A DNA stretch of 64,000 bases from a phage, in assembly GCA_024682255.1 (NCBI GenBank), contig GCA_024682255.1_4716.1; one strand, 5' to 3'. Of this stretch, positions 1-64,000 are shown piece by piece. A model generated the notes under the pieces. The model had not been told where the DNA came from, made no database searches, and was given only the letters and a program-made list of their open reading frames with translations. A program made the position numbers and the translations under genes. How positions within the stretch are numbered: the first letter of the stretch is position 1; each line of letters opens with the position of its first letter.

Positions 1-1212
1 CGGCTGCGATACCGTAATCTCCACCCGATCGACATCGGTACGTTTAACGATGATAAGGCTACGTTCATCACCGAATGGTTCTGAGACCTTACAAGCCTCT
101 TTAAGATTTTCGAGAATCGTGCCATGGGGTTCAAACACCGCAAAACCGGAACTAGCATCGATTCTTATTAGACTTACACGCGTGCCGTTTACGGTGATGG
201 TGTCATCCGTCTTGAATTCACAACAGGAGGGTAGGCGGAACTGACCATTAACGCAATTAGCTAAGTATGCCTCACCACCAAACATTTCTATTAATGTCAC
301 CGGTTTGAATGTTTTCTCTGGGAAAGCATTATTAAGAATATCGTTTCCATTCACGAACCAGATCGTTACTTTATCTTCGGAATACGCTAGTCTGTACGGT
401 TGGGTTGCGGACGCTTGCGCTTTATGCTGGTTAAATAACTTTGATTTTGTCGCAATCGCAGCACGACCTTCGGCGTCGAAGTACAGAACTTCATATCCTA
501 CACATCCGATAAACACGCGACGGTTATTAAGTTCCGGAATTCTGACTAATAATGCTTCACCGTTGTATCCAGTAGGAACAATACCACGTAGGATGATAGA
601 TTCATTGTTCAATACCGAATTTTTCATGGTGATGCTTCGCATTATCGCTGGCGTCACTATTTTATCTTCGACAGGTTCAAGCTGCTCTGCTGTTACAGTC
701 ATGGATCTGTCTTCGTTTTCAACCGACCGATTAAAGACTATTTTATTAAGACAAACAATCGGTAGAATCCGGTCTACACACACGGTCTCATCGAAATGTG
801 CAGGAAAGCGAAAAATATACGGAACAAAAACATCAATATCGTCGGTTGCTTTTTCAAGCATATTAGCATATTCAACTGCTTTAGAACGACCGTTGAGAAG
901 AATAACCGCATAGATAACACTATCTTCCAACCATGCGCGGGTCGTACGCCCGATAATACGATTGGTGTCTATTTCAGCGCGCTGAGACTCCGGCGACCAC
1001 TTTACTGAGTTGACACCATCTACAACCACGTCGGCACCATCATCACACAAACTTCGTATGAACCGACTGACGGTCGCTGCATCGATCTGAATCCCAGCAA
1101 CCTCAATTTTCATCAATGGGATAACAAACTCATTATTACCGCACTTCTTTGCTCCGCGAATAATAGGAGTACTCTTCTTGTTTTCACCCGACCCCCAGAT
1201 AACTTTAGTCAT
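1..1212 (-). CDS. hypothetical protein, N-terminal ~400 codons only (gene continues beyond window start)
   Basis: Minus-strand frame open from window edge to an ATG at ~1210-1212 preceded by an AGGAAACAG RBS-like sequence; absent from ORF track because truncated; N-terminus MTKVIWGSGENKK...; no motif recognised. Confidence 0.45.
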   Translation of the reverse strand, partial: MTKVIWGSGENKKSTPIIRGAKKCGNNEFVIPLMKIEVAGIQIDAATVSRFIRSLCDDGADVVVDGVNSVKWSPESQRAEIDTNRIIGRTTRAWLEDSVIYAVILLNGRSKAVEYANMLEKATDDIDVFVPYIFRFPAHFDETVCVDRILPIVCLNKIVFNRSVENEDRSMTVTAEQLEPVEDKIVTPAIMRSITMKNSVLNNESIILRGIVPTGYNGEALLVRIPELNNRRVFIGCVGYEVLYFDAEGRAAIATKSKLFNQHKAQASATQPYRLAYSEDKVTIWFVNGNDILNNAFPEKTFKPVTLIEMFGGEAYLANCVNGQFRLPSCCEFKTDDTITVNGTRVSLIRIDASSGFAVFEPHGTILENLKEACKVSEPFGDERSLIIVKRTDVDRVEITVSQP

Positions 1213-1253
1213 TTTCTGTTTCCTTCTGAGTTTTGTACTAAGCTCTGACGACA

Positions 1254-1868
1254 TCATCGACGTTTCGTACCGACCTTCCCGTTTCGATGGTCATCAAGAA
1301 TACGCCATTCTTCGAACAGGAGTTCAGCAGCGAAATAACCTACGGCGATGCTGTCTATTGCATGCTCATCAAGATTCGCTAACACAACACCGTTCTTGGG
1401 TGTGATGTTCATGAGGTTCAATACTTTCTGGCGAACATCGTCCTTACCAACACGGGACGTCATAATCCCAACAGCGCGCTTTGCGCTTCGGTTATCAACC
1501 CCTAAGAAAGACACCGTAGGATCAAAATCGATAACCGTTGTCTGAATCGCTGAAAACAGCTCGCTGAGCGCCATACCGCTTTGCTTGAAACGACCGATGA
1601 ACGGTGTCTCACAAGCGACCGCTTGCGGCTGGTACTCTTGCAATAACGTTGTCAGCGAACGACGGTGTTCTTGGATACGTGCGGCACGATTACCGTATCC
1701 AAGCGCAATATCGCCATCGGGATCATATCGACGTGAAGCGTGCCATGTCCCCGCATACAGCAGTTCAATATCTTCGACACGCACGTCCAAACGTAGTAAC
1801 GACGCACCGAGCGTATCGGTGCCAGGGTCGATTGCCAGAATATCGTAAGCGTATTCTGGTGGGATCAT
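1254..1868 (-). CDS. RuvC-like Holliday junction resolvase (RNase H-fold nuclease)
   Basis: N-terminal YAYDILAIDPGTDTLG (RuvC motif with catalytic Asp), central ACETPF (Glu), C-terminal DEHAIDSIAVGYF (acidic pair); start moved from ORF-track 1895 to the ATG that overlaps the upstream TGA (ATGA). Confidence 0.55.
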   Translation of the reverse strand: MIPPEYAYDILAIDPGTDTLGASLLRLDVRVEDIELLYAGTWHASRRYDPDGDIALGYGNRAARIQEHRRSLTTLLQEYQPQAVACETPFIGRFKQSGMALSELFSAIQTTVIDFDPTVSFLGVDNRSAKRAVGIMTSRVGKDDVRQKVLNLMNITPKNGVVLANLDEHAIDSIAVGYFAAELLFEEWRILDDHRNGKVGTKRR

Positions 1869-2677
1869 GGTGTTACAACAGCCTCTACTGACCATGGGAA
1901 GGTTTTCGCAATAACGCCTTCCAGGAAGCGTTCAACTTCGGCTTGCTCATACACCGAAAGCTTTTCAAACGGTGTTTGGTCTTCGGTTAAACCTACCGCA
2001 TGAATAGGACCCAGGTCTTTAACCAGGGTAACTTCGCCTTTAACGCCTTCGCGTTTAACGATGATCGCGTGGTCATTAACCTTAGGATCATACAACACAC
2101 GCATCATGGTTACCGCGTCATCCGGTTCATAACCGAAATCGATAGCGACACGAGCATTCGTCCCTTCATCGTCCAGAAGCTTGCTTAGCGCTTTACAACG
2201 GTCTTCAATCCAATCCAACGCAACCACGGTTTCTTGGCGTAGCTGAACCTCAACTTCTTTTCCTTGTTCGTCGATACGTTTCACGGTAACAAAATCGTGT
2301 AATAAACGGTCAGGGAGGAGGGAAGCGATAAGCTCAACGTTGGGTTCAGGTTTTTCGTTTTCCAGAATGATGGTCGCTTGTGCGTCCAAATGTTCTTTAA
2401 AACGGATGTAACGTGTTAATCGAAGAACTTCGTCTTGGGATTTTGCGTCTTCAGGAATAATCTCCGTCATGACGTTATAGATCTTTTCAGCGAACGTCGG
2501 AATGACGGTGATTGTAATTCGTGCTGGCGTACCACGCTCTTGGTACTCATCGGCTAACTTCTTCGCCATCCCGTTAAAATAAGTCTGGAGAAACGGTTGC
2601 TGTGTTAAAAACATTTTCTCCAGATCGGAATAGCGATGCTTGCGTGCGTGGCCTAGCTTCTTCATGGGCTTTTTCAT
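1865..2677 (-). CDS. hypothetical protein
   Basis: 271-aa ORF; ATG at ~2677 with AAGGA RBS ~10 nt upstream (ORF track began at an adjacent TTG); sits between the Rad50-like and RuvC-like genes; no metallophosphatase (Mre11) motifs seen. Confidence 0.5.
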   Translation of the reverse strand: MKKPMKKLGHARKHRYSDLEKMFLTQQPFLQTYFNGMAKKLADEYQERGTPARITITVIPTFAEKIYNVMTEIIPEDAKSQDEVLRLTRYIRFKEHLDAQATIILENEKPEPNVELIASLLPDRLLHDFVTVKRIDEQGKEVEVQLRQETVVALDWIEDRCKALSKLLDDEGTNARVAIDFGYEPDDAVTMMRVLYDPKVNDHAIIVKREGVKGEVTLVKDLGPIHAVGLTEDQTPFEKLSVYEQAEVERFLEGVIAKTFPWSVEAVVTP

Positions 2678-2698
2678 CAACAGAAATCCTTATTTGTC

Positions 2699-5218
2699 TT
2701 AAATAATCGTGACGTGTTCGTTATATGTTTCAGGGAGAATGATGTTCGTTTTATCAAGAACCATACACTCGGCTTTACGGAATGACGCATGGTTGATTAC
2801 ATAGTGGCTGATGAACCACACTTGGCTTACACGGTGACCATCAACCAGACGACGAACAAAATCCATGGCATTAGATTGGTGCTGAGGATCAAATGTTGAT
2901 GCAAATTCATCTAACATCAACGGATAATCCGTGAACCCTTTGTAGTGCATCATCGCGATGATGAACGCGATGTTGATAATTTCCTTTTGTCCCTTACTCC
3001 CACAAACAATATCTTTTCGCGGTGTCGGATACTTCTCAGTTAAAAGCGGAAAACGATAGTTCAATCCTTGCGCGTCGATAGCACACGGAAGTATCTGAAG
3101 TTGGTATTCCCAAATACTCGCAATGATACCGTTCATGTACTCAACGAACGCGTTGATGGGACCCGCAATTGTTTCGGCAATCAGTCCGTTAGATGGACTT
3201 AACTCATCCAGAACAAGTTGTGCATAACCGAGTTGTTCTTCCACCTCTTTTTGTGTCGTTTCCAGCTGAGCCAGAAGCTGTTGGTCGGTTTTAGCTTCTT
3301 GTAGTTGCTGTTCGACATGACTTATTCGACGAACCGTATCAGACATCGCAGCACGTAACGATTTCGTGTAGAGGTGTTGCAGATACTCTAACCACAGTTG
3401 GGTTAACGCTTTATCGCTGTTATCAGAACGCACTTGATCTTCCATAATCGCCGTAATGGTTTCCAATCTACCTTCCGTAGCTGTAATGGCTTGTGTTAAC
3501 CGCTCAACGGTTGTTAACAACTCTGTCCTGTTCTTATAAAGCAATTCCCGACGTTGCTGTAACGGTTCAACATCAACTGCTTGTACACGTTCGAGCATGC
3601 CTTGAAGATGCTTCCGTTCTTGCTCGGCTTGTGTGTAACGCGCAAGTTTCTCGAACGCAAGCAACCAATCGTTAATGATTCCAATACTGCGGAATCCTAA
3701 ACCGTTTTTACGTCCTTCTTCCAGCAGATTATCCCACATGGGTTTAATGGCGTAATAATCCTTCGTCCAACGCGTTAACTGACGATGCTGTTCCATCCAG
3801 AGCGTATAGCGCTGAACCTTCTCGCTAAGCTCAGCTAACGATTTTTCTTGCTCTTCAACCCAAGCACGGCCCTTCTGAATACGCTGTTCAATACCCGCTT
3901 TGCTGGTCTTTTCTGTTTCACCAACATGAAAGCGATAGTTGCATTTTGGACAGCTGGTCTGGGGTTGATGGTTAAGGTGGTCGAGATGCGCTTCCAAATC
4001 GGCTAACGCATGTTTCGCGTTACGCAAACGCATTCTTGCCGCCTCTTCCTCCTTGATGTAAGCTTCAGCATCGTAGACGTGATAGGTGTTGTCGGTATCA
4101 ATCCATTCTTGGAGTAATTCCGTTAATGGAGCCTGAACTTGCGTGAGCTGCTGTAAACAAACCGCAGCGTCCAGATTCATCGTTAAAAGCTCACCTGGAT
4201 GATCATGCTGGAGTTGTTCGTCCAAACGTGCAAGGCGGGCTTTAATCTGATCGATATCACCTTCTCCAGACTGTTTCAACTGGTCAAGGATATTATCGAT
4301 GCCCAACAGCTCGTCAACCTGACTTTCGAGTTTCGCGTTCGCATTCGCGAGTTGTTCTCTTAGTTCTGCCAGATTCTGCTGTTCTTGTTGCGATGTTCCT
4401 CCTTGGTAACGAACAACCGCACGAAGAAGCTCGCGATTAAAATGATGGGCACGTTGTGCGGATTCCAGAAGCTGTCGTTGATCAACATCGCTGTCAAATA
4501 ACGGCAATCCCATCATCGCTTCGAGCGCTGAGCGTTGCTGTTTTAACTCTGCTTCCAATCCCTGGTGGTCGGTGCCCGTGTATTTCGCTTCAATGCGTTG
4601 TGATGTTTCAACCAACTTATTCAGTGTATGTTCGTTCACCGCTTTCAGTGAACGTACTTGTTGCTTAACAACCTGAAACAACTCGAGCGCGTAATCGACG
4701 TTAACCGGACATATCTGCGTTAATCGTTCACGACGTTTCATCGGCCCCATTTCGGTGAACTGGTAAGCTGTTTCGTAACCTAACAACAAACGAATGGTAT
4801 CGTCATTAAGTTCGAAATGTTCTTCAATCAGTTTCCATTGGGCCGGTTGTGTGCCACCACCGTTCAGGTTCTCGCTGTCGTTAACGTAGAACTCATGCTT
4901 AAACCCTTTTTCTAAACGACTGATAAGACGGTATTGTTTATTACGGTGTTCACAGCGGTACTCGTAATACCCGTCTTTATCAAAATCGGCACGCTCAGGA
5001 ACGGTCGGATACAGCAAAGGCAATAGACTACTCTTACCGGAACCATTACTGCCTAAAATGAGTTGTACGGGATTATCTGGCCGGATGACCAGCTCCCGAA
5101 TCATCCCGGTATCAAAACGATTGAATCCACGTAAGTGGAGATAGGTGCATCGCATGCTATGATAATCCTTCTTCGATACCTTCTGAACCACGGGTTCAGA
5201 ATGCGAAGCTGAAGACAT
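2699..5218 (-). CDS. Rad50/SbcC-like SMC-family ATPase (recombination/repair)
   Basis: N-terminal Walker A LILGSNGSGKSS; long central region rich in E/Q/L/R heptad-like sequence (coiled coil); central CPKCNYRF (CxxC zinc-hook-like); C-terminal Walker B/D-loop PLMLDEFASTFD and VWFISH. Confidence 0.7.
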   Translation of the reverse strand: MSSASHSEPVVQKVSKKDYHSMRCTYLHLRGFNRFDTGMIRELVIRPDNPVQLILGSNGSGKSSLLPLLYPTVPERADFDKDGYYEYRCEHRNKQYRLISRLEKGFKHEFYVNDSENLNGGGTQPAQWKLIEEHFELNDDTIRLLLGYETAYQFTEMGPMKRRERLTQICPVNVDYALELFQVVKQQVRSLKAVNEHTLNKLVETSQRIEAKYTGTDHQGLEAELKQQRSALEAMMGLPLFDSDVDQRQLLESAQRAHHFNRELLRAVVRYQGGTSQQEQQNLAELREQLANANAKLESQVDELLGIDNILDQLKQSGEGDIDQIKARLARLDEQLQHDHPGELLTMNLDAAVCLQQLTQVQAPLTELLQEWIDTDNTYHVYDAEAYIKEEEAARMRLRNAKHALADLEAHLDHLNHQPQTSCPKCNYRFHVGETEKTSKAGIEQRIQKGRAWVEEQEKSLAELSEKVQRYTLWMEQHRQLTRWTKDYYAIKPMWDNLLEEGRKNGLGFRSIGIINDWLLAFEKLARYTQAEQERKHLQGMLERVQAVDVEPLQQRRELLYKNRTELLTTVERLTQAITATEGRLETITAIMEDQVRSDNSDKALTQLWLEYLQHLYTKSLRAAMSDTVRRISHVEQQLQEAKTDQQLLAQLETTQKEVEEQLGYAQLVLDELSPSNGLIAETIAGPINAFVEYMNGIIASIWEYQLQILPCAIDAQGLNYRFPLLTEKYPTPRKDIVCGSKGQKEIINIAFIIAMMHYKGFTDYPLMLDEFASTFDPQHQSNAMDFVRRLVDGHRVSQVWFISHYVINHASFRKAECMVLDKTNIILPETYNEHVTII

Positions 5219-5269
5219 ACTTCAGCGTTATTTTCTATATCGTTATTTAAATCAGTAGGAGATTACAGC

Positions 5270-6358
5270 ATGAGCGACCTGGCAACAGACAATCGCACAA
5301 AAGGGAGTCAGCTAGCTCCAGACAACAACGTAAGCGTTTTCCGTATCTATGCCTTGGGTACTGTTGCTGCCGACTTTTCCAATAAAAGTCTGGAGGAAGA
5401 TCCTAACCAAACGCTGGAGGTCTTTCTTGATGAGATGATGTCAGGCGCTGATGGGAAAGTTGAAGCGGCGGGAAGCGTTAAAGAAGTCAGTGCAACAGAC
5501 GCTCAAGGGAACAGCTATACGGCGAAAGCGGCAACAACAACCAGCGTACAGTGTTACTGGTTACCTTTCGGCAGTAACCGGATGACAGCACCTAACTTGA
5601 GGAAAGGTCAGCGTGTGGTGGTTTGGCGAACCGCGGATGAAGAACAACTCTACTGGCAACCCAAAGGTGGGGATAGTGAGCTGATGACCATGGAATCGGT
5701 TATCCTCACCGTCAGCGCACGTCCTAGCGCTAAGAAGGACCGTAAATCGATTTCAACGGAAGACTGCTATTACCTAATGGTTGATACCTTTCTTAAGAAA
5801 GCGGTTATCGGTACCAGCGCACAGCTTGGTGAAGTTACCCAAGTTTACATGGAACTTAATCTGGACGAGGGTTACCTACAGGTTGCGGACAGCGTTCATC
5901 AAAATCTGCTGTTACTCCATTTCGTTGAACATATGCTGCGTTATCAAAACCAGGACGACAGCATCATCGACGTGACAAAAAAGAACATCACATTCCAATG
6001 CGAGGATACGCTCAAAGCAATTGCTAAGAACGATATCCGAATGAAAGCAAAAAACATTTATACCGAATGTGAGAACTTCGAGCGTACCAGCAAAACAGAA
6101 AGCGTTACGAGTCAGAATGTTTCTTTGAAGTGTGATCGTTACACCGCGCAAGTATCAGGACAGACCACGTTTAAATGTCCGAATACGGTATTCACTGGAG
6201 CTGTAAGCTTCACAGGTGAAGACGGAAACACGATGACGTTGAATGGGAACTTCATACACATCGCAGGCTCTTGGCGTTCACCAACCGGAACAAACGTATA
6301 CACTCACGACCACGGTGGCGTTAAATCCGGTAGTAGTAGAACCGACCCGTTCCAATAA
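5270..6358 (+). CDS. putative baseplate central spike / cell-puncturing protein (gp5/gpV-like)
   Basis: AGGAG RBS before ATG; OB-fold-like segment CYWLPFGSNRMTAPNLRKGQRVVVWRTADEEQLYWQP resembling gpV/gp5 N-domains; repetitive beta-strand-like C-terminal half ending in an HDH (HxH) motif as at metal-binding spike apexes. Confidence 0.45.
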   Translation: MSDLATDNRTKGSQLAPDNNVSVFRIYALGTVAADFSNKSLEEDPNQTLEVFLDEMMSGADGKVEAAGSVKEVSATDAQGNSYTAKAATTTSVQCYWLPFGSNRMTAPNLRKGQRVVVWRTADEEQLYWQPKGGDSELMTMESVILTVSARPSAKKDRKSISTEDCYYLMVDTFLKKAVIGTSAQLGEVTQVYMELNLDEGYLQVADSVHQNLLLLHFVEHMLRYQNQDDSIIDVTKKNITFQCEDTLKAIAKNDIRMKAKNIYTECENFERTSKTESVTSQNVSLKCDRYTAQVSGQTTFKCPNTVFTGAVSFTGEDGNTMTLNGNFIHIAGSWRSPTGTNVYTHDHGGVKSGSSRTDPFQ

Positions 6359-6378
6359 AAAAAAAGAAATGCTATACA

Positions 6379-6414
6379 ACCTCCTTCCCTAGCCATCAAG
6401 GCCGGGGAAGGAGG
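6379..6414. terminator. CT-rich/GA-rich hairpin between convergent genes (same stem class, different loop)
   Basis: CCTCCTTCCC-TAGCCATCAAGGCCG-GGGAAGGAGG; A8 tract upstream and TTATAGTTTATTTATT downstream. Confidence 0.5.
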
Positions 6415-6429
6415 ATTATAGTTTATTTA

Positions 6430-6819
6430 TTAACGCGTTGCGTTCTGGATGATTTCTTTTCCGATCTTAACCAAAGCGGGTATCTGCACAGCGGTTGCGC
6501 CTCGATGACGAAACGCGGTCGTTAACGCAGTATCGATACTCACCGCACGTCCATGAAGACGATCGAAATAGACTTGAGTGATTGCGGTAGCGTAATCCTT
6601 TCGCTGTTTCTTGGTTTGGCTCAACAGCGCCGCACTACGACTAACGATGAAGTAAGCGATTAAGAAGAACGCCGCTGACCGCGAACCAGGTAGAAAACCT
6701 TGTCGCTTAGGAAGCATCTCACAATCGCGAACAGAATTATCGTTCGCGAGCTCTTCCATGTCAACACGGCATAATTTTGCATAGGTGTGGAGATAGTGGG
6801 TAAAAGTTGAATTTAACAT
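6430..6819 (-). CDS. hypothetical protein
   Basis: 129-aa ORF with GAGGAAAG RBS before ATG; no motif recognised. Confidence 0.5.
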   Translation of the reverse strand: MLNSTFTHYLHTYAKLCRVDMEELANDNSVRDCEMLPKRQGFLPGSRSAAFFLIAYFIVSRSAALLSQTKKQRKDYATAITQVYFDRLHGRAVSIDTALTTAFRHRGATAVQIPALVKIGKEIIQNATR

Positions 6820-6924
6820 TTTCTTTCCTCGATTACAATGAGTTCAATGTATAGCTTAAACGTCACAGAACGACGTATAACGGTTTGTTTTAATTTCTAA
6901 GGGGTTTCCTTATCTACGATTGAA

Positions 6925-7287
6925 TTAAAGCGTTCTGAAGAGTTCTGTAGCGTTCTCGTCACGTAAACAGGCTTCGTTCAACAATTCAGCTAACAGCTTC
7001 GACCGAACTTCAACAAATGTCCTGAGGCGATGCTCCCATTCTAAACGGATAGTGTAAGTATTATCCAGGTTTTTGTAGTCAACGACAGATACCGAGCAGC
7101 GGGGTTCACGTTTGTTCACAGCATCCCAAACATCACGGATAACCGTCACGCCTTTCTTGGTACACGTAAACGTTAAAATAAAGCGATTATTCGCTGCTTC
7201 TTCACGGACATGACTAAATTCACTTCGTAACGATGAGACTTTGATAAGTCGGTCAATAGCTAACGATAAACCGATACGTTGTTGCAT
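6925..7287 (-). CDS. hypothetical protein
   Basis: 120-aa ORF with AGAGGGGA RBS; abuts the next gene. Confidence 0.5.
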   Translation of the reverse strand: MQQRIGLSLAIDRLIKVSSLRSEFSHVREEAANNRFILTFTCTKKGVTVIRDVWDAVNKREPRCSVSVVDYKNLDNTYTIRLEWEHRLRTFVEVRSKLLAELLNEACLRDENATELFRTL

Positions 7288-7288
7288 A

Positions 7289-7714
7289 TCAAATCCCCTC
7301 TTTCAGAATCTCATTAAGACCGTCAGTAATCCAGTCGAACTTCGTCTTAATCATGGCTGGGTTCAATCCATATACTTCCCACACAAGCTGGGGTTTATGT
7401 GTTCCATCGTCCAAACAAAGCACATCGATTGAGAGTACCATACCACCCGTCAATTTCATGTTCTCGCAACTACGAAGATATGCGGATTCTAGCAATACTT
7501 TCCCTAACGCAGTGCAAGCAAATGTTAACCGGGAAGAGTACAGGTACGATGACGTTTTACAGTAGGTTGCTGATATCGGTTGAATATGTTTGCGGAGTTT
7601 GGCGTCTTCACGTAAAAGCAATAACGTGTGATGTAACCGCGTATGCTCGGTAACCGATGAGCTATACTCACCGATACACTCTTCGGCGACTGATTTAGGC
7701 CATTTAATTTTCAT
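7289..7714 (-). CDS. hypothetical protein (paralog of 7730..8173)
   Basis: 141-aa ORF, GAGGA RBS; N-terminus MKIKWPKS and HHTLLLL resemble MEIKFCKS and QHTLERL of the neighbouring ORF. Confidence 0.5.
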   Translation of the reverse strand: MKIKWPKSVAEECIGEYSSSVTEHTRLHHTLLLLREDAKLRKHIQPISATYCKTSSYLYSSRLTFACTALGKVLLESAYLRSCENMKLTGGMVLSIDVLCLDDGTHKPQLVWEVYGLNPAMIKTKFDWITDGLNEILKEGI

Positions 7715-7729
7715 GTTCGATTCCTCGTA

Positions 7730-8173
7730 TTAACACTGTGTTCCATTCGATAAGCGGGTGGTATCAAAACGATCCAGTTGGTGTACAATGCTATCAGCAA
7801 CACGATGCAAATAGTGTATTTTGTCCATTCGTGAAATCGCAGAAATCGTCCAGCAAGCCTCTGACGTCCAATAGGTGCCGTCTTCACTAAGGCTAACGTT
7901 ATAAACTAACTTCGTCATCACATTTCTCGCCTTATGCTCAGCAGACCAGAATATGTTTTCTAACACATCCTTCCCCGTTTGTGAAAACACGAACCCAAGC
8001 TTCACGTCGAAGTCGGATGCTTCAAGATTAACGCAGTGAAGATGATTCTCTAACGGCGCAAAAGAGGCTAAACGTTCCAGCGTATGTTGCAGTGTGGGAT
8101 GATCGAGCTTTTCGAGATCATCCACAGGTCGTTCAGGTACAATCGCGATCGATTTACAGAATTTAATTTCCAT
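7730..8173 (-). CDS. hypothetical protein (paralog of 7289..7714)
   Basis: 147-aa ORF, AGAGGA RBS; shared N-terminal signature with 7289..7714. Confidence 0.5.
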   Translation of the reverse strand: MEIKFCKSIAIVPERPVDDLEKLDHPTLQHTLERLASFAPLENHLHCVNLEASDFDVKLGFVFSQTGKDVLENIFWSAEHKARNVMTKLVYNVSLSEDGTYWTSEACWTISAISRMDKIHYLHRVADSIVHQLDRFDTTRLSNGTQC

Positions 8174-8285
8174 GGTAGGTTCCTCTTGATAGTGGTTGAT
8201 GATAGTAACGGGGACGGCGATGTCCCCTTGGTTTCTTATTGCCCCGCCCGAACCCGATGGGGTACAGGCGGGTGATGTTGATGCG

Positions 8286-8693
8286 TTATAGCGGCATCAG
8301 ACGTTCTTTAAGTTGGGTTAACTTATTCGCAACGATGGTCTCAACATCGATCATCTTGTTCATGTTGTCGAGGGTATCCTGCCAGATGAAAATATCCACG
8401 GAACCGGTTCCGACTAACGCGTTCTCAGGACGATGGTCGCGGGTCACGTAGCGTGGTCTCTGCGGGCAGGTTTGTAACTCGATCCAAAGCGCATCTAACG
8501 GACCGTGGTCCGTGACACCTAAGGCGAAGAATTCACCTCTTACGACCAGAACATCATCAGCCGTCCTGACACGGGTTGATCCTTCGTACACCAATTCCAT
8601 CTTTGCTCGGCAGGCCGGGTTCCCGTTCCACGCCTGGACGGCATCGGCAAGGGCTATTGACGTTGCGGTGGTGTTCGTTTGATCATGTTGCAT
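8286..8693 (-). CDS. hypothetical protein
   Basis: 135-aa ORF with GAGGAG RBS. Confidence 0.5.
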   Translation of the reverse strand: MQHDQTNTTATSIALADAVQAWNGNPACRAKMELVYEGSTRVRTADDVLVVRGEFFALGVTDHGPLDALWIELQTCPQRPRYVTRDHRPENALVGTGSVDIFIWQDTLDNMNKMIDVETIVANKLTQLKERLMPL

Positions 8694-8771
8694 TCTAAGC
8701 TCCTCAATCGTTCTACAACGAACTTTTAATGGAAGGGAATATGTTTCCCTTCTTTGGATTCGTTTATTGCG

Positions 8772-9047
8772 TTATACGGCTTTTCTGTGCGCGTAGAACG
8801 CCTTCGTTCCGTTGTTGATTGCTTCAACCACATCCCGGGTTAACACAACGGCGTTATCGCTTCGAGACGACGGTGCGTAATACCCTTCACCGTTCTCGGT
8901 AATCAGGCGATAACGGACTAAGCCTATGCTCGGTTCAACACGTAGCACCTTTTCAAGTTTGTATTTGATGATCTTCGTCAGGCTGACTGTGTCTGACGCG
9001 TAGATTGCTTTATAAACCTTGTTCTTTGTTGTCGGTTTCATCAACAT
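8772..9047 (-). CDS. hypothetical small protein
   Basis: 91-aa ORF in operon context; weak RBS. Confidence 0.4.
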   Translation of the reverse strand: MLMKPTTKNKVYKAIYASDTVSLTKIIKYKLEKVLRVEPSIGLVRYRLITENGEGYYAPSSRSDNAVVLTRDVVEAINNGTKAFYAHRKAV

Positions 9048-9087
9048 GATTTCTGTTGTATTTTCCTTTTCGCTTGTTGGTGTTGGA

Positions 9088-9387
9088 TTAAGGTTTAGGT
9101 TCCGTTTTGTGTTGTGCGAGTAGTATGTTGATCTGCTCCCGTTGTTCTTTTAAGCATGCGGGAAGCTGGTCTTCCCGTACCGTTCCGATTTCCAACGTGA
9201 TGTACCAGCGTTGTTCGGAAGCCTGCCATTGAAAACTGCTCTGTAAACGAAGGATGCTAGGATCACGTACCTTGTTTGCGCTGTAGCGGTTGAACCAAAC
9301 CAGGTAAGCGGCTTTTCCTTCCTCGTCGGCAACGTAACGCTGCACGCTGTTCTTGCCTTTGTTCTCGTATCCTGTTGTACGTATCAT
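9088..9387 (-). CDS. hypothetical protein
   Basis: Start re-assigned to the ATG (MIRTTGYENKG...) that overlaps the upstream TGA as ATGA; ORF track started earlier at 9441 inside the upstream gene. Confidence 0.45.
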   Translation of the reverse strand: MIRTTGYENKGKNSVQRYVADEEGKAAYLVWFNRYSANKVRDPSILRLQSSFQWQASEQRWYITLEIGTVREDQLPACLKEQREQINILLAQHKTEPKP

Positions 9388-10166
9388 GCGAACGTTTCTC
9401 CTGCAGCGTGTTGCGGATGGCGTAGCATGGTAGCATCCCATTGTACGAACCGGCTCCGGCTTACCCGCATCATGATGGATTCATCGTCAAGCCCTGGTTG
9501 CACAACCGGTAACCAACGTTCGTTAAGCACCTTCGCTTCAACGCGTTTCTTGCGTGGGTTGTAACGCACCCCGCTAACCCAAGCGAATCCAAGTGGATGC
9601 ACAACCCGTGGATAATACATGCGAAGCAATTGATGCATCCGATCCGTTGCCTCCAAGCTCGCATCCGCCATGTAAGGTTTCACCATGGTAAGCTTTTTGG
9701 TATAATACGTACCAACGGTATGGTTACGCCAACTTGGCAAGGCATGATCCCCTTCTCTCAGTTTGCTATCCGGGTTCATCGGCCAGACCTGCTGTTTACC
9801 GGCCAGCATCGCGTACTGCCGATCAACGCAACGAACCTGATCGGCGAACAATGGATCCAGGATATCATCCACCGCACCCTTATTGCGATAACCGTGATGT
9901 ACCACCAACCTGCTTGCGCTCATCCGTTGCGGATGCTGGCTCTTATGCGCATACAGTCCTCCGTCACCGCGAGCGTCGTAAAGATAACCGCATGCGCCAC
10001 GCCATATCACCTTGCCTACGGTTCTCTCGTCTTCAAGCAGCATCGTCGGTCCATCAAGCAAATTGGTGAACCATTGCACCTTCACGCATTCCGCTTGAAC
10101 GCACTCAGGTAATGCCTGATACTCTTTTTGGGTGTATAAGGTATCAAAAATGATTTCATCGTTCAT
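9384..10166 (-). CDS. hypothetical protein, first gene of a minus-strand operon
   Basis: 260-aa ORF with AGAGGA RBS; lies immediately downstream of the 0.9 kb non-coding region. Confidence 0.55.
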   Translation of the reverse strand: MNDEIIFDTLYTQKEYQALPECVQAECVKVQWFTNLLDGPTMLLEDERTVGKVIWRGACGYLYDARGDGGLYAHKSQHPQRMSASRLVVHHGYRNKGAVDDILDPLFADQVRCVDRQYAMLAGKQQVWPMNPDSKLREGDHALPSWRNHTVGTYYTKKLTMVKPYMADASLEATDRMHQLLRMYYPRVVHPLGFAWVSGVRYNPRKKRVEAKVLNERWLPVVQPGLDDESIMMRVSRSRFVQWDATMLRHPQHAAGETFA

Positions 10167-11093
10167 CTAAAAAGTTCCTCTGTTTCACGTTAATTAAACA
10201 ACGTATTGATTTCTGGTAACGATAACAATCCTAGTGATGTTATCAAAAAGGTAACGCTTACGCGTCGCGTTCATGATGCCATGCATCATGAAGGTAATAT
10301 AGCCGTGAAAGGATTTGTGTTACAGAAAGGGTTTTGTTGTTTTTAAGAAGAGATGGATTTAGAAGAGGTGTTGCAAGCAAGGAAGGTAAACGAGGATAGG
10401 TATTTTGATTTAAGTAAGTAAGATGTTATCTGTATTCGTTAAAAATGTATTGTCTAAGTTATCTTGTTTATCTTAGGTTATGTCTTATTGTTTAATCGTT
10501 TAATATTTTTATCTAAGTAGGTTTAACTCTATCTTGTTTGTATATTTAAATTAATTTAAAGTAGATCAATAAGCTTATCTTCAAAACAATGGATAACATG
10601 TGTTTACTACCTTAACGGTAACACATGTCATCTGTGCATTCACTCCGTTATCACTTCGTTACATGCTTATCAACGTTTTGTCTTCACAAAACGTTCAACT
10701 CAAAAAACCATTTGTGATACTCTTCTTCACGTTGTTCATCAGAGTATCTCGTCTATACTCATTGCATTCGTATACGACATAACCGTTATACGCTAACGCT
10801 ACGCTTATAGCTTGATAACTCTAAGGATAAAAACATAAACTCGCTTCGCTCGTTTAGTTTTTCTTTTTCTTAGAGTTATCCTGTTGCTCGTCTCTAAAGG
10901 ACTTCGCTCCTCCCCCGTCCCCCGAAGGGGCCGAGGTCGTGGAAATTTTACTTTCCAAATACATTTACAACATCTGTAAACTTTTACTCCAGGTACTTAA
11001 TCTTATCATTAGAAATTATAAAAGAGAAGAATAAACACAAACATAAACCTTCCTCCAACCCAACAGGGAAGGAGGAAGGGGGATTAATTAAAA
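10167..11093. other. long AT-rich non-coding region with reiterated TTATCT-type motifs and inverted repeats (regulatory hub, origin or ncRNA candidate)
   Basis: No ORF with RBS support in ~0.9 kb; repeated TTATCTTGTTT / TTATCTAAG motifs around 10.42-10.56 kb; 12-bp inverted repeat GATAACTCTAAG...CTTAGAGTTATC around 10.81-10.88 kb. Confidence 0.5.
11048..11079 (-). terminator. conserved hairpin element, AACCC-N4-GGGAA core (copy), downstream of 11094..11993
   Basis: CCTTCCTCCAACCCAACAGGGAAGGAGGAAGG; on minus strand followed by TTTATGTTTGTGTTTATT; identical 32-mer recurs at ~58629. Confidence 0.55.
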
Positions 11094-11993
11094 TTATACG
11101 GGAGCGTTAACGTTATAACCGAATACTGCTTTACCGTAGGTGTGAGTACCGTCAGCTAACGACAGCACCAGCACATTGCCGTACGTAGCGTTAACGCCCT
11201 TGTCGGTAGACTCGAGGGTATCACCGTTATAGACAAAGGTAGCTGTTTGCAGATTGGCTTTCAGTTCATTGATGATCTCATCACTTACACCGGTCTGCTC
11301 TTTGATCAGGGTGGTCAGGTTACCTGCCAGGCTTTCATCGATCTTGGTTTCGTTACTGGTAATCGCCTGTAAACCTACGCCGTAGATGCTGAAGTCTAAC
11401 GGATAGGTTAACAGACGCGCTGACGTTTTGGTACCATCGCCTTCATCAACGTAGGTTAAGTTACCCAGGTTGGTAACCTTGATGATGTTAGCCAGATCCA
11501 GCGTGGTGTTATAAACTTTAACTTGAACCGAGCCATACCACGCCAACGAATCTTCTTTGGCTTCCAGGGTGATCGTCTGGATACCATGCTGGTCGAAGGT
11601 AACCGGCGTAGCTAACGTTTCGGCTTTGATGTCTTTCGCTTTATCCAGGAACTTCTCACCGGAAGGCGTGATCATACCGTAGCGTTGAGCTACAAGGTCA
11701 ACCACGTCACCAATAGTGGTGTTCGCATTAACGTTAACACGTACAGCGATTTTCTGGAACCACTTAGCCAGATCCAGACGATGGTAGGTAACATCGCGTT
11801 CATTGAAGTAAGGGGTACCTTCACCTGGGCTAAGCGTTAAAGTTGCTTCTGGAGCAGAAGGATTCTTTTCTTTAAGAACGTATTTAAGGTCGGTGTATTT
11901 GAAGCTGGCACCAGTGTCGGCGTTGAGTTTGTTAATCTCATCAACGATAAGTTGCCAAGGTGTTTTTAAAGTAAGCGATACTTGAGCTGTCAT
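11094..11993 (-). CDS. putative virion structural protein, member of YYDR...LAWxGSV paralog family
   Basis: 299-aa ORF with AGAGG RBS; motifs TYHRLDL, AQRYGM, SLAWYGSVQV shared with 12135..12677, 23050..23955, 24872..25723, 25734..26681; monocistronic with hairpin terminator. Confidence 0.6.
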   Translation of the reverse strand: MTAQVSLTLKTPWQLIVDEINKLNADTGASFKYTDLKYVLKEKNPSAPEATLTLSPGEGTPYFNERDVTYHRLDLAKWFQKIAVRVNVNANTTIGDVVDLVAQRYGMITPSGEKFLDKAKDIKAETLATPVTFDQHGIQTITLEAKEDSLAWYGSVQVKVYNTTLDLANIIKVTNLGNLTYVDEGDGTKTSARLLTYPLDFSIYGVGLQAITSNETKIDESLAGNLTTLIKEQTGVSDEIINELKANLQTATFVYNGDTLESTDKGVNATYGNVLVLSLADGTHTYGKAVFGYNVNAPV

Positions 11994-12134
11994 TTTCTAC
12001 CTCTATGGTTGTTACATCACTCTCAAAAGATGTAAGTGTTTACAGAAATTAATATATTTTATATTAGTGTGAATAGTATGGAGAACGACTCCGAATCTCC
12101 TTTTCGACCATCAAAAATCAGAGGACACATAATC

Positions 12135-12677
12135 ATGGACTTAAACTTTAACAAAGCAGCGAAATCCCTTCTGCTTGATCTTATCAACACCAAAGCAACC
12201 CGCACACTGTCTGAAGAAGAACTGCAGTTCGGTACTCCGGCGACATCTTCCGAACATGGAAAGAACACCGTTATTCAGCTGGACGCTGCGCCTGAAGCAG
12301 CTAACCTGCAGGGTAGTCAGCAGTTCTACTACGATCGTCTGGCTCTGTCCGAAGTTTTCGCTGAAGTAACCGGCGATGTTACTTTCGAACTGCCGCACGG
12401 CACTGACAGCATTAAGGCTTCTGAACTGGTAAGCAAGCTGGTCACCAAATTCGGCCTGGCTTCCCTGACCGGTGAAATCAAAGAAGAAACCTTCCAGCTG
12501 TCTGCAGGTACTGTTGGTCGGGTAACCCTGACTGCGATCGAGGGTGGCCTGGTATATACCGGCACTCTGCAGGTTGCACTGACCTACGCAGCTGCACCGA
12601 AAGACCAACTGGCAACCGTTCTGGCGAATAACGTAGCTGATGGCTTCGTGAAACCGACCGTTAGCGCTGTTGGCTAA
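12135..12677 (+). CDS. putative structural protein, short member of YYDR paralog family
   Basis: Start re-assigned to ATG (MDLNFNK...) with AGAGGA RBS; contains FYYDRLAL, VTKFGL, LVYTGTLQV. Confidence 0.5.
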   Translation: MDLNFNKAAKSLLLDLINTKATRTLSEEELQFGTPATSSEHGKNTVIQLDAAPEAANLQGSQQFYYDRLALSEVFAEVTGDVTFELPHGTDSIKASELVSKLVTKFGLASLTGEIKEETFQLSAGTVGRVTLTAIEGGLVYTGTLQVALTYAAAPKDQLATVLANNVADGFVKPTVSAVG

Positions 12678-12685
12678 TAAGCGTG

Positions 12686-12727
12686 TAGAGCAATAGTATG
12701 GGTTTTGTACAGCTCGGCTATTGCTCT
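12686..12727 (+). terminator. stem-loop just after stop of 12135..12677
   Basis: 10-bp inverted repeat AGAGCAATAG...CTATTGCTCT with ~21-nt loop, followed by TCTACAATTTGG. Confidence 0.4.
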
Positions 12728-12876
12728 TCTACAATTTGGTTGTAACAATCTGCGTGGTTGCACGCTTATCTTTCTCATTGAGCGCTTCGTATGAAGCGTG
12801 GTGTTGAAAGGGTTGTGGATCTCCTCAAGCGGCCAGGGACCCAGACCAACCCGAATAAACACGAACACCTGTTAAG

Positions 12877-12908
12877 CCCCTCCTCATCCGTTATTGGGTG
12901 GGGAGGGG
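12877..12908. terminator. C-rich/G-rich hairpin between convergent genes (variant of the conserved class)
   Basis: CCCCTCCTCATCCGTTATTGGGTGGGGAGGGG, followed by TCTTATACGTCTTTATACG. Confidence 0.45.
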
Positions 12909-12971
12909 TCTTATACGTCTTTATACGTTCCGTTCGTTCTGGAGCGTTTTAGGACGGTTTACGGCGGGGTT

Positions 12972-13607
12972 TTACTCAACACTGAACCCGTTCAAACGAA
13001 TAGCTTCATAACGCTTACGTTCACGACGTTTACGTGCCTGCCAACCGTAAATGAACTTCTCGTCTTTCTCACGACGTTCAGCTAATTCGATGTAGTAAGT
13101 GCTCTGCATATCCAGCATCGCGTCGATGAGATAATCTTTACCGGTTTCTCCGCGTTTAGCGATGTAAGCATCAATAGCTGCCAGTGATTTGGGACCCATT
13201 GCACCATCAGCGTCAATATCTTTCCAGTAAGTTTGACGGTTGTTCATGACGTTGAGATAACGCTGGAGGTTCTTAACCGCAACGGTTTTGCCTGCGTTGA
13301 TACCCAGGTCAAAGAGACGGTCAGCTAAAAACACAGAACGTTTCATGACTTCGTCAAGCTTCATCTTATCCCAGAAGTGGGTCTTGTAAATAAAGAACGC
13401 CATGTCGTAAGTAAGGTCACGCATGTTACCGTTCCAGCCGAATTTCGTTTTCAGCGTGGTTTTGTACTGATCGGCGAGTGCTTTCGTGATCCCCATCATG
13501 GTTTCATTTCCACTATCGTCAGGATCGTTAACATATCCTGCTTCGATACTGGTTTTGTCACGAATGATGAATTCGCAGGTAAAATCTTTTTCAGTAATCT
13601 TAGCCAT
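12972..13607 (-). CDS. GH108-family lysozyme-like muramidase with C-terminal peptidoglycan-binding domain (endolysin or virion lysin)
   Basis: N-terminal IEAGYVNDPDDSGNETMMGIT matches the GH108 catalytic signature (E-G-G-Y-x-N-D-P...G-I-T); C-terminal DADGAMGPKSLAAIDAY matches the PG-binding DG-x-x-GP-x-T/S motif; GAGGAG RBS. Confidence 0.7.
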   Translation of the reverse strand: MAKITEKDFTCEFIIRDKTSIEAGYVNDPDDSGNETMMGITKALADQYKTTLKTKFGWNGNMRDLTYDMAFFIYKTHFWDKMKLDEVMKRSVFLADRLFDLGINAGKTVAVKNLQRYLNVMNNRQTYWKDIDADGAMGPKSLAAIDAYIAKRGETGKDYLIDAMLDMQSTYYIELAERREKDEKFIYGWQARKRRERKRYEAIRLNGFSVE

Positions 13608-13650
13608 TAGAACTCCTCGTTGGAATAACGATTTAGAGGAACAGGAAGGG

Positions 13651-13725
13651 TCTAGAACGCGATAAACGATTTAAACCAGGTAAACCCCAGGTTAAACTTT
13701 TCGAAGCGTTACAACGCGTTCTAGA
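13651..13725. promoter_or_regulatory. 11-bp inverted repeat pair (TCTAGAACGCG...CGCGTTCTAGA) between tail fiber stop and lysin start
   Basis: Two copies of the palindromic core GTTCTAGAAC about 60 nt apart in the 126-bp intergenic region. Confidence 0.4.
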
Positions 13726-13733
13726 ACGTTGAA

Positions 13734-15782
13734 TTACATACCCTTGGTTCCTTTCACGTGATGTGCAATTTCTTCAACCATTGCACGCAGAGCACGAAGC
13801 TGTTGATCATGTTCGTACCAACCGCCTAACAGAACCCCACTATACACCATGGTGTCAAGACTTAACAGCCCTTTATCTGATACGTTGATCATTTCAGGGA
13901 ACTGTTCTTGAACACGCTGTGCAATAACACCGATCTTCTCGACATCAGGATCGTAGTTGTGACGGAAACGGGCAAGCCCGCTGCGCGCCATTTCACGTAA
14001 ACGTTCACTGAGAGATTCCGGATGGTCTTTCAGATAACGGATGTCGTGTTTACTACGCTCATCTGAACGGATGTATGCGTTAGGAACATCGATGTTGCTG
14101 TTGAAGTACAGCGCACTACCACCACCTGCAGAGTTCCCCCAATAGAAGCGTGTGATCTCACCGCCACCATTTTCCGTGATGATAACATGTTTACCTAAAC
14201 GTGTACCACCATTACCATCAACGAAGACCAGTTTGTTTCCGCTGTAAGAACCCCAGAACAAACGCGTATCGATGATGTGCGTTGCGGCGAGGCGGGCGTT
14301 ACGTGGTGTAGAATACACGGTGTTAACATCTTGCTGCGCATGCGCATCGGAAGCGATACCATAGTTCTGTACGTTACCCAACCCAACCTGCGCTTTCGTA
14401 ACAGCGTGAGGGTTGTCTCGACGGTTAGCGTGAGCGTTAACCAGATCACCCGCTAATTTCTGAATTGCCCAGTTGGTAGACTGTGGCGTCATGTAACGGT
14501 TAGTTGCAGAACCACCTTGCGCTTCAGCTTGGTTAGCGGTTGGGTAGTTCTCAACACTTCCTAACCCTACTTGTGCTTTAGACACTTGGTGCGGGTTATT
14601 CTTGTCGGCTTTATGCGCATTAAGCGGAACTAACGCAAAGGTCTCAATGGACGCTTTGGTTGTGTTCGGTGCCATTAATCGGTTAGCTGCAACACCGGCA
14701 CGCGCTTCTTCTTCAGAAGCCATCGGATAGTCTTGCACATTACCTAATCCCACCTGCGCCTTGGTCACTCTGTGTGGGTTGTTATAATCGGCTTTGTGCG
14801 CATTAAGTGGAATCAATGCGAATTGTTCAATCGCGGCAACGGTACGTAGCGGTGTCATGAAACGGTTGTTCGCTGTTCCGGCTTTCGCCTCATCATCCGA
14901 AGCGGTCGGGAAGTTATCAACGTTCCCAAGGTTAACCTGTGCTTTGGTGACGCTGTGTGGGTTATCCCGGCGGTTAGCGTGAGCATCGACTAGATCGCCC
15001 GCCAGTTTAGCAATTGCCCATCCAACCGTTTGTGCGGTCATGTATCGGTCAGGTGCGGTACCGGCTTCTGCCTCCGCCTTGTTTGCAGTAGGATAGTTCT
15101 GTACGTTACCTAGTCCGACTTGGGCTTTTGTTACTTCGTGCGGGTTATCGGTACGGTTAGCGTGTGCGTAATGCAGATCGGTCAGATCTTTATCCGCTGC
15201 TTGCATGTCTTTGCGTAGCTGATCGATTGCCGCCCAGAGACGGTTATCGGATGCAGCATCACCGATAAGTATTGCGGCTTTCAGTGAATAGATCGCTAAG
15301 CAAAGATGTTCGGTACCGTAAATAGCACTAACGTGGTGGATGTGTGGTTCAGGCGGATAAAGTTCCGGTTTGTTCTTGATGTCGTCCCAGTTGATCGGAC
15401 GATCGTCAAGTTTGAGTTCTTCGATAGCCTGATACAACGCGTCAATAAGACTTACGTAAACACCACCGATGATACGATAGTCGTTAACTAATGTCCCCTC
15501 GATATCATCGTTGATGATGGCGATGGCTGCACAGATTTCTTTACCTGCGTAAAGCGTCGCATCCTGATACAAGAAAATGGGTTTATAATCCACGCCTCGT
15601 ACCAGTGTCTTACCGGTAAGCTTTTCAGTGATGACCAGACTTTCGGTGAAGAACGGTCCGCCATCAAGGGCGTAACATTTATTCTCGGTTCGTGGAACGG
15701 TATGCTCTTCACCAACGATGTGGTTGCTGGCGAGTGTACCGGTCCAGTCCTCGGGGTACTTCAGGGTAATTGGTGTCGACAT
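13734..15782 (-). CDS. tail fiber protein with five ~60-aa repeats and C-terminal intramolecular chaperone (peptidase S74-like, self-cleaving) domain
   Basis: Five repeats of H-A-N-R-x-D-N-P-H-x-V-T-K-A-Q-V-G-L-G-N-V-x-N-Y; C-terminal YIRSDERSKHDIRYL...GVIAQRVQEQFPEMI matches the S-D-x-R-x-K-x-x-I chaperone-domain signature. Confidence 0.8.
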   Translation of the reverse strand: MSTPITLKYPEDWTGTLASNHIVGEEHTVPRTENKCYALDGGPFFTESLVITEKLTGKTLVRGVDYKPIFLYQDATLYAGKEICAAIAIINDDIEGTLVNDYRIIGGVYVSLIDALYQAIEELKLDDRPINWDDIKNKPELYPPEPHIHHVSAIYGTEHLCLAIYSLKAAILIGDAASDNRLWAAIDQLRKDMQAADKDLTDLHYAHANRTDNPHEVTKAQVGLGNVQNYPTANKAEAEAGTAPDRYMTAQTVGWAIAKLAGDLVDAHANRRDNPHSVTKAQVNLGNVDNFPTASDDEAKAGTANNRFMTPLRTVAAIEQFALIPLNAHKADYNNPHRVTKAQVGLGNVQDYPMASEEEARAGVAANRLMAPNTTKASIETFALVPLNAHKADKNNPHQVSKAQVGLGSVENYPTANQAEAQGGSATNRYMTPQSTNWAIQKLAGDLVNAHANRRDNPHAVTKAQVGLGNVQNYGIASDAHAQQDVNTVYSTPRNARLAATHIIDTRLFWGSYSGNKLVFVDGNGGTRLGKHVIITENGGGEITRFYWGNSAGGGSALYFNSNIDVPNAYIRSDERSKHDIRYLKDHPESLSERLREMARSGLARFRHNYDPDVEKIGVIAQRVQEQFPEMINVSDKGLLSLDTMVYSGVLLGGWYEHDQQLRALRAMVEEIAHHVKGTKGM

Positions 15783-15795
15783 AACCTGGAGGTCC

Positions 15796-18390
15796 TTATA
15801 ACGTGACTGTACCTAATTTGGTTGTCTTATTGAGATTAATGACAGAGATCTGGGTATCGCTGGTCGTAATCGTTCCGATATTAACGCGCTGTCCTTTATC
15901 ATCTTCTTGCTTGTAGATGGTTAACTCCAGTTCTAACTGGTCGCCATTAGGAACAACGGAAACGTACCATGTTTTATTACCTGGTGAGCTATTATAGTCT
16001 TTTAGGTTATAATGGCCTTTAGGTAAGGTCATGACCTTACCGGCAAACAAGCAAGTGATGTCTTCGTTGATGTAGATATCGTAACCGGAAGCAGCAACGA
16101 CCGTAGAAACCATGTAGACATGTTTGACGGTACCTGCGAGGTATTCGGCTACGCTTGGCCCATATGCTCTGAATACCTGTCCGCCATTGGATAAACGGTA
16201 CGCTTCCCCAAGGTCAACGTACCCCAGACCCCATACCGGATGGACGTTGTAACGACGTCCGCTGCTGGCCAAATACTCATAAAGCTCATCTACCGATAAC
16301 CCAACCCACGCACCACTGGCGTTCTTAGCACCACGGAATTGAAAATCGTTTGCGTTTCCTGGAGTAGCAACGCGCACGGACATCGCCCCGGCGATTAACC
16401 AGCCATCAGCGCATTTACGATACCCTAATGGTCCCCACGCCCCCAGAGTGTTATCAATGTTATTGATTTGGTCCCGAGGCGTGTAAGTTACCGTTGTGAC
16501 GACCCCCGTTACGGTAATGTTCCCTTCCCGAGCGCTAGTCGTTACTTCAGACGTCATGATAGCCGCCTTCCTGGAGACAGGATCGTACACCGATATGAAC
16601 ATCAAGCAGGGGGCCCCTGTGGACGCTGGAGGAACCACGATAGAGCCGCGTATAACGGAGTATCTCTCAAGCTTCGGCGACGTGTAGGTATCCCAACAAA
16701 GTTTGGCCGCTCTGTCGAGTTCTGCCTGCGTGATGCTTATCGATGCCCCCTTTAAGGCTAACGTATCAGGGTCGACCTCAACCCTGCTGCTTAATCTCCC
16801 TTCCTGTAACCAGCTACCAGTCACTATCGTCTGGTCGTCGCTCATGTGAATTGTCGCGAAACGTTCGCTCACTGAACCGCCTACGTGGACGCGACTGGTT
16901 GGCGGGAATCCCGTCACATCGACCACGCTGTTCTTATAGCGATAACTCAAATCCCAATCAGTGGTTATTAACCGCTTTTCGAAATTGCTCTGACCCCCTG
17001 GGATGCGGGATAAGACATAGACCTTGTTCTTCGCCGTGAAGCCAACGAAGCCGTGTGGACCACAGGACCCAACAACGCGGTCCATGATGTTAATCCAGTT
17101 CCCCACCTCGTACGCGGATATTGGGGTGAGTTTCGCAAGTTCGTCGAAGACATTACCAGCGTAGTCACCAATGCGATACGATCGAACCATCGGCGAGGCC
17201 AGGTTATCATTCACACAGCTGGTAACCAGACCGTCCTCGCGAATGACCATGTTCCCGGTAAGGTTGCCCCCACCCCATGCCCAGAATCCGTCTTTATAAT
17301 CACGGTCACGAGTTGACATCGTACAAGGGCCACGAAAGGACACCGAACCATCGGAGTTCACTTGTAATGACGGCGTTCCAGCATTGGGACTTAATGTCCA
17401 TTGCTTCGTATCCAGGTTCAAATCGACGTACCAGATCGTTGTCCCCTGGTCGGCGATATTCACGGTACTGTTAGTGTACCATGCCGTCGTGCAGTAGATT
17501 CGCGCAATGTTACCTCTTACAACAGCGTAATTTCGAACACCCGCACGAATAGGGATAAACGTCGTTAATTGACTAGGGTACGCTGTATGGTTTAACACTT
17601 CCCAGAAAAGAATGTGGTCGAGGTTGGTTTTCGTCGTTCCCTCAAAAATCTTTCCACTAAACCCGGTTTCTTTGGTGAACTGTACAGCCGCACCATTTTT
17701 AATGTCCGATAACATACAGGTATGTACATCGAGCCCGTGTTTCCCTTCATATTCCCACCAGACTAACAGGTACACTTTGTTTTTGTAGACGAACGTACTA
17801 CAGCGCGCCATGCTGTTGGTAATACCCTCTACCGACCCGGTACACATAGCGGCGACATGCATCTCTACGTTGAATGTGCCGTTAGTCAGAACGATGTAGG
17901 GCTGTGTGTTCTCGTCGTTTGCGTCCATCGCGATACCCATCATCACGCCGTGGTTATGACACCAGACCGATTGTGGGATTTTAGGTAGTGCTGTAGGGTT
18001 GTACTGGCGACTGGTACCTATGGCGGTATCGAGCAACCCTTCACCATTGTTTTTACAGATAGCGTAATACACCCCGTTTTTCATGCTGTTGGATGCAGAG
18101 CGAAGGATGGAAACACTCCCGTCTGCTTCCTGACAGATTCCGTAGGTACGACGTTCGGTCATGGCTATCGCGCCATCAGCTGACCCTTCGATGGCGAGAG
18201 GGAAGTAACTTTGATCGCCAATTTGTTCGATATCGGTTACGTCAATATCAATGTACTTTTCCATCTCGGTGTTGAACTCTGCAGTGCTGTACGCGCCGAG
18301 ATCGCCAGCCTTTAACCCTGTTGGATTGCTTCTGCTAGCGATGCGCTCGGTAACACTGGTCACCAGTTCGCTAAATTTTTTCATTGCCAT
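15796..18390 (-). CDS. large tail-associated structural protein (putative fiber, spike or baseplate component)
   Basis: 864-aa ORF between two tail fiber genes; G/S/T/N-rich composition; no catalytic motif recognised. Confidence 0.5.
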   Translation of the reverse strand: MAMKKFSELVTSVTERIASRSNPTGLKAGDLGAYSTAEFNTEMEKYIDIDVTDIEQIGDQSYFPLAIEGSADGAIAMTERRTYGICQEADGSVSILRSASNSMKNGVYYAICKNNGEGLLDTAIGTSRQYNPTALPKIPQSVWCHNHGVMMGIAMDANDENTQPYIVLTNGTFNVEMHVAAMCTGSVEGITNSMARCSTFVYKNKVYLLVWWEYEGKHGLDVHTCMLSDIKNGAAVQFTKETGFSGKIFEGTTKTNLDHILFWEVLNHTAYPSQLTTFIPIRAGVRNYAVVRGNIARIYCTTAWYTNSTVNIADQGTTIWYVDLNLDTKQWTLSPNAGTPSLQVNSDGSVSFRGPCTMSTRDRDYKDGFWAWGGGNLTGNMVIREDGLVTSCVNDNLASPMVRSYRIGDYAGNVFDELAKLTPISAYEVGNWINIMDRVVGSCGPHGFVGFTAKNKVYVLSRIPGGQSNFEKRLITTDWDLSYRYKNSVVDVTGFPPTSRVHVGGSVSERFATIHMSDDQTIVTGSWLQEGRLSSRVEVDPDTLALKGASISITQAELDRAAKLCWDTYTSPKLERYSVIRGSIVVPPASTGAPCLMFISVYDPVSRKAAIMTSEVTTSAREGNITVTGVVTTVTYTPRDQINNIDNTLGAWGPLGYRKCADGWLIAGAMSVRVATPGNANDFQFRGAKNASGAWVGLSVDELYEYLASSGRRYNVHPVWGLGYVDLGEAYRLSNGGQVFRAYGPSVAEYLAGTVKHVYMVSTVVAASGYDIYINEDITCLFAGKVMTLPKGHYNLKDYNSSPGNKTWYVSVVPNGDQLELELTIYKQEDDKGQRVNIGTITTSDTQISVINLNKTTKLGTVTL

Positions 18391-18402
18391 TATTCACCTC
18401 AG

Positions 18403-18888
18403 TTAAATCGGCGAATCAGGTAATTGACCATCGACAATCTCGATAGTGGCCACTTTACGTGTCGCAGCAAGATGTGCTGTGCCCTGAACTTTGTTCCAGG
18501 TACCGATACGCATCACGTTTTTATAGCTGCTGTTACTGTCGCTCAATGTGTAAACAAAACCGTTATCCGTGACAGCAAGATAGATCCAACCGGTTGATGC
18601 GCTAACACCAGAAACATCCAACGTGGTCGCGGGAACCGTTCCTGTTATCGTGTTGTATTCCGCTTCACCTTGGCCGATGCTGATCCTCCCGTTGTTGTAG
18701 CTGGCTGCTGGAATTATTTTATTTCGGCTGAAGAAAAGGAACGGAAGATAACGTTGTGTAACAAGAGGCGTAAGTTTAGGAGCCACTTCTGTCTTAGCGT
18801 ACACGTTTGTCTGTGTCGTTGTTACTGAATGAGGATTCTTCTTGGCCAGGTAGGCTCCCCATTCAGAAAGCAATGTCGATAACTTCAT
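18403..18888 (-). CDS. short tail-fiber-like protein (paralog of 18893..19408)
   Basis: 161 aa; N-terminus MKLSTLLSEWGAYLAKKNPHSVTTTQ carries a degenerate fiber repeat motif (NPHxVT). Confidence 0.5.
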   Translation of the reverse strand: MKLSTLLSEWGAYLAKKNPHSVTTTQTNVYAKTEVAPKLTPLVTQRYLPFLFFSRNKIIPAASYNNGRISIGQGEAEYNTITGTVPATTLDVSGVSASTGWIYLAVTDNGFVYTLSDSNSSYKNVMRIGTWNKVQGTAHLAATRKVATIEIVDGQLPDSPI

Positions 18889-18892
18889 ACGG

Positions 18893-19408
18893 CTACCCCA
18901 TGTAACGTTTTTGGCCGAGGATGAAGACCTTGTTAAGGACCACCGAGGTAATGCCTGACGCGTTGCAACTCACCTGCCCAACACGAATCGCTGTTGATGA
19001 ATCAGCCCCAGCACTACTGTTCCAACTCCAGCCGACCGACCCACCTTTCTGATGAATGAAAAGATAACCGGTTCTGTTCGCCCAGTCGGAAGTAAGATTT
19101 TTGATGTCTAGCGTTCCTTTCGCCAGAATATAGTCGGTACCGGAGATCATGACGGGGATTTCAGGATACGAGATTACCGTACCGCTAGCGGTAACGTTGC
19201 TGATGCGATCACTACGGATATCAGTGCAATCACCGAAATACGCTACAGGGAGTATCCCCTTAGGTAGCTTTTTGTCGATTTTTGTATCGACCGTGCTTTT
19301 ATCGGGTGCGTCGATTTGCGCTGCAGTGACTTGGTTAGGGTTATCCTTCCTTGTGTACCATGTCGTCATGCGAGCACCCAATTCACTCATTTTTGTGCCC
19401 ATTTTCAC
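18893..19408 (-). CDS. short tail-fiber-like protein (paralog of 18403..18888)
   Basis: 171 aa; N-terminus MKMGTKMSELGARMTTWYTRKDNPNQVTAAQ carries a degenerate fiber repeat motif. Confidence 0.5.
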   Translation of the reverse strand: MKMGTKMSELGARMTTWYTRKDNPNQVTAAQIDAPDKSTVDTKIDKKLPKGILPVAYFGDCTDIRSDRISNVTASGTVISYPEIPVMISGTDYILAKGTLDIKNLTSDWANRTGYLFIHQKGGSVGWSWNSSAGADSSTAIRVGQVSCNASGITSVVLNKVFILGQKRYMG

Positions 19409-19459
19409 ATCCTATCGAAAAATAAAAAGAAGGAAAGGTGGGTAGAACCCACCCATCCG

Positions 19460-21613
19460 TTATAACGTTTCGAAGTCGGTTGCTTTGATAACCGCGTTGA
19501 AGTTAGCAAGGAATTCCTTAAGCAGTGCTTGGAAGACATCACGAAACGCTGTGTTCGTCTGCAAGCTGGTTAAATAATCGTTCTTAAGGTAATCGCTCAG
19601 CTTACCGATCTTCTGCATCTTCTCGCCGTCTTGGTTCTCTCCAGGTTCTTGGCTGTTGATGTTAACCCATTTGATCCCTTCGAGATCGCCATCGGCAAGG
19701 AAGTTAGCAGGTGTCTCATCGTCGTTCAGGATTTTAATTGTGTCGCTGGATTCAATGCCACCGTAAGCTTCCAGAAGCTGGTTGATGGTCAACTTATTGA
19801 CGTTGATTGAACCATTGACACCATCAATACCGATGCCTGCACCTGTGATGGATGTCGCCGAAAGATCGATCGGTCCGGTTAACTTACCACCGTTGATCGG
19901 TAACGCACCAACTTGCTCAGCGGTGTGTGTATGGTCGGCTAACGCCGCAAACGCCACGATAGACTTATACGTCGAATACGGCGTCATATACGCTGAATGG
20001 TTGGTGTTGTCAACCGCTTCGGTATCGGTAGCGACATTAAAGTTCTGCACGTTGCTGAGACCGACCTGCACCTTCGTTACTTCATGCGGGTTGCTCTTAT
20101 TGACAACGTGTGCTGCAAAACCGTCACCAGCTAAAGCAGTGATTGCCGCTTTTGTCGCAGCCGGTGTCATATAGCGGTTGGTTGCTTCACCCGTTTGCGC
20201 CTCTTCGTCGGAAGCAACAGGATAGTTCTCAACGCTCCCCAAACCGACCTGAGATTTTGTTACTTGGTGTGGGTTTTCGGTATTCGCGATGTGACTACTG
20301 AACCCTTGACCAGCCAGTTGCTCGATTGCGTAACGAACAAGTATTGGTGTCATGTACTTGTTGTTAACTTGACCATCGATAGCTTCTTGGGTGGTAGCAA
20401 CCCCGAAGTTTTGCACGCTCCCCAACCCAACCTGCGCTTTCGTAACGGCGTGAGGGTTATTGGTGTTACCGATGTGATCGGTAACCGTTGGCGTGATTAA
20501 TGCTGCGATAGCGGCTGCCGTGGTCGCAGGGGTCATGTATTTATCGTTAGCAACACCCGCACCAGCTTCTACGTTAGATGCTACACTGTAGTTCGATACA
20601 TTTCCCAACCCAACTTGAGCTTTGGTTACCCCATGAGGGTTATTGGTGTTACCGGTATGGGTTGTCAACGTAGCGTCGACATGATCGATACGCGTGCTTA
20701 AGCCATCGGTGATCGCTCTGATTGCGGCTCGTACACCCGCTGGAGTCGTGTACAGATTTGTGGCCGTACCGGTAATGGTTGCATTACTATCGGCTGTACC
20801 GTAGTTCTCAACGTTTCCGAGTCCCACCTGGGCTTTAGTTACCTTGTGTGGGTTGTTGCGGTTACTGATGTGTGCAGCGGCACTATCACCACTAAGGTTA
20901 GCGATCATCTTACGTGTCATCGCCAACGTCATGTACAGATTTTCACCGACAGTTTCCAGATCGCTCTCGGTCGCTGTTGTGAAGTTCTGCACATTCCCCA
21001 ACCCAACCTGCGCTTTCGTAACGCCATGGGGATTATCGCGACGATTCTCGTGCTGCAGCAATGCGGTCATTGCTTTATTGAACCCTTCTTCAAGCGGTTC
21101 TTTCAATGATTCGATTGCCGCCACCACATCGTCCCACGTCATTGTGTCGGTTTCGACATTATGTTGGTGGTTGATTGGCGGGAATACGGAAGGAACGTCG
21201 GCAACCTTTTCCCAGAACGTAACGCGAGGATCGTAAAGGTTGTTGGCTAAAACGTTAAGAATTTGTTGTTGATCAAGTGTAAACTCACCCCCCAGTGAAT
21301 AGTAGTTCAGTTGCAACTGTCCACTGAATGCGGTGTCCAACAGCATGATGGAACCGTATAATTCCAGGCCGGTCAGCGCAGCCATGGCACGGAAGGGGTG
21401 AGTGCATAAAAAGTCAACGCCTTCTTCCAGATACGCGTTTGTTTCAGGGTTGTAGATCTTTAACCCATTACGAAAATATGGCGCGTATTTAGGAACGAGA
21501 AAGTTAAATCCGGTCCCCGTGGAAGGACGGACAGTGACGAGTTCTTCTGGAACCCATGCGCCATCCAAATTCCCCTGCGGGTTATACGGAAGGCGTTTAA
21601 TTTCATCTGTCAT
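19460..21613 (-). CDS. tail fiber protein with six ~60-aa repeats and HTHT...GG...TG distal domain
   Basis: Six repeats of N-P-H-x-V-T-K-A/S-Q-V-G-L-G-N/S-V-x-N-F/Y; after the last repeat HTHTAEQVGALPINGGKLTG, a signature common in distal tail fiber domains; N-terminus related to 13734..15782. Confidence 0.8.
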   Translation of the reverse strand: MTDEIKRLPYNPQGNLDGAWVPEELVTVRPSTGTGFNFLVPKYAPYFRNGLKIYNPETNAYLEEGVDFLCTHPFRAMAALTGLELYGSIMLLDTAFSGQLQLNYYSLGGEFTLDQQQILNVLANNLYDPRVTFWEKVADVPSVFPPINHQHNVETDTMTWDDVVAAIESLKEPLEEGFNKAMTALLQHENRRDNPHGVTKAQVGLGNVQNFTTATESDLETVGENLYMTLAMTRKMIANLSGDSAAAHISNRNNPHKVTKAQVGLGNVENYGTADSNATITGTATNLYTTPAGVRAAIRAITDGLSTRIDHVDATLTTHTGNTNNPHGVTKAQVGLGNVSNYSVASNVEAGAGVANDKYMTPATTAAAIAALITPTVTDHIGNTNNPHAVTKAQVGLGSVQNFGVATTQEAIDGQVNNKYMTPILVRYAIEQLAGQGFSSHIANTENPHQVTKSQVGLGSVENYPVASDEEAQTGEATNRYMTPAATKAAITALAGDGFAAHVVNKSNPHEVTKVQVGLSNVQNFNVATDTEAVDNTNHSAYMTPYSTYKSIVAFAALADHTHTAEQVGALPINGGKLTGPIDLSATSITGAGIGIDGVNGSINVNKLTINQLLEAYGGIESSDTIKILNDDETPANFLADGDLEGIKWVNINSQEPGENQDGEKMQKIGKLSDYLKNDYLTSLQTNTAFRDVFQALLKEFLANFNAVIKATDFETL

Positions 21614-21644
21614 GATGCGCCCTTTACAAGTTGTTAGTAAGTAT

Positions 21645-21663
21645 GGGATACCCTGGGGTATCC
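21645..21663. promoter_or_regulatory. near-perfect palindrome GGATACCC-t-GGGGTATCC in divergent intergenic region
   Basis: 8-bp inverted repeat between divergent starts at 21613 (-) and 21718 (+). Confidence 0.4.
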
Positions 21664-21717
21664 TGTGTTAACAGCGGTAAAATATTACTGTAACTATAAA
21701 ATAAGGGGGCCTCTCCC

Positions 21718-22998
21718 ATGTATACATTGGTAAAAACTTACGGGTTACCCGTAGGTTCTGGCACGGCCTGGACAGCGCTTGAGGCGGGTGAAAGTGTCCT
21801 GAGTACGTTGTTCTCAACGTATCAAAAACTCAAGATCCAGGTCCATGAAAGCTACGCTGACCAGCAACAAGTTATTGATCTGTACACATTTCAATCCGAG
21901 CTTCAAAACAGCAGTGATACGCTCAATGCGTGGTTGAAAGCGAAATCGGATGCACATACCAACCTTCGAGGACAGCCTGGTGAGCTGTCGATTAAAACCC
22001 ACAAGCTTTATTGTCATGACGCTATTACGGTAGGCTTTCTCCCTAAAGTCGGTAATAGCGGTTATCATCCGAGCAATGCGATCCCTGAGTCGGAACGCAC
22101 TGATATCCTGTTGACGAAAGCGAATACGAATTACGAAAATATCGGCAAACACTGCTTGTTCACCGTAGGCGGTTATGTTCATCCTCACGTCTACGGTAAA
22201 GACGTTGGTGTCTATATCCTGGGTGGGTTCGAGACAGCACAGCGTAGCCAAGAAAACGATATCGGCATGATTGATTTTAGCCGTATCGGGAGTTTGGAAA
22301 TTCATGCTATCACAGAAGAGATGATTGCTGATTCCACGAAGCTCTTGCCGTATAAGGACGAGATGTACTTGCGGTTACCGCGCAAGGTCGCCGAAGATGA
22401 AACCGTTGCGCTGGTGTTCGGGGGATATTTACATCTTCTTGACGATTGTTACACGATCGTTAGCGACACGACAGCAAAAATAAACTGCATTAACATGTTT
22501 CTCTATGAAAGATACTTCCGTTCCCGCAAATACCTTGATCTAACATCTCTTGGTATTCTGTTGAACGAAGAAGACCCACAGTCCGACATTGTTGCCAATC
22601 GTTTATTGTCGGATAAAGCATTAAAAGCGTGGGTGACGCATCCTTGCAGTTTCTGGGTGTATATCAAAGCAACATCGATTCGGGTTACGCAAGAACCTTT
22701 ACCACGAAGTGGTGTACCAGGACAGTATTTCTTAGGTAAGAAACCGGAAGGATTGATTCGGGCCGATCTTGGTGAGTTACCGGCTTACGTGCAGACCTAT
22801 GAAAAACCGTTATGGGTACTTCACTCGCGCTGGGGACTTCGTAAGAACATGTTGTTTGAAAATACGTTGTACAAACATACCCGCGTTAAGCGGCTTAACG
22901 ATACGCCTTATCTTCACCAGGTCTGGTTGGAAACGCATGCGACGTTGCAGACAGTACACAAGCTCGAATTGATCGATTCCAGTCAGAAAAACAAATAA
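21718..22998 (+). CDS. hypothetical protein
   Basis: 426-aa ORF with AAGGGGG RBS; convergent with downstream minus genes; followed by conserved hairpin. Confidence 0.55.
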   Translation: MYTLVKTYGLPVGSGTAWTALEAGESVLSTLFSTYQKLKIQVHESYADQQQVIDLYTFQSELQNSSDTLNAWLKAKSDAHTNLRGQPGELSIKTHKLYCHDAITVGFLPKVGNSGYHPSNAIPESERTDILLTKANTNYENIGKHCLFTVGGYVHPHVYGKDVGVYILGGFETAQRSQENDIGMIDFSRIGSLEIHAITEEMIADSTKLLPYKDEMYLRLPRKVAEDETVALVFGGYLHLLDDCYTIVSDTTAKINCINMFLYERYFRSRKYLDLTSLGILLNEEDPQSDIVANRLLSDKALKAWVTHPCSFWVYIKATSIRVTQEPLPRSGVPGQYFLGKKPEGLIRADLGELPAYVQTYEKPLWVLHSRWGLRKNMLFENTLYKHTRVKRLNDTPYLHQVWLETHATLQTVHKLELIDSSQKNK

Positions 22999-23008
22999 CC
23001 AAACATAA

Positions 23009-23040
23009 CCCTCCTCCAACCCAACAGGGAAGGAGGAGGG
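23009..23040. terminator. conserved hairpin element (AACCC-N4-GGGAA core) between convergent genes
   Basis: CCCTCCTCCAACCCAACAGGGAAGGAGGAGGG flanked by AAACATAA upstream and AATATG downstream. Confidence 0.55.
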
Positions 23041-23049
23041 AATATGCTG

Positions 23050-23955
23050 TTATGCTACATATAGCGTTAGATAACCATCGATGAGCGTATTCATCACACT
23101 GAGTTGGAGTACGACAGCTTTACTAACATCTGTGCGTACACCGAACGGTAGTGTTTTGAATTGCTCTGGATCGGCTATTACTCTCGCATTCTGCAAGTTG
23201 AGTGGTCCAGGCATTGCTGACAGTACCCAGCGATCGTTGACCGTAAGACCGTCGATCTCTTCAGAGAGACCCAATTGCAGCATGTTCATTTCTGCAATTA
23301 GTGCCTCCGATTGCGTATCACCTGAGGTTAACGTATACCCATCGGTAAGTGATGCCAGAACACCAGCAGATACGAACCAGTTGTACGAAACAATAGCGCC
23401 AGGGAGTTTATCACTATCTCGATCGATGAGATAATTCAACCCAGCCAACATATTGTTGCGAATGAGGTTGTTGAGGTCATTATGTCCTGAGGTTAACTCA
23501 ATGAGTAATTGACCAACCCATACTTGGTTACCGGGTTTAGGTGTTATCACAACCTGTATCGGTGACTTGGACTTATCCAGATCCGCGTCGACAATCTCGG
23601 TTTTGTTGAGAAGGATACCGTACGTCGATGCTAAGACAGGTAGGATCTCAGAGACCTTGGTTAGCGCATCTAAGGTTTCGATCTCGATGGGCCAGTGGTG
23701 CTGTCCGCCAGACCAAGTACCTAGTTTACCAAGATCGATACGGTTATAATAGATGTCGACAGAGTTCACCAGCCCTGAACCCGGTTGGGGATGCACGGTT
23801 AACTTGCTGTTACGCTTGTACCCGGTGCTTTCAGAAGCCTCACCGATAACCAGTTTATCCAGCGTTACGCCTCGAGCATCGAAATCGCTATGCTTTCGAA
23901 TCAGCCGAAAGAGGATTTCTTTCGATTCTAACCCCAGGATTTCACTGTACTCCAT
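23050..23955 (-). CDS. putative structural protein, YYDR paralog family member
   Basis: 301 aa; IYYNRIDLG, ASTYGIL, NQVWVGQLLIEL. Confidence 0.55.
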   Translation of the reverse strand: MEYSEILGLESKEILFRLIRKHSDFDARGVTLDKLVIGEASESTGYKRNSKLTVHPQPGSGLVNSVDIYYNRIDLGKLGTWSGGQHHWPIEIETLDALTKVSEILPVLASTYGILLNKTEIVDADLDKSKSPIQVVITPKPGNQVWVGQLLIELTSGHNDLNNLIRNNMLAGLNYLIDRDSDKLPGAIVSYNWFVSAGVLASLTDGYTLTSGDTQSEALIAEMNMLQLGLSEEIDGLTVNDRWVLSAMPGPLNLQNARVIADPEQFKTLPFGVRTDVSKAVVLQLSVMNTLIDGYLTLYVA

Positions 23956-23970
23956 TTAACACCCCTTAGG

Positions 23971-24855
23971 TTACGGTAGGATTTCTGCGCCCGTCGGGCC
24001 TGCCTTACGAGCTTCCAACGCACCAAGGTCGTATTTCAGTGTCAGCGTATCGTTGGTAGTATAAAGGTTGTGGTAAGTCGAAATCAGATCGGTAACCTGC
24101 GCGCCGACGATTTCGTTCATGTCGAAGGTAGAACCTTGACCATCATCAGCACGAACGATTTTGTCACCAGCAGAGACCATCCCAATTTCAGAAATAACCG
24201 CGTACTCTTCACCACCTTCGGTGAGTTTAGCCACATTGAGATATTCGTTAATATCCCACGGCGTCCAAACCAAAGAGACTTTACAGCTATAGTCGTAGTA
24301 CTCCCCGGTCGCTACCAGAATTCCGGTTGTTGGAATATCTGGTCGGGTGGGGTTGAGGTTCGCGTCGGTTGGATGCCATTCGATGGTCTGAGCGACGCCG
24401 TCGACGTATTTGGTATAACGCATGGAGCGGACAACGTTATCGAAATCGATGCGACGACCGTAATAACAGATATACTTTTTACCGCTTTCCAGTGTCTCAA
24501 TACGACGTAACCCAAATCTAGCGCGTTCGTCCGTGGTCAAATCGTTACCAACTTCACGCATCACGAAAGGCTTGATTTTCCACGGTGATAGATCGCTTGC
24601 TTCGTGAGCGATCGGCATCGAGGAAGGGATACCGTTAGCGTTGCGGATGAATTCATGACCTTGGTTGCCGATACAGAAGTAACGTACAGCAGGATTACCC
24701 TCGGGGTAAACCTTTGATTGAATCTGAAGCTTTTCATTCAAGGTGCTGTGTTCTTCCCACGCATGAGGAAGACCGAGCGTAAGATTAGTTTGTACTTGAC
24801 CGCCGATAATCGTACGGACGATACGATCGGTAGCACGGATTTGTGTAGAAGCCAT
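23971..24855 (-). CDS. hypothetical protein (possible divergent member of the same family)
   Basis: 294 aa; CYYGRRIDF and SLVWTPW loosely resemble the family motifs. Confidence 0.5.
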   Translation of the reverse strand: MASTQIRATDRIVRTIIGGQVQTNLTLGLPHAWEEHSTLNEKLQIQSKVYPEGNPAVRYFCIGNQGHEFIRNANGIPSSMPIAHEASDLSPWKIKPFVMREVGNDLTTDERARFGLRRIETLESGKKYICYYGRRIDFDNVVRSMRYTKYVDGVAQTIEWHPTDANLNPTRPDIPTTGILVATGEYYDYSCKVSLVWTPWDINEYLNVAKLTEGGEEYAVISEIGMVSAGDKIVRADDGQGSTFDMNEIVGAQVTDLISTYHNLYTTNDTLTLKYDLGALEARKAGPTGAEILP

Positions 24856-24871
24856 GTCTTTTCCTATTTAA

Positions 24872-25723
24872 TCAGTTATATTGCATCAACAGGATACCGC
24901 CGTAGTTCGTGCAGTAATCTTGGCTAAGCGTAACGATAACAGCGTTAGCGAACGCTGGGTTAACAGGATAACCCTGTGCGATAAGTTCTGTTGTTTTACC
25001 GGTCGCGAGCACGGTGGCTCCGTAAAGGTTGTTTTCATCTTCACGGCCGTTATACACCCACGGGGTTGGCGCAACGTTGTTGAATAAGCTAACCAATGCG
25101 CTTAAGTTACCACCAACTTTTAACCCAGCAAGATCGGAACGGATCGCTGTACAGTCTATAGCGTAACTGTAGACCAGTGCTTGGATACGATTTGCGGTGT
25201 AGTACGGGAAATTGAGACCGGTCATCACCGTGGTCTTCATCATCCCCGCAATATCGTGGGCGCTATCGAGGAGATAGAACGTAACACTTCCTGTCCAAGC
25301 CAATCCGGTTGTTTTCAATTCTACGGTGTGAGGGAACGGATATTCATCACCTCGTACAATCGGAGAATCGACGCAGCTATCCTGATCGATAACGATACCG
25401 TACGTTGATTGGATCAGAGGGATAAGATCGTGCGTCGTTTTAACCCCGGCATCGATAGCAAGCTTCGGTTCCATTCCCAAGAAGAAGTCTTGAATAGGGA
25501 TACGATCGTACCACACGTAGCTGCTTTCACGGTATTGTGCTGGTGTTACTGTTGCCGAAGGCGATACTTTCGCGCGCGTGTTCCGTTTATACGCGTGGTT
25601 TCCGTTTTCAGCAACATCCGTGATATCAATTGCATCGAAGTTAAAGTCGAAGTCAGGATTGGCTGCCTGAATAAGTTCAGCGACCAGTACTTTAGGACTT
25701 TTGTTTAACAATTTCTGACTCAT
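24872..25723 (-). CDS. putative structural protein, YYDR paralog family member
   Basis: 283 aa; VWYDRIPI, QSTYGIV, GLAWTGSVTFYL, C-terminal YCTNYGG. Confidence 0.55.
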   Translation of the reverse strand: MSQKLLNKSPKVLVAELIQAANPDFDFNFDAIDITDVAENGNHAYKRNTRAKVSPSATVTPAQYRESSYVWYDRIPIQDFFLGMEPKLAIDAGVKTTHDLIPLIQSTYGIVIDQDSCVDSPIVRGDEYPFPHTVELKTTGLAWTGSVTFYLLDSAHDIAGMMKTTVMTGLNFPYYTANRIQALVYSYAIDCTAIRSDLAGLKVGGNLSALVSLFNNVAPTPWVYNGREDENNLYGATVLATGKTTELIAQGYPVNPAFANAVIVTLSQDYCTNYGGILLMQYN

Positions 25724-25733
25724 TGTTTATTCC

Positions 25734-26681
25734 TTAGCCTTGTTCTTCTGGAGAACGACCCTGGAGGCTTGCGGTATGTCCGTCGACATTGTAATAGAAA
25801 ATCAATGGACCGCCAACGGCAGTACAGTAGTTTTCATCCAGACTGATCTCGATACCGTATTGGTAACCTGCTCTTGCTGGAATACGTCCGCCTAACTCAC
25901 CGTTGAAAGCCACTTTAGCATTATACAGGTTATACGGTGCGGCGTTGTCGTCTAATACCCAACGATCGGTAGTCATTTCAGCCAGAAGATCGGCGACCAC
26001 CACATCGCTAATAACGGTACCTGTTACCAGCGAAGCCAGCAGTTCACCGTAATCAGAAGTATCACGACTGTAACTGTAGATCTCGCCGCTAGCGCGTACG
26101 CCTTGACCGAAGAACTTAAGACCATCCAGCTCTTTGATCGCGATAATATCATCAAGATTCGGTACACGCGACTTCATCAAGATACGAACGCTCCCCGTCC
26201 AAGCCAGGCAGCTAGATGAAACACGAAGCAATTGTCCGTTAACGGTATCCCAGCTAAGTTCGTCGTTGACGATTTCTTCCGCGGTAAGGCCAAGACCGAA
26301 ACGTTCTTTGATGATAGGCCAGATATCACGCATCTTGGTAGCGTCTGGCGCATCGATAAGAATAGGCGCTACGTTACGCAGATACGCACCGATGTTAATA
26401 CGATCGTAATACAGCGTCGTCGAACCTTCATAATCGTCTAACTCGGTAAGCTTAGCGGTTGCCGTTGCCGTAATCTGGGTGTCGCGCTCATAGGCGCTTT
26501 GGTTGGTGGTTGGTGTTCCTAAAACCAATAATTCAGGGGTTAGAACATGCTCTCCGTTCTGAGGTGGGTTATCGTGGTTGATAAGACCATACACGAGATC
26601 GGATGAGGGTAAAGAGACGTCGACCGGGTAAAGTTCGGTGTCGTCAATAATTGTTACCGTATCACTCACGGTGACCTCCAC
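25734..26681 (-). CDS. putative structural protein, YYDR paralog family member
   Basis: 315 aa; LYYDRINIG, KERFGLGL, CLAWTGSVRILM, C-terminal YCTAVGG. Confidence 0.55.
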   Translation of the reverse strand: MEVTVSDTVTIIDDTELYPVDVSLPSSDLVYGLINHDNPPQNGEHVLTPELLVLGTPTTNQSAYERDTQITATATAKLTELDDYEGSTTLYYDRINIGAYLRNVAPILIDAPDATKMRDIWPIIKERFGLGLTAEEIVNDELSWDTVNGQLLRVSSSCLAWTGSVRILMKSRVPNLDDIIAIKELDGLKFFGQGVRASGEIYSYSRDTSDYGELLASLVTGTVISDVVVADLLAEMTTDRWVLDDNAAPYNLYNAKVAFNGELGGRIPARAGYQYGIEISLDENYCTAVGGPLIFYYNVDGHTASLQGRSPEEQG

Positions 26682-26728
26682 GCCAGGAATTAATTAAAAA
26701 AGACTTTACGATTTGCTGCACTATCACG

Positions 26729-29140
26729 TTAAGCGTCCTCGATAGGCAAAGGTTTAACAATCAAACGATTGAGCGGATTCGATAGACGCATACTGACAGG
26801 CTTATACGCAACATGATTCGTCTCACTTAGAGCCACCGATCTGAAACGACCGTTCAACTGTTTGTAGATTGGTTCTATCCAAAGACCTCGAAGGTCGTGT
26901 TTGCGGAAACGTTGTTCGAACGGTTTGATCGGGTTTATAGTCAGCCCATGCAACGACTCCGACAGTAAACGCTCACGAAGGTCGCGCGGTGCCCGACCTG
27001 GGAATGGTGCAAGCCACAAACCATCAAGTGGGTTTTTACGGAAACGTAACGAGATAGGATCACTGATGACTTGTACCCAATATTGCGTACTGAATCGAAC
27101 GGTTTGAGTATTCTCGTAACCGCTACAATCACACCAGGTTGGTTTCGGAGGCGCTTCCAAACTTTCAACCGCCGATTCACGCCAGTTCGTCATCGGGTTG
27201 TTATCATGCACGAATTTGATAACTTCCGTAGCCTGGTTATCCGTATCATGAACGTTTGCCTGTGCCCAGTCTTCCCACAGTTCTTCACTACCGCTTACTA
27301 AACTCGAACCGAGACGAACGGCGATTTTGTTTAGTGGTTTGATTGGATCGCTGTTGATTGTCTGGATAAAATGGATGGTGTAACTGCTCAATGTCTTAAG
27401 CAGCTGCAACATTCCGTATTGAATATCCTTAAGACTGGTGACATCTTCCAAATCTTGGCCGGTGGCCTTTGTGAAGATATCGAGAGCCAGAATTCCCGCC
27501 TCTTCTTGACTGATTGCGTCAAGCTCCCAATCCATCGCTAAGAACCATTCCTTGTAAAGCTGCCCAATACCGAAGTCGACGCCAACATCCATGTAGAAGT
27601 TTTCAACGATTGCTTCAGCCATACCTCGAGCTTGATAATGCTCTTGGAGCTGGTACATGAACTGATGACGACGCCAACCCTGGTAAATCTCGGTAACGGC
27701 GGTCAGAAACTCTTCAGTACTGACGACAGCACGCAGCGTCACTTGCTTATCCAAACACCACCAGATCAGTTTATCGGGAATGATAGCCGGATCGGTAATG
27801 CTACGGAGATGGTCGAATGTCGGTAGCGTTAACACCCTGACGTGGTTAGCATGGATCTTAGGTACTTCAATCAGCGTCATACCCATCGAATAGTTCAGCA
27901 AGTACAAGAACAGCTTGTATGCATCTTTCATCGACATCGTCATGGTATCACCCGTCACCGGGTTGGTTGTCGTTAACCGTGACTGATACATGCCTATTGC
28001 GCTAAGATGAATCCATTCGTTCAGCAGGAAATCATACTTAGGATACAATTCACTGTCTGTAAGGTCTTCGGCTTCACTTTCCAACACCTTGGTCGTTAAG
28101 GTATTGTTGTCGTGCATTGACATCTTCTCTATCGTGCGGTTAAGCTCGGTATAATACTCCGCTTCGTTATCCCGCGCTAGAGGGAACTGTTGCTGCATCA
28201 CGGTAGTGACCTTACGTCTTACCGTGCCATTACCGACGATCTCTTGAAGGTTAAGCGGTTTACGCTCCATGTAAACTGCGGGTTTTAACGTCTGGGGTAT
28301 CTCGGAAGCGTCTTGTTTGATCGAGAACGCCCCGATTGGAATTCCACGATCGGTTAATACCTTTTGAATGAGCTTATCGTAGTTTTCCGTTCTGCCCATG
28401 TTTCTTTCAACGTAAGCGATGTTACGATAGAACCAGAGCATTTGGGATTCGGTCATGTACCGCTTGAATCGATCAAGGCCTTGATGGCTTGCCAGATAAC
28501 TCCAGATATGGAAGCTATGGGCATAATGGGTATGACAGTTTTCCCAACGAATACCTTTTATCATCTCAGGTATTTGTGTGAATAGGATGGCGTATAGCGC
28601 AGGCCAATGAAGCATATCGACGCTCTCATATGCCGGATGTTCCCAGCGTCTGAAGTAATCGTCGATTTCTTGCTGTAAACGCGGAATAAGATTGGCCTCG
28701 CGTGACTCAACCTCTTGTGTATCGTACCAGAGAATCTCATGATTGCGTGCCGCAATTGCTTTCTCGATATCGATGGGGTTAAGGATACCCAAGATCAACA
28801 TACGTTGTTCCGGGTACCGCGCAATTAAACGATTGAAATAATCTCCACCATACGCGTATTCCCTTGCTGTCATGCGATGCCGTAACATGTTTTCCTTGGT
28901 GAACTCGATCTCTTCGAGCGTATCCAGGGAATTTACGGTCATCATTGTCTGACAAGGATGATACTCGCCAGCGAGATTCATGTAGTATAACCACGTGCGT
29001 GGGTCGTCCCCGACGGCCATCTGGTAGACTTCGGAAACCTTGAGGTTTAACCGTTCTGCCGTGATGTCGCTTTTAATAATCAGGGTGTCCGTTAGACGCT
29101 GCACGCTTTCCGAATAAAGCTGATAGTCAGTGTTGGACAC
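26729..29140 (-). CDS. large hypothetical protein (virion-type); start uncertain
   Basis: ORF track 26729..29209 begins at a TTG; a GTG ~23 codons in is preceded by GGAGGA at 6 nt and is used here; first ATG is at ~29020; C-terminal region has repeated RFR/RFRK motifs. Confidence 0.5.
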   Translation of the reverse strand: MSNTDYQLYSESVQRLTDTLIIKSDITAERLNLKVSEVYQMAVGDDPRTWLYYMNLAGEYHPCQTMMTVNSLDTLEEIEFTKENMLRHRMTAREYAYGGDYFNRLIARYPEQRMLILGILNPIDIEKAIAARNHEILWYDTQEVESREANLIPRLQQEIDDYFRRWEHPAYESVDMLHWPALYAILFTQIPEMIKGIRWENCHTHYAHSFHIWSYLASHQGLDRFKRYMTESQMLWFYRNIAYVERNMGRTENYDKLIQKVLTDRGIPIGAFSIKQDASEIPQTLKPAVYMERKPLNLQEIVGNGTVRRKVTTVMQQQFPLARDNEAEYYTELNRTIEKMSMHDNNTLTTKVLESEAEDLTDSELYPKYDFLLNEWIHLSAIGMYQSRLTTTNPVTGDTMTMSMKDAYKLFLYLLNYSMGMTLIEVPKIHANHVRVLTLPTFDHLRSITDPAIIPDKLIWWCLDKQVTLRAVVSTEEFLTAVTEIYQGWRRHQFMYQLQEHYQARGMAEAIVENFYMDVGVDFGIGQLYKEWFLAMDWELDAISQEEAGILALDIFTKATGQDLEDVTSLKDIQYGMLQLLKTLSSYTIHFIQTINSDPIKPLNKIAVRLGSSLVSGSEELWEDWAQANVHDTDNQATEVIKFVHDNNPMTNWRESAVESLEAPPKPTWCDCSGYENTQTVRFSTQYWVQVISDPISLRFRKNPLDGLWLAPFPGRAPRDLRERLLSESLHGLTINPIKPFEQRFRKHDLRGLWIEPIYKQLNGRFRSVALSETNHVAYKPVSMRLSNPLNRLIVKPLPIEDA

Positions 29141-29167
29141 GATCGGTCCTCCAAGGAGCCAGTGTAA

Positions 29168-32077
29168 ATGAACGATATAAATAAAGGGCGCGTCGCCCTC
29201 GAACGTCAAATGAGCAATAATGACGTTGCGAAGGCACTCATGAACAAATTTGTCGCTCCTGCTCCGCAGTCACGTCTTTATAACACACGTGATGCGGAAG
29301 GAGCGAGCGGTCGTTTCGGGTTAGTTGTTCCCGACCAAATGACGATGAACACGGTTACGCGTGCGACCGCGACAAACATCGAGGATAATAAAAACATCCT
29401 CGAGCTGTTCCCTGAACTTAAACGCGTGATGCAGATCTATGTTGCCGCGTTGACGAACCCTAACGATCTTAAGACGGTCGAGATGTTTATCGACAGCGAA
29501 GATTTCCCCGGCAGAGTCGCAGAAATCGTTCAGCCGATGATCGATACCATCGACACGCATTTTAAGAATATCTATAAAATAAAGACGCTTATCCCTCGTA
29601 TCATCGAAGACGTCTTCTTTATCAAGGGCAGTTATAACTTCGTTGTTCTGCCAGAAAGCACACTCGACCGCGCGATTAATGGTAACGGTCAACTGAAACT
29701 TGAAGAATACGGATTTAAAGACAACCATTTTGCAAGTTGGGGGCTTCTAGGTAACGACAGTCGCAAACGCCACGAAAATCAATTACCTGCGACGGTTTCG
29801 ATGGAAGATTATTTCTCAGGCGTTAATGAAACCATACCGTACGATCCTGTTGTTCGCATAGACAGTATCAAGTTTACCAATACCCTGCTTCGCGATAAGG
29901 ACGGTAAATTCATTGAAGCGAAGATCGATATTCCGGATATGGTTACGGTGGTCGATAACCCAGATATCCTCCGCATGCCCATTCTGCATCAGCGTCGAGC
30001 GGCGACAGCGGTACAACGTGCGTTACGTGCAAACACGTTAGGTGGTAGTGGTTTGGTAACACTGTCAGGTGACCCAACCCTAACCGCTAACCGACGTGAG
30101 CTGACGCAAGAACAGGTTAACGAGATCTGGAATAAGCTCAACATCCAGCGCCACACCAAGGTATCTCCCGTTTACGCGCTGGCAACCCCAGATACGCTCG
30201 ATCGTCAAAGCGTCGGTCATCCTGGCGTGATGCACGTACCACCTGAGGCATTAGAACCCGTACATGCGCCTGGTGATCCGGAGAACCATATCGGATATTT
30301 GGTTCAGTTGGATGAGTTTGGTTATCCGGTACGTTTGGTTGAAGATGCAGCGTATTACAAGCAGTTGGAAGGTCGGTTGTCGAAGATCACCGCAGATATC
30401 GCAGGTACGTCAAGCAACGGCATGGCGAGCGAGATGATCGGCGCGGCCAAGAACATGATCCAAGGTACGTCATGTAATCAGGTAGACATGTCGGCCTTCG
30501 TATCGTCGTACGAATCGCTGATGCAACGTTACATCGTTGAACGTATCGTTAACGGTTATCTCGGCAGTGCTGTGGAAATCGGCGCGACATCATCGTTTTA
30601 TCTGTCGATGCTTGCCCGTAGCCTCGCTCACAAGCAGACCCGTGTTTTGTTTATTCCTCGAGAGATGGTGACTTACATCGCCTATGAATACAACAAATAC
30701 GGTATCGGTCGTTCGCTGCTTGAAAGTACGAAGATGATCTCGTCGCAACGAGCCATGCTCATGGTTCAAGAACTGATGGCGAAAATCAAAAGTTCGTTGA
30801 ACTATACGACGCTAAGCGTAATGCTTGAAGACACCGACAGAAACCCGGTCGATACCGTCGAACAAGCACTGCATAGTTTCGCTCGTGTCTACCAGTCTGG
30901 TTTCCCGTTGGGTGAAACTAACCCGATGGATATCATCAATGCGTACGAACGAAGCTCGATTCGATTGAAGGTCGAGGGGAATAACCCACGCTTCCCGAAA
31001 TTGAACACAGACGTCAGTGTTGAGCAGCGTAACTATCAGTCTCCTGATAATGAGCTGATGGATCGTTACCGTCGTGACCATTTCATGGGCTTGGGCGTTT
31101 CTCCGGAGATTATCGATACTTCCTACCAATCTGAATTCGCAGCTTCTGTGATTACAGCTAACGCGATGCAAGAGAAACAGTTCACGGTTTGTCGTGAGGT
31201 GATCACGAATGGATTAACCGATCACATCAAGAAGTACACGGCATACAGTCCTGTGTTGTTGACGTCGTTACGAAACACGGTTCGTGCGAACATGTCTAAG
31301 CTCTCCCAAGCGCAATTGAAGCAACTTTTTGGTAGCGATTTCGAAAACGGTGTTATCCGTAACGTTAACGCTTATCAGGAGATTGACGATCAATCAGCAA
31401 CAATGGATCTGGATTACACTAAACCAGAAGTCCAGGAAGTTATTGCCGATGCTTATGTGTCCATGTTCTTAAACAGCCTGTGTGTGCGTTTACCGGATAG
31501 CAATGCTCGTCGCCTTGAAGATCAGGTACGTGAATATAATCAGTACAAGGAAGCGATTACTGCGCAACTTGATGATTATTTAACGCCTGATTACGTCATG
31601 GGTCTGGGTGGGGTTGATGAAACAACGCTGCAGATGATCCGCGCATGCATTATTGGTACCGCGATGCGTACGTGGGCAAAAGAGAACAACTTCAATCAGG
31701 AGCTGGCTGATCTCTTCAGTCTTGACGATAAGAAGAATGCCGTGCAAGATTGGAAACGTATGTCCATGGAACATATTGAAGTCATGGGTAAATGCATGGG
31801 TGATTTTGCATTGTATATTCAGAATCTGACGAAGAAGATTGAAGAGAAGATGGGAGCTCAAGCACAGGACGGCAGCGTTTCATCTGACGGTTCGTGGTCA
31901 TCCGATTCAAGTAGCGATACCGGTTCTTCTGATGACTTCGGTGGCGGTGACGATTTCGGAGATACCGATTTCGATACCGAAACGATGGAGGAAACCTCAA
32001 CAGAAGAAACAACCACATCTGAGGAAACGACGACCAACACAACGTCAGAAGACGACACTTCAGGTGACATTGTTTAA
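29168..32077 (+). CDS. large hypothetical protein with acidic Ser/Thr/Asp/Glu-rich C-terminal tail
   Basis: 969-aa ORF; ATG with AAGGAG RBS ~10 nt upstream; C-terminus SSDGSWSSDSSSDTGSSDDFGGGDDFGDTDFDTETMEETSTEETTTSEETTT; followed by conserved hairpin. Confidence 0.55.
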   Translation: MNDINKGRVALERQMSNNDVAKALMNKFVAPAPQSRLYNTRDAEGASGRFGLVVPDQMTMNTVTRATATNIEDNKNILELFPELKRVMQIYVAALTNPNDLKTVEMFIDSEDFPGRVAEIVQPMIDTIDTHFKNIYKIKTLIPRIIEDVFFIKGSYNFVVLPESTLDRAINGNGQLKLEEYGFKDNHFASWGLLGNDSRKRHENQLPATVSMEDYFSGVNETIPYDPVVRIDSIKFTNTLLRDKDGKFIEAKIDIPDMVTVVDNPDILRMPILHQRRAATAVQRALRANTLGGSGLVTLSGDPTLTANRRELTQEQVNEIWNKLNIQRHTKVSPVYALATPDTLDRQSVGHPGVMHVPPEALEPVHAPGDPENHIGYLVQLDEFGYPVRLVEDAAYYKQLEGRLSKITADIAGTSSNGMASEMIGAAKNMIQGTSCNQVDMSAFVSSYESLMQRYIVERIVNGYLGSAVEIGATSSFYLSMLARSLAHKQTRVLFIPREMVTYIAYEYNKYGIGRSLLESTKMISSQRAMLMVQELMAKIKSSLNYTTLSVMLEDTDRNPVDTVEQALHSFARVYQSGFPLGETNPMDIINAYERSSIRLKVEGNNPRFPKLNTDVSVEQRNYQSPDNELMDRYRRDHFMGLGVSPEIIDTSYQSEFAASVITANAMQEKQFTVCREVITNGLTDHIKKYTAYSPVLLTSLRNTVRANMSKLSQAQLKQLFGSDFENGVIRNVNAYQEIDDQSATMDLDYTKPEVQEVIADAYVSMFLNSLCVRLPDSNARRLEDQVREYNQYKEAITAQLDDYLTPDYVMGLGGVDETTLQMIRACIIGTAMRTWAKENNFNQELADLFSLDDKKNAVQDWKRMSMEHIEVMGKCMGDFALYIQNLTKKIEEKMGAQAQDGSVSSDGSWSSDSSSDTGSSDDFGGGDDFGDTDFDTETMEETSTEETTTSEETTTNTTSEDDTSGDIV

Positions 32078-32109
32078 ACGGATGTAAAAAAAAAATAACA
32101 CATAGTTAA

Positions 32110-32144
32110 CCTTCTCCCCAACCCGATGAGGGAAGGGGAGAAGG
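32110..32144. terminator. conserved hairpin element (AACCC-GATGA-GGGAA) between convergent genes
   Basis: CCTTCTCCCCAACCCGATGAGGGAAGGGGAGAAGG; A10 tract upstream (T-tract on minus strand); GCTATG downstream. Confidence 0.55.
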
Positions 32145-32161
32145 GCTATGCGCTATTTAAT

Positions 32162-32437
32162 TTATTTCGAGGTTAACCACGATTCAATTGTGGTGAGTTT
32201 GCTTCTCAGTACGCGCCAACTAGGGTGTGGTGGGATCACAGCGCCTTTGTCGATTACGGTTAGCTGAACCTGGTACTTCTGTTGCATACGTGCTACCGTG
32301 TCGCTTATCGAGAGGAAAAGCTGGTAACGTTCATATGCCGTCAGTTCACTGTCCTGTTGAACTGCGTTGGCCGCTAACGTAATTTCGCGTAAGTCCTTTG
32401 CATCCACAGAGACGGTAATGAGTTTATATTGACTCAT
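32162..32437 (-). CDS. hypothetical small protein
   Basis: 91-aa ORF downstream of the 852-aa gene. Confidence 0.4.
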   Translation of the reverse strand: MSQYKLITVSVDAKDLREITLAANAVQQDSELTAYERYQLFLSISDTVARMQQKYQVQLTVIDKGAVIPPHPSWRVLRSKLTTIESWLTSK

Positions 32438-32498
32438 ACGGTTTCCTTATCAACTAGGGTATTGCAAATACAATACCCGTCGTCGGACGATAAGTTAA

Positions 32499-35057
32499 TT
32501 ACTGCTCATCACGTTCCAGCAGATACTCGGAAGCGGTAATACCGTTTACCGTACGTACTGCTTTCAGACGAGTATCATCACTCAGAATCACAGTAACAGA
32601 TTGTAGACCTTTTACTTTGGTTTCGAAGGTCTTGAATACCTGATCCAGCATACGAGCAATGCTTGGGTTGGTTGCAGCCGATGCGTGAGTGTAACCGCTC
32701 TGGTTCAGCTTCAGAATCTTGGCGTTGGTCGGTACGCGAACAACAACATGCGGACGCATCGCGAACACGCTGTGATTAAACCAGTAAGCATCGTTGCTAT
32801 CTTCGTCGGTAACGATGTCCGGATTAACACGCATATCCTCGATAGCCGCATCCGCCAAACGACGTTCGATTTCGTCAGCATCCAGAGAGCCATCTTTCTC
32901 CAGTTCTGCACGATACTCGCTCATGGCAACCAGATGACGTTCACGATTCGCTGCGGATTTTTCGTGAGCTGCTTTCAGGTAGTCATGCATGTTGTACAGT
33001 TCAGCCATGGAAAGACGAATGTTCCACTGACCTTCGCCATCACGATTGCAGTAGAGACACTTCAGCATGTTGACCCAGGTGTAGTAGCAATTGGAGAATT
33101 CATCTTCAATGAACTTCTGGTCCATTTTAAGATCGTGAATCAGCCAACCGGACAGTTCTCCGATATCATCAACGAAGCTAGAGATGGTGGTTTCAGAGAA
33201 GTTCTTCGGTACGATACGTTTGATCAGCTTATTGACGTCTTTGGTCATGCTATCGTTCAGGAAATGCCAAATACGCAGAGGAATGACATCTCGATACTGT
33301 TGCATGATCTGACGATAAGCTTTGATATCGTCGCTACGACCTTTATCAATAGACAACGCATCCAGGAATTCATGGATTGCATCCAGCTCTTTGTCGGTAT
33401 AGGTTCCCAGATAGGAATTGACGGTGGCCAGGAATGCTAATGCGTCGTTTTGGTTAACGTCGGTGTTGGTCTGCTGAATGATCGCCACTGCAGCTTTAGT
33501 TTCAGCATCCTCAACGCTTGACGCTGCGATTGCATCGGTGACGGTAAACAGTTTCATTTCGCGCTGCTCACCGACAACGATTGGCTCACGCTGAACCGGC
33601 TTGTTAAGACTAACACGAACAACTTCTGCTTGCGCGATACGATCCAGTTTTGCCATTTCCTGCTCTGCCATACGACGAGCGGTTGGATCTGATTCAAGTT
33701 CGATGTATTCCACTTCTTCCTCCGTGAGGGATGTAATGTCAACAATGGTTTCATGAAGAATTCCGTTTTCGTCGATACGTGCTCGACGAGCGAAGTGCCT
33801 GAAGTCATACAACGTCGGCCAACGACTATTAGGTGCGTAGTCTTTGGCTTTCAGACGCATCTGCATAAATTCATCATGTTGAACAACACGACCGTAACGC
33901 TTAGCATCTTCGGTCGCATCAATTGGATTAACGGTCTTTGTTGCCGTAGCGGAACGAGCCGTACGAACCGGTTCCGGTTTCACCTGCGCCGGTTCAGGTT
34001 GAACGGGTTTCTGCTGTCCAGCCTTAACATGCCATTCTGGCTCTTCGTACTGTTCAGCAAATTGCTCAGCCGCTGCAAAGATATCGTTGATACCACCAAT
34101 ATCTCCTTCAGGATTTGTCGAGTAAATCCGTGGTTGTGGTGCCTCGTAACGCGGCGCTGTAGCAGCAGGTGCATCATCAACGATAGGATCGTCATCACCA
34201 ACATCATACAAACGGTTGAACGCACAATCCTTCGAATCGATGTACGATGGCGCTTGTGGTTGAACAACCGTCGGCCGAGGTTGTGCGCCGTATCCTGGCG
34301 TTGTTGGAGCCATACCACGCATAACTGCCGGATTAGGCCGGTATTGCGGTTGCGGATAGGTTCCACCATACATGGCGTACGCTGGCTGTTGTGGTTGACC
34401 GTACCCGCCACTAACCATCGCGCTTGCTTGCGGACCACGATAAGTCATCCCCATCTGCATCACCTGCTGCTTCAAACCACGTGACTTCTGAGCGATTTGC
34501 GCCAGGCTCCCACTTTTATTCAGCTGCGTGTACTTATTCGCGGCTTCCGGGTTAATGCGTGATAATTCAATCGCGCGATAATATTCCGGGTACTGATTCG
34601 GTTCAAAGAGCCACGTTACAAGATGATACAGCGCAACTGTGCTCACGGCAGCAGAGACGATCTGGTCGTCGGACGCGTTCTGTGGCATCGGGTTGATGTA
34701 AGAGAACACGTTCCAACAACAGTCTTCAACAAGCGATTCCATCATCATGTCGTTATTGGTATAACGTGCGACGAACTCGGTTTGTATTTTGTCTTGCTGA
34801 GCGAAGTCTTTCAGGACATTAAAGATGGCTTGACGGATTTTGACGATCGTCGCTTCTTGGGTGATGAAGTTATAGTTCTGCTGATATGAGGGTTGTTGGT
34901 ATTGTGGTGGTTGATAGGCGTTATTCGGGTATGCGCCGTACGGCGATTGCTGATACTGTTGCTGACGAACCTGTTCAGCCGTATAATTAACCGTGCTCGT
35001 ATAAGGGTTTTCGCTATAGCCCATTTGTTGATACATGTTGTTACTGCCGTTATACAT
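32499..35057 (-). CDS. large hypothetical protein with Q/Y/N/P-rich low-complexity (prion-like) segments
   Basis: 852 aa; N-terminus MYNGSNNMYQQMGYSENPYTS...QQQYQQSPYGAYPNNAYQPPQYQQPSYQQNYNF and an internal GGYGQPQQPAYAMYGGTYPQPQYRPNP stretch; remainder looks globular. Confidence 0.6.
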   Translation of the reverse strand: MYNGSNNMYQQMGYSENPYTSTVNYTAEQVRQQQYQQSPYGAYPNNAYQPPQYQQPSYQQNYNFITQEATIVKIRQAIFNVLKDFAQQDKIQTEFVARYTNNDMMMESLVEDCCWNVFSYINPMPQNASDDQIVSAAVSTVALYHLVTWLFEPNQYPEYYRAIELSRINPEAANKYTQLNKSGSLAQIAQKSRGLKQQVMQMGMTYRGPQASAMVSGGYGQPQQPAYAMYGGTYPQPQYRPNPAVMRGMAPTTPGYGAQPRPTVVQPQAPSYIDSKDCAFNRLYDVGDDDPIVDDAPAATAPRYEAPQPRIYSTNPEGDIGGINDIFAAAEQFAEQYEEPEWHVKAGQQKPVQPEPAQVKPEPVRTARSATATKTVNPIDATEDAKRYGRVVQHDEFMQMRLKAKDYAPNSRWPTLYDFRHFARRARIDENGILHETIVDITSLTEEEVEYIELESDPTARRMAEQEMAKLDRIAQAEVVRVSLNKPVQREPIVVGEQREMKLFTVTDAIAASSVEDAETKAAVAIIQQTNTDVNQNDALAFLATVNSYLGTYTDKELDAIHEFLDALSIDKGRSDDIKAYRQIMQQYRDVIPLRIWHFLNDSMTKDVNKLIKRIVPKNFSETTISSFVDDIGELSGWLIHDLKMDQKFIEDEFSNCYYTWVNMLKCLYCNRDGEGQWNIRLSMAELYNMHDYLKAAHEKSAANRERHLVAMSEYRAELEKDGSLDADEIERRLADAAIEDMRVNPDIVTDEDSNDAYWFNHSVFAMRPHVVVRVPTNAKILKLNQSGYTHASAATNPSIARMLDQVFKTFETKVKGLQSVTVILSDDTRLKAVRTVNGITASEYLLERDEQ

Positions 35058-35091
35058 TTCTTACGATCCTTTTTATTTATTCGGTTAGGTG

Positions 35092-36891
35092 TCAATCGAT
35101 TATGTCGTGATCGTTAATTTCTACAATTTCTTCATCGAATCGACCGACGTCTTTCTTCAAGCCTGCATTGGTTGCTGCAACGTCATTTGCGATTTGTGGG
35201 GTAATGATTAACCGACCGCGTTCGTCGATAGGTGCGTACATACTGAACTTCTGACGTCCGGTTGGTTCGGAGTGTGGAAGATTCAGATAGCTTGCGCAGA
35301 ACGGGATGGAACCACTAACCAAACGACTCTCGTCAGCCAATGCAGCACCGCCTGCGTTTTGGCTCTGGAGAACAACATGCGTGCTCACTTTGAACAGCAT
35401 GCAATCACCAGGTGACTGAATCGATGTTGCCACTTTCTCACGTTTATCACGATTGCTCTGGATATTGAGAATCGCTTCCGTTGCAACTTGATTTCGCAAC
35501 GCTTTCTGTACATCGCGATTGGTCATCTCTTTACGGTTGTTCTGTCGTTTACCACGTTCTGTGGTTTTAAGATGGAACCCCAGTTTAAAGATGCTCTTAC
35601 GCACATCCTCCATGACATATTCCAACACCATCAATTCCTTACCGAACATCGTCGTGGTATCAACACGACTCATTTCGATAGTAACATTGTCGATCAGATA
35701 CGCCATAAATTCGTAGAAGTCGTCGCAAGGAATATTTTCCTGTTTGAACTTCTTCTGCTGAATCTCGTCAACGTAAAGATCGAGACTGTCGATGTGGTGG
35801 TTTACATCACGCAACAAACGCGCATCCGCATTGTTGTTATTAAAGATAATCAAACCGAGTAATGTACGCCAATGGTCTGGCGCATTCGCGAACTCTTCAA
35901 CCGGATAATCTTCCGGAAAACGATCGTAATAACGGTCGATGAGATACAAGAATGCACCGACAAGGCCAAGAACAATACGTTCCGTGCCTCCGCGTCTTAC
36001 AGCAATTTGAATATCAGGATGTTTGTAACGTACAGCGCTAGCGCTACGACTTTTACCGCTTTTGCTGATACTAAAGCCTTTAGGAATAACCCCCATGGTG
36101 CGATAGATTACCCATTGGTCACGCGGAAAATCGCGTTCAGCAAGGTTCCGTCCGGTTACGGCTTCGACACCCGCAAAACGTCGGAAACACTCACCCACCC
36201 CATACTTCGCAAAGAGATAGTGACCCAGTGTGGTTACGCTGGTGTGGTTGATGTTGTCACCGTTCACTTTACTTTGTTTGGTAAGATGATAGATTTGCGA
36301 CCAGGGTAATGACAGGTAATGACGATAATCGATACCGGTCGGTGTATCATTGCTCAGGAACTGATACGGTGTACGTTTAACCGTGATTTTGTCACGCGGA
36401 AGCATGATGAATGCCATGTCTTTCGTGTAACTGATTACAGGGTCAGCGAGCACCGCGCTGAGAATGAAGTTCGCACCACGTAGACGCATTTTACCACCCT
36501 GACCTACCGCGGGTAATAGGAGAGGATGTCGGATAATGCAGTAGTCCTTTCCGGGTTCACGACGGTCACCTGATTCCATCGCGCCGTACCAGCGGAATTC
36601 TAGCATCACCATAAACACATCGGAAGGCGCAAGGTCGAAGGTCAGCTTACCGCTATCCTTCCCTTTGGTTTTCTTTCCTCCGCTTAAGTAGTGGAACTGT
36701 TCGCGGGCCATACAGCGACGCAGGCCATGATACACCAGATCCTTAGGTAAACTATCTTTGCTGTTCCGCCAAAGACGATCAACATAGGACTCAACATCTT
36801 GCATCTTATCGACGACGATGTTGCGTGCTATCTTCTCGTTCATCTTCGGTGCAAGCTCAGCGACAGCTTTGCAGAATCTAGGATCCATCAC
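35092..36891 (-). CDS. large hypothetical protein
   Basis: 599-aa ORF starting MMDPRF; no motif recognised. Confidence 0.55.
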   Translation of the reverse strand: MMDPRFCKAVAELAPKMNEKIARNIVVDKMQDVESYVDRLWRNSKDSLPKDLVYHGLRRCMAREQFHYLSGGKKTKGKDSGKLTFDLAPSDVFMVMLEFRWYGAMESGDRREPGKDYCIIRHPLLLPAVGQGGKMRLRGANFILSAVLADPVISYTKDMAFIMLPRDKITVKRTPYQFLSNDTPTGIDYRHYLSLPWSQIYHLTKQSKVNGDNINHTSVTTLGHYLFAKYGVGECFRRFAGVEAVTGRNLAERDFPRDQWVIYRTMGVIPKGFSISKSGKSRSASAVRYKHPDIQIAVRRGGTERIVLGLVGAFLYLIDRYYDRFPEDYPVEEFANAPDHWRTLLGLIIFNNNNADARLLRDVNHHIDSLDLYVDEIQQKKFKQENIPCDDFYEFMAYLIDNVTIEMSRVDTTTMFGKELMVLEYVMEDVRKSIFKLGFHLKTTERGKRQNNRKEMTNRDVQKALRNQVATEAILNIQSNRDKREKVATSIQSPGDCMLFKVSTHVVLQSQNAGGAALADESRLVSGSIPFCASYLNLPHSEPTGRQKFSMYAPIDERGRLIITPQIANDVAATNAGLKKDVGRFDEEIVEINDHDIID

Positions 36892-36927
36892 ACACTCCTT
36901 TCAGAAAGTTGCTTAAGCAGATTAAAG

Positions 36928-38364
36928 TTACTTTTTCGATGCCGCTTTCTCAAGAATCTTGAAAAAGGTCATACCTATACCGACAACGGCCGCAGTTATA
37001 CTCGCAGCGGCTTTCCAAACATCGACGTTACGTTGACGTCGCGCTTCTTCCGCCTCACGTTGTCTTTTTGCCTCTTCATCTCGACGACGTAGCTCGGCCG
37101 TGAATTCATCATGCTTACGTTTCGCGTCCTCATCTCGGCGACGCATTTCAGCGATAAATTCATCGTGCTTTCGTTTTGCTTCCTCATCACGACGTTTTAA
37201 ATCAGCTTGATAATCTTCGTGTATTTGTCTACGTAGATCATCTTGACGTTTCATTTCGGCTTGGTGTTGTTCCATCCTACGTTTTTGTTCGTCTTTAAGC
37301 TGATCGAGTTCGGCTTTATGTTGTTCATCACGCAGCTTTGCGTCGGCGCGATGCGCCTCGTGCATCTGTGCGATAACTGCCTTGTGTTCATCCGCCATAC
37401 GTCGCATTTCAGCCATCACCCCTTTAAGGGTTTCTTCTGATGCCTTACGTTCGTAGCTACGTTGGTCGAAATCATTTTTGTAGGCTTCTTTTTGGACGGG
37501 GTCGCGCCAATGCAATGCCGATTCACGTGTCGGAAAAACATTGTACTTCCACATCTCTTTTTCCAAATCTTCGACCGGTACGAAGATGGAGTCATTATTC
37601 CCGAAGGTAACCAACATACCTGGCGCGCCTGCTCCATTCGTTGGTTTTATTTCGAACGCTTTCCCCAGCACGTTAACCCATAAGCTATACGGATTATGAA
37701 AGTCGGGTGGCGTCCAATGGATAGTGAGTTGTGTTCCGAGAATCCGGAAACCCTCTGTTTTTCCCGTCAAGCTCCGCGCGCACGTTGCGATGTAGGGGTG
37801 ATCAATCCCTTTCGTAACGTGGTCTGCGCTTTTGTATTCTCCTTTAACTTTTACGATTGCCACGTTGATTTGCGCGACATAAGCGGGTTGATTAAAGTTC
37901 AACGTGTTGAGGTCAATTTGACATATCTCATCCAGCGTATCGTACCAGTCTTGCTGGTCTAATAGACGCGGCATTTTCTCTGTGTTAACAATACGACGGA
38001 TATGCGGTTTCCTTATCGCGTAACCTGTGCCGTTTTTAACACGGAGTATATCCCGACGTCTACCCGCGTAGACGAAGTTTCTGAATGCACCATTCGCATT
38101 AGATACGTCATGGCTGTCAACTATTACAGGACTACGAAATTTTGAACGTCGTACGATCCTGAATGTATTGCCGTCCTCAACCCTACCAGGAATGTACTGG
38201 AACATATTGTCGGAGGTGATAACCAACACGGTATGGCCAGATTCATTAATACATGCCCATCCTAATTCCAGGTCATATAACGGTTCAGCATAACCGTCAA
38301 TGCGATAAGCGTGCGTACCATCCCACGGTTCGAACGCGGTATCACATATTGGCATGGAGGGCAT
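36928..38364 (-). CDS. hypothetical tail-anchored membrane protein with charged E/R/K repeat helix
   Basis: Start re-assigned to ATG with GGAGG RBS (ORF track began at TTG 38370); globular N-domain, then tandem RRRDEEAKRKHDEF(I/T)AE(M/L) repeats in a ~130-aa E/R/K/Q-rich segment, then C-terminal hydrophobic AAASITAAVVGIGMTFFKIL. Confidence 0.6.
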   Translation of the reverse strand: MPSMPICDTAFEPWDGTHAYRIDGYAEPLYDLELGWACINESGHTVLVITSDNMFQYIPGRVEDGNTFRIVRRSKFRSPVIVDSHDVSNANGAFRNFVYAGRRRDILRVKNGTGYAIRKPHIRRIVNTEKMPRLLDQQDWYDTLDEICQIDLNTLNFNQPAYVAQINVAIVKVKGEYKSADHVTKGIDHPYIATCARSLTGKTEGFRILGTQLTIHWTPPDFHNPYSLWVNVLGKAFEIKPTNGAGAPGMLVTFGNNDSIFVPVEDLEKEMWKYNVFPTRESALHWRDPVQKEAYKNDFDQRSYERKASEETLKGVMAEMRRMADEHKAVIAQMHEAHRADAKLRDEQHKAELDQLKDEQKRRMEQHQAEMKRQDDLRRQIHEDYQADLKRRDEEAKRKHDEFIAEMRRRDEDAKRKHDEFTAELRRRDEEAKRQREAEEARRQRNVDVWKAAASITAAVVGIGMTFFKILEKAASKK

Positions 38365-38572
38365 CGTCAACCTCCATCTGATTGAAAACTATCACGCATA
38401 ACGCATTTCCCTTTTCTTGTTCTTATCAATCCGACAGCCGACGGTTTCAGCATCGTTCCTAGCGCGAGAACGACCTTACGTGTTGTCTATGCCTTATTCA
38501 TCGCAGGCGTCTGTCACCTAGGTAATGTAAGCGTCAAATTTTTTCTATTCGCAACGATAAACGGCATAGAAA

Positions 38573-38602
38573 CCTCCCCCAACCCTTACGGGCTGAGGGA
38601 GG
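38573..38602 (-). terminator. divergent copy of the conserved hairpin, downstream of the putative capsid gene
   Basis: CCTCCCCCAACCCTTACGGGCTGAGGGAGG; upstream flank GGCATAGAAA, downstream CTGACTTATG; a second small hairpin CCGGATGAATGTCCGG lies between it and the capsid stop. Confidence 0.5.
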
Positions 38603-38701
38603 CTGACTTATGTATCACGGTGCCGGATGAATGTCCGGTGCAATGAAACCATCCGCAACGTTGTCGTCAAGAATATCATCCAACGAAGCAGCTACGGTAG
38701 T

Positions 38702-40924
38702 TCAGTTGGTCTGAACCGGCAGCTTGATGTTTTCAGTGTAGACCTTACGCAGGTTCACAACGTTAATCAGACCCAGCAGCGGGCAGTTGTTAACGAAGCG
38801 GCAGCGCGGCTGAACCATGGTTTCTTTAGAAACCTGACCGTTACGGGTAACCTGAGCAACAGATACCAGTTCCGGTACATACAGGAACATACCGAAGGTC
38901 AGCGGATCCGGAGAACCCTGGATACCACGAGACAGGGTCACGAAGATCTTATCGCGCAGCATGACGTTCGGGTTATCTACAACCACGAAGTTGAAGCTTA
39001 CACCAACGGTACGGAAATCACCATCGGTCTGCAGGAACTGCGGGATGTAGTTGTCAGTTGCTACTACGCAACGCGGTTTCTCATCAGCGTTGGAAGACAG
39101 CAGCTGCAGAGCTGGCTGATAACCAGACTCGGAGTACATGCGGTATGCCATTTCACGAATCACGTTCATGATCGCAGCAGACACTTCAGCACGACGTTCT
39201 GCAGTGGTGGTACCCTGAACAGATTTCTCCAGGTCCAGATTGATTTCTTCGAACCACGGACGGATCAGGTAACGACCGAAACCTTCGATCTGGATGTCGC
39301 CGAACTGACGGAAGCGAGAGGTCGCAACCGCTTTCAGTGCGTCTTTGTAGCTGAACAGTTTCTCAACCATCAGGTTGTCGAAACGTGCGTTAGCAGCTTG
39401 GATCAGAACGTCCAGGTCAGCAGCGTTTTCTTCCCAATCCAGCGGACGAGGAATGGAGAACGGAGCCAGCAGGCCGATTGCGTAACGTTCTTGCTTCATG
39501 TTGAAGTCAAGGTGCTTACCACGCTCACGACGGTTGCTGTTGTTACGGCGGATACGCAGTTCGTAACCAACCAGTTTGAAGCTCAGGTCTTCAGCCAGTT
39601 GTTTGAACTCTTCGCTCTTACGCGGTTGTTCGATGTTGTCCTGATCAACCAGGCGATACAGTTCAGCGTTAGCGCCGTTAACACGCAGACCGGCTTTCTC
39701 TACGTTGGAAGAACCGTAAACTTCGATTGCCAGCTGAGCAGCGGATTTCGCATCGATGATGTCCTGCAGCGCTTCGGCTTTCGCGCCTTTAACGTCAACG
39801 GTGTTCTCATCAACGAAGATGGAGTGGGTGTCGAACGCCAGGGTCATTTTGCGGAAGTCGCCTTCCAGGGATTTCTGGAAACCGTTGGTGATCAGACCAG
39901 ATACGTCGAACGGTACGTAAGAGGTTTTGCTGTGCTTGGTAGATTTGATTTCCACCAGGATTTTGGTCAGCGTGATCTGGGCGTCCAGTGCGTCGGTGTT
40001 GTCGCTGTAACCGTTAGCCAGGATGCTATCGTCTTCAGCAATACCGATCATGTCGATCAGTTTATCAACAGCCAGGTAAGACGTTTTATAAGTTACGCCT
40101 TTAATTTCGATGTCACGCGGAGCAACGATAGTTTTGTCAACGAAGTACTGTGCGTTAGCATCGTCAGCACGATAGATCGGATGCAGATCGGTCACGTCGT
40201 TGGACAGAACGTCGTTGTACATGAACGCATCCAGCAGCGGACGACGTACCCAATCAGCCGGAGTACCGTCAGCGTTACGACGCAGGTGGTTGAACACCAG
40301 CGGACGACGGAAAGATACGTCGTAACCGATCTGGTTCGGAGCCAGAACGATGGTGTTATACAGTTCGTTACCCATGCGGCTCAGACGAGAAGCCTTCACG
40401 TTGAACACAACGGAGTACGGCATCATGTCACGCAGTTCTTTCTGGTCGTAGGACAGCTGAACCAGTTCTTCAGATTCGCAACCGCAGGAATCAGCAGCCA
40501 TCATGACGAAGTTAGAGCTGTCAACTTCACGGCCAGACGGAGTGGTGCTGATGTTCATGGAACGTGCTTGTTTAGCATATTCCACCGGGTTACCATGAGC
40601 CAGCATGATCAGTGCTGCTGCACGAGCCTGCTGTGCGTTCATGGTGAACAGCTGTTCTTCAATACGCTGCTTCTCTTCCGGAGTGGTGGTTTCGAAGCCC
40701 AGCATGGACAGAACCGGTTCTTCGGCTTTACGGATGTCGCTGCTGAAGCTCTTAACATCCATTTCGTTAACCAGTTTGTCCATGGATTTGAAATCAACCT
40801 TAGAAGCAGATTCCATAGACAGGAAGGTGTTCTCCAGACCTTTGTCTGCTGGTTTGCTACCATTAGCGGTCAGGAACTGGCGAGTGGCCGCGACCTGTTG
40901 GCTAAGAAGGGTTTTATCATTCAT
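38702..40924 (-). CDS. putative major capsid protein (jumbo-phage type, ~740 aa)
   Basis: 740-aa ORF with conspicuous high-expression codon usage (CTG, CGT, CCG, GGT, AAC, TTC dominate) unlike neighbours; tandem hairpins downstream; size fits phiKZ-like major capsid proteins; no sequence search possible. Confidence 0.5.
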   Translation of the reverse strand: MNDKTLLSQQVAATRQFLTANGSKPADKGLENTFLSMESASKVDFKSMDKLVNEMDVKSFSSDIRKAEEPVLSMLGFETTTPEEKQRIEEQLFTMNAQQARAAALIMLAHGNPVEYAKQARSMNISTTPSGREVDSSNFVMMAADSCGCESEELVQLSYDQKELRDMMPYSVVFNVKASRLSRMGNELYNTIVLAPNQIGYDVSFRRPLVFNHLRRNADGTPADWVRRPLLDAFMYNDVLSNDVTDLHPIYRADDANAQYFVDKTIVAPRDIEIKGVTYKTSYLAVDKLIDMIGIAEDDSILANGYSDNTDALDAQITLTKILVEIKSTKHSKTSYVPFDVSGLITNGFQKSLEGDFRKMTLAFDTHSIFVDENTVDVKGAKAEALQDIIDAKSAAQLAIEVYGSSNVEKAGLRVNGANAELYRLVDQDNIEQPRKSEEFKQLAEDLSFKLVGYELRIRRNNSNRRERGKHLDFNMKQERYAIGLLAPFSIPRPLDWEENAADLDVLIQAANARFDNLMVEKLFSYKDALKAVATSRFRQFGDIQIEGFGRYLIRPWFEEINLDLEKSVQGTTTAERRAEVSAAIMNVIREMAYRMYSESGYQPALQLLSSNADEKPRCVVATDNYIPQFLQTDGDFRTVGVSFNFVVVDNPNVMLRDKIFVTLSRGIQGSPDPLTFGMFLYVPELVSVAQVTRNGQVSKETMVQPRCRFVNNCPLLGLINVVNLRKVYTENIKLPVQTN

Positions 40925-41073
40925 TGAAAGTATCCTTTACAGAATTAACTTATATAAGTCGGTCGATAGACCATAGCGTACACGCGTGCATGCGCCACTA
41001 TAGTATCAGTAAACACTTACCGTTATTGAGGTCGTGATACAACACTAAAAATGCCGCATAACTTTTCCCTACG

Positions 41074-41694
41074 TCACAAACGACGCAGGCGATAATGGAT
41101 GGAACGATTGGTGCAATATGAACGGAACAGCGGCAATTGCGCAACTTCCGCAAGACTCATATTAATTCGCAGGTGTTCAATAACGGCGCTGTAGTTATCA
41201 GCAATACGATCGCTCAATAACTCTTCTGCCAATAAAGGAAGACAATCGACAACAATCGCGATCACATCCTCATTAACATAACGCACCCGAACACTCAACG
41301 GACGTTTGTCTGGGCTGTAAGTTGGATCCGCCAAACGACGTTCAATATCACGCGGATAGCTCGTCAGTAAATGGTAATAACCATTGTCATAACGATTGAT
41401 GTACTCACACAGCACATCAACATTCTTCTCTGGCGGCAAACCTGTTTCGTCATAGTGATACGCAAACATACCACCAAGCAGGTTGTTAAGATGAACCGCA
41501 GGGTTCGCTTGTTCGTGTTCTTTCGTGATGAAGAAAGGCACGTTCTGGGCTGCGAAATAAAAACCTACATCATTGGGCGATAGTATGCCGAAAAGACTTT
41601 TAGGATCCAATAACACCTGTAAGTCGTCACGCGCATTTCGAATAATCGCGTGTTCTACCCAATTCGGAACGACGAGATATCGGAGTTCCTTCAT
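41074..41694 (-). CDS. hypothetical protein
   Basis: 206-aa ORF with AGAGG RBS; divergent from 41734..43344. Confidence 0.5.
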   Translation of the reverse strand: MKELRYLVVPNWVEHAIIRNARDDLQVLLDPKSLFGILSPNDVGFYFAAQNVPFFITKEHEQANPAVHLNNLLGGMFAYHYDETGLPPEKNVDVLCEYINRYDNGYYHLLTSYPRDIERRLADPTYSPDKRPLSVRVRYVNEDVIAIVVDCLPLLAEELLSDRIADNYSAVIEHLRINMSLAEVAQLPLFRSYCTNRSIHYRLRRL

Positions 41695-41733
41695 TATGAT
41701 TACCTCTTTGCAAGTATCGAAAGGATTGAGTCG

Positions 41734-43344
41734 ATGGACCCAAAACAGATAGCCATTAAGATTATTACGTTACTGTTTCGTAATGCACAATTGAACCATC
41801 CCGATCCCAGTACGATCGAACATGTTAAATCCGTCTTAGATAAAGTCGAACCCCCGAAAAACCATCTCGCTACAGACGTAGATAGAGAGGTTTTCAACAA
41901 CCTGATGAATACCATTCATTGGATGTTGGAACAACCATTATCGGAACCTTTCGATAAACAACAGTTGTTACAAAGGATACGTTTAGATTGCCTTGAACAA
42001 AGCAACCTTTACGAGATTCTTGCCGACGGACTGTACGATATCGAAGACGACGCTCATATCAGTAAGGTCTGTTCACTCTATTACAACGAATTACGTAATC
42101 TGATTACCCGTCGTCGTGTTTTCGAAACCTTTAGAAACACGTACATGGATATCAGTAACGGGCGACTTGGGGATAAAGAATTTTTCGATGCGATGGCGAA
42201 TTTGAAATTATCGCTAGACAGTATCGAAATGGATACCGAAAATCCCGAAGAGATGTCGTGTATGATTGACGGCTTTATCGCTGACAGTGAAGACGATATC
42301 GAGAAAGTTGAACGTATGTTCGTCAAAGCGATGGAACGTAACAGTCCTGAAGGTGGGTTTGTAACCGGCTGGCAAGGTTTTAATAAAATGTTGGGGTCGG
42401 TCGGCGTTTTACGTCGCGGTACCTTAGGACTGATTGGTGCAATGCAGCACCGGAACAAGTCAGGCGTGTTGTTAAAACTGTTCACACATCTGGCATTGTA
42501 CAATAAACCCCATTTCTTTTTTCCGGAGCGAGCAAAGAAAGCATTACTGATTCATTTGTCGACAGAAAACGAAGTGGAAGAAAACACGCTTCAGATATAC
42601 AAGAACATGCGAGAACAGGAAACGGGCGAATATGTCGATATTCGTAAGATTGACCCTCGCGAGGCATCACGTTATGTGTTGAAGGTGTTCAACGATGCGG
42701 GTTTCTCTGTTTGTATGCGTCGTGTTGATGGGATGAGTTATAAACAACTCGCTAATCTCATCGACCATTTCGAACGCATGGGTTATGAAGTCATGGCGTT
42801 GTTCATTGACTATCTGAAAATGTTCTCATCGGAAGGGTTGGATAGAAATGGGCCGACCGGCGCATGGCTCCAAGAACTCTTCAACAAAGTCCGTAACCTC
42901 TGCAGCGTTAAACGTATTTTAGGTATGACCGTACACCAGCTGTCATCCGATGCGAAGATGCGTGCACGTGATGGTAACGATGAAGAGTTCGTTGACCAGG
43001 TCGCAGGCTTAAGTTACTGGGATGGCTGTAAAGGGATTGACCGTGAGATTGACCTTGAAGTGATTGTTGATATCGTTAAGGAACCCGGCAAACGTCAAAG
43101 CTGGCAGGTCTTTGCATTAGGGAAAGACCGTCAACCGGATAACGGTTCAACGAAACCTGAAGACAAACATTTCGCGATGCCATTCCAAACCATCGGGATG
43201 CTTCCTGATGATTACGGTAAGAAAGCGGTATATTGCCGCAAGGTTGGCGGACAACCTGTCTCCGAGGGAGGTAAAGGTCCGTGGAACAAGTTCGATGAAA
43301 ACGCAGCACCGAGTAATGAATTACAATTTGATTTAGAATTTTAA
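41734..43344 (+). CDS. hypothetical protein with RecA/DnaB-like NTPase-type motifs (degenerate P-loop)
   Basis: Start re-assigned to ATG (MDPKQIAIKI) with AAGGA RBS because the ORF-track start overlaps the divergent gene; GTLGLIGAMQHRNKSG (P-loop-like but lacks the GK[ST] glycine), MALFIDYL (Walker-B-like), ILGMTVHQLSSDAK (helicase H3/H4-like). Confidence 0.45.
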   Translation: MDPKQIAIKIITLLFRNAQLNHPDPSTIEHVKSVLDKVEPPKNHLATDVDREVFNNLMNTIHWMLEQPLSEPFDKQQLLQRIRLDCLEQSNLYEILADGLYDIEDDAHISKVCSLYYNELRNLITRRRVFETFRNTYMDISNGRLGDKEFFDAMANLKLSLDSIEMDTENPEEMSCMIDGFIADSEDDIEKVERMFVKAMERNSPEGGFVTGWQGFNKMLGSVGVLRRGTLGLIGAMQHRNKSGVLLKLFTHLALYNKPHFFFPERAKKALLIHLSTENEVEENTLQIYKNMREQETGEYVDIRKIDPREASRYVLKVFNDAGFSVCMRRVDGMSYKQLANLIDHFERMGYEVMALFIDYLKMFSSEGLDRNGPTGAWLQELFNKVRNLCSVKRILGMTVHQLSSDAKMRARDGNDEEFVDQVAGLSYWDGCKGIDREIDLEVIVDIVKEPGKRQSWQVFALGKDRQPDNGSTKPEDKHFAMPFQTIGMLPDDYGKKAVYCRKVGGQPVSEGGKGPWNKFDENAAPSNELQFDLEF

Positions 43345-43371
43345 ACGCAAAAAAAAAAAGATTGTACGGTT

Positions 43372-43403
43372 CCCTCCTCCAACCCGTAAGGGAAGGAGGA
43401 GGG
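43372..43403. terminator. conserved hairpin element (AACCC-GTAA-GGGAA) between convergent genes
   Basis: CCCTCCTCCAACCCGTAAGGGAAGGAGGAGGG; A11 tract upstream (T11 on minus strand); GTTATG downstream. Confidence 0.55.
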
Positions 43404-43419
43404 GTTATGACCGCTTTGA

Positions 43420-43746
43420 TTAACTTATTGTCATGAATTCATTAGGTGAAAATTTCCAGCCGTTCTCAGTGAGAAGCGTGTTGAGTTTCGCTGCAACGAT
43501 AAGCCATGCGTGCATGGCTGTTACATCGTATTGGCGGTTCACTCGACGTTGGTTTTCGATATTGATTTGCTCCTGTTCAGTGATGTTTGGATAAAGTGCG
43601 ATAGCGCTAGGTTTACCCAGCGCGCTAGTCATCACCGCCGTACATTCACTGATAATGTTGTTTAAGTGGTAGTTATACACCGTTCCACGCATGACGCGAT
43701 GACGGCATTCGATAATAGCGTCGTAAATGATTTCTCGAGTAATCAT
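43420..43746 (-). CDS. hypothetical protein
   Basis: 108-aa ORF. Confidence 0.45.
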   Translation of the reverse strand: MITREIIYDAIIECRHRVMRGTVYNYHLNNIISECTAVMTSALGKPSAIALYPNITEQEQINIENQRRVNRQYDVTAMHAWLIVAAKLNTLLTENGWKFSPNEFMTIS

Positions 43747-43752
43747 GATAAT

Positions 43753-44154
43753 TTAAAACATACGGTCGTTTTTAGCACGGGCGTTCATTACCAGATCGTA
43801 GATGCCTGCGGTTCGTAAGCACTCTTCGTAGTAACGATGTGCGCCTTCATCAGCCATCCATGATAACCCTCGGCTATCCGCAACAATAACCAGTTTATTA
43901 TTGTTGAACGCACACACCACACGGTAGGTCGCGTTGTTATTCGGATCGCGAGTGATAAGTTCGTAGACGCCGTTAACAGGTTTACTGAATTCACCGTTTA
44001 ACGGGATGAGTTCTGTAGTACCTTCAGCAAACGTTACGTTGATCGGTGATGGATCTTTGGCGATAACAGTATATTCCACATTGTGTTCTTCACTGGTCAT
44101 GATACCGAAGTAAGAACTCACAGGGGAACGTGGTACACTAAGAATATTAAACAT
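43753..44154 (-). CDS. hypothetical protein
   Basis: 133-aa ORF with AAGAGGA RBS; begins MFN like the upstream gene. Confidence 0.45.
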   Translation of the reverse strand: MFNILSVPRSPVSSYFGIMTSEEHNVEYTVIAKDPSPINVTFAEGTTELIPLNGEFSKPVNGVYELITRDPNNNATYRVVCAFNNNKLVIVADSRGLSWMADEGAHRYYEECLRTAGIYDLVMNARAKNDRMF

Positions 44155-44223
44155 AGATGTTGTCCTCTTAATTGGATTTAGATTGTTGAGTATGTGATTG
44201 GAAATGAAAACGTTGTTTCGGTT

Positions 44224-44793
44224 TTAGACGATGAGTGACCAGGTGGTAAGCACCCCGCTTGCGAATTCGAGCTTAAGACGTTTACCGATAAGTTGTTGTT
44301 GGATCATCTTCTCGGTGATACGTCGATCATGCTGAACCGCTTTATCAAACGCTTCTTTCGCTTCAGCTTGGTAGAAGTTCGTTTCTTCGTTTTCGTCGAT
44401 CTCTTCGAGAGCATCATCGTCGATGTCAGCAAGTTTCACTCGACCGTTTTCATCAGGTTGTTCTGCAGGTTCATTGTCATACGGCGTGTCTTTTGTTGGT
44501 GCGACACGATGTTGCAACTCGACCTGTGTTAACATGATCTCCATCTCACCATCGATAGGAATGATTTCATCGGCGCTGCCGTTTTCGGTCAGCTCTCGAC
44601 TTTCCAGTAATGTCGTCGTAACAGAGAACACCTCTTCAACAGGAACCTCATCATCGTCGATGGTGTTAACCGTGTTGCTGGTAACTTCGGCAACGACCAT
44701 CAAATCAAATGCGTGAGGATCGCCTGGCATTTTGATTCCTGGAAGTTTGTTGAGGTACCAAGGATCAAGAATCATGATTTCTGGATTAAACAT
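44224..44793 (-). CDS. hypothetical acidic protein
   Basis: 189-aa ORF, D/E-rich. Confidence 0.45.
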   Translation of the reverse strand: MFNPEIMILDPWYLNKLPGIKMPGDPHAFDLMVVAEVTSNTVNTIDDDEVPVEEVFSVTTTLLESRELTENGSADEIIPIDGEMEIMLTQVELQHRVAPTKDTPYDNEPAEQPDENGRVKLADIDDDALEEIDENEETNFYQAEAKEAFDKAVQHDRRITEKMIQQQLIGKRLKLEFASGVLTTWSLIV

Positions 44794-44869
44794 CGTATTT
44801 TACCTTTCTATGTTAGGTGGATTGCGGATAGAAGAATCAATGCATAAACTAATTTAAGTTTGTTAAGGT

Positions 44870-45772
44870 TTACTTAGTCTTCGAGTTACAAGGACTGACA
44901 TGTTGTTGTACTCGTTGAATTGTATCGTAGTACGGGTTAGATTGGTTGAACATGTTGTTGTGTGGATGATAGCCGTATGGTGCATTTTGCCTTGTTGATG
45001 AGAAACCTTGTTGAGAAGGACGATTTGAATTAACCGCGAGTACGTAGTAAACCAAATTTTGACGGTCGAACGTTCCTTCGTTTTTGAAGGTGTCGGCGTA
45101 GGCTTTTACCGCTGGAGCGAGCCTATCACCATCAGCGGTAATAATTGTACCGTCTGGGTAAACTTCACGAACGACGCACCATGTTCCGATAAGAACGTCT
45201 TTGGGTGGCGTATTGCCGTATCCGGTTGTAACGGTAAGGTAAGTATCGAACCCTTCAGAACAACAAGGATGACGATAGATAGGTCCTGTCATTTCCGTTC
45301 TATCGGTATCATCGCATTTCTCTATTGAGAACGATGATGTGTCGGTTTTGAAATTGTCAAATTCTTTCTTTAAGTCGATTACAGGTTCTTTCGTATAGTA
45401 CTTCTTGATTGCTTTGACGTAAAGATCAGGAACGGTTGTCAGCATTCCGTTATACCTGATTCTCAGGTTTTCGAGTAATCCAAAGATGCTCGCGCATGCC
45501 TGTTCGCGAGGTTTTGTAAGATAAGAGATCCCCCCAGGAACGCTGGGATCTTTGAGAAAGAAGATTGCGTTATTGTCGTTGTGTGACACATTAAAGAAAA
45601 CGATTGATTCGATATATACGGAGCATAGGCTATCGTTGGCGTCGTCAGATAACACCCAGATGCACTCATCGGTCGTCTTGTTTAAAAGTTCTGTTTTGTC
45701 CACCAAACGTTGTTTCATTGCGAGGAAATGTGCCTGTTGTTCAGCGGATAATTCACGATAAATAGTGGTCAT
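44870..45772 (-). CDS. hypothetical protein (paralog of 45858..46632)
   Basis: 300 aa with AAGGAG RBS; shared segment PIYRHPCCSEGFDTYLTVTTG...REVYPDGTIIT vs PIYIHPECHTTYDRYLTITGG...REIYPDGRIVT. Confidence 0.5.
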   Translation of the reverse strand: MTTIYRELSAEQQAHFLAMKQRLVDKTELLNKTTDECIWVLSDDANDSLCSVYIESIVFFNVSHNDNNAIFFLKDPSVPGGISYLTKPREQACASIFGLLENLRIRYNGMLTTVPDLYVKAIKKYYTKEPVIDLKKEFDNFKTDTSSFSIEKCDDTDRTEMTGPIYRHPCCSEGFDTYLTVTTGYGNTPPKDVLIGTWCVVREVYPDGTIITADGDRLAPAVKAYADTFKNEGTFDRQNLVYYVLAVNSNRPSQQGFSSTRQNAPYGYHPHNNMFNQSNPYYDTIQRVQQHVSPCNSKTK

Positions 45773-45857
45773 GCTCGGCTCCTTGATTACGATAAGGATG
45801 ATTGTGGTTTTGTGATGCTGGTAGGGCTCCTTTGTTTAGGGCCCTACCAATATTGGG

Positions 45858-46632
45858 TTACTCAGGATCGGCGTAGAAATGATGGGGATAGCCGGAGTAC
45901 GATCCTGCGTTACCAGTTATGAATTCTTTCTGGGAATCGACGACGAGTGCGTAGAACTGTCGGGAATTTGTTAGCGTTGAGAAATAAGCGGAAAGGACTT
46001 TTTCATTCAACGCATCGCAAGGTAGACAGGTGCGCCCGCAAAACGTAACGATACGGCCGTCAGGATAGATCTCACGAATCATTCTCCACTCACCGATATC
46101 CACTGGTGATGGCGCTGCTACACCACCTGTTATCGTTAAGTAACGATCGTACGTGGTATGGCATTCAGGATGAATATAGATCGGCTTGTTCGTTTCGACA
46201 GGTTCCGAAGTATCTCGACGACTAAGGAGTTCAACAACTTCAAGATAAATCGTTGGTAGATCGCGGAGAATACCGGTGTTACGACGTTTCTTTGTGATTC
46301 GCGGACGAATCTCGTTAAGAGCGTATTCGAGCTTACGTTCAGCTTCGTACGCATCGAGTTTTATTAGGTGGCCCGGTTCATCGGAATGATCCTGAGTTAT
46401 GTAAACGAAATACGTGTTGTCTTTTGCAGCGCGAAAGATTCGAGCGACCTTAAATGTTTCTACAGTGCGATAACCAAGGCGCGATTGATTTTCCACAGGA
46501 GAAAATATCCAATGTCGTCCTTCGTCCGCCCCAACAATTTCGTTGAAACTATCCGTTTGTTCTGGGACCTGGTAGTCAGCCATTAATGTATCAAGAGCGT
46601 CGTCAGCCAGTTTGGTGTAAATATCTGTCATG
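45858..46632 (-). CDS. hypothetical protein (paralog of 44870..45772)
   Basis: Start re-assigned to ATG (MTDIYTKL) with GAGGATAC RBS; the ORF-track N-terminus would read through the conserved hairpin. Confidence 0.5.
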
Positions 46633-46735
46633 TTTGTATCCTCGGTTGTTAAGAGAAATTTACAATGATAACAGTAACCGTTGTTATCACCTAGGTAATG
46701 TAGTCGCGAAATAAACTGGATTAGACAGCATAGAA

Positions 46736-46767
46736 CCCTCTCCCAACCCGTAAGGGAAGGGAGAGGG
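46736..46767 (-). terminator. conserved hairpin element (AACCC-GTAA-GGGAA)
   Basis: CCCTCTCCCAACCCGTAAGGGAAGGGAGAGGG flanked by GCATAGAA and AATATAT; 16-nt motif TCACCTAGGTAATGTA lies ~35 nt away. Confidence 0.55.
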
Positions 46768-46773
46768 AATATA

Positions 46774-47406
46774 TCACCAATGATCGAAGGAACCAGGAGT
46801 GTTACGAACGATCTCAACTTGGAAGGTTATTGGTGTTGATGGCAATGAAACATATTCGCGTTGCGATAGCGGGACGTTGTCTTCTCGCTCATCGATGCGA
46901 GCGGAACCTGTCAGAAATTGGAACATAGCGACTTGAAGCTCATCGGTGAAACGGAGGTACTCACCGATGTGTGGTGTTGCATCATATCGAATAAGTACGT
47001 TGCCAAACCGTCGTGCGATATTTGGAGTATCTGTGAACGAAACAGGGAAATCCAAAGTCATTCCCATCGTTTCACCCGGCTTCATTTTCCGAATCGACGC
47101 AATTGGCACGTCGAAGATATTCCATTCTTCTTTCATCGTGTCTGGAAACACACCGCGATACAAGATGGTCTTTTGATGACGATGAACGGGTTGTAAACGG
47201 TCAACCAATATTTTCAAAGGTTTAAGTTCTTCAGCCAACTCATAATCTGCTTGGATGTTCCACTTTGCCGCAAGTTCCATTAGGTTGGGATACGCGCTAT
47301 ATTTATTGACGATAGTCCAGTTAACATTACGCAAATCAATAGGAAGGAATTTGATAATTTCCTTGTTGAATATCCATTGGTTTAATTTCTTAATCTCCGA
47401 AAGCAT
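46774..47406 (-). CDS. hypothetical protein
   Basis: Start re-assigned to the first ATG after the upstream stop (MLSEIKK); ORF-track start overlapped the upstream gene by ~170 nt; weak RBS. Confidence 0.4.
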   Translation of the reverse strand: MLSEIKKLNQWIFNKEIIKFLPIDLRNVNWTIVNKYSAYPNLMELAAKWNIQADYELAEELKPLKILVDRLQPVHRHQKTILYRGVFPDTMKEEWNIFDVPIASIRKMKPGETMGMTLDFPVSFTDTPNIARRFGNVLIRYDATPHIGEYLRFTDELQVAMFQFLTGSARIDEREDNVPLSQREYVSLPSTPITFQVEIVRNTPGSFDHW

Positions 47407-47422
47407 GACGTACTCACTACAG

Positions 47423-48790
47423 CTAAACGGTTGGACGAACGGTGTTGTCTTTTTCTGGTGCAAGCCATAACGTGACCGTACCATGGCATGTCCACTGTGG
47501 TTCACGTACAGAAGAACCTGCCATCGTAACAGCACAATCGGTACGCATGATAACCCCGTATGCTTCGCAGAGATTGTTATCCTGCATCCACACAACTTTA
47601 GCAGGCATGCCGGGATACAACAAATCCATGTTTGCGTATTCCCACACCAACTGCATTGTTCTACCGCGTAATCCAGCAGTATTACTTAATTCACGCCATC
47701 GGTTATCGGTTACGCGTCCCATCCCTTTCGCCACCTTCACGTTATCGCTACGTTCTTCAGTTACGTACTCGCTAACGTTTACGGTACGACTGATTATCGT
47801 ATCACCCCCTTTTGATAATGTCATTCCCTGACTCATCTGACTTGCCGAAACAAAACGCCCGCCCGCATTACCTAACAACGAAGCCGCGTTATTGATGTCG
47901 CTTACCGACGCCCCTCTCGTACAGGCAATTTCCACGTATTTGTCACGATTGATCCAGGTCTTGTCCATGCCCGGAAACATATCGGCAGGATAGTTGTAAA
48001 AGATAGCCGTGCGCCGACCGTCAGAGAAACGGGTTTCGTCATAGAGAGGATAAATATACAGATACGGAGATTGGTAATAACAACCGACGTCCGCTGAATA
48101 AATACCGACCTGGTTCTGGATTTTATCTACGAGATCCATTGCGTTGGTACCATGCGGAAGAATAAGCAACTTGAACAGGTTGTCGTTATTCGGTGCAACA
48201 ATATCCACACCCTGCATTTTGAATCCGGTGTCGGCTTCAACCGCAGAAAGTATCTTGCTGAATTCGAGTCGTAACACATCCAGAACTTTCGACCCAGTAT
48301 AGTTTTCACCGGTTTCTGATTGCATGAAGCTTTCAAGAACAGGATCGAACAGTTGAAATTGAAGATCGACCATTTGTTCGTAGTCTTTCTTCGAAGAATC
48401 GGTTGCGGTACGTTCGTCGTTAGCAGACATACGACTGTCTACGGTTGTTAAACAAACCGCTCGGTAGACGTAAGCTTGCGCAGCATCGTCTACGGTTTGG
48501 CGTTGTCCACGCATCAGACTGTACGCCTGCACGATGATGCGCATTTTAAGTTGTTGTTGGTACGGTAGAATGTATTTTCCGTAACTGCCTGGCGGGAACT
48601 TTACAGAGATATAAAGTTCATCTCCTGCGTTACGTTCATAGTCTCGATACGTGTGGACTTGAGTCACTAAAGGAACAGACACCGTCATTGACGGCGTGAT
48701 TAATTCCGCGGTGACTTTATACGCAACAGCAACTGCTTCCTGCGCAAATGTACCGATATACCGTCCTAACGGCGTCTGTTTGTAATCCAT
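47423..48790 (-). CDS. hypothetical virion-type protein
   Basis: 455-aa ORF in long co-directional structural block. Confidence 0.55.
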   Translation of the reverse strand: MDYKQTPLGRYIGTFAQEAVAVAYKVTAELITPSMTVSVPLVTQVHTYRDYERNAGDELYISVKFPPGSYGKYILPYQQQLKMRIIVQAYSLMRGQRQTVDDAAQAYVYRAVCLTTVDSRMSANDERTATDSSKKDYEQMVDLQFQLFDPVLESFMQSETGENYTGSKVLDVLRLEFSKILSAVEADTGFKMQGVDIVAPNNDNLFKLLILPHGTNAMDLVDKIQNQVGIYSADVGCYYQSPYLYIYPLYDETRFSDGRRTAIFYNYPADMFPGMDKTWINRDKYVEIACTRGASVSDINNAASLLGNAGGRFVSASQMSQGMTLSKGGDTIISRTVNVSEYVTEERSDNVKVAKGMGRVTDNRWRELSNTAGLRGRTMQLVWEYANMDLLYPGMPAKVVWMQDNNLCEAYGVIMRTDCAVTMAGSSVREPQWTCHGTVTLWLAPEKDNTVRPTV

Positions 48791-48792
48791 GT

Positions 48793-49398
48793 TTAACGAC
48801 CCCGTTGCTGTTGTTGAATGATGAATTCTTCGATCTTCGTACCACGGAATTCACTGTGACGAACCGCCTGCAGTTGCTCTTCAACGGTTGGGCCTGCATT
48901 GAGACCACCACGACGTGCGCGGTTGATGCCGATTTTACGACGCTGACCGATTTCACGTAAACGTGAAGATAATCCGCTCATTTCGGTTGGGTCTTTAATG
49001 CGACCGCGTGCAACGTTCCACAGACCACCCATGAACTCTTCGAGGATACGGCTGGCTTCGAGAGACGGTACGCGTGCGTTAGGATCGTTTTCGAGATTGT
49101 ATTTAACGTATTCCGTGTGTTCCAGAAGAAGCATGAACATCTTCATGGCGTTCACGTCAGGATTTGCAATACGCATAGGGACACCGCGAGAATGTTTTTC
49201 AGCAGCCTGCGGTACAGTGAGCTGTGCGGGCACCTCTTCGTTCATGGCCATATCGTCGATTTCTGCGACCCCTGAAGAGTAGACACCGCTGACTTCGTTG
49301 GTGTAGTTATCCACCATGAATTTACGGGGAATCCAGAATTCGAATTTACGTTCAAATAGACGTTTGGTTGGGGTATCTTTAACGTGTTGTAGACTCAT
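48793..49398 (-). CDS. hypothetical protein
   Basis: 201-aa ORF; start ATG overlaps upstream stop as ATGA. Confidence 0.5.
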   Translation of the reverse strand: MSLQHVKDTPTKRLFERKFEFWIPRKFMVDNYTNEVSGVYSSGVAEIDDMAMNEEVPAQLTVPQAAEKHSRGVPMRIANPDVNAMKMFMLLLEHTEYVKYNLENDPNARVPSLEASRILEEFMGGLWNVARGRIKDPTEMSGLSSRLREIGQRRKIGINRARRGGLNAGPTVEEQLQAVRHSEFRGTKIEEFIIQQQQRGR

Positions 49399-50711
49399 GG
49401 TTCAATAGCTCCTGCTCGTAACAGCATAATAACGAACGGTGTGAAATAATAACGATCTAGCGGAGAAAGCAACGGTATTGCGTCAACCATCTGTTTCAGT
49501 GCTGGATGGCTGATCGCTTTCTCATCGACCATATCACGTACCATACTCTCAATAATCGTCATTGGGGCTTGATTGCGGTAGAAAGCCTCTGTGAAAACAT
49601 AGTACGGATCGTCCGCTACCGATGGAAACAACGGAACGCCATCATACTCCATCGATGTAAGGTTGGTCACCAACGGGTTTGTCGGTGGTGTGTTTTCAGG
49701 TACAGCCAACTCTTTACCGACGTCTTCACCGAGCGACGTGGTCGCAGGCCACATACAGAACCGCGCACCACTAAAACGAATCCCACCTGCAGCTGGGTAT
49801 TGATAGAAACGCTTCGTTGACAACAGTGTGAATTTCACCGTTAGCCGTGCTTCGTCTTCCTGACGTCCGTCCATGACCCATTCAAAGACAGAAATCGCAT
49901 TCGCTTCCTGGCTGTCGTCTACGTTAAGGCGTCCGAAGTTCCATGATGGTTTTCCTTCAAGCGACGACCATAATTTCGTAAACGCGTTAACGCACCAGGG
50001 GTCGTAGGTTGCAGCATCTTGACCAGGAACAAGCAGTGTGTTTAATTCACGGCTGTAGAATTCATGGTAATACGCGTGACAAAGTCCTAGTGCACGACGG
50101 AGATAATCATACTTACGATTGTATTTCTCCGTTGCCATTACGGGATGTTTTCCGTGCTTTAACTGGTCTTGGTCGTACAGCGTATCCTCAACGATTTTCG
50201 CTTCCAGTTCGATAAGCTGTTTTTCGTCAAGAATACGCTGGAAGGAAATATCGCATTCGTAAGCCGGTGCTAAGCTGATGTTCTTCGGCGTGATTCGGGT
50301 GATCGTGTAAACCGCAATACGATGATCGAGACCGGAGATTAACAGCATGTTACCTAAAAGAGGAACCGATACCGCCGGAAGTATACATGTACCCTCTGAT
50401 TGAAAACGTGCGGTACCGTTGTCGTACGACGGCGTCAATGACGACATTAACTTGATAGGGTAATGTCTGATGCGACGGTACTGCTGTTCAGCGATGTCGC
50501 GGTTAGCCTGAAAACTGCTTTGTTCATCGTCGCGACCGAGAATCTGTTCGTAATAATCGCATTCTACGGAATAACCGGATGCGTAATTCACTAACCCGAT
50601 TTGACTATTGTATTGCTCATCCACCACCGCAGAACGATAAACATCGTCGCGAGCCTTCGCGGGTTGTTGGGGGTTGATGATGGGTTTCGCGGGCTTCTTA
50701 GCGAGCGCCAT
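49395..50711 (-). CDS. hypothetical virion-type protein
   Basis: 438-aa ORF with AGGAGTG RBS. Confidence 0.55.
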   Translation of the reverse strand: MALAKKPAKPIINPQQPAKARDDVYRSAVVDEQYNSQIGLVNYASGYSVECDYYEQILGRDDEQSSFQANRDIAEQQYRRIRHYPIKLMSSLTPSYDNGTARFQSEGTCILPAVSVPLLGNMLLISGLDHRIAVYTITRITPKNISLAPAYECDISFQRILDEKQLIELEAKIVEDTLYDQDQLKHGKHPVMATEKYNRKYDYLRRALGLCHAYYHEFYSRELNTLLVPGQDAATYDPWCVNAFTKLWSSLEGKPSWNFGRLNVDDSQEANAISVFEWVMDGRQEDEARLTVKFTLLSTKRFYQYPAAGGIRFSGARFCMWPATTSLGEDVGKELAVPENTPPTNPLVTNLTSMEYDGVPLFPSVADDPYYVFTEAFYRNQAPMTIIESMVRDMVDEKAISHPALKQMVDAIPLLSPLDRYYFTPFVIMLLRAGAIEP

Positions 50712-52263
50712 AGCGTTTCACTCCTACGATGGTACCGACAAGAATTCTCGGTACGAATAAACTACGATGTTTGAACCATGAAGCGGTTGTTGGGATACGT
50801 TTGATGGCTTCGATAAGCCCGATTAGCGTATAGCACCCCCGACTGTTCTTCTTAGGCCAGTACTTTTTATCTAAACCTAATACCGCAAACAGTTCATCCA
50901 CCAGATTGGGATAACAACACAACGCTTCAAGTGTTTCAACCTGTAACTGACTTAAATCTAACAGTATTGCTAGACGAACGTGGTAATCACTCCGTAAGTC
51001 TAACGGATCTTTCGCTTCAAGATCACCAACGTCGGTTAATGCCCACGCGTCTCTTGCGTAGCGGTATTTACCCTTCCAAACCTCAAGGAAAAAAGGAGAC
51101 TGGTAGTGGCATTTTGACCATTCAGGGTACTCACGGAACCACCGAACAAGATCGGGATGGAATTCACCTTCTTCAGCTAACGAGTCCAACGTCACCAACA
51201 GGTTAGGTTGTTCAGGATCGATAGCAAGCAGCGCGGTGAAAAGCGTGCTTGATGGAAGTTCGGTTTCCATGCTCGATGGAGGCAACCATTCATCCAAATC
51301 GGGATACCGATACGCTTGAAGCGATGCACCTTGTTCCGGCAAGAACGAATCACGAAGAATGTCCTGATACTGCACCACCATACCACCACGACGTGCACGG
51401 GATTTATCGCGCACCGAGAGGCTTGGTTTGTAAAGGTACTCTTCGGGGAGTATCTGTTGATGTACTTGAACAGGATACCGTGCTACGATGTGTGTTGGTG
51501 TGTCGTACGTGTAACGGTAAGAGAAGGTTGCGTTGTACGAAGAACTGTTCTCATTCTTCTCGGGTTTTGGTGCGTCGGTGAAATCAAATTGACCAGAGAT
51601 CTCTTCTTGCATTTCCCTGATAACCAATTTAACGCTCTTACCGTCACCGGCAACTGTCGTCATGGTGGTTGCACGGTTGTCGAACCCGTCTCTAAGGTAT
51701 TCGCTGAACTTATCCCCGTAACCCGCTAATGCTTCTCGGTGTGTGTGAATAACTTTTAACAGCATGAGAAACTGTGTTGGGATCGCATAGCTGTATTCAG
51801 CGCTAAGAAAGGCAGCGACGTGCTGGCTTGTCAGCAAACGTTTCATGTCGTACCACCAACGTTCGGCAGTGACCTGATCTTCGAACCGTTTGGTGATCTG
51901 CATGGTTGCAACCATCGTACTGTAAACAGGTACCAGCGATACGCCAAGGTTACGGTCTTCGAATACGGGAAGACTGTTTCGTTTGTAAACAGTATCGTAC
52001 ATAGACGCCTGTTCTTCAGGGACAATGTTAAGTTCAATTTGGATAAACCCGTCAGCAGGCCCTTTTACATCCTGATCAACAACTTGCGGCGGTTGCTCGT
52101 TCGCAGCGCTCATTTTAGCGTGAAGCGCTTCCCCTCGAAAAAGAATGTTCTCCCGACTATAATCCCACCCGCAAAGCTCGCTGATCTGCCGTAACACCGC
52201 GATTGCAACCGGACGTGTTACCGTCGCGTATACGTCATTGATTTTTCGATCAAGTTTAGGCAT
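50698..52263 (-). CDS. hypothetical virion-type protein
   Basis: Start re-assigned to ATG (MPKLDRK) with GAGGAC RBS; ORF track began at GTG 52290. Confidence 0.55.
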   Translation of the reverse strand: MPKLDRKINDVYATVTRPVAIAVLRQISELCGWDYSRENILFRGEALHAKMSAANEQPPQVVDQDVKGPADGFIQIELNIVPEEQASMYDTVYKRNSLPVFEDRNLGVSLVPVYSTMVATMQITKRFEDQVTAERWWYDMKRLLTSQHVAAFLSAEYSYAIPTQFLMLLKVIHTHREALAGYGDKFSEYLRDGFDNRATTMTTVAGDGKSVKLVIREMQEEISGQFDFTDAPKPEKNENSSSYNATFSYRYTYDTPTHIVARYPVQVHQQILPEEYLYKPSLSVRDKSRARRGGMVVQYQDILRDSFLPEQGASLQAYRYPDLDEWLPPSSMETELPSSTLFTALLAIDPEQPNLLVTLDSLAEEGEFHPDLVRWFREYPEWSKCHYQSPFFLEVWKGKYRYARDAWALTDVGDLEAKDPLDLRSDYHVRLAILLDLSQLQVETLEALCCYPNLVDELFAVLGLDKKYWPKKNSRGCYTLIGLIEAIKRIPTTASWFKHRSLFVPRILVGTIVGVKRYGAR

Positions 52264-52639
52264 CGGTGTCGTCCTCGCTAATTTCCTCACCTCCTTGTTG
52301 TCGATATCCGGTATAATGAATCAGACTGCTCTGTAGAAGCTCTTTAACGAGCCCTAGACGCGTTTTATCTGTTTCATTGGACGTTTCCATTAATGTTTCT
52401 ATTTCGTTGTTTAAAACAGCGTATAGCGCTTCTAACGGCAATCCTTGGATGATTGGTTTGTTGGTACCTTCCGGTAGTGCCGCAACAGGAATCTGCACGA
52501 CGGTTTCATGTGCGGTATGTGGGTTGATACGGCAAATATACATACCGGGTACTGAATGTCGCGGGCACGCCGCTACCAAGCATGTCTGTTGCTGCGCACC
52601 GTTAAGTGCGAGTGAAAGAAATTTTGCTTCACGTGTCAT
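52256..52639 (-). CDS. hypothetical protein
   Basis: 127-aa ORF with CAGGAA RBS. Confidence 0.45.
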   Translation of the reverse strand: MTREAKFLSLALNGAQQQTCLVAACPRHSVPGMYICRINPHTAHETVVQIPVAALPEGTNKPIIQGLPLEALYAVLNNEIETLMETSNETDKTRLGLVKELLQSSLIHYTGYRQQGGEEISEDDTDA

Positions 52640-52691
52640 CGCAGATTCCTGTTTGAAAGATAAGATATCACATGATGGTCGACAGCATAAA

Positions 52692-52711
52692 GCCCACCCC
52701 GAAGGGCGGGC
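52692..52711 (-). terminator. GC-rich hairpin downstream of 52728..56114
   Basis: GCCCACCCCGAAGGGCGGGC; on minus strand followed by TTTATGCTGTC. Confidence 0.45.
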
Positions 52712-52727
52712 TGTTTATGCTTACGGA

Positions 52728-55700
52728 TTACTTGTAGGCACCGCAATGGGCTTTGATGAGGAAAAGCACTGCTTGCATCGGTTTATTGAACTGTTGCCAT
52801 AACGTCAATGCAGGATGGAACAACCAATCTTCCAGGCCGAGAACAATACCGTAGTTAACGACATTATTAACGTCGTTCTCAATGTTGAGTTCGCTGTCCA
52901 GGAATTTATCGATTGAACGCAGGGTCTGCATGGCATTGTCAGCAATAAGCCAAGCTTCATGCGCTTCACGAGCCGCACGCAGCACTGCTTCCAGTTCGCT
53001 GATAGTAGCTACCGGTAATTCCTCACTGGTAAGGTCGTCAGAAACCGTAAACTGGCGATTGATACCGGTGTAGATCCACTGCATCAGTTTCGCTGCTTCC
53101 TCGTTCGGGTTGTTACGCGTTGTCGCATAAGTCGCGCTCACCTTCACGATGTGCGTTTCACCAAGATACGCTTTGGAACCAACGCCTTTACGATCGCTGT
53201 TTTTCCACGGTTGTACGGTAGCGACCATGAGCTTATCCCATTTCTGAATAGGAATACGCTTCAGACCAACAACCGATCCAGCGGATGTTTCGGACTGGTT
53301 GCTCTTCCGCACTTCGCTGAGTTCACGATCGATAGCAACGATTAATTCGCGTGTCATGTTACCAAGCATTTTGATTTCACCCAACGCAGCGATGAGCTTC
53401 TTCACGTCGGTAACAGGTTCACCACCGATGGTAAGATGACGGATGAAACGTTTCAGAATAATCCGTTCTGCTGCTGGGTTACCACGACGCGCTTTAGCCA
53501 ATGCTTGCTGCGTTTCGGCGAACAGCTTATCCCATGGAGCCGTAGCAGCAGTATAGTAACGATGATTGGTTTCGATCCAATTACCGATACGGTTGACCGC
53601 ACTCTTAACGGTATCCATGAATCCTTCCATCGCAATTTCGGTAGCTTCGACGTTACCCTGGAAGTTATCAGGACCGATCTCACGTGCCGCTACCAGAATA
53701 CCTTCCACAGCACTCACCGCATGGCGACCGATAGCCAGATTTCGCTGTGCTTCTTCAGCACGCTCAACGAATTCCACCACCGCAGGATCATCAACGATTT
53801 CCGCCTCAGCAACAACACGTGTACCGGCATCGCCTTCCAGCGTCTCGATCGTTACAACAGGATCGTTTTCACCAGCAACATCCTGGTACTCTTCCTGTTT
53901 AAGATCACCGTTATCTGCCGCAGCGATAGCGTTCATTATGCGGATGGTGACCTCACCAAGTTCTTGCGAAACGAATCCATAAACGGTGCAAGCAGTCGTT
54001 GCGAAGTTCATCAATGTGCGCGTACGCTGCGTGATGTAACGTGCGCCGGATTCGTTTTCCAGTTTATCGAGATCCCGGATTAACTGCTCGGCTGTTTCTT
54101 GAAGCTGTGTTACCGCCTTCAAGAGATCTTCGTCGAACAGTTTCTTCGATGCATCAACTAACATATCAGCATTGACGTTGGATGGTACCGTATCGCCTTG
54201 CTGTTTCATCTCGCTCAGCTCATCGCGGAACTTACGGATACCTTCTAAAGCGTCGTCAACGGAATATCCGAATGCCTTAACGCCCGCCATTCCGAGAGCT
54301 GCTTTCATATCGCCAGGATGTTGAACTTGCTCGCCTTCCTTGCTGTTCTTTAACTCATCGAAATATTGACGTGATGCGTCCGCAATACGCTTGCTGTCTT
54401 TTACTGCGTTAACGATCTTATCAACCGATTTCGAATCGTTTGCAAGTAACGTGTCAAGCTTGTTCCATGCAACATCAACTTTCTTCCCGTTGTTAGCCTC
54501 GCCCGGCGGTGGAAGCAGCTTCATCACTGGTGTTGTGCGTTGTTCTTTGGTGAGCTTACCAGCTTTCTCTTCGATTTTCTTTTTATTAACACCGAAAAGT
54601 TTTCTTAGGCGCGCCACGATGGCTTTTAAGAACTTCACAACCGCTTCGTAAACCGATTTCAGGATCTGTTTAAAGCGACCGGGTTTCTTGTCACCGTCTT
54701 CCAGATTAAGATCGCTGTTCAGTGCGACATCAAGCTGTTTGTACGATTCCATGATGTATTCGTCTTTGATTTCAGGACGAATCTCGAAGCTTTCCATCGG
54801 ACCTTCAGCCGGACGGAATTCCATTTTCAGTTCGCCTTGCAGGGTAGGGTCGACAATGGCGATCGCTTCACCCTGACCATCAGCGTTAAAGCGTTCAGCG
54901 TAACGAGTACGGCGAACAATAACACTCTTATCCCCATCAAGACGACGTACCACCATGGTACCAGGAATGTATGGTTGTTCTGTTTCAATGACGGTTACAT
55001 CTGCTTCACCTTCGCCGAGAATAACAGATGCACGCTGTTCAACAACAGGAACATCTAATACACCACGGGCTTCCAGCTCTTGATGAATTTCGAACGACTC
55101 TTGTTTCAGATCTTCATCTTCTTCGTTTTCGTCGTCTTCATCATCGTCACCTTTGGTGTTTTCATCACCTTTGGTGGCTGTGGTGTCGGTAGCATCAGCA
55201 TCAGCGTCGGTGTTGGTAGCGTCTTCGGTCGCAGGTTCGGTGGTGTTGTCCTCCGTGGACGACCCGTCAGTGTTATCGACGTCAACATCACCTTGCAGTT
55301 CTGTTTCCTGAGCAACTGCTTCGGCTTTCTGCTCGCCGGTATTACCGTCATTAGCGTCGACAACAGGTTGTTCGTCAGCGACGGTATCTTCAACCTTTTC
55401 TACTTTCTCCACGACACGTTTAATCACGGTGACTTTGATGGGTTCTTCCGTTGTTTTGGTTTCTGGCGTCACCTCGGCTGCCGCAGCCGCTGTTTCAGCA
55501 ACAGGTTCTGCTTTTTCCGGTTCGACGACATTACCTTTAACGCCTTCGGTGGTTTCTGCAGGTTGCGCTGCCTGTTCGATTTGTGCCGGATTGGTTGGAT
55601 CGATGGCGTTAGCTGCATCCTGAATCTTGTTCTTCAGGTTGTCGCGGTCGGCGTTAACGGTCGGGTCATTGGTCACTTTCGGTGCCGGTGTTTCGGTCGG

Positions 55701-56114
55701 TGCGTTTGCCGGATACGGGTTCTTCGGCTCTTCGCCAGGTGCGGTCGGTACCGCGATCAGAACGAACGGTTGAACATCGTTACCGTCTTCCATGGTCACG
55801 CCGCCGTTGCTCGGTGTGAAACGAATTCGCAAGCTACCATCAATAGGACGGGTCACAATAACAGCACGTACGACATCTTCACCGTTTTCATCCGTGCTAC
55901 GAATCACACGAACAGCGTCATCAACAGTAGCCCCTTCCTCGAGCGTATCTGATTCGATCGTCGCTTCGATGCTGTCTGGCCGTGCCGCTGTAGGTAATGC
56001 GATCACTTGCTCTTCTTTATCAGTAGAAAGCGTTGCTTTGACTTCGATAGGTGTATCGCCGCTTTCCAGGTTAAGATGCGACTTACGCATCAGATCAGCT
56101 AACGATTTTTTCAT
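52728..56114 (-). CDS. very large virion-type protein with extended acidic low-complexity region (candidate internal head or ejection protein)
   Basis: 1128 aa with AAGAGGA RBS; residues ~130-330 are E/T/D/A/P-rich (e.g. TEDNTTEPATEDATNTDADADATDTTATKGDENTKGDDDEDDENEEDEDLKQ). Confidence 0.6.
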   Translation of the reverse strand: MKKSLADLMRKSHLNLESGDTPIEVKATLSTDKEEQVIALPTAARPDSIEATIESDTLEEGATVDDAVRVIRSTDENGEDVVRAVIVTRPIDGSLRIRFTPSNGGVTMEDGNDVQPFVLIAVPTAPGEEPKNPYPANAPTETPAPKVTNDPTVNADRDNLKNKIQDAANAIDPTNPAQIEQAAQPAETTEGVKGNVVEPEKAEPVAETAAAAAEVTPETKTTEEPIKVTVIKRVVEKVEKVEDTVADEQPVVDANDGNTGEQKAEAVAQETELQGDVDVDNTDGSSTEDNTTEPATEDATNTDADADATDTTATKGDENTKGDDDEDDENEEDEDLKQESFEIHQELEARGVLDVPVVEQRASVILGEGEADVTVIETEQPYIPGTMVVRRLDGDKSVIVRRTRYAERFNADGQGEAIAIVDPTLQGELKMEFRPAEGPMESFEIRPEIKDEYIMESYKQLDVALNSDLNLEDGDKKPGRFKQILKSVYEAVVKFLKAIVARLRKLFGVNKKKIEEKAGKLTKEQRTTPVMKLLPPPGEANNGKKVDVAWNKLDTLLANDSKSVDKIVNAVKDSKRIADASRQYFDELKNSKEGEQVQHPGDMKAALGMAGVKAFGYSVDDALEGIRKFRDELSEMKQQGDTVPSNVNADMLVDASKKLFDEDLLKAVTQLQETAEQLIRDLDKLENESGARYITQRTRTLMNFATTACTVYGFVSQELGEVTIRIMNAIAAADNGDLKQEEYQDVAGENDPVVTIETLEGDAGTRVVAEAEIVDDPAVVEFVERAEEAQRNLAIGRHAVSAVEGILVAAREIGPDNFQGNVEATEIAMEGFMDTVKSAVNRIGNWIETNHRYYTAATAPWDKLFAETQQALAKARRGNPAAERIILKRFIRHLTIGGEPVTDVKKLIAALGEIKMLGNMTRELIVAIDRELSEVRKSNQSETSAGSVVGLKRIPIQKWDKLMVATVQPWKNSDRKGVGSKAYLGETHIVKVSATYATTRNNPNEEAAKLMQWIYTGINRQFTVSDDLTSEELPVATISELEAVLRAAREAHEAWLIADNAMQTLRSIDKFLDSELNIENDVNNVVNYGIVLGLEDWLFHPALTLWQQFNKPMQAVLFLIKAHCGAYK

Positions 56115-56129
56115 AAAGCGTTATTCCTC

Positions 56130-57236
56130 TTAAAAGTAATATTTCAGCGCCTCGCGAGAGACATCAAGCATAGCCGCCGTTGAATTCGTAAAGAACTCGG
56201 CATAGCCCACAAGCGGCACCTTGATCCACGCGGTATACGCTGTAAGGTATCGAGAAAGGGCTACCATAGCATCATCAGAAGCAGTAGTAACTGACAACTG
56301 ACCTTGTTGACGATAAACGTCGTTAAGTTTTGCTTGTAGATTCCCTGCGATTTCGAGTAACTCGTTGGCGTACTTTTTACGATGGTAACTAACCAGCAAA
56401 TCAACACCCGTATTTACAGACTCGAGTAGCACACCAACTTGTTCTAATGTTGGCATTGTAACCACCATATCCCGTTCAACGGACGGTACATCCTGGACTT
56501 CAAACCGTGCGGATTGAATAGCAAGGGATTGTTGAATTGGACCAGAACCTGAGGCGGTAACCTGATCGAGTCGCAGCACACGGTTGCCCAGTAACGTTAC
56601 GTTGACGAGTCTCGATTCGTTCAGCGTACTGTAGACTTTATGCAATAACGTGTACGCATCACGGTTAATCACATCGATTAATGCGGTATCCGTCTGTTTT
56701 AAGATAATGTCGAGCGCTCTATCTAACGTATTAGCGAACTGCTTGAAATCATCACGGAATGACGAAGACAAGAGATATTCAGCGATTGCTAAATTCTGCT
56801 TGTATAACGTATTCCCGGTCGTGAAATCGAACCCAAAACTGTTTCCATACCGTAGGTGCGGAGCCAGCGTTGACGAAGCTTCGAAGCTTTGCGCGATGGG
56901 TTTACGACCAACGGCTTTTGTGTAATGACGACGGATGTTACTGAGTTCAAGTTGTAGTGCGCGACTACGATCGATAAACCGTGCGATAAACGCGGTGATG
57001 TTTCGCAACGTTGTCCAGATTGCATCGATGATAGCTTTGATGATTTTCATCGCAAGCTGATCGTACGATTCCATTGTGAGGAGATCAGCACTTTCTGTGG
57101 TATAACCGGTCGTCGGAATACCGCCTGCTTGCTGATAAATAAGCTGGTGAATTTGTCGTTGCGTTGCTGTCTCTGGCACAGGTAATGTTTTTAACAAGCT
57201 TAACGCTTGAATCTGTCCATCATAGGTCTGCAGCAT
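56130..57236 (-). CDS. member 1 of tandem paralog array (inner-body/internal head protein-like)
   Basis: Start re-assigned to ATG (MLQTYDG) with GAGGAAACC RBS; segment AMKIIKAIIDAIWTTLRNITAFIARF aligns with the other four members. Confidence 0.5.
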   Translation of the reverse strand: MLQTYDGQIQALSLLKTLPVPETATQRQIHQLIYQQAGGIPTTGYTTESADLLTMESYDQLAMKIIKAIIDAIWTTLRNITAFIARFIDRSRALQLELSNIRRHYTKAVGRKPIAQSFEASSTLAPHLRYGNSFGFDFTTGNTLYKQNLAIAEYLLSSSFRDDFKQFANTLDRALDIILKQTDTALIDVINRDAYTLLHKVYSTLNESRLVNVTLLGNRVLRLDQVTASGSGPIQQSLAIQSARFEVQDVPSVERDMVVTMPTLEQVGVLLESVNTGVDLLVSYHRKKYANELLEIAGNLQAKLNDVYRQQGQLSVTTASDDAMVALSRYLTAYTAWIKVPLVGYAEFFTNSTAAMLDVSREALKYYF

Positions 57237-58521
57237 TGCTGGTTTCCTCAAGTTCGAGATGCGCATCAAGATAATCATTAAGACCATCGATGACGTCGCA
57301 GACAGTTAACAGGAATCGGGCAAAAGCGACCGCCTGGAAGCCGACGACGTTACGCGCGATACCTACACGTTGAACGATAGCGGATGCGGCGGTATCGTTG
57401 TTGTCCATCTGTTGTAGCAAACGCTCGTAAGGTTGAATCCATTCGTCCTGGTCGGCAAGGCTTGCTTCAAGACAACGCTTAAATTCTAACTGTCGCAGCG
57501 TAGACCATAACGTACTTAATGCGTTGATGATTGCGTTGGTTCCGTCGATAACATCGTTTAACGGCAAGAAACGGAATCCGTCTTTTGCTGATTGGAAAGA
57601 TACGGCTTCCCACACAACGCTGAACTGCGTTCCTGTTGCGTCTTCGATGTTGTGTAATTTAAGATAGGAAGCACCAACAGGTACGTCAACGACCAGATCG
57701 TCTGTTCCGGTAGGCGTTAACGGCTTCTCGCATAACGCATCGTTGATGACTTCGAGGATATTCTCCCAACAGGCTTCGTTTTCTGCAGCGATACCTTCTT
57801 TGTTATCCGCTGATGGTGCTTTTAGTAGCTGCATTAATAACGGATCAAGTTGACGATGCCATGCTGCGAGGATTCCTGTGTTCGTTACGATGTTTTCTGC
57901 GGTTTGTCGTAAATCAGCAATACTGCTTACCGCACCGCCTTTCGGATGAAGATACCGCCAGTTATAAGGAAAGTTCTCCCAGAATGCGTTATCTTCATTA
58001 ACGTCGTATTCGGAAATATTTTTCAACGCAGTCGCTTTCTTTAATAACGGCTTCACCTGACGAACGAATCGACGATAACAACGATTGCAGATATCGATCG
58101 CGTAGCGGTACAATTCGTTCATGTAAAGCCATAACGCTCGGGTTGCTTCTTTTGCGGTCTTGTCAAAACTTTCCATGTTCAGGCTCATTCCGCTGGAAGT
58201 TTCCTCTTCCAGACCCTCGATGATGTGGTTTGGGTCCATTCCCATTCCAGCTGCTGCGGTCGATGCGATATGTTTGATGGTGCTGATATCGCGTTCTTCA
58301 ACTTCAGCCATGTTTGGGACAATATCCAGCCTGAGTTTATTTAATGTTTGAAGGTGTTGTTCACCTTCTTTCATCACCGTGTTTGTTTCGTCGATTGAGT
58401 GAAACTGATTCTCAATATTACCGGCATCGAGAATATTGCCAGCGATACCGAACGATTCTACAGGTTCATCATCAATCCCTTGAAACAACGATGTCATGGG
58501 TTGTTGTAACACGTTTTCCAT
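57220..58521 (-). CDS. member 2 of tandem paralog array
   Basis: 433 aa with AGGAG RBS; ISTIKHIASTAAAGMGM...TAKEATRALWLYMNELYRYAID shared with members 3 and 4. Confidence 0.6.
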   Translation of the reverse strand: MENVLQQPMTSLFQGIDDEPVESFGIAGNILDAGNIENQFHSIDETNTVMKEGEQHLQTLNKLRLDIVPNMAEVEERDISTIKHIASTAAAGMGMDPNHIIEGLEEETSSGMSLNMESFDKTAKEATRALWLYMNELYRYAIDICNRCYRRFVRQVKPLLKKATALKNISEYDVNEDNAFWENFPYNWRYLHPKGGAVSSIADLRQTAENIVTNTGILAAWHRQLDPLLMQLLKAPSADNKEGIAAENEACWENILEVINDALCEKPLTPTGTDDLVVDVPVGASYLKLHNIEDATGTQFSVVWEAVSFQSAKDGFRFLPLNDVIDGTNAIINALSTLWSTLRQLEFKRCLEASLADQDEWIQPYERLLQQMDNNDTAASAIVQRVGIARNVVGFQAVAFARFLLTVCDVIDGLNDYLDAHLELEETSNAADL

Positions 58522-58628
58522 TTGGGACTCCTACGTAGGAAAATCTTGGCGGGTGATCATGTCCGCCATTTACCTTCTGAACCGTTGATTCAGAAGTCAA
58601 AAGATAACCGGATACCAACGCCATAAAA

Positions 58629-58660
58629 CCTTCCTCCAACCCAACAGGGAAGGAGGAAGG
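58629..58660 (-). terminator. conserved hairpin element (identical 32-mer to the copy at ~11048)
   Basis: CCTTCCTCCAACCCAACAGGGAAGGAGGAAGG flanked by GCCATAAAA and GATATGG; lies between paralog members 3 and 2. Confidence 0.55.
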
Positions 58661-58670
58661 GATATGGTGA

Positions 58671-59960
58671 TTATGCTTTTTCGGTTACAGCATCGAAATA
58701 TTTCGCTGCGGCAAATACAGCATCTGCATATTGACGGTTAGCAACACGGAGAATCTTAGCTGCTAATACCGCGCTCAATCGCGCCATTTCAGAAATGGCG
58801 CTTATATAAGGGCGAACGGTTTCACGATCTGCTTCCGGTAGATTGTCGAGCATACCGTCCCATTTAGTTTTAATTTTCATACCGTTTAGTTTAGCGGTAC
58901 GTTCGACAGTACTCGTTAAACTTTCTGTCTGGCGAAAATACGCGGGGTCAACGACACGAAACGCGTTAAGATACGAAGTCAGTGCGGCTTTCAATTCGTC
59001 GTCGTTATTGAAAATGTTCGCGTTTTCGATACTACCGGTCGCGGTTTCTTCAACTTCGATCTGAATATTCTTCACGAGCGCGCAGGCCTTAATGGTATCT
59101 TTCTCAGCCAAAAGAGCGTCAAGACCTTTAACAACATATCGTTTCCCACCGCTTTCTGGTATTTTGAGTCCTTTTAACGCAGGCTTGATGGCGTAAATAT
59201 AATCGTCCAGAATATCGGCAAGTGTCGTCAAATCGGTTAGTTTATTAACTTTCTTGTTAATGTCGTCAGTTTGGAGTAGTAAAAAAGCGGATGCTTGTGT
59301 GGATGCCGCTAACTGCTCAATATGTTTACGAACCTCCAACGCGTTAACCATTTTTGCGTTAGGGAACATGCTAATCATATTCCCGGTCGGTTTATTTAGT
59401 TGTTTGATGTGACGCTCGCCTTTATTTACAGCGGTTGCAACATCGGTAATTTTTTTATACGCTACCGCAAGGTTTTTGAAAAGCAGCTGAATCAGTTTAC
59501 ATAGCTGTTCAGCCATGTTCGCAATGATTACCCAAACTGCGTATAACGCTTGCGCAGCGCGTTCTTTAAAGCCTTCCAGCACAATAGCTTGCCCTTCCAC
59601 CAAACGATCGTCAGCTTGGAACATGTCTTCATCAGACATCCCCAGGTTAGCTGCTGACGTCGAAGCAATCTGACGGATAAGGGCGACGTCGCTCGCACGT
59701 GCTTCCGAGATCGTTGGTGCGATCATGTACGCTGTATCTTCCAGCGTTGCTGAGGTACGCACTGCAATTTCAGCCAGTTCGCTGGATTCATCGATCGTCT
59801 CGTCGGTGCGTCGAATCACCAACTCAACTTCGTCCTCTTCGATTTCCGCGTTAGGATCATTTTGCTCCGTCGGAATTGCCGCAAGAAGATCTTCGGCGCT
59901 GAGCAATGCGAGTTCGAATGCGTTTTTATTGACGTTATCGAAAAGAGAGATGCGGGCCAT
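58671..59960 (-). CDS. member 3 of tandem paralog array
   Basis: 429 aa with AAGGAAC RBS; APTISEARASDVALIRQIASTSAANLGM...EGFKERAAQALYAVWVII closely parallels member 4. Confidence 0.6.
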   Translation of the reverse strand: MARISLFDNVNKNAFELALLSAEDLLAAIPTEQNDPNAEIEEDEVELVIRRTDETIDESSELAEIAVRTSATLEDTAYMIAPTISEARASDVALIRQIASTSAANLGMSDEDMFQADDRLVEGQAIVLEGFKERAAQALYAVWVIIANMAEQLCKLIQLLFKNLAVAYKKITDVATAVNKGERHIKQLNKPTGNMISMFPNAKMVNALEVRKHIEQLAASTQASAFLLLQTDDINKKVNKLTDLTTLADILDDYIYAIKPALKGLKIPESGGKRYVVKGLDALLAEKDTIKACALVKNIQIEVEETATGSIENANIFNNDDELKAALTSYLNAFRVVDPAYFRQTESLTSTVERTAKLNGMKIKTKWDGMLDNLPEADRETVRPYISAISEMARLSAVLAAKILRVANRQYADAVFAAAKYFDAVTEKA

Positions 59961-59969
59961 GTTAGTTCC

Positions 59970-61287
59970 TTAACCTTTGGTATAAGCTTTAACGAGAGTG
60001 TTGATAAATGAAGTCAGTGCGCGAAGATACTGGTAAGCGAACTGGTTTTGAATACGGTTCTCTTTACCGCAAAGCAGAATCGCGCGCTTAACGAGCTTAG
60101 GATAGATCTCGATGTACGGTTGGTAGCTCGCATCAAAATTCTGCTCGTTGAAGCGTTTCATGGTGATTTCCTGGATGCGCTCCATGGTGCGAATTTTATT
60201 GCGAGAGAACATCTCAGAGAAAGCACGTCCGCGTTTTGTTACCATCAACAGATCTTTCGCGAACGTCAGTTGTCGAACGCTACGCAAATCGTCAGGTGTT
60301 GGTAGGACGTACGTTTCTGGATCGCTATCCCATTCAACATCTTCAACGACAATATCCAAGTCGAGGTAACGTTTAACCGCATCGATGATGTTGTCTTTTG
60401 ATGCGTCGAATTCTTTCAAGAAGACTGCGCCGTTGATGTAACGAATGCGTTTTCCGGAAACCGTTGGGGTGATAACGTCAGTACCTTCCACGGAACCGCG
60501 ATTTTCCAGTGTCGATTTGACAGCGTGCAAGAAAGACAGATAATCAACAGGAAGTTTTTCAACCTTATCTAAATGGAAGTCGATGATGTTTAATCCTAAC
60601 CCATCAATAACCGAATGACCATCCGATTTAAGGAACATCTGATTGAAGGTATCGATGTTGCTTTTCAGCGTGTCTACACCACCGACTTTGTTACGGTTAG
60701 GGAAAAGTGTCCGCCACTCCGCTTTAAACGCAACTTCTTTATTTTCCTCGTATTTGCCTTTAGGCATTTGTTCGAGGGCTGCAACGGCTTTCTGAAAATT
60801 GCGCGTCTCGTCGTAAACAAGACGGGTCAGCTTCTCGAAGGCTGCTGCCAAGGTCAGGGCAATATCAACAATGATATCCCAGATCTTTTTCATGGCTTTT
60901 ACAACGGTGTCCTTAAACCCTTCAACAACCAAAGCTTCTCCAACCTCAACACGATCGGTTGGCGTCAGCAATGCTTCGGAGGGTAGACCCAGAGCAATCG
61001 ACGCGGATTCTTGCACGTTACGAACTAATGCAACGTCACTGTAGTTAGCCGATTCGATAGTCGGAGCAACATCAAAACTGATTTCCCGTAATGCGGCAAC
61101 AGCAGGGAAAGCACGATCAAGTGCATCTTCATGTTCGTCGATTGTCGCCAAACGTAATTCAACGCCATCGGCATCGATGACATCGACTGTAGGCTCCACA
61201 GCAAGCGCCTCAGCAACAATAGGATCTTTTTCAAACGCCTCAAGGCTAATATCGCCTTGGGTCGCAAATAACGGTATGTGTACCATG
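59970..61287 (-). CDS. member 4 of tandem paralog array
   Basis: Start re-assigned to ATG (MVHIPLF) with GGAGA RBS (ORF track began at TTG 61310); APTIESANYSDVALVRNVQESASIALGL...EGFKDTVVKAMKKIWDII. Confidence 0.6.
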
Positions 61288-61334
61288 TGTTGTCTCCAGT
61301 AATGATTCAAAAGATAAACCTGGACGGCATAGAA

Positions 61335-61366
61335 CCCTCTCCCAACCCGTCAGGGAAGGGAGAGGG
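61335..61366 (-). terminator. conserved hairpin element (AACCC-GTCA-GGGAA)
   Basis: CCCTCTCCCAACCCGTCAGGGAAGGGAGAGGG flanked by GCATAGAA and AATATGTC; lies between paralog members 5 and 4. Confidence 0.55.
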
Positions 61367-61388
61367 AATATGTCAGTTTATTAACTGA

Positions 61389-62717
61389 TTACTGCTGTGC
61401 TGCGTCAGCCGGTTTCTCAGCCGCCTGGCCGCCGTACTCTTTCAGCATTTTAGCAACACCATCCAGGACAGCGTTACCTGCCTGAACACCGTATTTCATC
61501 AGACCAGTCTGCGGGTTCACGTAGCAGGAACGTGCGTCTTTCAGTGCAGACAGTACAGCTTGAACACGCTGTTTTTCCTGAGCGGAAACTTCGCCTTTCT
61601 TAGACAGATCGGCTTCCATATCGTCACCGAATTTAACAGCGTCTTTGAAGCCCTGGGATTTCTTACCGATGTTGCCTTTCAGCGCCAGCAGTTTGTCAGC
61701 CAGTACTTCAACACCGCTAACCGCAGCGGCCAGCTGATTCGGAGATAGAACTTTAGCCTCTTGCTGCAGCGCAGTAATGGCGTTAGCACCGCGTTCCCAG
61801 GTTACTTTCCCATCTGTGGTTTTGAATCCCCAATCGTTCGGACCTTTAACGTCAGCGATTGCTGGTGCGTTCAGTTTATCAGTGTATTCGGTGTGGGACT
61901 TAGATTTGACTAACCCAACGAATTTATCAGCACGATCGTCAGCAGCCTTCATTGCTTTCTCGAAGGTGTCAGTGATTTTAGTCGCCGCGGTAACCAGATC
62001 AAGGCCGCCGATATAACCTGTAGCGCTACCCAGTAAAACTTTATCGTTCTTCGGAGTACCTTTACGTTTGGCGATCATTTCTTTCAGTTTAGCAGCACGT
62101 GCTTTCAGTTTGGTCGCGCCGTCGAAGATACGATCCATGAACTTCACGAAGGTTTCCCAGGAAGTTTTCAGGAAGTTCTTGATGGTTGCCCACAGTTTCT
62201 GCCACCATTTTTGTTCTTCCAGGAAGATCATGTTGGTCGCATCGTAACGGGAAGCGGAACCACCGAAGCTTTCGAAGGACGGCATGGTTTCCGGCATTTT
62301 GAAACCGATAGTACCACACAGACGTTTCAGATTACGCATGTGTTCCTGAGCGGTCTGTGCAGACATACCGCCGTCTTTCAGGTAGCTTTCGGTTGCAACA
62401 ACGGTTTCCGTCAGTTCGTCCATGGCTTCATCCATGGCTTCTGCGGTTTCGTCGTCTTTTGCAATTTCGATAACAACAGCATCAACCTGCTCGATATCAC
62501 CACGAACTTCGATAGCCAGTTCGGTTTCAGCTGCGGTATCTTCAGCGATTTCAGCACGTTCGGTCAGCTCAGCCACAACGGTTTCATCCGCTGGTGCAGC
62601 ATCAGCTGCCGGTTCTGCTTCAACGGTTGCCGCTGCATCCGGATCGATCTCAGCAGCCAGTTGAACCAGCTGTGCGTTAGATGGATTTGCGACAAGACGA
62701 TCAAAAATAGAAGGCAT
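61389..62717 (-). CDS. member 5 of tandem paralog array (most divergent, acidic N-terminal region)
   Basis: 442 aa; acidic A/E/D-rich N-terminal third, same overall architecture as members 1-4; high-expression-like codon usage. Confidence 0.55.
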   Translation of the reverse strand: MPSIFDRLVANPSNAQLVQLAAEIDPDAAATVEAEPAADAAPADETVVAELTERAEIAEDTAAETELAIEVRGDIEQVDAVVIEIAKDDETAEAMDEAMDELTETVVATESYLKDGGMSAQTAQEHMRNLKRLCGTIGFKMPETMPSFESFGGSASRYDATNMIFLEEQKWWQKLWATIKNFLKTSWETFVKFMDRIFDGATKLKARAAKLKEMIAKRKGTPKNDKVLLGSATGYIGGLDLVTAATKITDTFEKAMKAADDRADKFVGLVKSKSHTEYTDKLNAPAIADVKGPNDWGFKTTDGKVTWERGANAITALQQEAKVLSPNQLAAAVSGVEVLADKLLALKGNIGKKSQGFKDAVKFGDDMEADLSKKGEVSAQEKQRVQAVLSALKDARSCYVNPQTGLMKYGVQAGNAVLDGVAKMLKEYGGQAAEKPADAAQQ

Positions 62718-62742
62718 AATTTGTTTCCTTTACAATAAATTG

Positions 62743-62758
62743 CACATTAGCTAATGTG
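62743..62758. promoter_or_regulatory. perfect 16-bp palindrome CACATTAGCTAATGTG upstream of 61389..62717
   Basis: 8+8 bp perfect inverted repeat ~25 nt upstream of the start codon, next to a TTGTAAAGGA motif also seen before the putative capsid gene. Confidence 0.4.
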
Positions 62759-62781
62759 GCTTAAGCGAACCGTTAGTCCAC

Positions 62782-63312
62782 TTAAAAGCCCTTAAAACCC
62801 GGTGCCATAGGTTGCCCAAACACCGCATTCAAAGTACATATGATGTCTTGGATGCCATTGTCCCAATGGAGCCAAGTACGCACCATCTCTTCGTCTGACA
62901 ACGTGATATAACTCATAAGTTTACCGCTGCTTTCCAGACGTTGGTGCGAACTTAACGACTGACGATCTGACCAGTTATCAATCAATTGACCCGCAATCTG
63001 AACGTTCGTGTCTCGTCTACCCGTGTGAATGAACCGTAGTGTATCACGGATAAACTCCAGACTGGTGAAGTTCAGATTTGGGTTATGGCTGTTCATTTCC
63101 ACCCAATCGGTGATAGGGTACATCAAACGATAAAGGGTAGAAAGAACCTGACGTTCATATTTCCAGTCATCGAGAGGAGTACCGTCGACCAGACGCTGAT
63201 ACAAACTAACAACGTCACGATCGTAGTTCTCCTGACGTTTTACACCGTTAACCGGGAATCCAAAGAACCCGGTACCGTATAACGTTAAAGGGACGTCACG
63301 AAGTGCATTCAT
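62782..63312 (-). CDS. hypothetical protein
   Basis: 176-aa ORF; start ATG overlaps upstream TGA as ATGA. Confidence 0.5.
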   Translation of the reverse strand: MNALRDVPLTLYGTGFFGFPVNGVKRQENYDRDVVSLYQRLVDGTPLDDWKYERQVLSTLYRLMYPITDWVEMNSHNPNLNFTSLEFIRDTLRFIHTGRRDTNVQIAGQLIDNWSDRQSLSSHQRLESSGKLMSYITLSDEEMVRTWLHWDNGIQDIICTLNAVFGQPMAPGFKGF

Positions 63313-64000
63313 ACAGCCGCCTCTTCTTGTCGTTTAATATCATAACGAAGTTTCTTCAGTCGCTCTTCGTGATATTCGATCTGCTGCTGGATTTTTGGAT
63401 CGTTGCCTGCATTCTGCTGTTTTTGCTTCAGTGACAAAATCCAATATTCCAACGCTTGGGCTTCTTCTTTGGCTGCTTGTAACGACGCTTCTTCACGTTC
63501 GCTGCGCCAGATACGGAAACGGTAAACAAGCGTGTCGGTTACATCACCGTTAGCCCACGAGCCCAGACGCATCGGGTCGGTATTACCCGCATTGTACAGT
63601 CCGTTACCAACACCGTCTTCATCAGAAACCACAACATCCGGGATTTTATCCAACCCCGCAAGGATCTGTTGTTTCTGTCCGCACAGCACTTCGGTGGCGA
63701 CAGCAAAACCGTACATGTTGGCGGTCAGGTAAGCGATCTCGTTTTTAGTGAAGAATTCACCAAGCGCTTTATCACCACCCGGCATGCTTTCGCAGATGAC
63801 TGCTGCACGAAGCAGTGTGCGAGAATAGCTAACGTAGAAGCCCAGTGCTTCAACAAGACGTACCAGAGCGGCTTCTTTGAAACTTAGACCGTCGGCAGCA
63901 ACATCGATTTCCAGGTTTTTGTTAACACGTTTAACGATTTCTGGAATCAGGTCAACAGCATTACGTAGCGCTAAGTGAACGTTTTCTACCCAGCTTCCAG
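63309..64000 (-). CDS. hypothetical protein, probably longer than ORF-track call and truncated by window end
   Basis: ORF track gives 63309..63785, but the same frame has no in-frame stop from 63786 to the window edge and translates to coherent sequence (...NVHLALRNAVDLIPEIVKRVNKNLEIDVAADGLSFKEAALVRLVEALGFYVSYSRTLLRAAVICES-MPGGDK...); weak RBS before the ATG at 63785. Confidence 0.45.
   Translation of the reverse strand, partial: GSWVENVHLALRNAVDLIPEIVKRVNKNLEIDVAADGLSFKEAALVRLVEALGFYVSYSRTLLRAAVICESMPGGDKALGEFFTKNEIAYLTANMYGFAVATEVLCGQKQQILAGLDKIPDVVVSDEDGVGNGLYNAGNTDPMRLGSWANGDVTDTLVYRFRIWRSEREEASLQAAKEEAQALEYWILSLKQKQQNAGNDPKIQQQIEYHEERLKKLRYDIKRQEEAAV

Follow-up and report, generated by a model that had tools for sequence, protein, structure and literature searches.

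The window analysed here is a stretch of 64,000 nt of phage DNA, of which positions 1–6400 share 95% DNA identity with Escherichia phage Goslar, a chimallivirus. The region, part of a Goslar-like chimallivirus (an enterobacterial nucleus-forming jumbo phage), is a cluster of DNA-metabolism genes transcribed leftward, and its minus strand carries four genes, encoding an SbcC/Rad50-type ATPase, an ORFan of 270 aa, a RuvC-like protein and, at base 1, a protein that is cut by the window edge (Table 1).

Several gene boundaries differ from those first proposed. The 839-aa ATPase of the original prediction does exist as an open frame (2699–5218, minus strand), which reaches an upstream ATG at 5218; this ATG sits within the intergenic hairpin, whose equivalent position in Goslar is annotated as a terminator. 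The true start is probably the ATG at 5155, which yields 818 aa and is the start shared by homologues, the Goslar annotation and independent gene calls. The following gene begins 21 nt after the ATPase gene; its open frame (1865–2680, minus strand) encodes 271 aa, the length first given, and the likely start at ATG 2677 gives 270 aa. The last gene is cut by the window edge at base 1, as had been noted, with 404 of ~410 residues present and ~6 C-terminal residues plus the stop cut away. Translation probably begins at the ATG at 1212, where there is a good Shine-Dalgarno sequence; a 41-nt gap therefore follows the RuvC-like gene, and there is no second ATGA overlap.

Table 1. Genes and sequence features at the left end of the window (residue numbers refer to the 839-aa frame)
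Feature	Position	Strand	Remarks
Hypervariable 410-aa protein (Goslar gp009 family)	1..1212	-	Prohead-protease-like N-domain fold
RuvC-family Holliday junction resolvase, 204 aa (Goslar gp010)	1254..1868	-	PF02075, phrog_159
ATGA overlap, 270-aa gene stop / RuvC start	1865..1868	-	...ACA CCA TGA / ATG ATC CCA...
270-aa ORFan (Goslar gp011), likely start	1865..2677	-	Goslar-clade-restricted, not metallophosphatase
SbcC/Rad50-family ABC ATPase, 818 aa, probable start	2699..5155	-	phrog_77, Rad50 profile matches, homologue starts
C-terminal ATPase half	2804..3001	-	GSKGQ, LMLDE, ISH
H-loop ISH	2804-2812	-	Residues 803-805
Walker B LMLDE	2906-2920	-	Residues 767-771
Signature-like GSKGQ (SGGQ/E variant)	2987-3001	-	Residues 740-744
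CPKC, zinc-hook-like CxxC	3941..3952	-	Midpoint of long insert between ATPase halves
Walker A / P-loop GSNGSGKS	5030..5053	-	Residues 56-63
Hairpin GCTGAAGACATACTTCAGC	5208..5226		Divergent intergenic region, SbcC-like gene vs baseplate gene
Baseplate gene	5270-6358	+	Divergent neighbour of SbcC-like gene

The SbcC/Rad50-type ATPase

As the original prediction held, the ATPase is a member of the Rad50/SbcC family. It matches phrog_77 (1.1e-74) and comes within 1 bit of the Pfam SMC_N cut-off (39 bits against 40; 7.5e-10), while a profile built from its family matches archaeal Rad50 structures (best 9.4e-9; 3aux and 5f3w at ~1e-8). NCBIfam Rad50_Sulf (E 1.1e-5) places residues 390–504 on profile positions 441–552, which correspond to the hook region. 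The protein is 98.8% identical to Goslar gp012, and it is orthologous to that protein, to phiKZ gp165 and to SPN3US gp186.

The full ABC/SMC motif set claimed for this protein was recovered in part: Walker A, the signature-like motif, Walker B and the H-loop are all present, but the Q-loop Gln has no conserved counterpart, the aligned position being Y, L, M or K in five homologues. Another Gln, Q127, is invariant across the five. Also invariant in the homologue alignment are N58, G59, G61, K62, S63 and S64 at Walker A, and D770, E771, F776, D777, S804 and H805 in the C-terminal half, in which a D-loop FD is present and which aligns, through the family profile, with the C-terminal half of P. 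furiosus Rad50. The two ATPase halves are separated by ~480 residues that form symmetric ~240-residue arms with few Pro and Gly, and the profile alignment reaches the beginning of the Rad50 coil. The central CPKCNYRF noted earlier was confirmed, with CPKC occupying residues 423–426 of 839 (402–405 of 818); C-P-x-C is unchanged across five homologues sharing only 24–49% identity, and the motif is predicted to form a zinc hook.

An SbcD-family gene elsewhere in Goslar-like genomes

No SbcD/Mre11-like ORF was found across the whole 64-kb window. In Goslar, phiKZ gp65 (annotated as SbcD-like) finds gp178 at 2e-46 with 32% identity, and gp178 itself matches phrog_100 (1.8e-40) and, weakly, Pfam Metallophos (E 0.04). 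In an alignment that includes E. coli SbcD, the motifs D-x-H, G-D-x-x-D and G-H-x-H are invariant, and EGTxxHD and H-G are retained in at least 90% of sequences. By these matches and motifs gp178, the sole SbcD-like ORF in Goslar, ranks as a clear SbcD/Mre11-family metallophosphoesterase, and the label "hypothetical protein" that it has in the GenBank and RefSeq records consulted can be replaced by SbcD-like.

The gene for gp178 lies ~158 kb away from the SbcC-like gene in Goslar. In a second Goslar-like scaffold (ENA ERZ28615929 scaffold_12, 236,896 bp), the module SbcC(818)-270-RuvC(204)-gp009-like-Tmk lies at ~173–184 kb, and a protein identical to gp178 is encoded at ~97–103 kb, ~78 kb from the module. 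From these two genomes we infer that an SbcD gene is also present in the genome of the phage studied here. Across phages the two genes are co-distributed, with SbcC-like proteins in 287 phage records, SbcD-like proteins in 315 and almost identical genus counts.

The missing Mre11 had been explained by supposing either that a neighbouring protein is a divergent nuclease or that the ATPase acts with a different one. The puzzle is not real, because an SbcD-family gene lies elsewhere in Goslar-like genomes. The original prediction had named a canonical Mre11 encoded just outside the window as an observation that would speak against it; the distances in these relatives fit "outside" but not "just".

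The split SbcC/SbcD arrangement is already known in phiKZ-like phages: Thomas et al. 2016 (PMC5105663) describe the two genes as "drastically separated" in this group, which includes SPN3US and phiKZ, and SPN3US gp186 is essential (PMC5105663). Among the core genes for which a knock-down phenotype is listed are phiKZ 065 ("Nuclease") and 165 ("SbcC-like nuclease") (PMC12571901), and transposon insertions in phiKZ orf165 were not recovered (10.1101/2025.11.23.690004). With a probability of roughly 0.8, we read the ATPase and the RuvC-like protein as an ordinary SbcC/Rad50-type repair ATPase and resolvase, with the Mre11/SbcD nuclease encoded far off in the genome. The main value of this reading is correct annotation, and it has little significance beyond that: a chimallivirus window without an adjacent Mre11 is expected and is not to be flagged as an orphan Rad50.

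The RuvC-family resolvase and the unassigned neighbours

The RuvC-like resolvase and its ATGA overlap, both part of the original prediction, were borne out. The protein scores above the Pfam PF02075 cut-off (26.7 against 22.2 bits), matches phrog_159 (2.1e-21) and has homologues in 213 phage records; its catalytic residues D14 (AIDPG), E87 (ACETP) and H169/D172 (EHAID) show RuvC-like spacing and are conserved in L010. Bacterial RuvC (PF02075) and jumbo-phage RuvC-like proteins (phrog_159) share these D-E-H-D residues and are of similar size. No RuvA/RuvB partner appears in the Goslar annotation, and RuvC-like proteins without RuvA/RuvB have been described in jumbo phages (Iyer et al., PMC7824862).

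Two neighbours remain unassigned, namely the narrowly distributed 270-aa ORFan and the hypervariable protein with a protease-like fold.

For the ORFan, Pfam, PHROG and NCBIfam give no family, and there is no Pfam Metallophos match. The earlier remark that it lacks metallophosphatase motifs (D-x-H, GDxxD, GNH(D/E), H, GHxH) holds, and no histidine is invariant in its family. Metallophosphatases require several histidines. The AF2 model has a pLDDT of 50, and a fold search with it gave no match. The only homologues in the phage collection come from Goslar; relatives amount to three clusters in a set of 5.8 billion proteins, plus a single additional genuine full-length relative in a set of 1.84 billion representatives, and the protein was not found in any other chimallivirus examined.

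This ORFan may be a lineage-specific recombination accessory, for example a partner of SbcCD or RuvC that binds DNA or has a regulatory role, although we consider this doubtful. Lineages that share only 45% identity still have it between the SbcC-like and RuvC genes and overlapping the latter (50 nt in place of ATGA in a diverged relative). Within Goslar-like phages its conservation is strong, a single 90% cluster holding 302 members; its N-terminal 160 residues are well conserved and the N-terminus is basic. Against this, neither homology nor a confident fold was found, the protein is absent from the other chimalliviruses examined, and phage gene order is weak functional evidence. Slightly more speculative still is its reading as a new accessory subunit that might couple SbcCD end-processing to RuvC junction resolution in the phage nucleus.

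It is improbable that the ATPase partners another nuclease, such as the adjacent RuvC, instead of or besides SbcD. The SbcC-like gene, the ORFan and the RuvC gene are contiguous on the same strand, the last two overlap, and the same gene order recurs in a relative at ~45–49% identity; however, only the Goslar clade shows this adjacency, and in RAY, Eowyn and Noxifer 11–17 kb separate RuvC from the SbcC-like gene. Moreover, phiKZ-type phages retain the SbcC-like protein but carry RusA, not RuvC (Iyer et al., PMC7824862), and the SbcD-like and SbcC-like proteins co-occur almost record for record.

We regard as very improbable the alternative that Rad50/SbcC orthology is mistaken and the ATPase is some other protein of the SMC-like or ABC type, whether RecN, RecF or a defence-type AAA_15/AriA-like one. 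A PDB search with the single sequence gives no match, NCBIfam matches are weak and mixed (ABC transporters, RecF), the homologue is labelled RecN-like or recF in some phage records, and the Q-loop is not conserved; yet the best seven PDB matches of the family profile are all Rad50, AriA, PtuA and SMC are reached only at E > 0.003, the SbcD-like gene is co-distributed, and an invariant central CPxC with an arm of ~240 residues on each side is a Rad50/SbcC hallmark. The profile search thus favours Rad50 over the different SMC-like protein that the original prediction had allowed for.

The truncated ORF is 60% identical to Goslar gp009, and its family comprises 181 clusters at 60–95% identity. 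Residues 20–160 are modelled by AF2 at pLDDT 73–89, and Foldseek places this N-domain near T4 gp21 (5jbl, 6e-4) with 66 viral matches, many of them prohead proteases; the domain resembles these and not phosphoesterases. Assignment as a prohead (HK97/T4 gp21) serine protease was rejected: the likeness is one of fold only, residues 1–175 contain no conserved His, and the sole conserved Ser in this segment, S163, lies at the C-terminal edge of the domain. The protein is not a nuclease partner.

That either this protein or the ORFan is an extremely divergent Mre11/SbcD subunit is hardly credible, as only position speaks for it (the spacing after the ATPase gene, with both proteins family-less), while hhalign against the SbcD profile gives a probability of 0.1% for each, the ORFan family has no invariant His, the part of the truncated ORF that is modelled with confidence folds like a prohead protease, and a genuine SbcD-like gene is present elsewhere in the genome.

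Proposed role and comparison with known systems

The spacer between the two ABC half-domains of the 818-aa protein should fold back on itself and carry the CPKC zinc hook at its apex for dimerisation. In the reading we favour, the ATPase pairs with a distal SbcD, and the nuclease subunit would be the SbcD/Mre11-family metallophosphoesterase orthologous to Goslar gp178, phiKZ gp65 and SPN3US gp27, encoded outside the window. E. coli SbcCD and T4 gp46/gp47 are established models for the processing of DNA ends and hairpins. By analogy with them, the phage complex may bind ends and hairpins, ATP-driven head closure would let the nuclease cut and resect these substrates, and resection could feed recombination-dependent replication and repair, with the RuvC-family enzyme presumably resolving branched intermediates.

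The phiKZ-related SbcCD systems (SPN3US gp186 and gp27; phiKZ gp165 and gp65) resemble the present one in several respects: the orthologous ATPase aligns at 24–27% identity over >90% of its length and has the same motifs and the same CPxC, the SbcD gene is unlinked there too (PMC5105663), and both genes are core (PMC12571901). Directly downstream of the ATPase gene the Goslar clade has its clade-specific ORFan and RuvC, whereas other chimalliviruses have different genes there. In E. coli SbcCD and T4 gp46/gp47 the ABC ATPase is likewise split by a long insert that bears a CxxC hook at its centre, although sequence similarity to them is seen with profiles only and no Q-loop Gln is conserved here. 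The partner is again a calcineurin-like nuclease, and the D-x-H, GDxxD and GHxH motifs of the chimallivirus SbcD-like proteins align with those of E. coli SbcD, but their motif III is EGTxxHD in place of GNHD/E. The E. coli sbcC and sbcD genes overlap in one operon and those of T4 are clustered (PMC5105663), in contrast to the ~78–158 kb between them in Goslar-like phages. The context of the resolvase gene also varies: its start overlaps the ORFan here, but overlaps a virion structural gene in Noxifer and Eowyn, and in RAY an 11-nt gap takes the place of the overlap.

Gene layout and genome identity

Four consecutive genes, all on the minus strand, occupy the initial 5.2 kb of the window. Window 1–6400 is 95% identical to positions 4865–11206 of Escherichia phage vB_EcoM_Goslar, a phiKZ-like nucleus-forming jumbo phage with annotated genes for a nuclear shell protein and the tubulin PhuZ. 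The counterparts in Goslar are gp012 (annotated as a "putative SbcC-like protein"), gp011, gp010 (RuvC), and gp009, followed by the thymidylate kinase gp008. All four genes lie where the original prediction placed them, with the exception of their start sites, which were revised to agree with homologues, with the annotation of Goslar, and with gene calls made independently on a Logan contig: the ATPase comprises 818 rather than 839 aa (ATG at 5155), the adjacent protein 270 rather than 271 aa (ATG at 2677), RuvC 204 aa, and the fourth protein 410 aa (ATG at 1212). An identical 270-aa protein was found in only one contig, a 10,991-bp Logan contig.

Features of the window and of Goslar (NC_048170.1, also L004) considered in this analysis; ORF lengths in the window are those before start-site revision
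Feature	Position	Strand	Assignment
gp009-like ORF	1-1212, exits window at base 1	-	no family match
RuvC-family ORF	between the 271-aa ORF and the gp009-like ORF	-	PF02075, phrog_159
271-aa ORF	1865-2680	-	no relevant family
SbcC-like ATPase ORF, 839 aa	2699-5218	-	PHROG 77, Pfam SMC_N
Hairpin GCTGAAGACATACTTCAGC	5208-5226		perfect 7-bp stem, T-rich tract after
Baseplate gene	5270-6358, beyond divergent intergenic region		phrog_3216
Goslar gp157	NC_048170.1 140999-141556		185-aa Metallophos_2
Goslar gp178	NC_048170.1 162609-163751 (L004:45610-46752)	-	SbcD/Mre11-family nuclease by sequence

The SbcC-like and baseplate genes diverge from an intergenic region that contains the hairpin, and the upstream ATG (5218) of the 839-aa frame falls within the hairpin. 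The equivalent site in Goslar is annotated as a terminator, though it is upstream of both flanking genes.

The SbcC-like ATPase

The 839-aa ORF matches PHROG 77, the "SbcC-like subunit of palindrome specific endonuclease" (1.1e-74), and Pfam SMC_N (7.5e-10; 39 bits against a cut-off of 40). It carries the Walker A motif GSNGSGKS, a signature-like GSKGQ, the Walker B motif LMLDE, the H-loop ISH, and, at residues 423–426, a CPKC that marks the midpoint of the ~480 residues between the two ATPase halves. Aligned with the orthologues of a diverged relative (L010), Noxifer, RAY, and a phiKZ-type phage (24–49% identity), the protein shows an invariant C-P-x-C and invariant key residues in the P-loop, Walker B, D-loop, and H-loop, bearing out the ATPase motifs and central CPKC of the original prediction. 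Its claim of a full ABC/SMC motif set held for Walker A, the signature-like motif, Walker B, and the H-loop, and is slightly generous in that the Rad50 Q-loop Gln lacks a conserved counterpart. The position of the Rad50 Q-loop Gln (window 4757–4780, ATPase residues ~147–154) is occupied by Y, L, M, or K in chimallivirus SbcC-like proteins, and Q127, near this position, is invariant among them. The Mg/ATP-sensing loop may be differently built in this family.

A single-sequence phmmer search of the ATPase against PDB sequences returned no match, and a five-sequence family profile was needed to reach known structures. With this profile, archaeal Rad50 ranked first (3aux, 9.4e-9; 5f3w, 1.1e-8), followed by five Pyrococcus furiosus Rad50 chains, while SMC, AriA, and PtuA appeared only at E > 0.003. 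The hook region of NCBIfam Rad50_Sulf also aligns to ATPase residues 390–504 (1.1e-5). Together with the invariant central CPxC, these matches support the assignment of the ATPase, from its sequence, to the Rad50/SbcC family. Transposon mutagenesis of phiKZ yielded no insertions in orf165 (10.1101/2025.11.23.690004).

A probable distal SbcD-like partner

In the original prediction no Mre11 partner was evident for the ATPase, which suggested an orphan Rad50. This anomaly is not real, since a recognisable SbcD-like gene (gp178 in Goslar) is present elsewhere in the genome and the arrangement has been published (PMC5105663). The split between SbcC and SbcD is already known from SPN3US, in which gp186 is SbcC, an essential protein homologous to phiKZ ORF165, and gp27 is SbcD (Thomas et al., PMC5105663); functionally linked genes are scattered in phiKZ-like genomes (PMC5105663). 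RefSeq annotates phiKZ gp65, whose gene is flanked by ORF64 and ORF66, as "SbcD-like subunit of palindrome specific endonuclease", and a tblastn search with gp65 gave a single match in Goslar, gp178 (32% identity over 366 residues, E 2e-46). GenBank and RefSeq each list gp178 as a "hypothetical protein"; it matches the SbcD-like phrog_100 at 1.8e-40 and Pfam Metallophos weakly. In an alignment that includes E. coli SbcD, D-x-H, G-D-x-x-D, and G-H-x-H are invariant, and at least 90% of the sequences retain EGTxxHD and H-G. An HMM built from this alignment identified exactly one ORF in Goslar and none of the 315 window ORFs of at least 60 aa.

A regular-expression scan of every ORF in the window and in Goslar for GNH[DE] with linked metallophosphatase motifs found none; it missed gp178 because motif III of chimallivirus SbcD reads EGTxxHD in place of the canonical GNH(D/E), a variant that escapes simple motif scans of this kind. 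A tblastn search of phages with E. coli SbcD did not reach the chimalliviruses.

The same gene order occurs in a metagenome scaffold from ENA (236,896 bp), which encodes, at ~173–184 kb, an 818-aa SMC_N protein, a 270-aa protein, a 204-aa RuvC, a 407-aa gp009-like protein, and Tmk, and, at ~97–103 kb, a protein identical to Goslar gp178. In clusters at 90% identity, gp178 and the 270-aa protein have comparable memberships (254 and 302). Across phage records, SbcC-like (287) and SbcD-like (315) proteins show nearly identical genus counts: 81/81 in Pseudomonas, 60/62 in Erwinia, 24/24 in Salmonella, 22/23 in Vibrio, 21/21 in Serratia, 19/19 in Aeromonas, 16/16 in Klebsiella, and 13/13 in Ralstonia (SbcC-like/SbcD-like). 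Many of the SbcD-like homologues, including that of SPN3US, already bear the annotation "nuclease SbcCD, D subunit". Judged by sequence, the partner of the window ATPase is probably the SbcD-like protein encoded elsewhere in the genome, as placed from Goslar and the 236,896-bp scaffold. Genes 065 and 165 of phiKZ both appear in a list of core genes whose knock-down gives a phenotype (PMC12571901). A core-genome preprint names neither SbcC nor SbcD in its main text.

Two other sources of a nuclease were weighed. The suggestion that the 271-aa or the truncated ORF is a divergent partner found no backing, as hhalign against SbcD gave a probability of 0.1% for the 270-aa protein and no similarity for the truncated ORF. 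Goslar gp157, the only metallophosphoesterase annotated in that genome, was rejected: it is sporadic, is without the extra Mre11 domains, and shows no co-distribution with SbcC-like proteins. It matches PdeM weakly, its relatives are patchy (130 records, mostly Enterococcus, Streptomyces, and Bacillus phages, and also Erwinia Yoloswag-like phages), and it appears to be an accessory gene with no connection to SbcCD.

The proposed mechanism draws on E. coli SbcCD, Mre11-Rad50, and T4 gp46/gp47. By analogy, the ATPase would dimerise via its heads and zinc hook; upon ATP binding, the heads would close on DNA ends or hairpins, positioning the SbcD dimer to cut and resect. Resection would then feed recombination-dependent replication and repair, and RuvC would resolve four-way junctions, probably before packaging. 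The distal position of the SbcD gene would be of no mechanistic consequence and is typical of phiKZ-like genomes.

RuvC and its neighbours

The RuvC ORF matches PF02075 (26.7 bits, cut-off 22.2) and phrog_159 (2.1e-21); these matches, with phrog_77 and the Rad50 family profile for the ATPase, show both original identifications to be right. The reported ATGA overlap with the upstream gene is also real (1865–1868): the 270-aa gene ends ...CCA TGA, and the first three bases of that ATGA are the RuvC ATG.

Pfam, PHROGs, and NCBIfam offer no relevant match to the 270-aa protein. Of 50,697 phage records, Goslar alone carries it; 5.8 billion proteins contain three clusters of it, and an exhaustive HMMER profile search contributed one genuine full-length relative (P0004) from 1.84 billion representatives. 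Three diverged members (44–45% identity) share 77 invariant residues, of which 0 are His. Neither Goslar nor the surroundings of SbcC, SbcD, and RuvC in other phages contain a paralogue. Its AF2 model has a pLDDT of 50, and Foldseek returned nothing below E 0.09. Judged from its position, it may act as an accessory to SbcCD or RuvC.

In L010 the order is SbcC-like, a 294-aa homologue of the 270-aa protein, RuvC, and Tmk, with a 50-nt overlap between the homologue and RuvC and no gp009-like gene between RuvC and Tmk. RuvC has a different context in RAY, Noxifer, and Eowyn, where 11–17 kb separate it from the SbcC-like gene, which makes the "recombination module" an arrangement of the Goslar clade and the 270-aa protein an ORFan specific to that clade. 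Linkage of RuvC to Tmk appears to be ancestral; the SbcC-270aa-RuvC adjacency is a rearrangement confined to the Goslar clade. In RAY, Noxifer, and Eowyn, RuvC sits directly 3' of a series of paralogous virion structural genes (~290 aa each); its coding region overlaps the final member of the series in Noxifer and Eowyn, and 11 nt lie between the two in RAY. Thymidylate kinase comes next after RuvC in Eowyn. Between the 270-aa protein and these structural paralogues, hhalign gave a probability of 0.1%.

The gp009-like gene is a hypervariable island, with 181 variant clusters (60–95% identity) across Goslar-like contigs that come from assemblies of E. coli, Salmonella, and Shigella. The window copy is 60% identical to Goslar gp009, and the three flanking proteins are 98.2–99.5% identical to their counterparts; we suggest that it is an accessory gene under diversifying selection. 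AF2 modelled residues 20–160 confidently, with matches to T4 gp21 and many phage prohead proteases, and none of the catalytic His/Ser residues of prohead proteases is conserved in this domain. The ORF was rejected as a nuclease candidate on this prohead-protease-like fold and its lack of SbcD similarity. The most variable part of the protein (~40–160) corresponds to the predicted prohead-protease-like fold.

Follow-up and report, generated by a model that had tools for sequence, protein, structure and literature searches.

What do the near-identical hairpins that recur between the genes of this phage do? In the window, by which we mean the whole stretch of 64,000 nucleotides analysed, a first-pass annotation had described nine intergenic hairpins with C/T-rich and G/A-rich arms, a constant AACCC-N4-GGGAA core and CATA/TATG flanks, and had offered bidirectional terminators read by a phage-specific RNA polymerase, RNA processing sites or combined terminator and late-promoter units as explanations. 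The window shows 97% identity to Escherichia phage Goslar and, judged by its sequence, is that of a Goslar-like chimallivirus, a nucleus-forming giant phage of E. coli. The identity to Goslar, together with a homologue of gp123, a subunit of the phiKZ nvRNAP (Goslar 39951-41621, window ORF 35092..36891(-)), indicates the genome of a chimallivirus with multisubunit RNA polymerases of its own. On these grounds a phage-specific polymerase is most probably the reader of the elements, as had been proposed, presumably the phage's sigma-independent enzyme acting inside the phage nucleus.

A family of hairpins past the ends of genes

All nine sites are indeed intergenic and carry strong hairpins (Table 1). 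The AACCC-N4-GGGAA core occurs seven times in the window, against 0.08 occurrences expected by chance, and a single version with a five-nucleotide loop lies at 32120; the nine sites account for six of the seven N4 matches and for the N5 match. The remaining N4 match, at 21570 on the minus strand, is a chance occurrence, located inside a CDS and without the C/T and G/A arms. A stricter pattern of arms plus core finds eight of the nine sites on both strands (matches at 11048, 23009, 32110, 38573, 43370, 46736, 58629 and 61335).

The core that had been ascribed to all nine sites holds at seven of them, with N4 or N5 loops, and the other two are divergent relatives. At 38573 it is altered to AACCC-TTAC-GGGCT, so that this site is a relative of the core family and not a member, and 6379 falls in a second subfamily with the core TAGCC-NTCA-AGGCC, which has three copies in Goslar. 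Over 32 nt, the copies at 11048 and 58629 have the same sequence, and those at 46736 and 61335 differ in the loop only, as the first-pass annotation had recorded for two such pairs. Beyond the nine, we found two related putative terminator hairpins, at 12873-12913 and 52684-52721. The Goslar genome contains 16 copies of the AACCC/GGGAA core among 72 intergenic hairpin sites, 14 of the 16 in the same strand orientation, and some of the orthologous Goslar hairpins already carry a 'putative terminator' annotation. Rfam covariance models gave no matches over the whole window at gathering thresholds. Relative to Goslar, the window has insertions of 1.7 kb and 0.65 kb adjoining hairpin 46736; the inserted 0.65-kb gene has a stop codon on one side and a single putative terminator on the other.

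Table 1. Putative terminator hairpins of the window and their surroundings (positions are those of the window unless marked Goslar).
Element	Hairpin	Strand	Type	Gene context	Sequence, tail and folding	Goslar and other counterparts
6376..6419		.	subfamily B	between convergent genes 5270..6358(+) / 6430..6819(-)	CCTCCTTCCC-TAGCC-ATCA-AGGCC-GGGGAAGGAGG; TATAG both sides instead of TATG; -31 kcal/mol each strand	11186-11220, annotated 'putative transcriptional terminator'; paralogous copies at 84363 and 200229
11042..11083	11048-11079	-	AA-core	14 nt past stop of 11094..11993(-)	minus tail TTTATGTTTG (TATG 11045-11042); plus side without TATG	
12873..12913		.	divergent family member	between convergent genes ending 12677(+) / 12972(-)	CCCCTCCTC-ATCC-GTTATT-GGGT-GGGGAGGGG	17603-17637, annotated terminator
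23004..23046	23009-23040	both	AA-core, bidirectional	between convergent genes 21718..22998(+) / 23050..23955(-)	TATG both strands (23043-23046 +, 23007-23004 -); z ~ -6.7 on each	27746-27777, annotated terminator
32101..32150	32110-32144	both	AA-core, bidirectional, 5-nt loop	between convergent genes 29168..32077(+) / 32162..32437(-)	TATG both strands	
38565..38612		-	post-capsid	99 nt past major capsid gene 38702..40924(-)	tail TTTCTATGCCGTT; sense (minus) strand unbroken 15-bp stem with G·U pairs, -30.6 kcal/mol; plus strand -18.5	orthologous terminators after capsid genes of other chimalliviruses
43370..43409	43372-43403	.	AA-core	convergent genes 41650..43344(+) / 43420..43746(-)	plus tail GTTATGACCG; minus tail without TATG but with T11 run from 13 nt past stem	
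46729..46769	46736-46767	-	AA-core	6 nt past stop of 46774..47406(-)	minus tail TTCTATGCTGT	
52684..52721		.	phiKZ-type	6 nt past stop of 52728..56114(-)	AGCATAAA-CAGCCCGCCC-TTCG-GGGTGGGC-TTTATGCT	55080-55101, annotated terminator
58622..58666	58629-58660	-	AA-core	10 nt past stop of 58671..59960(-)	minus tail TTTTATGGCG; TATG on plus side	TATA on plus side
61328..61372	61335-61366	-	AA-core	22 nt past stop of 61389..62717(-)	minus tail TTCTATGCCGT; TATG on plus side too	

Conservation of the hairpin structure

Folding energies of the hairpins range from -24 to -32 kcal/mol, with z scores of -4.9 to -7.2 against shuffled sequences, and the stem-loops are G+C-rich, with C/T prevailing in the 5' arm and G/A in the 3' arm, as expected of phiKZ-type terminators. 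In the AA-core subfamily, an inner stem of 3 bp is joined to an outer stem of 9 bp by an invariant 2x2 internal loop, which reads A·A on one strand and U·U on the other. A covariance analysis agrees with the earlier suggestion that the outer stems co-vary: double compensatory changes affect 5 of the 12 pairs, pairing holds in 99% of cells, and the covariation score exceeds that of every shuffle and every slid register. When ten hairpins of equal length were compared with their Goslar orthologues, all substitutions within the hairpin were located in the loop and none in the stem. Since the loops vary and the outer pairs co-vary while the unpaired AA/AA stays constant, the core is conserved beyond structural need, as had been argued. 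The G·U pairs of the site behind the capsid gene work on the sense strand only, which argues for folding at the level of RNA.

The TATG tail follows incoming transcription

At every site a gene is transcribed towards the hairpin and ends in a stop codon 6-99 nt before it. In Goslar, 16 of the 19 convergent junctions have an intergenic hairpin at -15 kcal/mol or stronger, a 17th hairpin, at 134585, overlaps the CDS ends, and hairpins keep a short distance to the upstream stop and a variable one to the next start. This location, after genes and bidirectional where genes converge, is that expected of a phiKZ-type terminator.

The flanks reported for the nine sites are also present, with TATG lying 1-6 nt past the stem on the minus strand at seven of them and on the plus strand at six. 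The tail consensus from 54 Goslar tails is W-T-TATG-Y-Y-G-T, beginning 1-4 nt past the G+C stem. TATG occurs in the tail window of 53 of 116 intergenic strand-specific Goslar hairpins, against 4-15 of 116 when the four bases are permuted into unrelated orders, and as a tail of 28 of 374 hairpins in coding sequence. Sorted by gene arrangement, Goslar TATG tails are found in 28/42 convergent, 24/47 tandem sense, 8/47 tandem antisense and 0/8 divergent cases. T-runs of five or more are present in only 11 of the 116 intergenic tails, and tails in the window have two to four T and then ATG. TATG is missing where transcription arrives at 6379 (both strands) and at 43372 (minus strand). Taken over all arrangements, TATG tracks incoming transcription, not downstream genes.

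Comparison with known terminators

In phiKZ, 61 terminators have been defined by RNA 3' ends using ONT-cappable-seq (Putzeys et al. 2024, PMC10914365), maps that do not by themselves separate termination from trimming to a stable hairpin; they share the motif 5'-BCCYCCCCHWWDGGGRRGGBYTTATKYYGT-3' (PMC10914365), and in 201phi2-1 a similar motif A has 59 sites (PMC11512511). The window and these phages belong to one virus family, which has RNA polymerases of its own, and they share the intergenic placement of the elements after genes. It further resembles phiKZ in the pyrimidine-rich 5' arm, the purine-rich 3' arm, the TTAT(G)YYGT tail directly behind the stem, and the bidirectional copies at convergent genes with CATAA…TTATG flanking both sides; such CATAA-hairpin-TTATG palindromes are also found in phiKZ and Erwinia phage RAY. 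The motif's tail, YTTATKYYGT 3' of the stem, is present in the window and absent at 6379. The 30-nt consensus taken literally is not matched, and only 52682-52711(-) comes within 3 mismatches among the window sites; the AA-core copies miss it because their stem is longer and interrupted (3 bp, 2x2 loop, 9 bp in this main subfamily, against a continuous 6-7 bp in phiKZ). The window copies are also far more alike, some over 32 nt without a difference, and whereas the phiKZ terminators were defined by RNA 3' ends, those described here are predicted from sequence.

The tail recurs behind the major capsid gene. The terminators at this place in nine chimallivirus genera (Goslar, phiKZ, PhiPA3, Ea35-70, Eowyn, pEa_SNUABM_48, RSF1, RP12 and Xoo-sp14) are unrelated hairpins with the same TTATGCCGT/TTATGCTGT/TTATGTTGT-type tail. 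Ordinary T-tracts are found at 5 of 12 extracted post-capsid terminators (SPN3US, PCH45, Machina, pVp-JHP1101 and 2050HW), and therefore the TATG tail is not generally required by this polymerase family.

Bacterial rho-independent terminators are similar in having a G+C-rich hairpin directly past the stop codon, in the compensatory changes that keep the pairing, and in the use of one palindrome for both strands between convergent genes. They differ in that the arms here are strictly homopyrimidine and homopurine and the long U-tract is replaced by the sequence-specific TTATGYYGT; the canonical run of about 5-8 U directly past the hairpin is not found. Homology and position together suggest that the elements are, with high probability, intrinsic terminators, some unidirectional and some bidirectional, at which the phage's own multisubunit RNA polymerases stop. 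The earlier proposal of terminators, many of them bidirectional, gains support from the match of the tail to the phiKZ motif mapped by 3' ends (PMC10914365).

Alternative explanations

We consider it unlikely that the elements serve RNA processing or stability, either with read-through occurring and the hairpins stopping 3'-5' exonucleases and so setting the mature 3' ends, or with the single-stranded UUAUG beside the stem as an endonuclease site. The place past stop codons, the strand-linked tails and the RNA-level covariation would fit processing equally well, published 3'-end maps leave termination and trimming unseparated, genes starting within the tail imply frequent read-through, and at sites with both flanks a pairing of CAUAA with UUAUG can bury the 3' end in a helix. 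However, few tandem sites (8/47) have the CATAA partner upstream, which shows that there is no general selection for helix extension, and the 9-nt tail is kept in phages of Pseudomonas, Xanthomonas, Ralstonia, Erwinia, Klebsiella and E. coli, which points to conserved phage machinery and not to the differing host nucleases. The ARNold analysis by the phiKZ authors, moreover, classed the elements as intrinsic terminators (PMC10914365).

Slightly more doubtful is a cassette of terminator and late promoter, in which the hairpin would stop incoming transcription and nvRNAP would re-initiate at the G of TATG, expressing the next gene or, at convergent sites, producing antisense RNA. The first-pass annotation was right about TATG: experiments on phiKZ late promoters showed this core, with G as +1, to be essential (Yakunina et al. 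2015, PMC4666361), and the tail has these four bases likewise on the non-template strand relative to the direction of travel. The nvRNAP subunit gp123, of which the window encodes a homologue, binds TATG sequence-specifically (structure, PMC12809450). The sense-strand TATG at tandem sites does precede a gene, phiKZ antisense RNAs are reported to be abundant, and how a TATG comes to act as a promoter is not known. A promoter's TATG would, however, stand upstream of a late gene and face it, whereas the tails are commonest at convergent pairs (28/42), where there is nothing to drive, and absent at divergent ones (0/8), which tells against the combined unit; these orientation statistics suit termination and not initiation. 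At several tandem sites (Goslar gp47, gp111, gp167 and gp183) the next gene has the tail's own ATG as its annotated start codon, so that a transcript begun at the G of this ATG could not encode it. Free-standing intergenic TATGYYGT is almost absent, 18 of 22 copies lying directly behind a hairpin. While phiKZ late promoters have no conservation downstream of TATG (PMC4666361) and the sequence upstream of the reference late promoter p119L is AT-rich and has no hairpin, the tail conserves YYGT and almost always sits behind a hairpin, at a tight spacing of 1-4 nt that suits a release site better than a promoter.

Least probable by far is a DNA-level element, be it a palindrome that binds protein or forms a cruciform, or a dispersed repeat for recombination and gene-cassette shuffling, comparable to the promoter-stem-loop repeats of T4-type phages: the dispersed copies are near-identical, loop blocks are swapped between the window and Goslar at two orthologous sites (GTAA versus AACA), as if sequence had been transferred from copy to copy, and the 1.7-kb and 0.65-kb insertions adjoin hairpin 46736, but these are not bracketed by two repeat copies, compensatory changes keep the pairing and not the sequence, the G·U-bearing, strand-asymmetric copy at 38573 makes sense only as RNA, and a DNA-only role leaves the strict tie to stop codons and transcription direction unexplained.

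A model for termination

In this model of an intrinsic terminator, each unit combines a G+C-rich hairpin, whose 5' arm has pyrimidines only and whose 3' arm purines only, with the short tail (A/T)-T-TATG-Y-Y-G-T, which is sequence-specific. The arms form a near-perfect inverted repeat, and transcripts of either strand would therefore fold into the same hairpin. Between convergent genes the tail stands on each side (CATAA…TTATG) and a single element would halt both polymerases, and between tandem genes it stands chiefly on the sense side. The RNA would end in or just past UUAU, where the A/U hybrid would be weak; the U|G step, a pyrimidine followed by G, may act like the general pause signal of multisubunit polymerases that it resembles; and the G+C-rich GCCG just downstream would oppose forward movement. 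Together, these three features would stand in for the long U-tract of bacteria. Termination must be partial at some tandem sites, since some downstream genes start a few nucleotides from the tail. The AACCC-N4-GGGAA subfamily of the window represents an extended version, favoured at convergent junctions. As a local variant of the kind of terminator mapped earlier in phiKZ, the hairpins are real and largely ordinary, and their invariant unpaired AA/AA goes beyond the simple terminator model.

Results

A hairpin family at gene ends, shared with Goslar

The first-pass annotation had described at least nine near-identical intergenic hairpins sharing an AACCC-N4-GGGAA core. This family is real, since the core pattern has seven matches in the window against 0.08 expected, plus one copy with a five-nucleotide loop; a match at 21570 lies inside a gene and was discarded as chance. 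A search by pyrimidine and purine arms finds eight of the nine listed sites, on both strands. All nine are strong hairpins (RNA folding energy -24 to -32 kcal/mol, z-scores -4.9 to -7.2), but membership is less uniform than proposed: 6379 represents a second subfamily and 38573 carries a modified core. The identities noted between copies hold, 11048 and 58629 being the same across 32 nt and 46736 and 61335 differing in the loop only, and two related hairpins had been overlooked (see table). All sites are intergenic, as had been claimed. Each is preceded, at a distance of 6-32 nt, by the stop codon of any gene transcribed towards it; only the capsid gene ends farther away, at 99 nt. Of the nine, four lie between convergent genes and the others between tandem minus-strand genes.

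For comparison we used Escherichia phage vB_EcoM_Goslar, a member of the Chimalliviridae and a jumbo phage that forms a nucleus. A 12-kb piece of the window is 97% identical to Goslar (MK327938) over its full length, and, a few diverged or inserted stretches aside, the window as a whole runs colinear with Goslar 4.9-66.4 kb. Some hairpins are already annotated in the Goslar record as 'putative transcriptional terminator'; the orthologues of seven of the nine sites carry no such annotation. We surveyed the whole Goslar genome (247 CDS) for intergenic hairpins of -15 kcal/mol or stronger and found 72 sites. Such a hairpin occupies 16 of the 19 convergent junctions, and a 17th, at 134585, overlaps CDS ends. 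The upstream stop codon is close, and the next start lies at a variable distance, from 0 to ~800 nt.

An Rfam scan of the whole window gave no match, and a generic terminator and promoter consensus scan of window positions 1-20 kb left the family members unflagged, with counts near shuffle expectation. In IMG/VR, a scan for CCAACCC-N4-GGGAAGG returned mostly single chance matches and Goslar, with no diverged relatives fit for covariation analysis, and a capsid-protein search returned Goslar-like contigs at 99% identity only. Hairpins with the same tandem A·A (U·U) mismatch, of the form aaaaaCCCC-CCAACCC-NAAA-GGGAAGG-GGGGaaaa, occur at more than 20 loci on AT-rich IMG/VR viral contigs, followed by a T-tract on the other strand; one (L016) comes from a 187-kb myovirus-like contig encoding a tail sheath, and these contigs show no sign of chimallivirus identity.

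Positions of hairpins and neighbouring features in the window and in Goslar, and IMG/VR loci
Feature	Genome	Position or locus	Strand	Remarks
Hairpin, second subfamily, core TAGCC-NTCA-AGGCC	window	6379		convergent; three Goslar copies; annotated in Goslar
Hairpin	window	11048		tandem
Hairpin	window	12873		overlooked; annotated in Goslar
Hairpin	window	23009		convergent; annotated in Goslar
Hairpin	window	32110		convergent
Hairpin, modified core	window	38573		tandem; post-capsid
Hairpin	window	43372		convergent
Hairpin	window	46736		tandem
Hairpin	window	52684		overlooked; annotated in Goslar
Hairpin	window	58629		tandem
Hairpin	window	61335		tandem
AACA loops	window	23027-23030, 58647-58650
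GTAA loops	Goslar	27764-27767, 61027-61030
A(A/G)GTAATATAGCCGTGAAA	Goslar	2529-2678, 113788, 142745-142952, 172899-173152, 226597-226729		divergent intergenic regions
A(A/G)GTAATATAGCCGTGAAA	window	10292-10310	+	exact copy
A(A/G)GTAATATAGCCGTGAAA	window	46693-46711	+	3 mismatches; just upstream of hairpin 46736
AT-rich stretch	window	10310-11048
Counterpart of AT-rich stretch	Goslar	14971-15826		unannotated
Diverged stretches	window	690-1258, 16116-18051		the second within ORF 15796..18390(-)
Insertion, ~1.7 kb	window	44846-46627		genes 44870..45772, 45858..~46630
Insertion, 0.65 kb	window	46772-47424		gene 46774..47406
AA-core copy at record ends	Goslar	1-25, 237244-237307		L001, L005
Tandem A·A hairpins	IMG/VR	L016, L018, L043, L046, L047, L049, L051, L059, L079, L101-L103, L107, L109, L110, L113, L114, L116, L119, L123

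The stem is conserved by pairing and the internal loop apparently by sequence

The suggested covariation of the stems was borne out in a gapless alignment of 16 distinct copies of the AA-core type (AACCC-N4/5-GGGAA with an unpaired A·A internal loop) from Goslar and the window. Five of the 12 base pairs have changed on both sides and none on one side; 99% of the cells are paired, and the score lies above all 500 shuffles and all slid registers. Every time, the 5' arm stays pyrimidine and the 3' arm purine. Among ten equal-length hairpins compared with their Goslar orthologues, all substitutions fall in the loop and none in the stem. On the sense strand alone, G·U pairs let the post-capsid copy at 38573 fold into an unbroken 15-bp stem (-30.6 kcal/mol, against -18.5 on the other strand), which marks selection as acting on the RNA and not on the DNA duplex.

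The core is as invariant as had been described: the unpaired A's, two on each side of the inner stem, are the same in 16 Goslar and 7 window copies, while the hairpin loop that they enclose differs from copy to copy (GTAA, AACA, GTGA, GTCA, AGCA, ATCA, GATGA) and the outer pairs co-vary. Homogenisation between copies fails to explain this, because the loops would have been homogenised too, and the invariant A·A loop therefore looks like the product of selection on sequence. The A's lie on the plus strand in 14 of 16 Goslar copies, including 9 of 10 at convergent sites. The AA-core type is dispensable for termination generally, since other Goslar terminators have other cores and the same tail.

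Two orthologous terminators have the same stems in both genomes and almost the same flanks, but their loops differ as a block, reading AACA in the window and GTAA in Goslar; the 11048 copy has AACA in window and Goslar alike. These block differences suggest very short sequence transfer between dispersed copies.

A TATG tail marks the strand on which transcription arrives

Alignment of 54 Goslar hairpin tails on TATG shows a purine-rich stem end, W-T-TATG-Y-Y-G-T and then a T-rich stretch. Of 116 strand-specific intergenic hairpins, 53 have TATG in the tail window, against 4-15 for unrelated orders of these four bases; among hairpins in coding sequence the count is 28 of 374. Runs of at least five T's follow only 11 of the 116, so that these are not classical U-tract terminators. 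TATGYYGT has 58 copies in Goslar, 22 of them in the intergenic 7% of the genome; 18 of these 22 stand directly behind a hairpin, so the motif does not stand as a signal by itself.

Late promoters of phiKZ consist of TATG with the G as +1, all four bases being essential and nothing further downstream conserved (PMC4666361; PMC7598289), and the first-pass annotation had allowed for combined terminator and late-promoter units. In such a unit, transcription would start at the G of the tail. To weigh this, each Goslar hairpin strand was classed by whether a co-oriented gene lies upstream, from which transcription could arrive, and downstream, to be driven. TATG tails are commonest at convergent sites (28/42), where transcription arrives and there is no gene to drive, followed by the tandem sense strand (24/47; both) and the tandem antisense strand (8/47; neither), and are absent from divergent sites (0/8), where a gene awaits and no transcription arrives. 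TATG thus tracks arriving polymerases, not genes awaiting expression, which speaks against the promoter. At four tandem Goslar sites, moreover, the following gene is annotated as starting at the ATG within the tail; a transcript initiated at its G would be unable to encode that gene, and read-through is also implied. The phiKZ reference late promoter p119L (…GCTATATTGCTATGTAGACAG…) has no upstream hairpin. Those four annotated starts would also fit a ribosome-binding site (GGAGG in the 3' arm) with its start codon, but the same tail stands at convergent sites and the corresponding window ORF, at 46732, has 14 codons only, and we judge the resemblance incidental.

The tail is that of published phiKZ terminators

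ONT-cappable-seq of phiKZ, which lists 149 transcription starts and 133 termination sites, has defined 61 terminators with the common sequence 5'-BCCYCCCCHWWDGGGRRGGBYTTATKYYGT-3' (PMC10914365), and 59 similar terminators, with 15 bidirectional sites, are known from phage 201phi2-1 (PMC11512511). The Goslar and window tail is the published phiKZ tail. The window hairpin at 52684 fits the full consensus within three mismatches, whereas the AA-core copies do not match it because their stem is longer and interrupted. A literature search found no study of Goslar transcript ends. GGCATAA-hairpin-TTATGCC palindromes are also present in phiKZ 100-150 kb and Erwinia phage RAY 1-50 kb, and the first 50 kb of SPN3US has ordinary T-tract terminators.

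In twelve other chimalliviruses we examined the strongest of the hairpins that follow the major capsid gene. Tails of the form TTATGCCGY/TTATGCTGT follow hairpins of unrelated sequence in Xoo-sp14, RSF1, pEa_SNUABM_48, Eowyn, RP12, Ea35-70 and PhiPA3, and phiKZ (TTATGTTGT) and Goslar bring the set to nine; Machina, pVp-JHP1101, PCH45, SPN3US and 2050HW have T-tracts instead. Phages with either terminator type may all retain TATG promoters. The tail, which recurs after unrelated hairpins, is therefore old and sequence-specific, belongs to part of the family and does not depend on the hairpin sequence. Selection on pairing, placement after stop codons, strand-linked tails and a tail shared with the 3'-end-mapped phiKZ motif all favour terminators, and the hairpin family is the Goslar-lineage version of the class already published for phiKZ and 201phi2-1.

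Neighbouring features

A conserved AT-rich motif separate from the hairpin family, A(A/G)GTAATATAGCCGTGAAA, is repeated in Goslar divergent intergenic regions and probably serves as the phage's early promoter, used by the virion RNA polymerase. Between its exact window copy and the terminator at 11048 lie ~740 bp of AT-rich sequence with no ORF longer than 60 aa, which could be a plus-strand non-coding RNA or small-peptide unit; if so, 11048 would be a convergent site.

Two window stretches are too diverged to align with Goslar at the DNA level, with both flanks 92-96% identical; the one inside a large ORF may be a host-range-related variable segment. Of the two insertions, both lacking in Goslar, the larger holds two paralogous genes replacing Goslar gp47; the smaller holds a 210-aa gene, flanked by the gp48 homologue's stop codon and the terminator at 46736. 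Hairpin repeats are unlikely to be the recombination breakpoints, as no copies bracket the insertions. The Goslar record begins inside an AA-core terminator copy, and the first ~55 nt recur as the last ~55 nt, which looks like an assembly overlap and not a biological terminal repeat.

Discussion

How a polymerase would stop at this tail can be outlined from its sequence. RNA release would fall in or just after UUAU, where a short A/U hybrid, the U-then-G step, reminiscent of a pause signal general to multisubunit polymerases, and the G+C-rich downstream GCCG may together stand in for a U-tract. More speculatively, the pocket of the non-virion RNA polymerase that reads TATG at promoters may also act in elongation; the published structure, whose authors report an incomplete pocket in the transcribing complex, argues against such a role (PMC12809450).

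A bolder reading, which we consider unlikely, is that TTATGYYGT is a termination code private to phage polymerases, reusing the late-promoter core, with the A·A/U·U loop perhaps a factor site. A phage polymerase elongating past the hairpin would meet TATG on the non-template strand, and either the beta-lobe pocket of the phiKZ subunit gp123 or a pause at the U|G step would hold it over the weak UUAU hybrid, substituting for a U-tract. In the Goslar subfamily the loop may be bound by a phage factor; such a factor would set how efficiently transcription terminates or tag the 3' ends of mRNAs, for instance so that they can be handled at the phage nucleus. Besides the incomplete pocket, the ordinary T-tracts at which several chimalliviruses terminate weigh against this code.

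In nucleus-forming jumbo phages, whose RNA polymerases are non-canonical and sigma-independent, termination is to our knowledge essentially unstudied, and it is an acknowledged puzzle that four-base TATG suffices as a late promoter. Goslar is a main model for phage-nucleus biology. Standard terminator finders that demand a U-tract would overlook most of these sites. Only two aspects might merit experiments, the conserved internal loop and the fact that a tail containing the late-promoter core is so deeply conserved. An E. coli chimallivirus and phiKZ use the same hairpin-plus-TTATGYYGT stop signal, and conservation of the tail, but not of the hairpins, over nine genera points to a compact, portable element, of use for in vitro termination assays, for annotating transcription units in these phages and for Goslar engineering.

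Follow-up and report, generated by a model that had tools for sequence, protein, structure and literature searches.

A predicted structured non-coding RNA in a compound control region of Goslar-like jumbo phages

A 927-bp gap between two minus-strand genes of a nucleus-forming jumbo phage harbors an almost invariant, hairpin-rich element (positions 10702-10956) that most likely is a new phage non-coding RNA (ncRNA), encoded on the minus strand as a gene of its own, a conclusion in which our confidence is modest, somewhat above even. What the analysis itself shows is the anatomy of the gap, its conservation, the families of promoter motifs, and the early or late expression of the adjoining genes; we infer the transcription of this element, its strand, its ends and its independence from the sequence comparisons and predicted folds described below. 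Taken as a whole, the gap forms a compound control region where a late structural block meets a hypervariable early one, and is best read on the minus strand as a succession of a terminator, a promoter-like box, the conserved element, an AT-rich spacer, and an early promoter.

The gap and the transcription units around it

The window, that is, the entire 64,000-nucleotide stretch of phage DNA analyzed here, comes from a close relative (~95% identity) of the Escherichia coli jumbo phage Goslar, a member of the nucleus-forming Chimalliviridae; the homologs of gp035 and gp054 are both intact, as judged by tblastn. The gap (10167-11093; GC content 0.347 vs 0.472 for the window) separates the minus-strand homologs of gp021 and gp022. 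The large non-coding, AT-rich gap described in an earlier note on this DNA is real and gene-free, and the same gap is found in Goslar (14972-15825), where it is likewise unannotated and is the largest between annotated features of the record. Altogether, 11 related genomes were compared, the window being supplemented with ten further Goslar-like loci from GenBank, IMG/VR, and metagenomes. Expression data were taken from the published Goslar RNA-seq table for ChmA knockdown (vesicle-arrested cells), which covers annotated genes only. In the direction of minus-strand reading, the features of the region are as follows.

11094-11993, minus: homolog of gp022, a DUF7941 virion protein; its stop codon is the right border of the gap
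11030-11079, minus: intrinsic-terminator-type hairpin (CCTTCCTCC...GGAGGAAGG) with the U-rich tail UUUAUGUUUGUG, assigned as a member of a repeated hairpin family
10973-10987, minus: 'M-box' GTAAAAGTTTACAGA, 15 nt, promoter-like, putative middle/late class, invariant in 11 of 11 genomes
10702-10956, minus: predicted structured ncRNA of ~255 nt with six hairpins and a U-run end, from conservation and fold
10940-10957, minus: predicted helix H2
10913-10936, minus: predicted helix H3, with a C(UUCG)G loop
10897-10912, minus: predicted helix H4
10814-10880, minus: predicted helix H5, which is the 12-bp inverted repeat of the earlier note
10753-10810, minus: predicted helix H6
10716-10748, minus: predicted helix H7, with the loop GAUGAACAACGUGAAGA
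10702-10707, minus: U-run
10580-10701, minus: variable segment with optional hairpins at 10672-10695 and at 10592-10632, the latter followed by UUGUUUUG (possible alternative 3' end)
10395-10601, no strand assigned: hypervariable AT-rich spacer (GC 0.23) with TTATCT (minus strand, AGATAA) repeats
10316-10394, minus: pyrimidine-rich segment abutting the early promoter on its upstream side; 9 of 11 genomes conserve it, and L017 and L019 diverge
10286-10315, minus: putative phiKZ-type (virion RNA polymerase) early promoter AATCCTTTCACGGCTATATTACCTTCATGA, PWM score 38.9, expected start at ~10286-10290
10216-10283, minus: variable 5'UTR hairpin insert with a perfect 10-bp hairpin at 10270-10292 and a hairpin with a U-run at 10253-10266
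10167-10215, minus: conserved gp021 5'UTR with the ribosome-binding site GAGGAA, 100% identical to Goslar over 47-48 nt
9384-10166, minus: homolog of gp021, the first gene of an early operon (gp021-gp014) of orphan, hypervariable genes

The gp022 homolog, which shares 89% amino acid identity with Goslar gp022, matches Pfam DUF7941 (E = 8e-51) and is a virion structural protein according to PHROG; in Goslar, gp022 is a late gene, with RNA down 16-40 fold under ChmA knockdown. For the gp021 homolog, no family was found in Pfam or PHROG. The amino acid identity of gp021 among the relatives is 44-62%, and the 5' half of the gene is not even alignable among most genomes; the conserved element sits exactly at a mosaic boundary. 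Under ChmA knockdown, Goslar gp014-gp021 show log2 fold changes (log2FC) of +0.8 to +1.4, which identifies these genes as an early operon; it is this operon that the earlier note correctly took for a minus-strand operon of small genes downstream of the gap.

At the right edge of the gap, 15 nt past the gp022 stop codon, a G+C-rich stem-loop (11048-11079) is followed by UUUAUGUUUGUG. As the earlier note observed, it is a conserved hairpin copy, with further copies at 58626, 23007, and 43375, each located at a gene end. Related hairpins carry terminator annotation in Goslar, and in L019, the stem contains a compensatory T-A to C-G change. A simple terminator scan did not list this hairpin, and a weak Rfam match to L10_leader was limited to the terminator part of the hairpin at 11030-11079. 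With a G+C-rich hairpin and a U-rich tract after the stop codon, this structure appears to be an ordinary intrinsic terminator.

The early promoter at the opposite side of the gap belongs to a motif that, like the other promoter motif discussed here, emerged only with the whole Goslar genome; k-mer enrichment in the window alone yielded no promoter motif. PWM matches to the early-promoter motif TTTCACGGCTATATTACC, with the core TATATTAC or TACATTAC, number 12 in Goslar and 3 in the window, without exception on the minus strand. The TATATTAC core is also present upstream of chimallin in both Goslar and Phikzvirus KEN19. In the ChmA knockdown, the first gene downstream of each of the 12 Goslar hits has a log2FC of +0.5 to +1.4, and the upstream genes gp022, gp076, and gp041 drop by 4-6 log2 units. 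The site at 10286-10315 is thus a well-supported putative early promoter. Of the early promoter cluster suggested in the earlier note, this one strong minus-strand promoter survives; there is no cluster, and the promoter lies outside the TTATCT zone. A sigma-70 scan produced 3 matches vs 3.6 expected and, accordingly, no evidence of a host-type promoter cluster.

The phiKZ-type early promoters of Chimalliviridae share with this site the highly conserved AT-rich core (~10 nt; here TATATTAC) after a T-rich stretch, and number about a dozen copies per genome. Those promoters, too, stand before operons whose genes are small and hypothetical and whose transcription precedes the phage nucleus (review PMC7598289). 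Promoters of this type are recognized by the virion RNA polymerase, with transcription beginning ~10 nt past the motif centre; the description of the chmA start site in the Armbruster preprint is ambiguous. Nothing essential is different, except that the copy in the gap is preceded by ~700 nt of non-coding DNA, compared to a ~25-nt spacer after a terminator elsewhere. Between the promoter and gp021, the 5'UTR insert (10216-10283), which contains a terminator-like match, is present, duplicated or replaced depending on the genome.

The conserved element as a candidate non-coding RNA

The inner core of the element (10709-10990, 282 nt) is 100% identical in six of the ten other genomes and 98.9-99.6% identical in three more. 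In those six genomes, gp022 differs by 2.4-9.3%, so that 7-26 differences would be expected in the core, and none is seen; with gp022 divergence as the predictor, the probability of observing no core differences is 1e-3 to 1e-12 per genome. The core of L021 carries 3 differences vs 47 expected. The element is the identity maximum across 8.9 kb and is present in a single copy in the genome, and the limits of the conserved block are the M-box at its start and the U-run at its end. The invariance spans loops and junctions as well as stems.

This near-total invariance goes beyond the needs of RNA structure, and a DNA-level site would also fit it.

On the minus strand, the element folds with an MFE of -80.9 (z-score -5.4) and a centroid close to the MFE structure, compared to -64.9 for the plus strand; the consensus folds give -78.3 and -62.3, respectively, so that the minus-strand fold is favored by 16 kcal/mol for the single sequence and the consensus alike. 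The stretch UAGAGACGAGCAACA is unpaired in the predicted fold. Alifold yields 87 pairs, 99.4% paired, among which two show double compensatory changes and five show one-sided, GU-type changes. Covariation is thin, at two double changes, and 16 of 500 shuffles reach the observed value; sequences as alike as these vary too little to give more. One C-G to U-A double change and one U.G to C-G change fall in H3; H6 is remodelled in L019, and the five changes in H6 of L021 and L022 all keep the pairs via G.U. The G.U-kept pairs are possible only on the minus strand, because the other strand would have A.C mismatches, which favors a minus-strand RNA. The UUCG tetraloop, a feature also of Goslar terminators, likewise belongs to the minus-strand sequence. 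Together, the strand asymmetry and the few compensatory changes favor a minus-strand RNA.

The U-run at the predicted 3' end lies 8 nt past H7 and is not a canonical intrinsic terminator. The adjoining segment 10580-10701, which includes the inverted repeats I9 and I17, is missing from L003, L017, and L019, and is indel-rich in the other genomes. Several structures in this part of the gap had been recorded in the earlier note. The CCCCGAAGGGG hairpin is present at 10919-10929, and so is the 12-bp inverted repeat, with arms at 10814-10825 and 10869-10880; the arms are 43 nt apart, and the repeat spans 67 nt rather than the ~55 nt reported. The broader suggestion of a structured RNA holds for the right half of the gap (10702-10990), which is ultra-conserved and combines a minus-strand fold with structure-preserving substitutions, and does not extend to the rest.

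The M-box is a candidate middle/late promoter box. The start site predicted from it is G10956 (Goslar 15686), 19 nt after TACA. The M-box region has a 16-nt exact match to the region upstream of Goslar chimallin, and the box (with at most 2 mismatches) is also found 82-90 nt upstream of the start codons of the capsid gene (gp041) and gp023, the RNAs of which are nucleus-dependent in the Goslar RNA-seq. Phikzvirus KEN19 shows an analogous arrangement (A-rich+TACT ... TATG) upstream of chimallin. The M-box of the element lacks the upstream CTCTCAA that is common to the three mRNA sites, and, at its predicted start, TTTG replaces TATG. A middle-promoter motif has been described in phiKZ (PMC8244752), and the middle promoters of phiKZ and 201phi2-1, similarly, consist of an A-rich stretch and TAC(T/A) ~22 nt before the start (PMC8244752, PMC11512511); the M-box resembles these promoters also in that it fronts structural genes and chimallin.

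A covariance-model search for structured RNAs, which the earlier note had proposed, matched no Rfam family: over 9000-12500, there was nothing at E<=1, and the best matches at E<=10 scored 15-16 bits vs cut-offs of 44-57. ARAGORN detected no tRNA or tmRNA in the window. BLAST searches with the core in other phages, in E. coli genomes, and in plasmids gave no match outside Goslar, and an exact-pattern scan returned 0 hits in one genome per GTDB species and, in IMG/VR, only the same three Goslar-like contigs. The search for complementary RNA targets in the Goslar genome gave 11-13-nt matches, about the chance level, with the exception of the 16-nt M-box match.

The most likely reading of the element is a stable, protein-bound or regulatory RNA that would be made at the nucleus stage; the basis of this reading is the constraint on nearly all positions, whether they are paired or not. 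According to this reading, the late gp022 transcript would end at the terminator hairpin of the repeated family, and the M-box would direct a non-virion RNA polymerase to start at about G10956, on a separate, single-copy ncRNA gene. The ~255-nt RNA would begin with the 5' stem-loop, fold into six hairpins, and end at the U-run 10702-10707 or, in some genomes, at the hairpin 10592-10632. The AT-rich, indel-prone spacer with its degenerate AGATAA motifs would divide the ncRNA gene from the next unit, in which the early promoter at 10286-10315, read by the injected virion RNA polymerase, would drive gp021-gp014 through a 5'UTR with variable hairpins.

Small RNAs are known from related phages: in 201phi2-1, dRNA-seq and ONT-cappable-seq revealed 11 sRNAs with no known function, of which 3 are intergenic (PMC8244752, PMC11512511). 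The sRNAs of phiKZ and 201phi2-1 are shorter than 250 nt and defined by reads, whereas the gap element is defined by its sequence only, and conservation of the kind seen here, with identity maintained despite the divergence of gp022, has not been reported for them.

The AT-rich spacer and a possible replication origin

In the window, no AT-rich tract is longer than the spacer (10395-10601), and the Goslar counterpart of the spacer is the longest such tract in the entire genome as well as the least stable 200-bp duplex, ~5.5 SD from the mean. The iterated TTATCT motifs reported in the earlier note are indeed found here, in five exact plus-strand copies within 10426-10580, along with variants, well above the genome-wide rate; under a local first-order Markov model, some 6-mer occurs in at least 5 copies in 6.6% of the simulations (p~0.07). 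The repeats are real and weakly significant. TRF detected no tandem array among them, and TTATCTTGTTT, assessed as a genome-wide promoter motif, is at chance level outside the gap. Across the 11 genomes, the spacer varies between 114 and 435 nt and the number of TTATCT copies between 0 and 6; in L019, the spacer is reduced to 114 nt, with a GC content of 0.35 and no repeats, and in L017, it is scrambled.

An iteron-type origin, the other function that the earlier note proposed for these repeats, would require at least three direct repeats of ~17-22 bp at regular spacing. The motif found is 6-7 nt long, is irregularly spaced at 9-46 nt, and can be altogether missing. No initiator gene is located beside the gap, which is flanked by the DUF7941 virion protein gene and orphans, and this proposal is not retained.

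Since the spacer counterpart is the most meltable 200 bp of Goslar, a transcription-primed lytic origin is possible, in which the M-box would fire into the structured RNA and then into meltable DNA, and an R-loop would prime the leading strand. In the minus-strand direction, the AT-rich tract immediately follows the promoter-like box and the conserved RNA, and the model predicts just such a conserved RNA beside AT-rich DNA that varies freely; furthermore, the phage has genes for RNA polymerases of its own, for an RNase H-like protein, and for a DnaB-like helicase. However, a tract of the type of a DNA-unwinding element, which is present in Goslar, is not kept in L019, and the scrambled spacer of L017 and the lack of an adjoining initiator gene also speak against an origin; the cumulative GC skew shows no inflection at the gap and is uninformative on this point. 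Moreover, a similar second low-stability tract, at 185.8 kb of Goslar, is not accompanied by such an RNA. On balance, we consider an origin of this type doubtful.

Known origins offer partial parallels. In the T7 primary origin and in T4 ori(uvsY) and ori(34), a phage promoter is followed, within tens of bases, by an AT-rich unwinding element. The gap is similar in that a phage-specific promoter-like box points into the DNA of the genome that is richest in AT and least stable, but differs in that ~350 nt of conserved, structured sequence intervene and that the AT-rich part is dispensable in one relative. The ColE1 primer RNA II is a multi-hairpin RNA of several hundred nucleotides, the folding of which matters and which is transcribed toward the replication start. 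The element shares the multi-hairpin organization and the size range, a purely analogical likeness; unlike in ColE1, no antisense RNA I-like partner, G/C-rich hybrid-forming segment or RNase H site was identified in the gap. The most specific version of the origin idea, namely, that the invariant ~255-nt RNA and the AT-rich tract constitute the lytic origin of Goslar-like phages, with the primer or R-loop RNA made by the non-virion RNA polymerase inside the nucleus, is offered as a speculation that we hold with even greater doubt. The literature search found no paper linking Goslar to small RNAs or to a mapped origin.

Alternative explanations of the conserved block

The conserved block could also be a double-stranded DNA site, such as a pac site, a platform for phage proteins or an enhancer of the early promoter, with the hairpins being incidental inverted repeats. 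In favor are the single copy, the position upstream of the early promoter, and the invariant loops and junctions, which protein-DNA recognition would predict. However, the substitutions that do occur maintain minus-strand RNA pairs through G.U and would create A.C mismatches on the other strand, the limits of the block coincide with a promoter-like box and a U-run, and metagenome contig ends do not fall at the block; for an enhancer, a distance to the early promoter that ranges from 114 to 435 nt is awkward. We regard a DNA site as unlikely. In the PeSL cassettes of T4-type phages, a conserved early promoter and a stem-loop, ~50-60 bp in total, recur in multiple copies at the borders of hyperplastic regions. 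Here, too, a conserved non-coding sequence lies between conserved and hypervariable early blocks and could guide recombination; unlike PeSL, the element is ~280 nt long and single-copy.

Less likely again is a long cis-acting leader, with the M-box serving as a second (middle/late) promoter of the gp021 operon and the hairpins regulating read-through, stability or export. Goslar chimallin has the same order of M-box, early promoter, and gene, and for phiKZ gp054, an early as well as a middle promoter has been reported (PMC8244752). In Goslar at 30 min, however, gp021-gp014 RNA is no higher in normal than in vesicle-arrested cells, and the log2FC of these genes is like that of operons with an early promoter only, which gives no indication of late M-box transcripts reading through into the operon; besides, ~660 nt, including the U-run and the optional terminator-like hairpins, separate the box from the early promoter.

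Protein coding as the selected feature is highly improbable. The gap contains no ORF supported by a ribosome-binding site, as the earlier note stated: indels of 10 and 16 nt break the plus-strand 60-aa ORF (10600-10782) in Goslar, single nucleotides are deleted at two separate places in L019, and none of the small ORFs of the conserved part has either a Shine-Dalgarno sequence or a family match (PHROG, for the 36-aa and 31-aa ORFs). The best candidate, a 36-aa minus-strand ORF (10964-10854; MYLESKISTTSAPSGDGGGAKSFRDEQQDNSKKKKN), is the sole ORF kept in the most divergent genome, L019, where it has the same length despite 9 nucleotide changes. Against it, these changes are the hairpin-compensating ones and alter the residue in 4 of the 7 changed codons, and the ORF spans only 111 of the ~282 invariant nucleotides, with synonymous sites invariant in 10 genomes.

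Equally improbable is the absence of any function, with a recent recombinational sweep having spread one allele among co-circulating Goslar-like phages: the location exactly at the mosaic junction fits, but the identity persists where the flanks on both sides differ by 2.4-17%, most differences in the divergent alleles of L019, L021, and L022 fall in loops or leave pairs intact, and a folding z-score as low as that of the element is not accounted for.

With the ncRNA gene as the preferred reading, the locus is of interest because Goslar serves as the model of a nucleus-forming jumbo phage in E. coli, and the locus is unannotated in the reference genome. An RNA that is more tightly conserved than the neighboring virion gene and apparently falls under the same class of promoter box as capsid and chimallin would be a prime candidate for a new functional RNA, and would be directly testable with dCas13d or antisense oligomers, which already work in these phages. 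For the annotation of Goslar-like phages, the comparison also supplies an early-promoter consensus that is validated (12 sites) and a box that is a candidate middle/late promoter. Should the element be, or also be, part of an origin, it would offer a first means of locating the start of replication within the phage nucleus.

Composition of the gap and its early promoter

The gap at 10167-11093 is flanked by minus-strand homologs of two Goslar genes, gp022, encoding a DUF7941 virion protein, and gp021, the first in a series of small orphan genes extending to gp014. The window and Goslar share ~95% nucleotide identity across the aligning 88% of a 25-kb query, and the Goslar counterpart of the gap (14972-15825; 854 bp), which is unannotated, is the largest gap between annotated features of that record. 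The second largest (Goslar 82470-83288; 819 bp) comes after an HNH/NUMOD1 gene located next to a DNA polymerase fragment; it is possibly related to an intron. The GC content is 0.347 in the gap versus 0.472 in the window. The reported lack of an ORF holds: a 60-aa plus-strand ORF is disrupted in Goslar by 10- and 16-nt indels, and no ORF in the gap persists in comparison with relatives. We found 10 further Goslar-like loci (Goslar, 2 IMG/VR contigs, and 7 metagenome contigs); outside these loci, no similar sequence was found in other phages, E. coli genomes, plasmids, or GTDB genomes. The resulting 11-way alignment divides the gap into sharply contrasting zones.

Zones of the gap in the 11-way alignment, in minus-strand reading, the direction of both flanking genes
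11079-11030 (-): terminator hairpin and U-rich tail, moderately variable
~10990 to 10702 (-): nearly invariant block
10701-10580 (-): segment absent from 3 genomes
10601-10395 (-): AT-rich repeat zone, indel-rich
10394-10316 (-): pyrimidine-rich stretch, conserved
10315-10286 (-): 30-nt motif, conserved
10283-10216 (-): hairpin insert, variable
10215-10167 (-): 5'UTR with ribosome-binding site, conserved

All the features listed in the earlier note are present, including the CCCCGAAGGGG hairpin, the right-edge hairpin, which has copies at three other gene ends, and the 12-bp inverted repeat (arms 10814-10825 and 10869-10880). The gap is composite, and a good account can now be given of its ordinary parts; the terminator and the early promoter are typical examples of familiar elements.

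In jumbo phages with two RNA polymerases, an AT-rich early motif of ~10 nt with its centre near -10 can be found bioinformatically (PMC7598289). The 30-nt motif at 10286-10315 includes TTTCACGGCTATATTACC; the core, TATATTAC, occurs 10 times in Goslar, 8 of these in the same extended context and one upstream of the chimallin gene; the upstream region of a Phikzvirus chimallin gene contains a near-identical sequence, AAAAAAATTTGAGATTTATATTAC. With the 8 Goslar sites and the window's own site as input, a weight matrix gives only minus-strand hits, 12 across Goslar and 3 in the window (at 10315, 38543, and 46716). Chimallin-knockdown cells halt at the early vesicle stage, so that only early genes are transcribed (bioRxiv 10.1101/2023.09.20.558163). 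In the supplementary table of Armbruster et al., which compares control and chimallin-knockdown cells (bioRxiv 10.1101/2023.09.20.558163), the first gene after each of the 12 predicted promoters shows a log2 fold change of +0.5 to +1.4 in the knockdown. Every gene from gp014 to gp021 rises (+0.8 to +1.4), whereas gp022 falls (-4 to -5.4) and gp023, gp041, and gp076 likewise collapse; this places the boundary between a late unit and an early operon at the gap. The assignment of 10286-10315 as the early promoter of the gp021-gp014 operon is well supported, and we infer its exact start site.

The two other copies in the window lie at 38514-38543 (-) and 46687-46716 (-). A Goslar copy at 49746 (49717-49746) falls within gp047, an annotated ORF of 62 aa that is thus unlikely to be a gene. 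Genome-wide in Goslar, a G+C-rich hairpin of variable sequence is directly followed by (T)TTATGC[CT]GT (for example, 3508-3540, 132960-132995, 180560-180595, and 202820-202860), and TATGCCGT is ~7-fold enriched in intergenic DNA. This module, located ~25 nt upstream of an early promoter in three cases, may combine a terminator with a TATG-type start for the non-virion polymerase.

Conservation and folding of the invariant block

The inner 282 nt of the block (10709-10990) are identical in 6 of the 10 other genomes, in which divergence in the coding sequence of neighbouring gp022 is 2.4-9.3%, predicting 7-26 differences over that length; in another relative (L021), gp022 is 17% different, yet only 3 of the 282 positions are changed. 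An 8.9-kb identity profile peaks at the block, which lies at the exact junction of moderately conserved late genes rightward (mean identity 0.85-0.97) and the hypervariable early operon (gp014-gp021 homologs, window 7100-10166; 0.5-0.8). In most Goslar-like genomes, no alignment is obtained over the first ~430 nt of gp021, indicating a mosaic breakpoint within this gene.

Judged by its sequence, the block is not coding, and it is absent from Rfam. One divergent relative (L019) carries two separate 1-nt deletions within it. The sole ORF surviving there, of 36 aa, was rejected: it has neither a Shine-Dalgarno sequence nor a family and spans just 111 nt, and its nucleotide changes are the hairpin-compensating ones.

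The block folds as a row of hairpins (H2 to H7). For a 266-nt stretch, the minus strand gives a minimum free energy of -80.9 kcal/mol (z = -5.4; centroid -79) and the plus strand -64.9 (centroid -49.5); consensus folding of eight distinct sequences gives -78.3 versus -62.3. In H3 (10913-10936), L019 shows a C-G to U-A double change and a U.G to C-G change, and its loop is UUCG exactly inverted. All five changes in H6 (10753-10810) in L021 and L022 preserve pairs via G.U, whereas on the opposite strand they would be A.C mismatches; in L019, H6 is remodelled. The C(UUCG)G loop is in the minus-strand sense, like those of Goslar's terminators. We infer that the element probably acts as a minus-strand RNA. 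The interpretation in the earlier note is partly supported: a structured RNA is probable for the core only, where the few substitutions mostly keep pairs, although formal covariation is weak (2 double changes; 16 of 500 shuffles equally high). That almost no position is free to vary, even in the loops, suggests that the element makes many contacts, as a protein-bound RNA would; that the A-rich run (AAGAAAAAGAAAAAC) and 3' U-run would be compatible with Hfq binding is speculation.

In L019 (3690-4340 of metagenome contig JACXXQ010002411.1; window 10919-10930), the change of the H3 tip from CCCC-TTCG-GGGG to CCCC-CGAA-GGGG is apparently the signature of a template-switch inversion inside a palindrome. 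A second highly conserved, strongly structured noncoding stretch occupies 12678-12915 (+), from the stop of the gp023 homolog to a hairpin at ~12878-12912 (fold z = -6.6; 17-bp hairpin), with a mean identity of 0.99 in 7 genomes over 12695-12844, above the flanking genes; the gp023 transcript is very abundant, and the stretch may act within its 3'UTR or give rise to an RNA derived from that 3'UTR.

A promoter-like box and a candidate RNA gene

The block opens with GTAAAAGTTTACAGA (10987-10973), a promoter-like box (M-box) that is invariant in all 11 genomes and belongs to a 16-nt exact match to the Goslar chimallin upstream region. Versions with up to 2 mismatches occur 82-90 nt before the start codons of two genes, those for the major capsid protein (box at 41006-41020 (-)) and for gp023 (box at 12032-12046 (+)), the most abundant DUF7941 virion protein; both RNAs are nucleus-dependent (Armbruster table). 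The capsid gene (40924-38705 (-) by tblastn) is crossed over its entire length by a 766-aa antisense ORF (38627-40927 (+)), probably a codon-bias artefact. In phiKZ, the middle motif consists of an A-rich repeat with TACT, its centre 22 nt upstream of the start, and gp054 (chimallin) is reported with both an early and a middle promoter (Wicke et al.). Like that gene, the Phikzvirus chimallin has an upstream region with A-rich sequence and TACT, then, after ~17 nt, TATG, followed by the early promoter. Applied to the M-box, the phiKZ-type spacing would place the start within the gap at G10956, the base at which H2 begins. At the other end, a U-run (10702-10707) closes the block. The conserved stretch is thus bounded by a promoter-like box and a U-tract, giving the appearance of an independent RNA gene: transcription from the M-box would start at G10956, yield a structured minus-strand RNA, and end at the U-run. 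Three caveats apply to this reading: the M-box in the gap lacks the upstream CTCTCAA part found at the three mRNA sites, its start context is TTTG, not TATG, and the U-run is separated from H7 by 8 nt.

A transcript from the M-box might instead continue into the gp021 operon as a long leader. However, gp021-gp014 RNA in normal cells at 30 min does not rise over that in vesicle-arrested cells, the same behaviour as in operons with an early promoter only, and so there is no sign of late read-through from the M-box. This favours an independent RNA, only indirectly, and makes the leader the less favoured reading. We consider the conserved core a good candidate for a new phage non-coding RNA, with the balance tilting slightly toward that assignment.

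Two Goslar M-boxes without an annotated downstream gene, at 188961 (+), with a hairpin at the predicted start inside a 193-nt gap, and at 176758 (+), antisense to gp243, may mark further small or antisense RNAs.

The AT-rich tract and the novelty of the element

The AT-rich tract at 10395-10601 is the longest of its kind in the window; the corresponding tract holds the same rank across the 237-kb Goslar genome, where it is also the least stable 200-bp duplex, 5.5 SD from the mean. Between the invariant block and the early promoter, the spacer measures 114 to 435 nt depending on the genome. The most interesting alternative would be a transcription-primed origin, differing in form from the iterons of the earlier note: a phage promoter, a structured RNA, and the genome's most meltable DNA follow in that order, which resembles the T7 primary origin, T4 ori(uvsY), and ColE1 RNA II. 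Against this, the tract is missing in L019, GC skew is flat at the gap, and a similar tract also occurs at 185.8 kb in Goslar. The latter (185746-185945), which ranks second in that genome for low stability over 200 bp, is located in the 5' part of the early gene gp228 and adjoins a degenerate early-promoter-like AGTATTACTT.

The TTATCT iteration is real, with five exact copies on one strand within 155 bp, but less striking than it appears: in simulations with the local dinucleotide make-up, some 6-mer attains five copies in 6.6% of runs, and TRF detects no tandem array in this zone. Neither other reading in the earlier note holds for the repeats: irregular AGATAA spacings, copy numbers of 0 to 6 among genomes (0 in L019), and the lack of an initiator gene near the repeats do not fit the definition of an iteron origin, and the zone is not an early-promoter cluster because the weight matrix matches nothing there.

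Returning to the independent RNA, small RNAs without assigned function have been reported in 201phi2-1 and phiKZ (long-read and dRNA-seq data), so that non-coding RNAs of chimalliviruses form a category already known. The novelty lies in this particular element, which is single-copy, clade-specific, ~255 nt long, and absent from Rfam. It is unannotated in the reference genome of Goslar, a widely used model phage, and is more tightly conserved than the adjacent protein gene.
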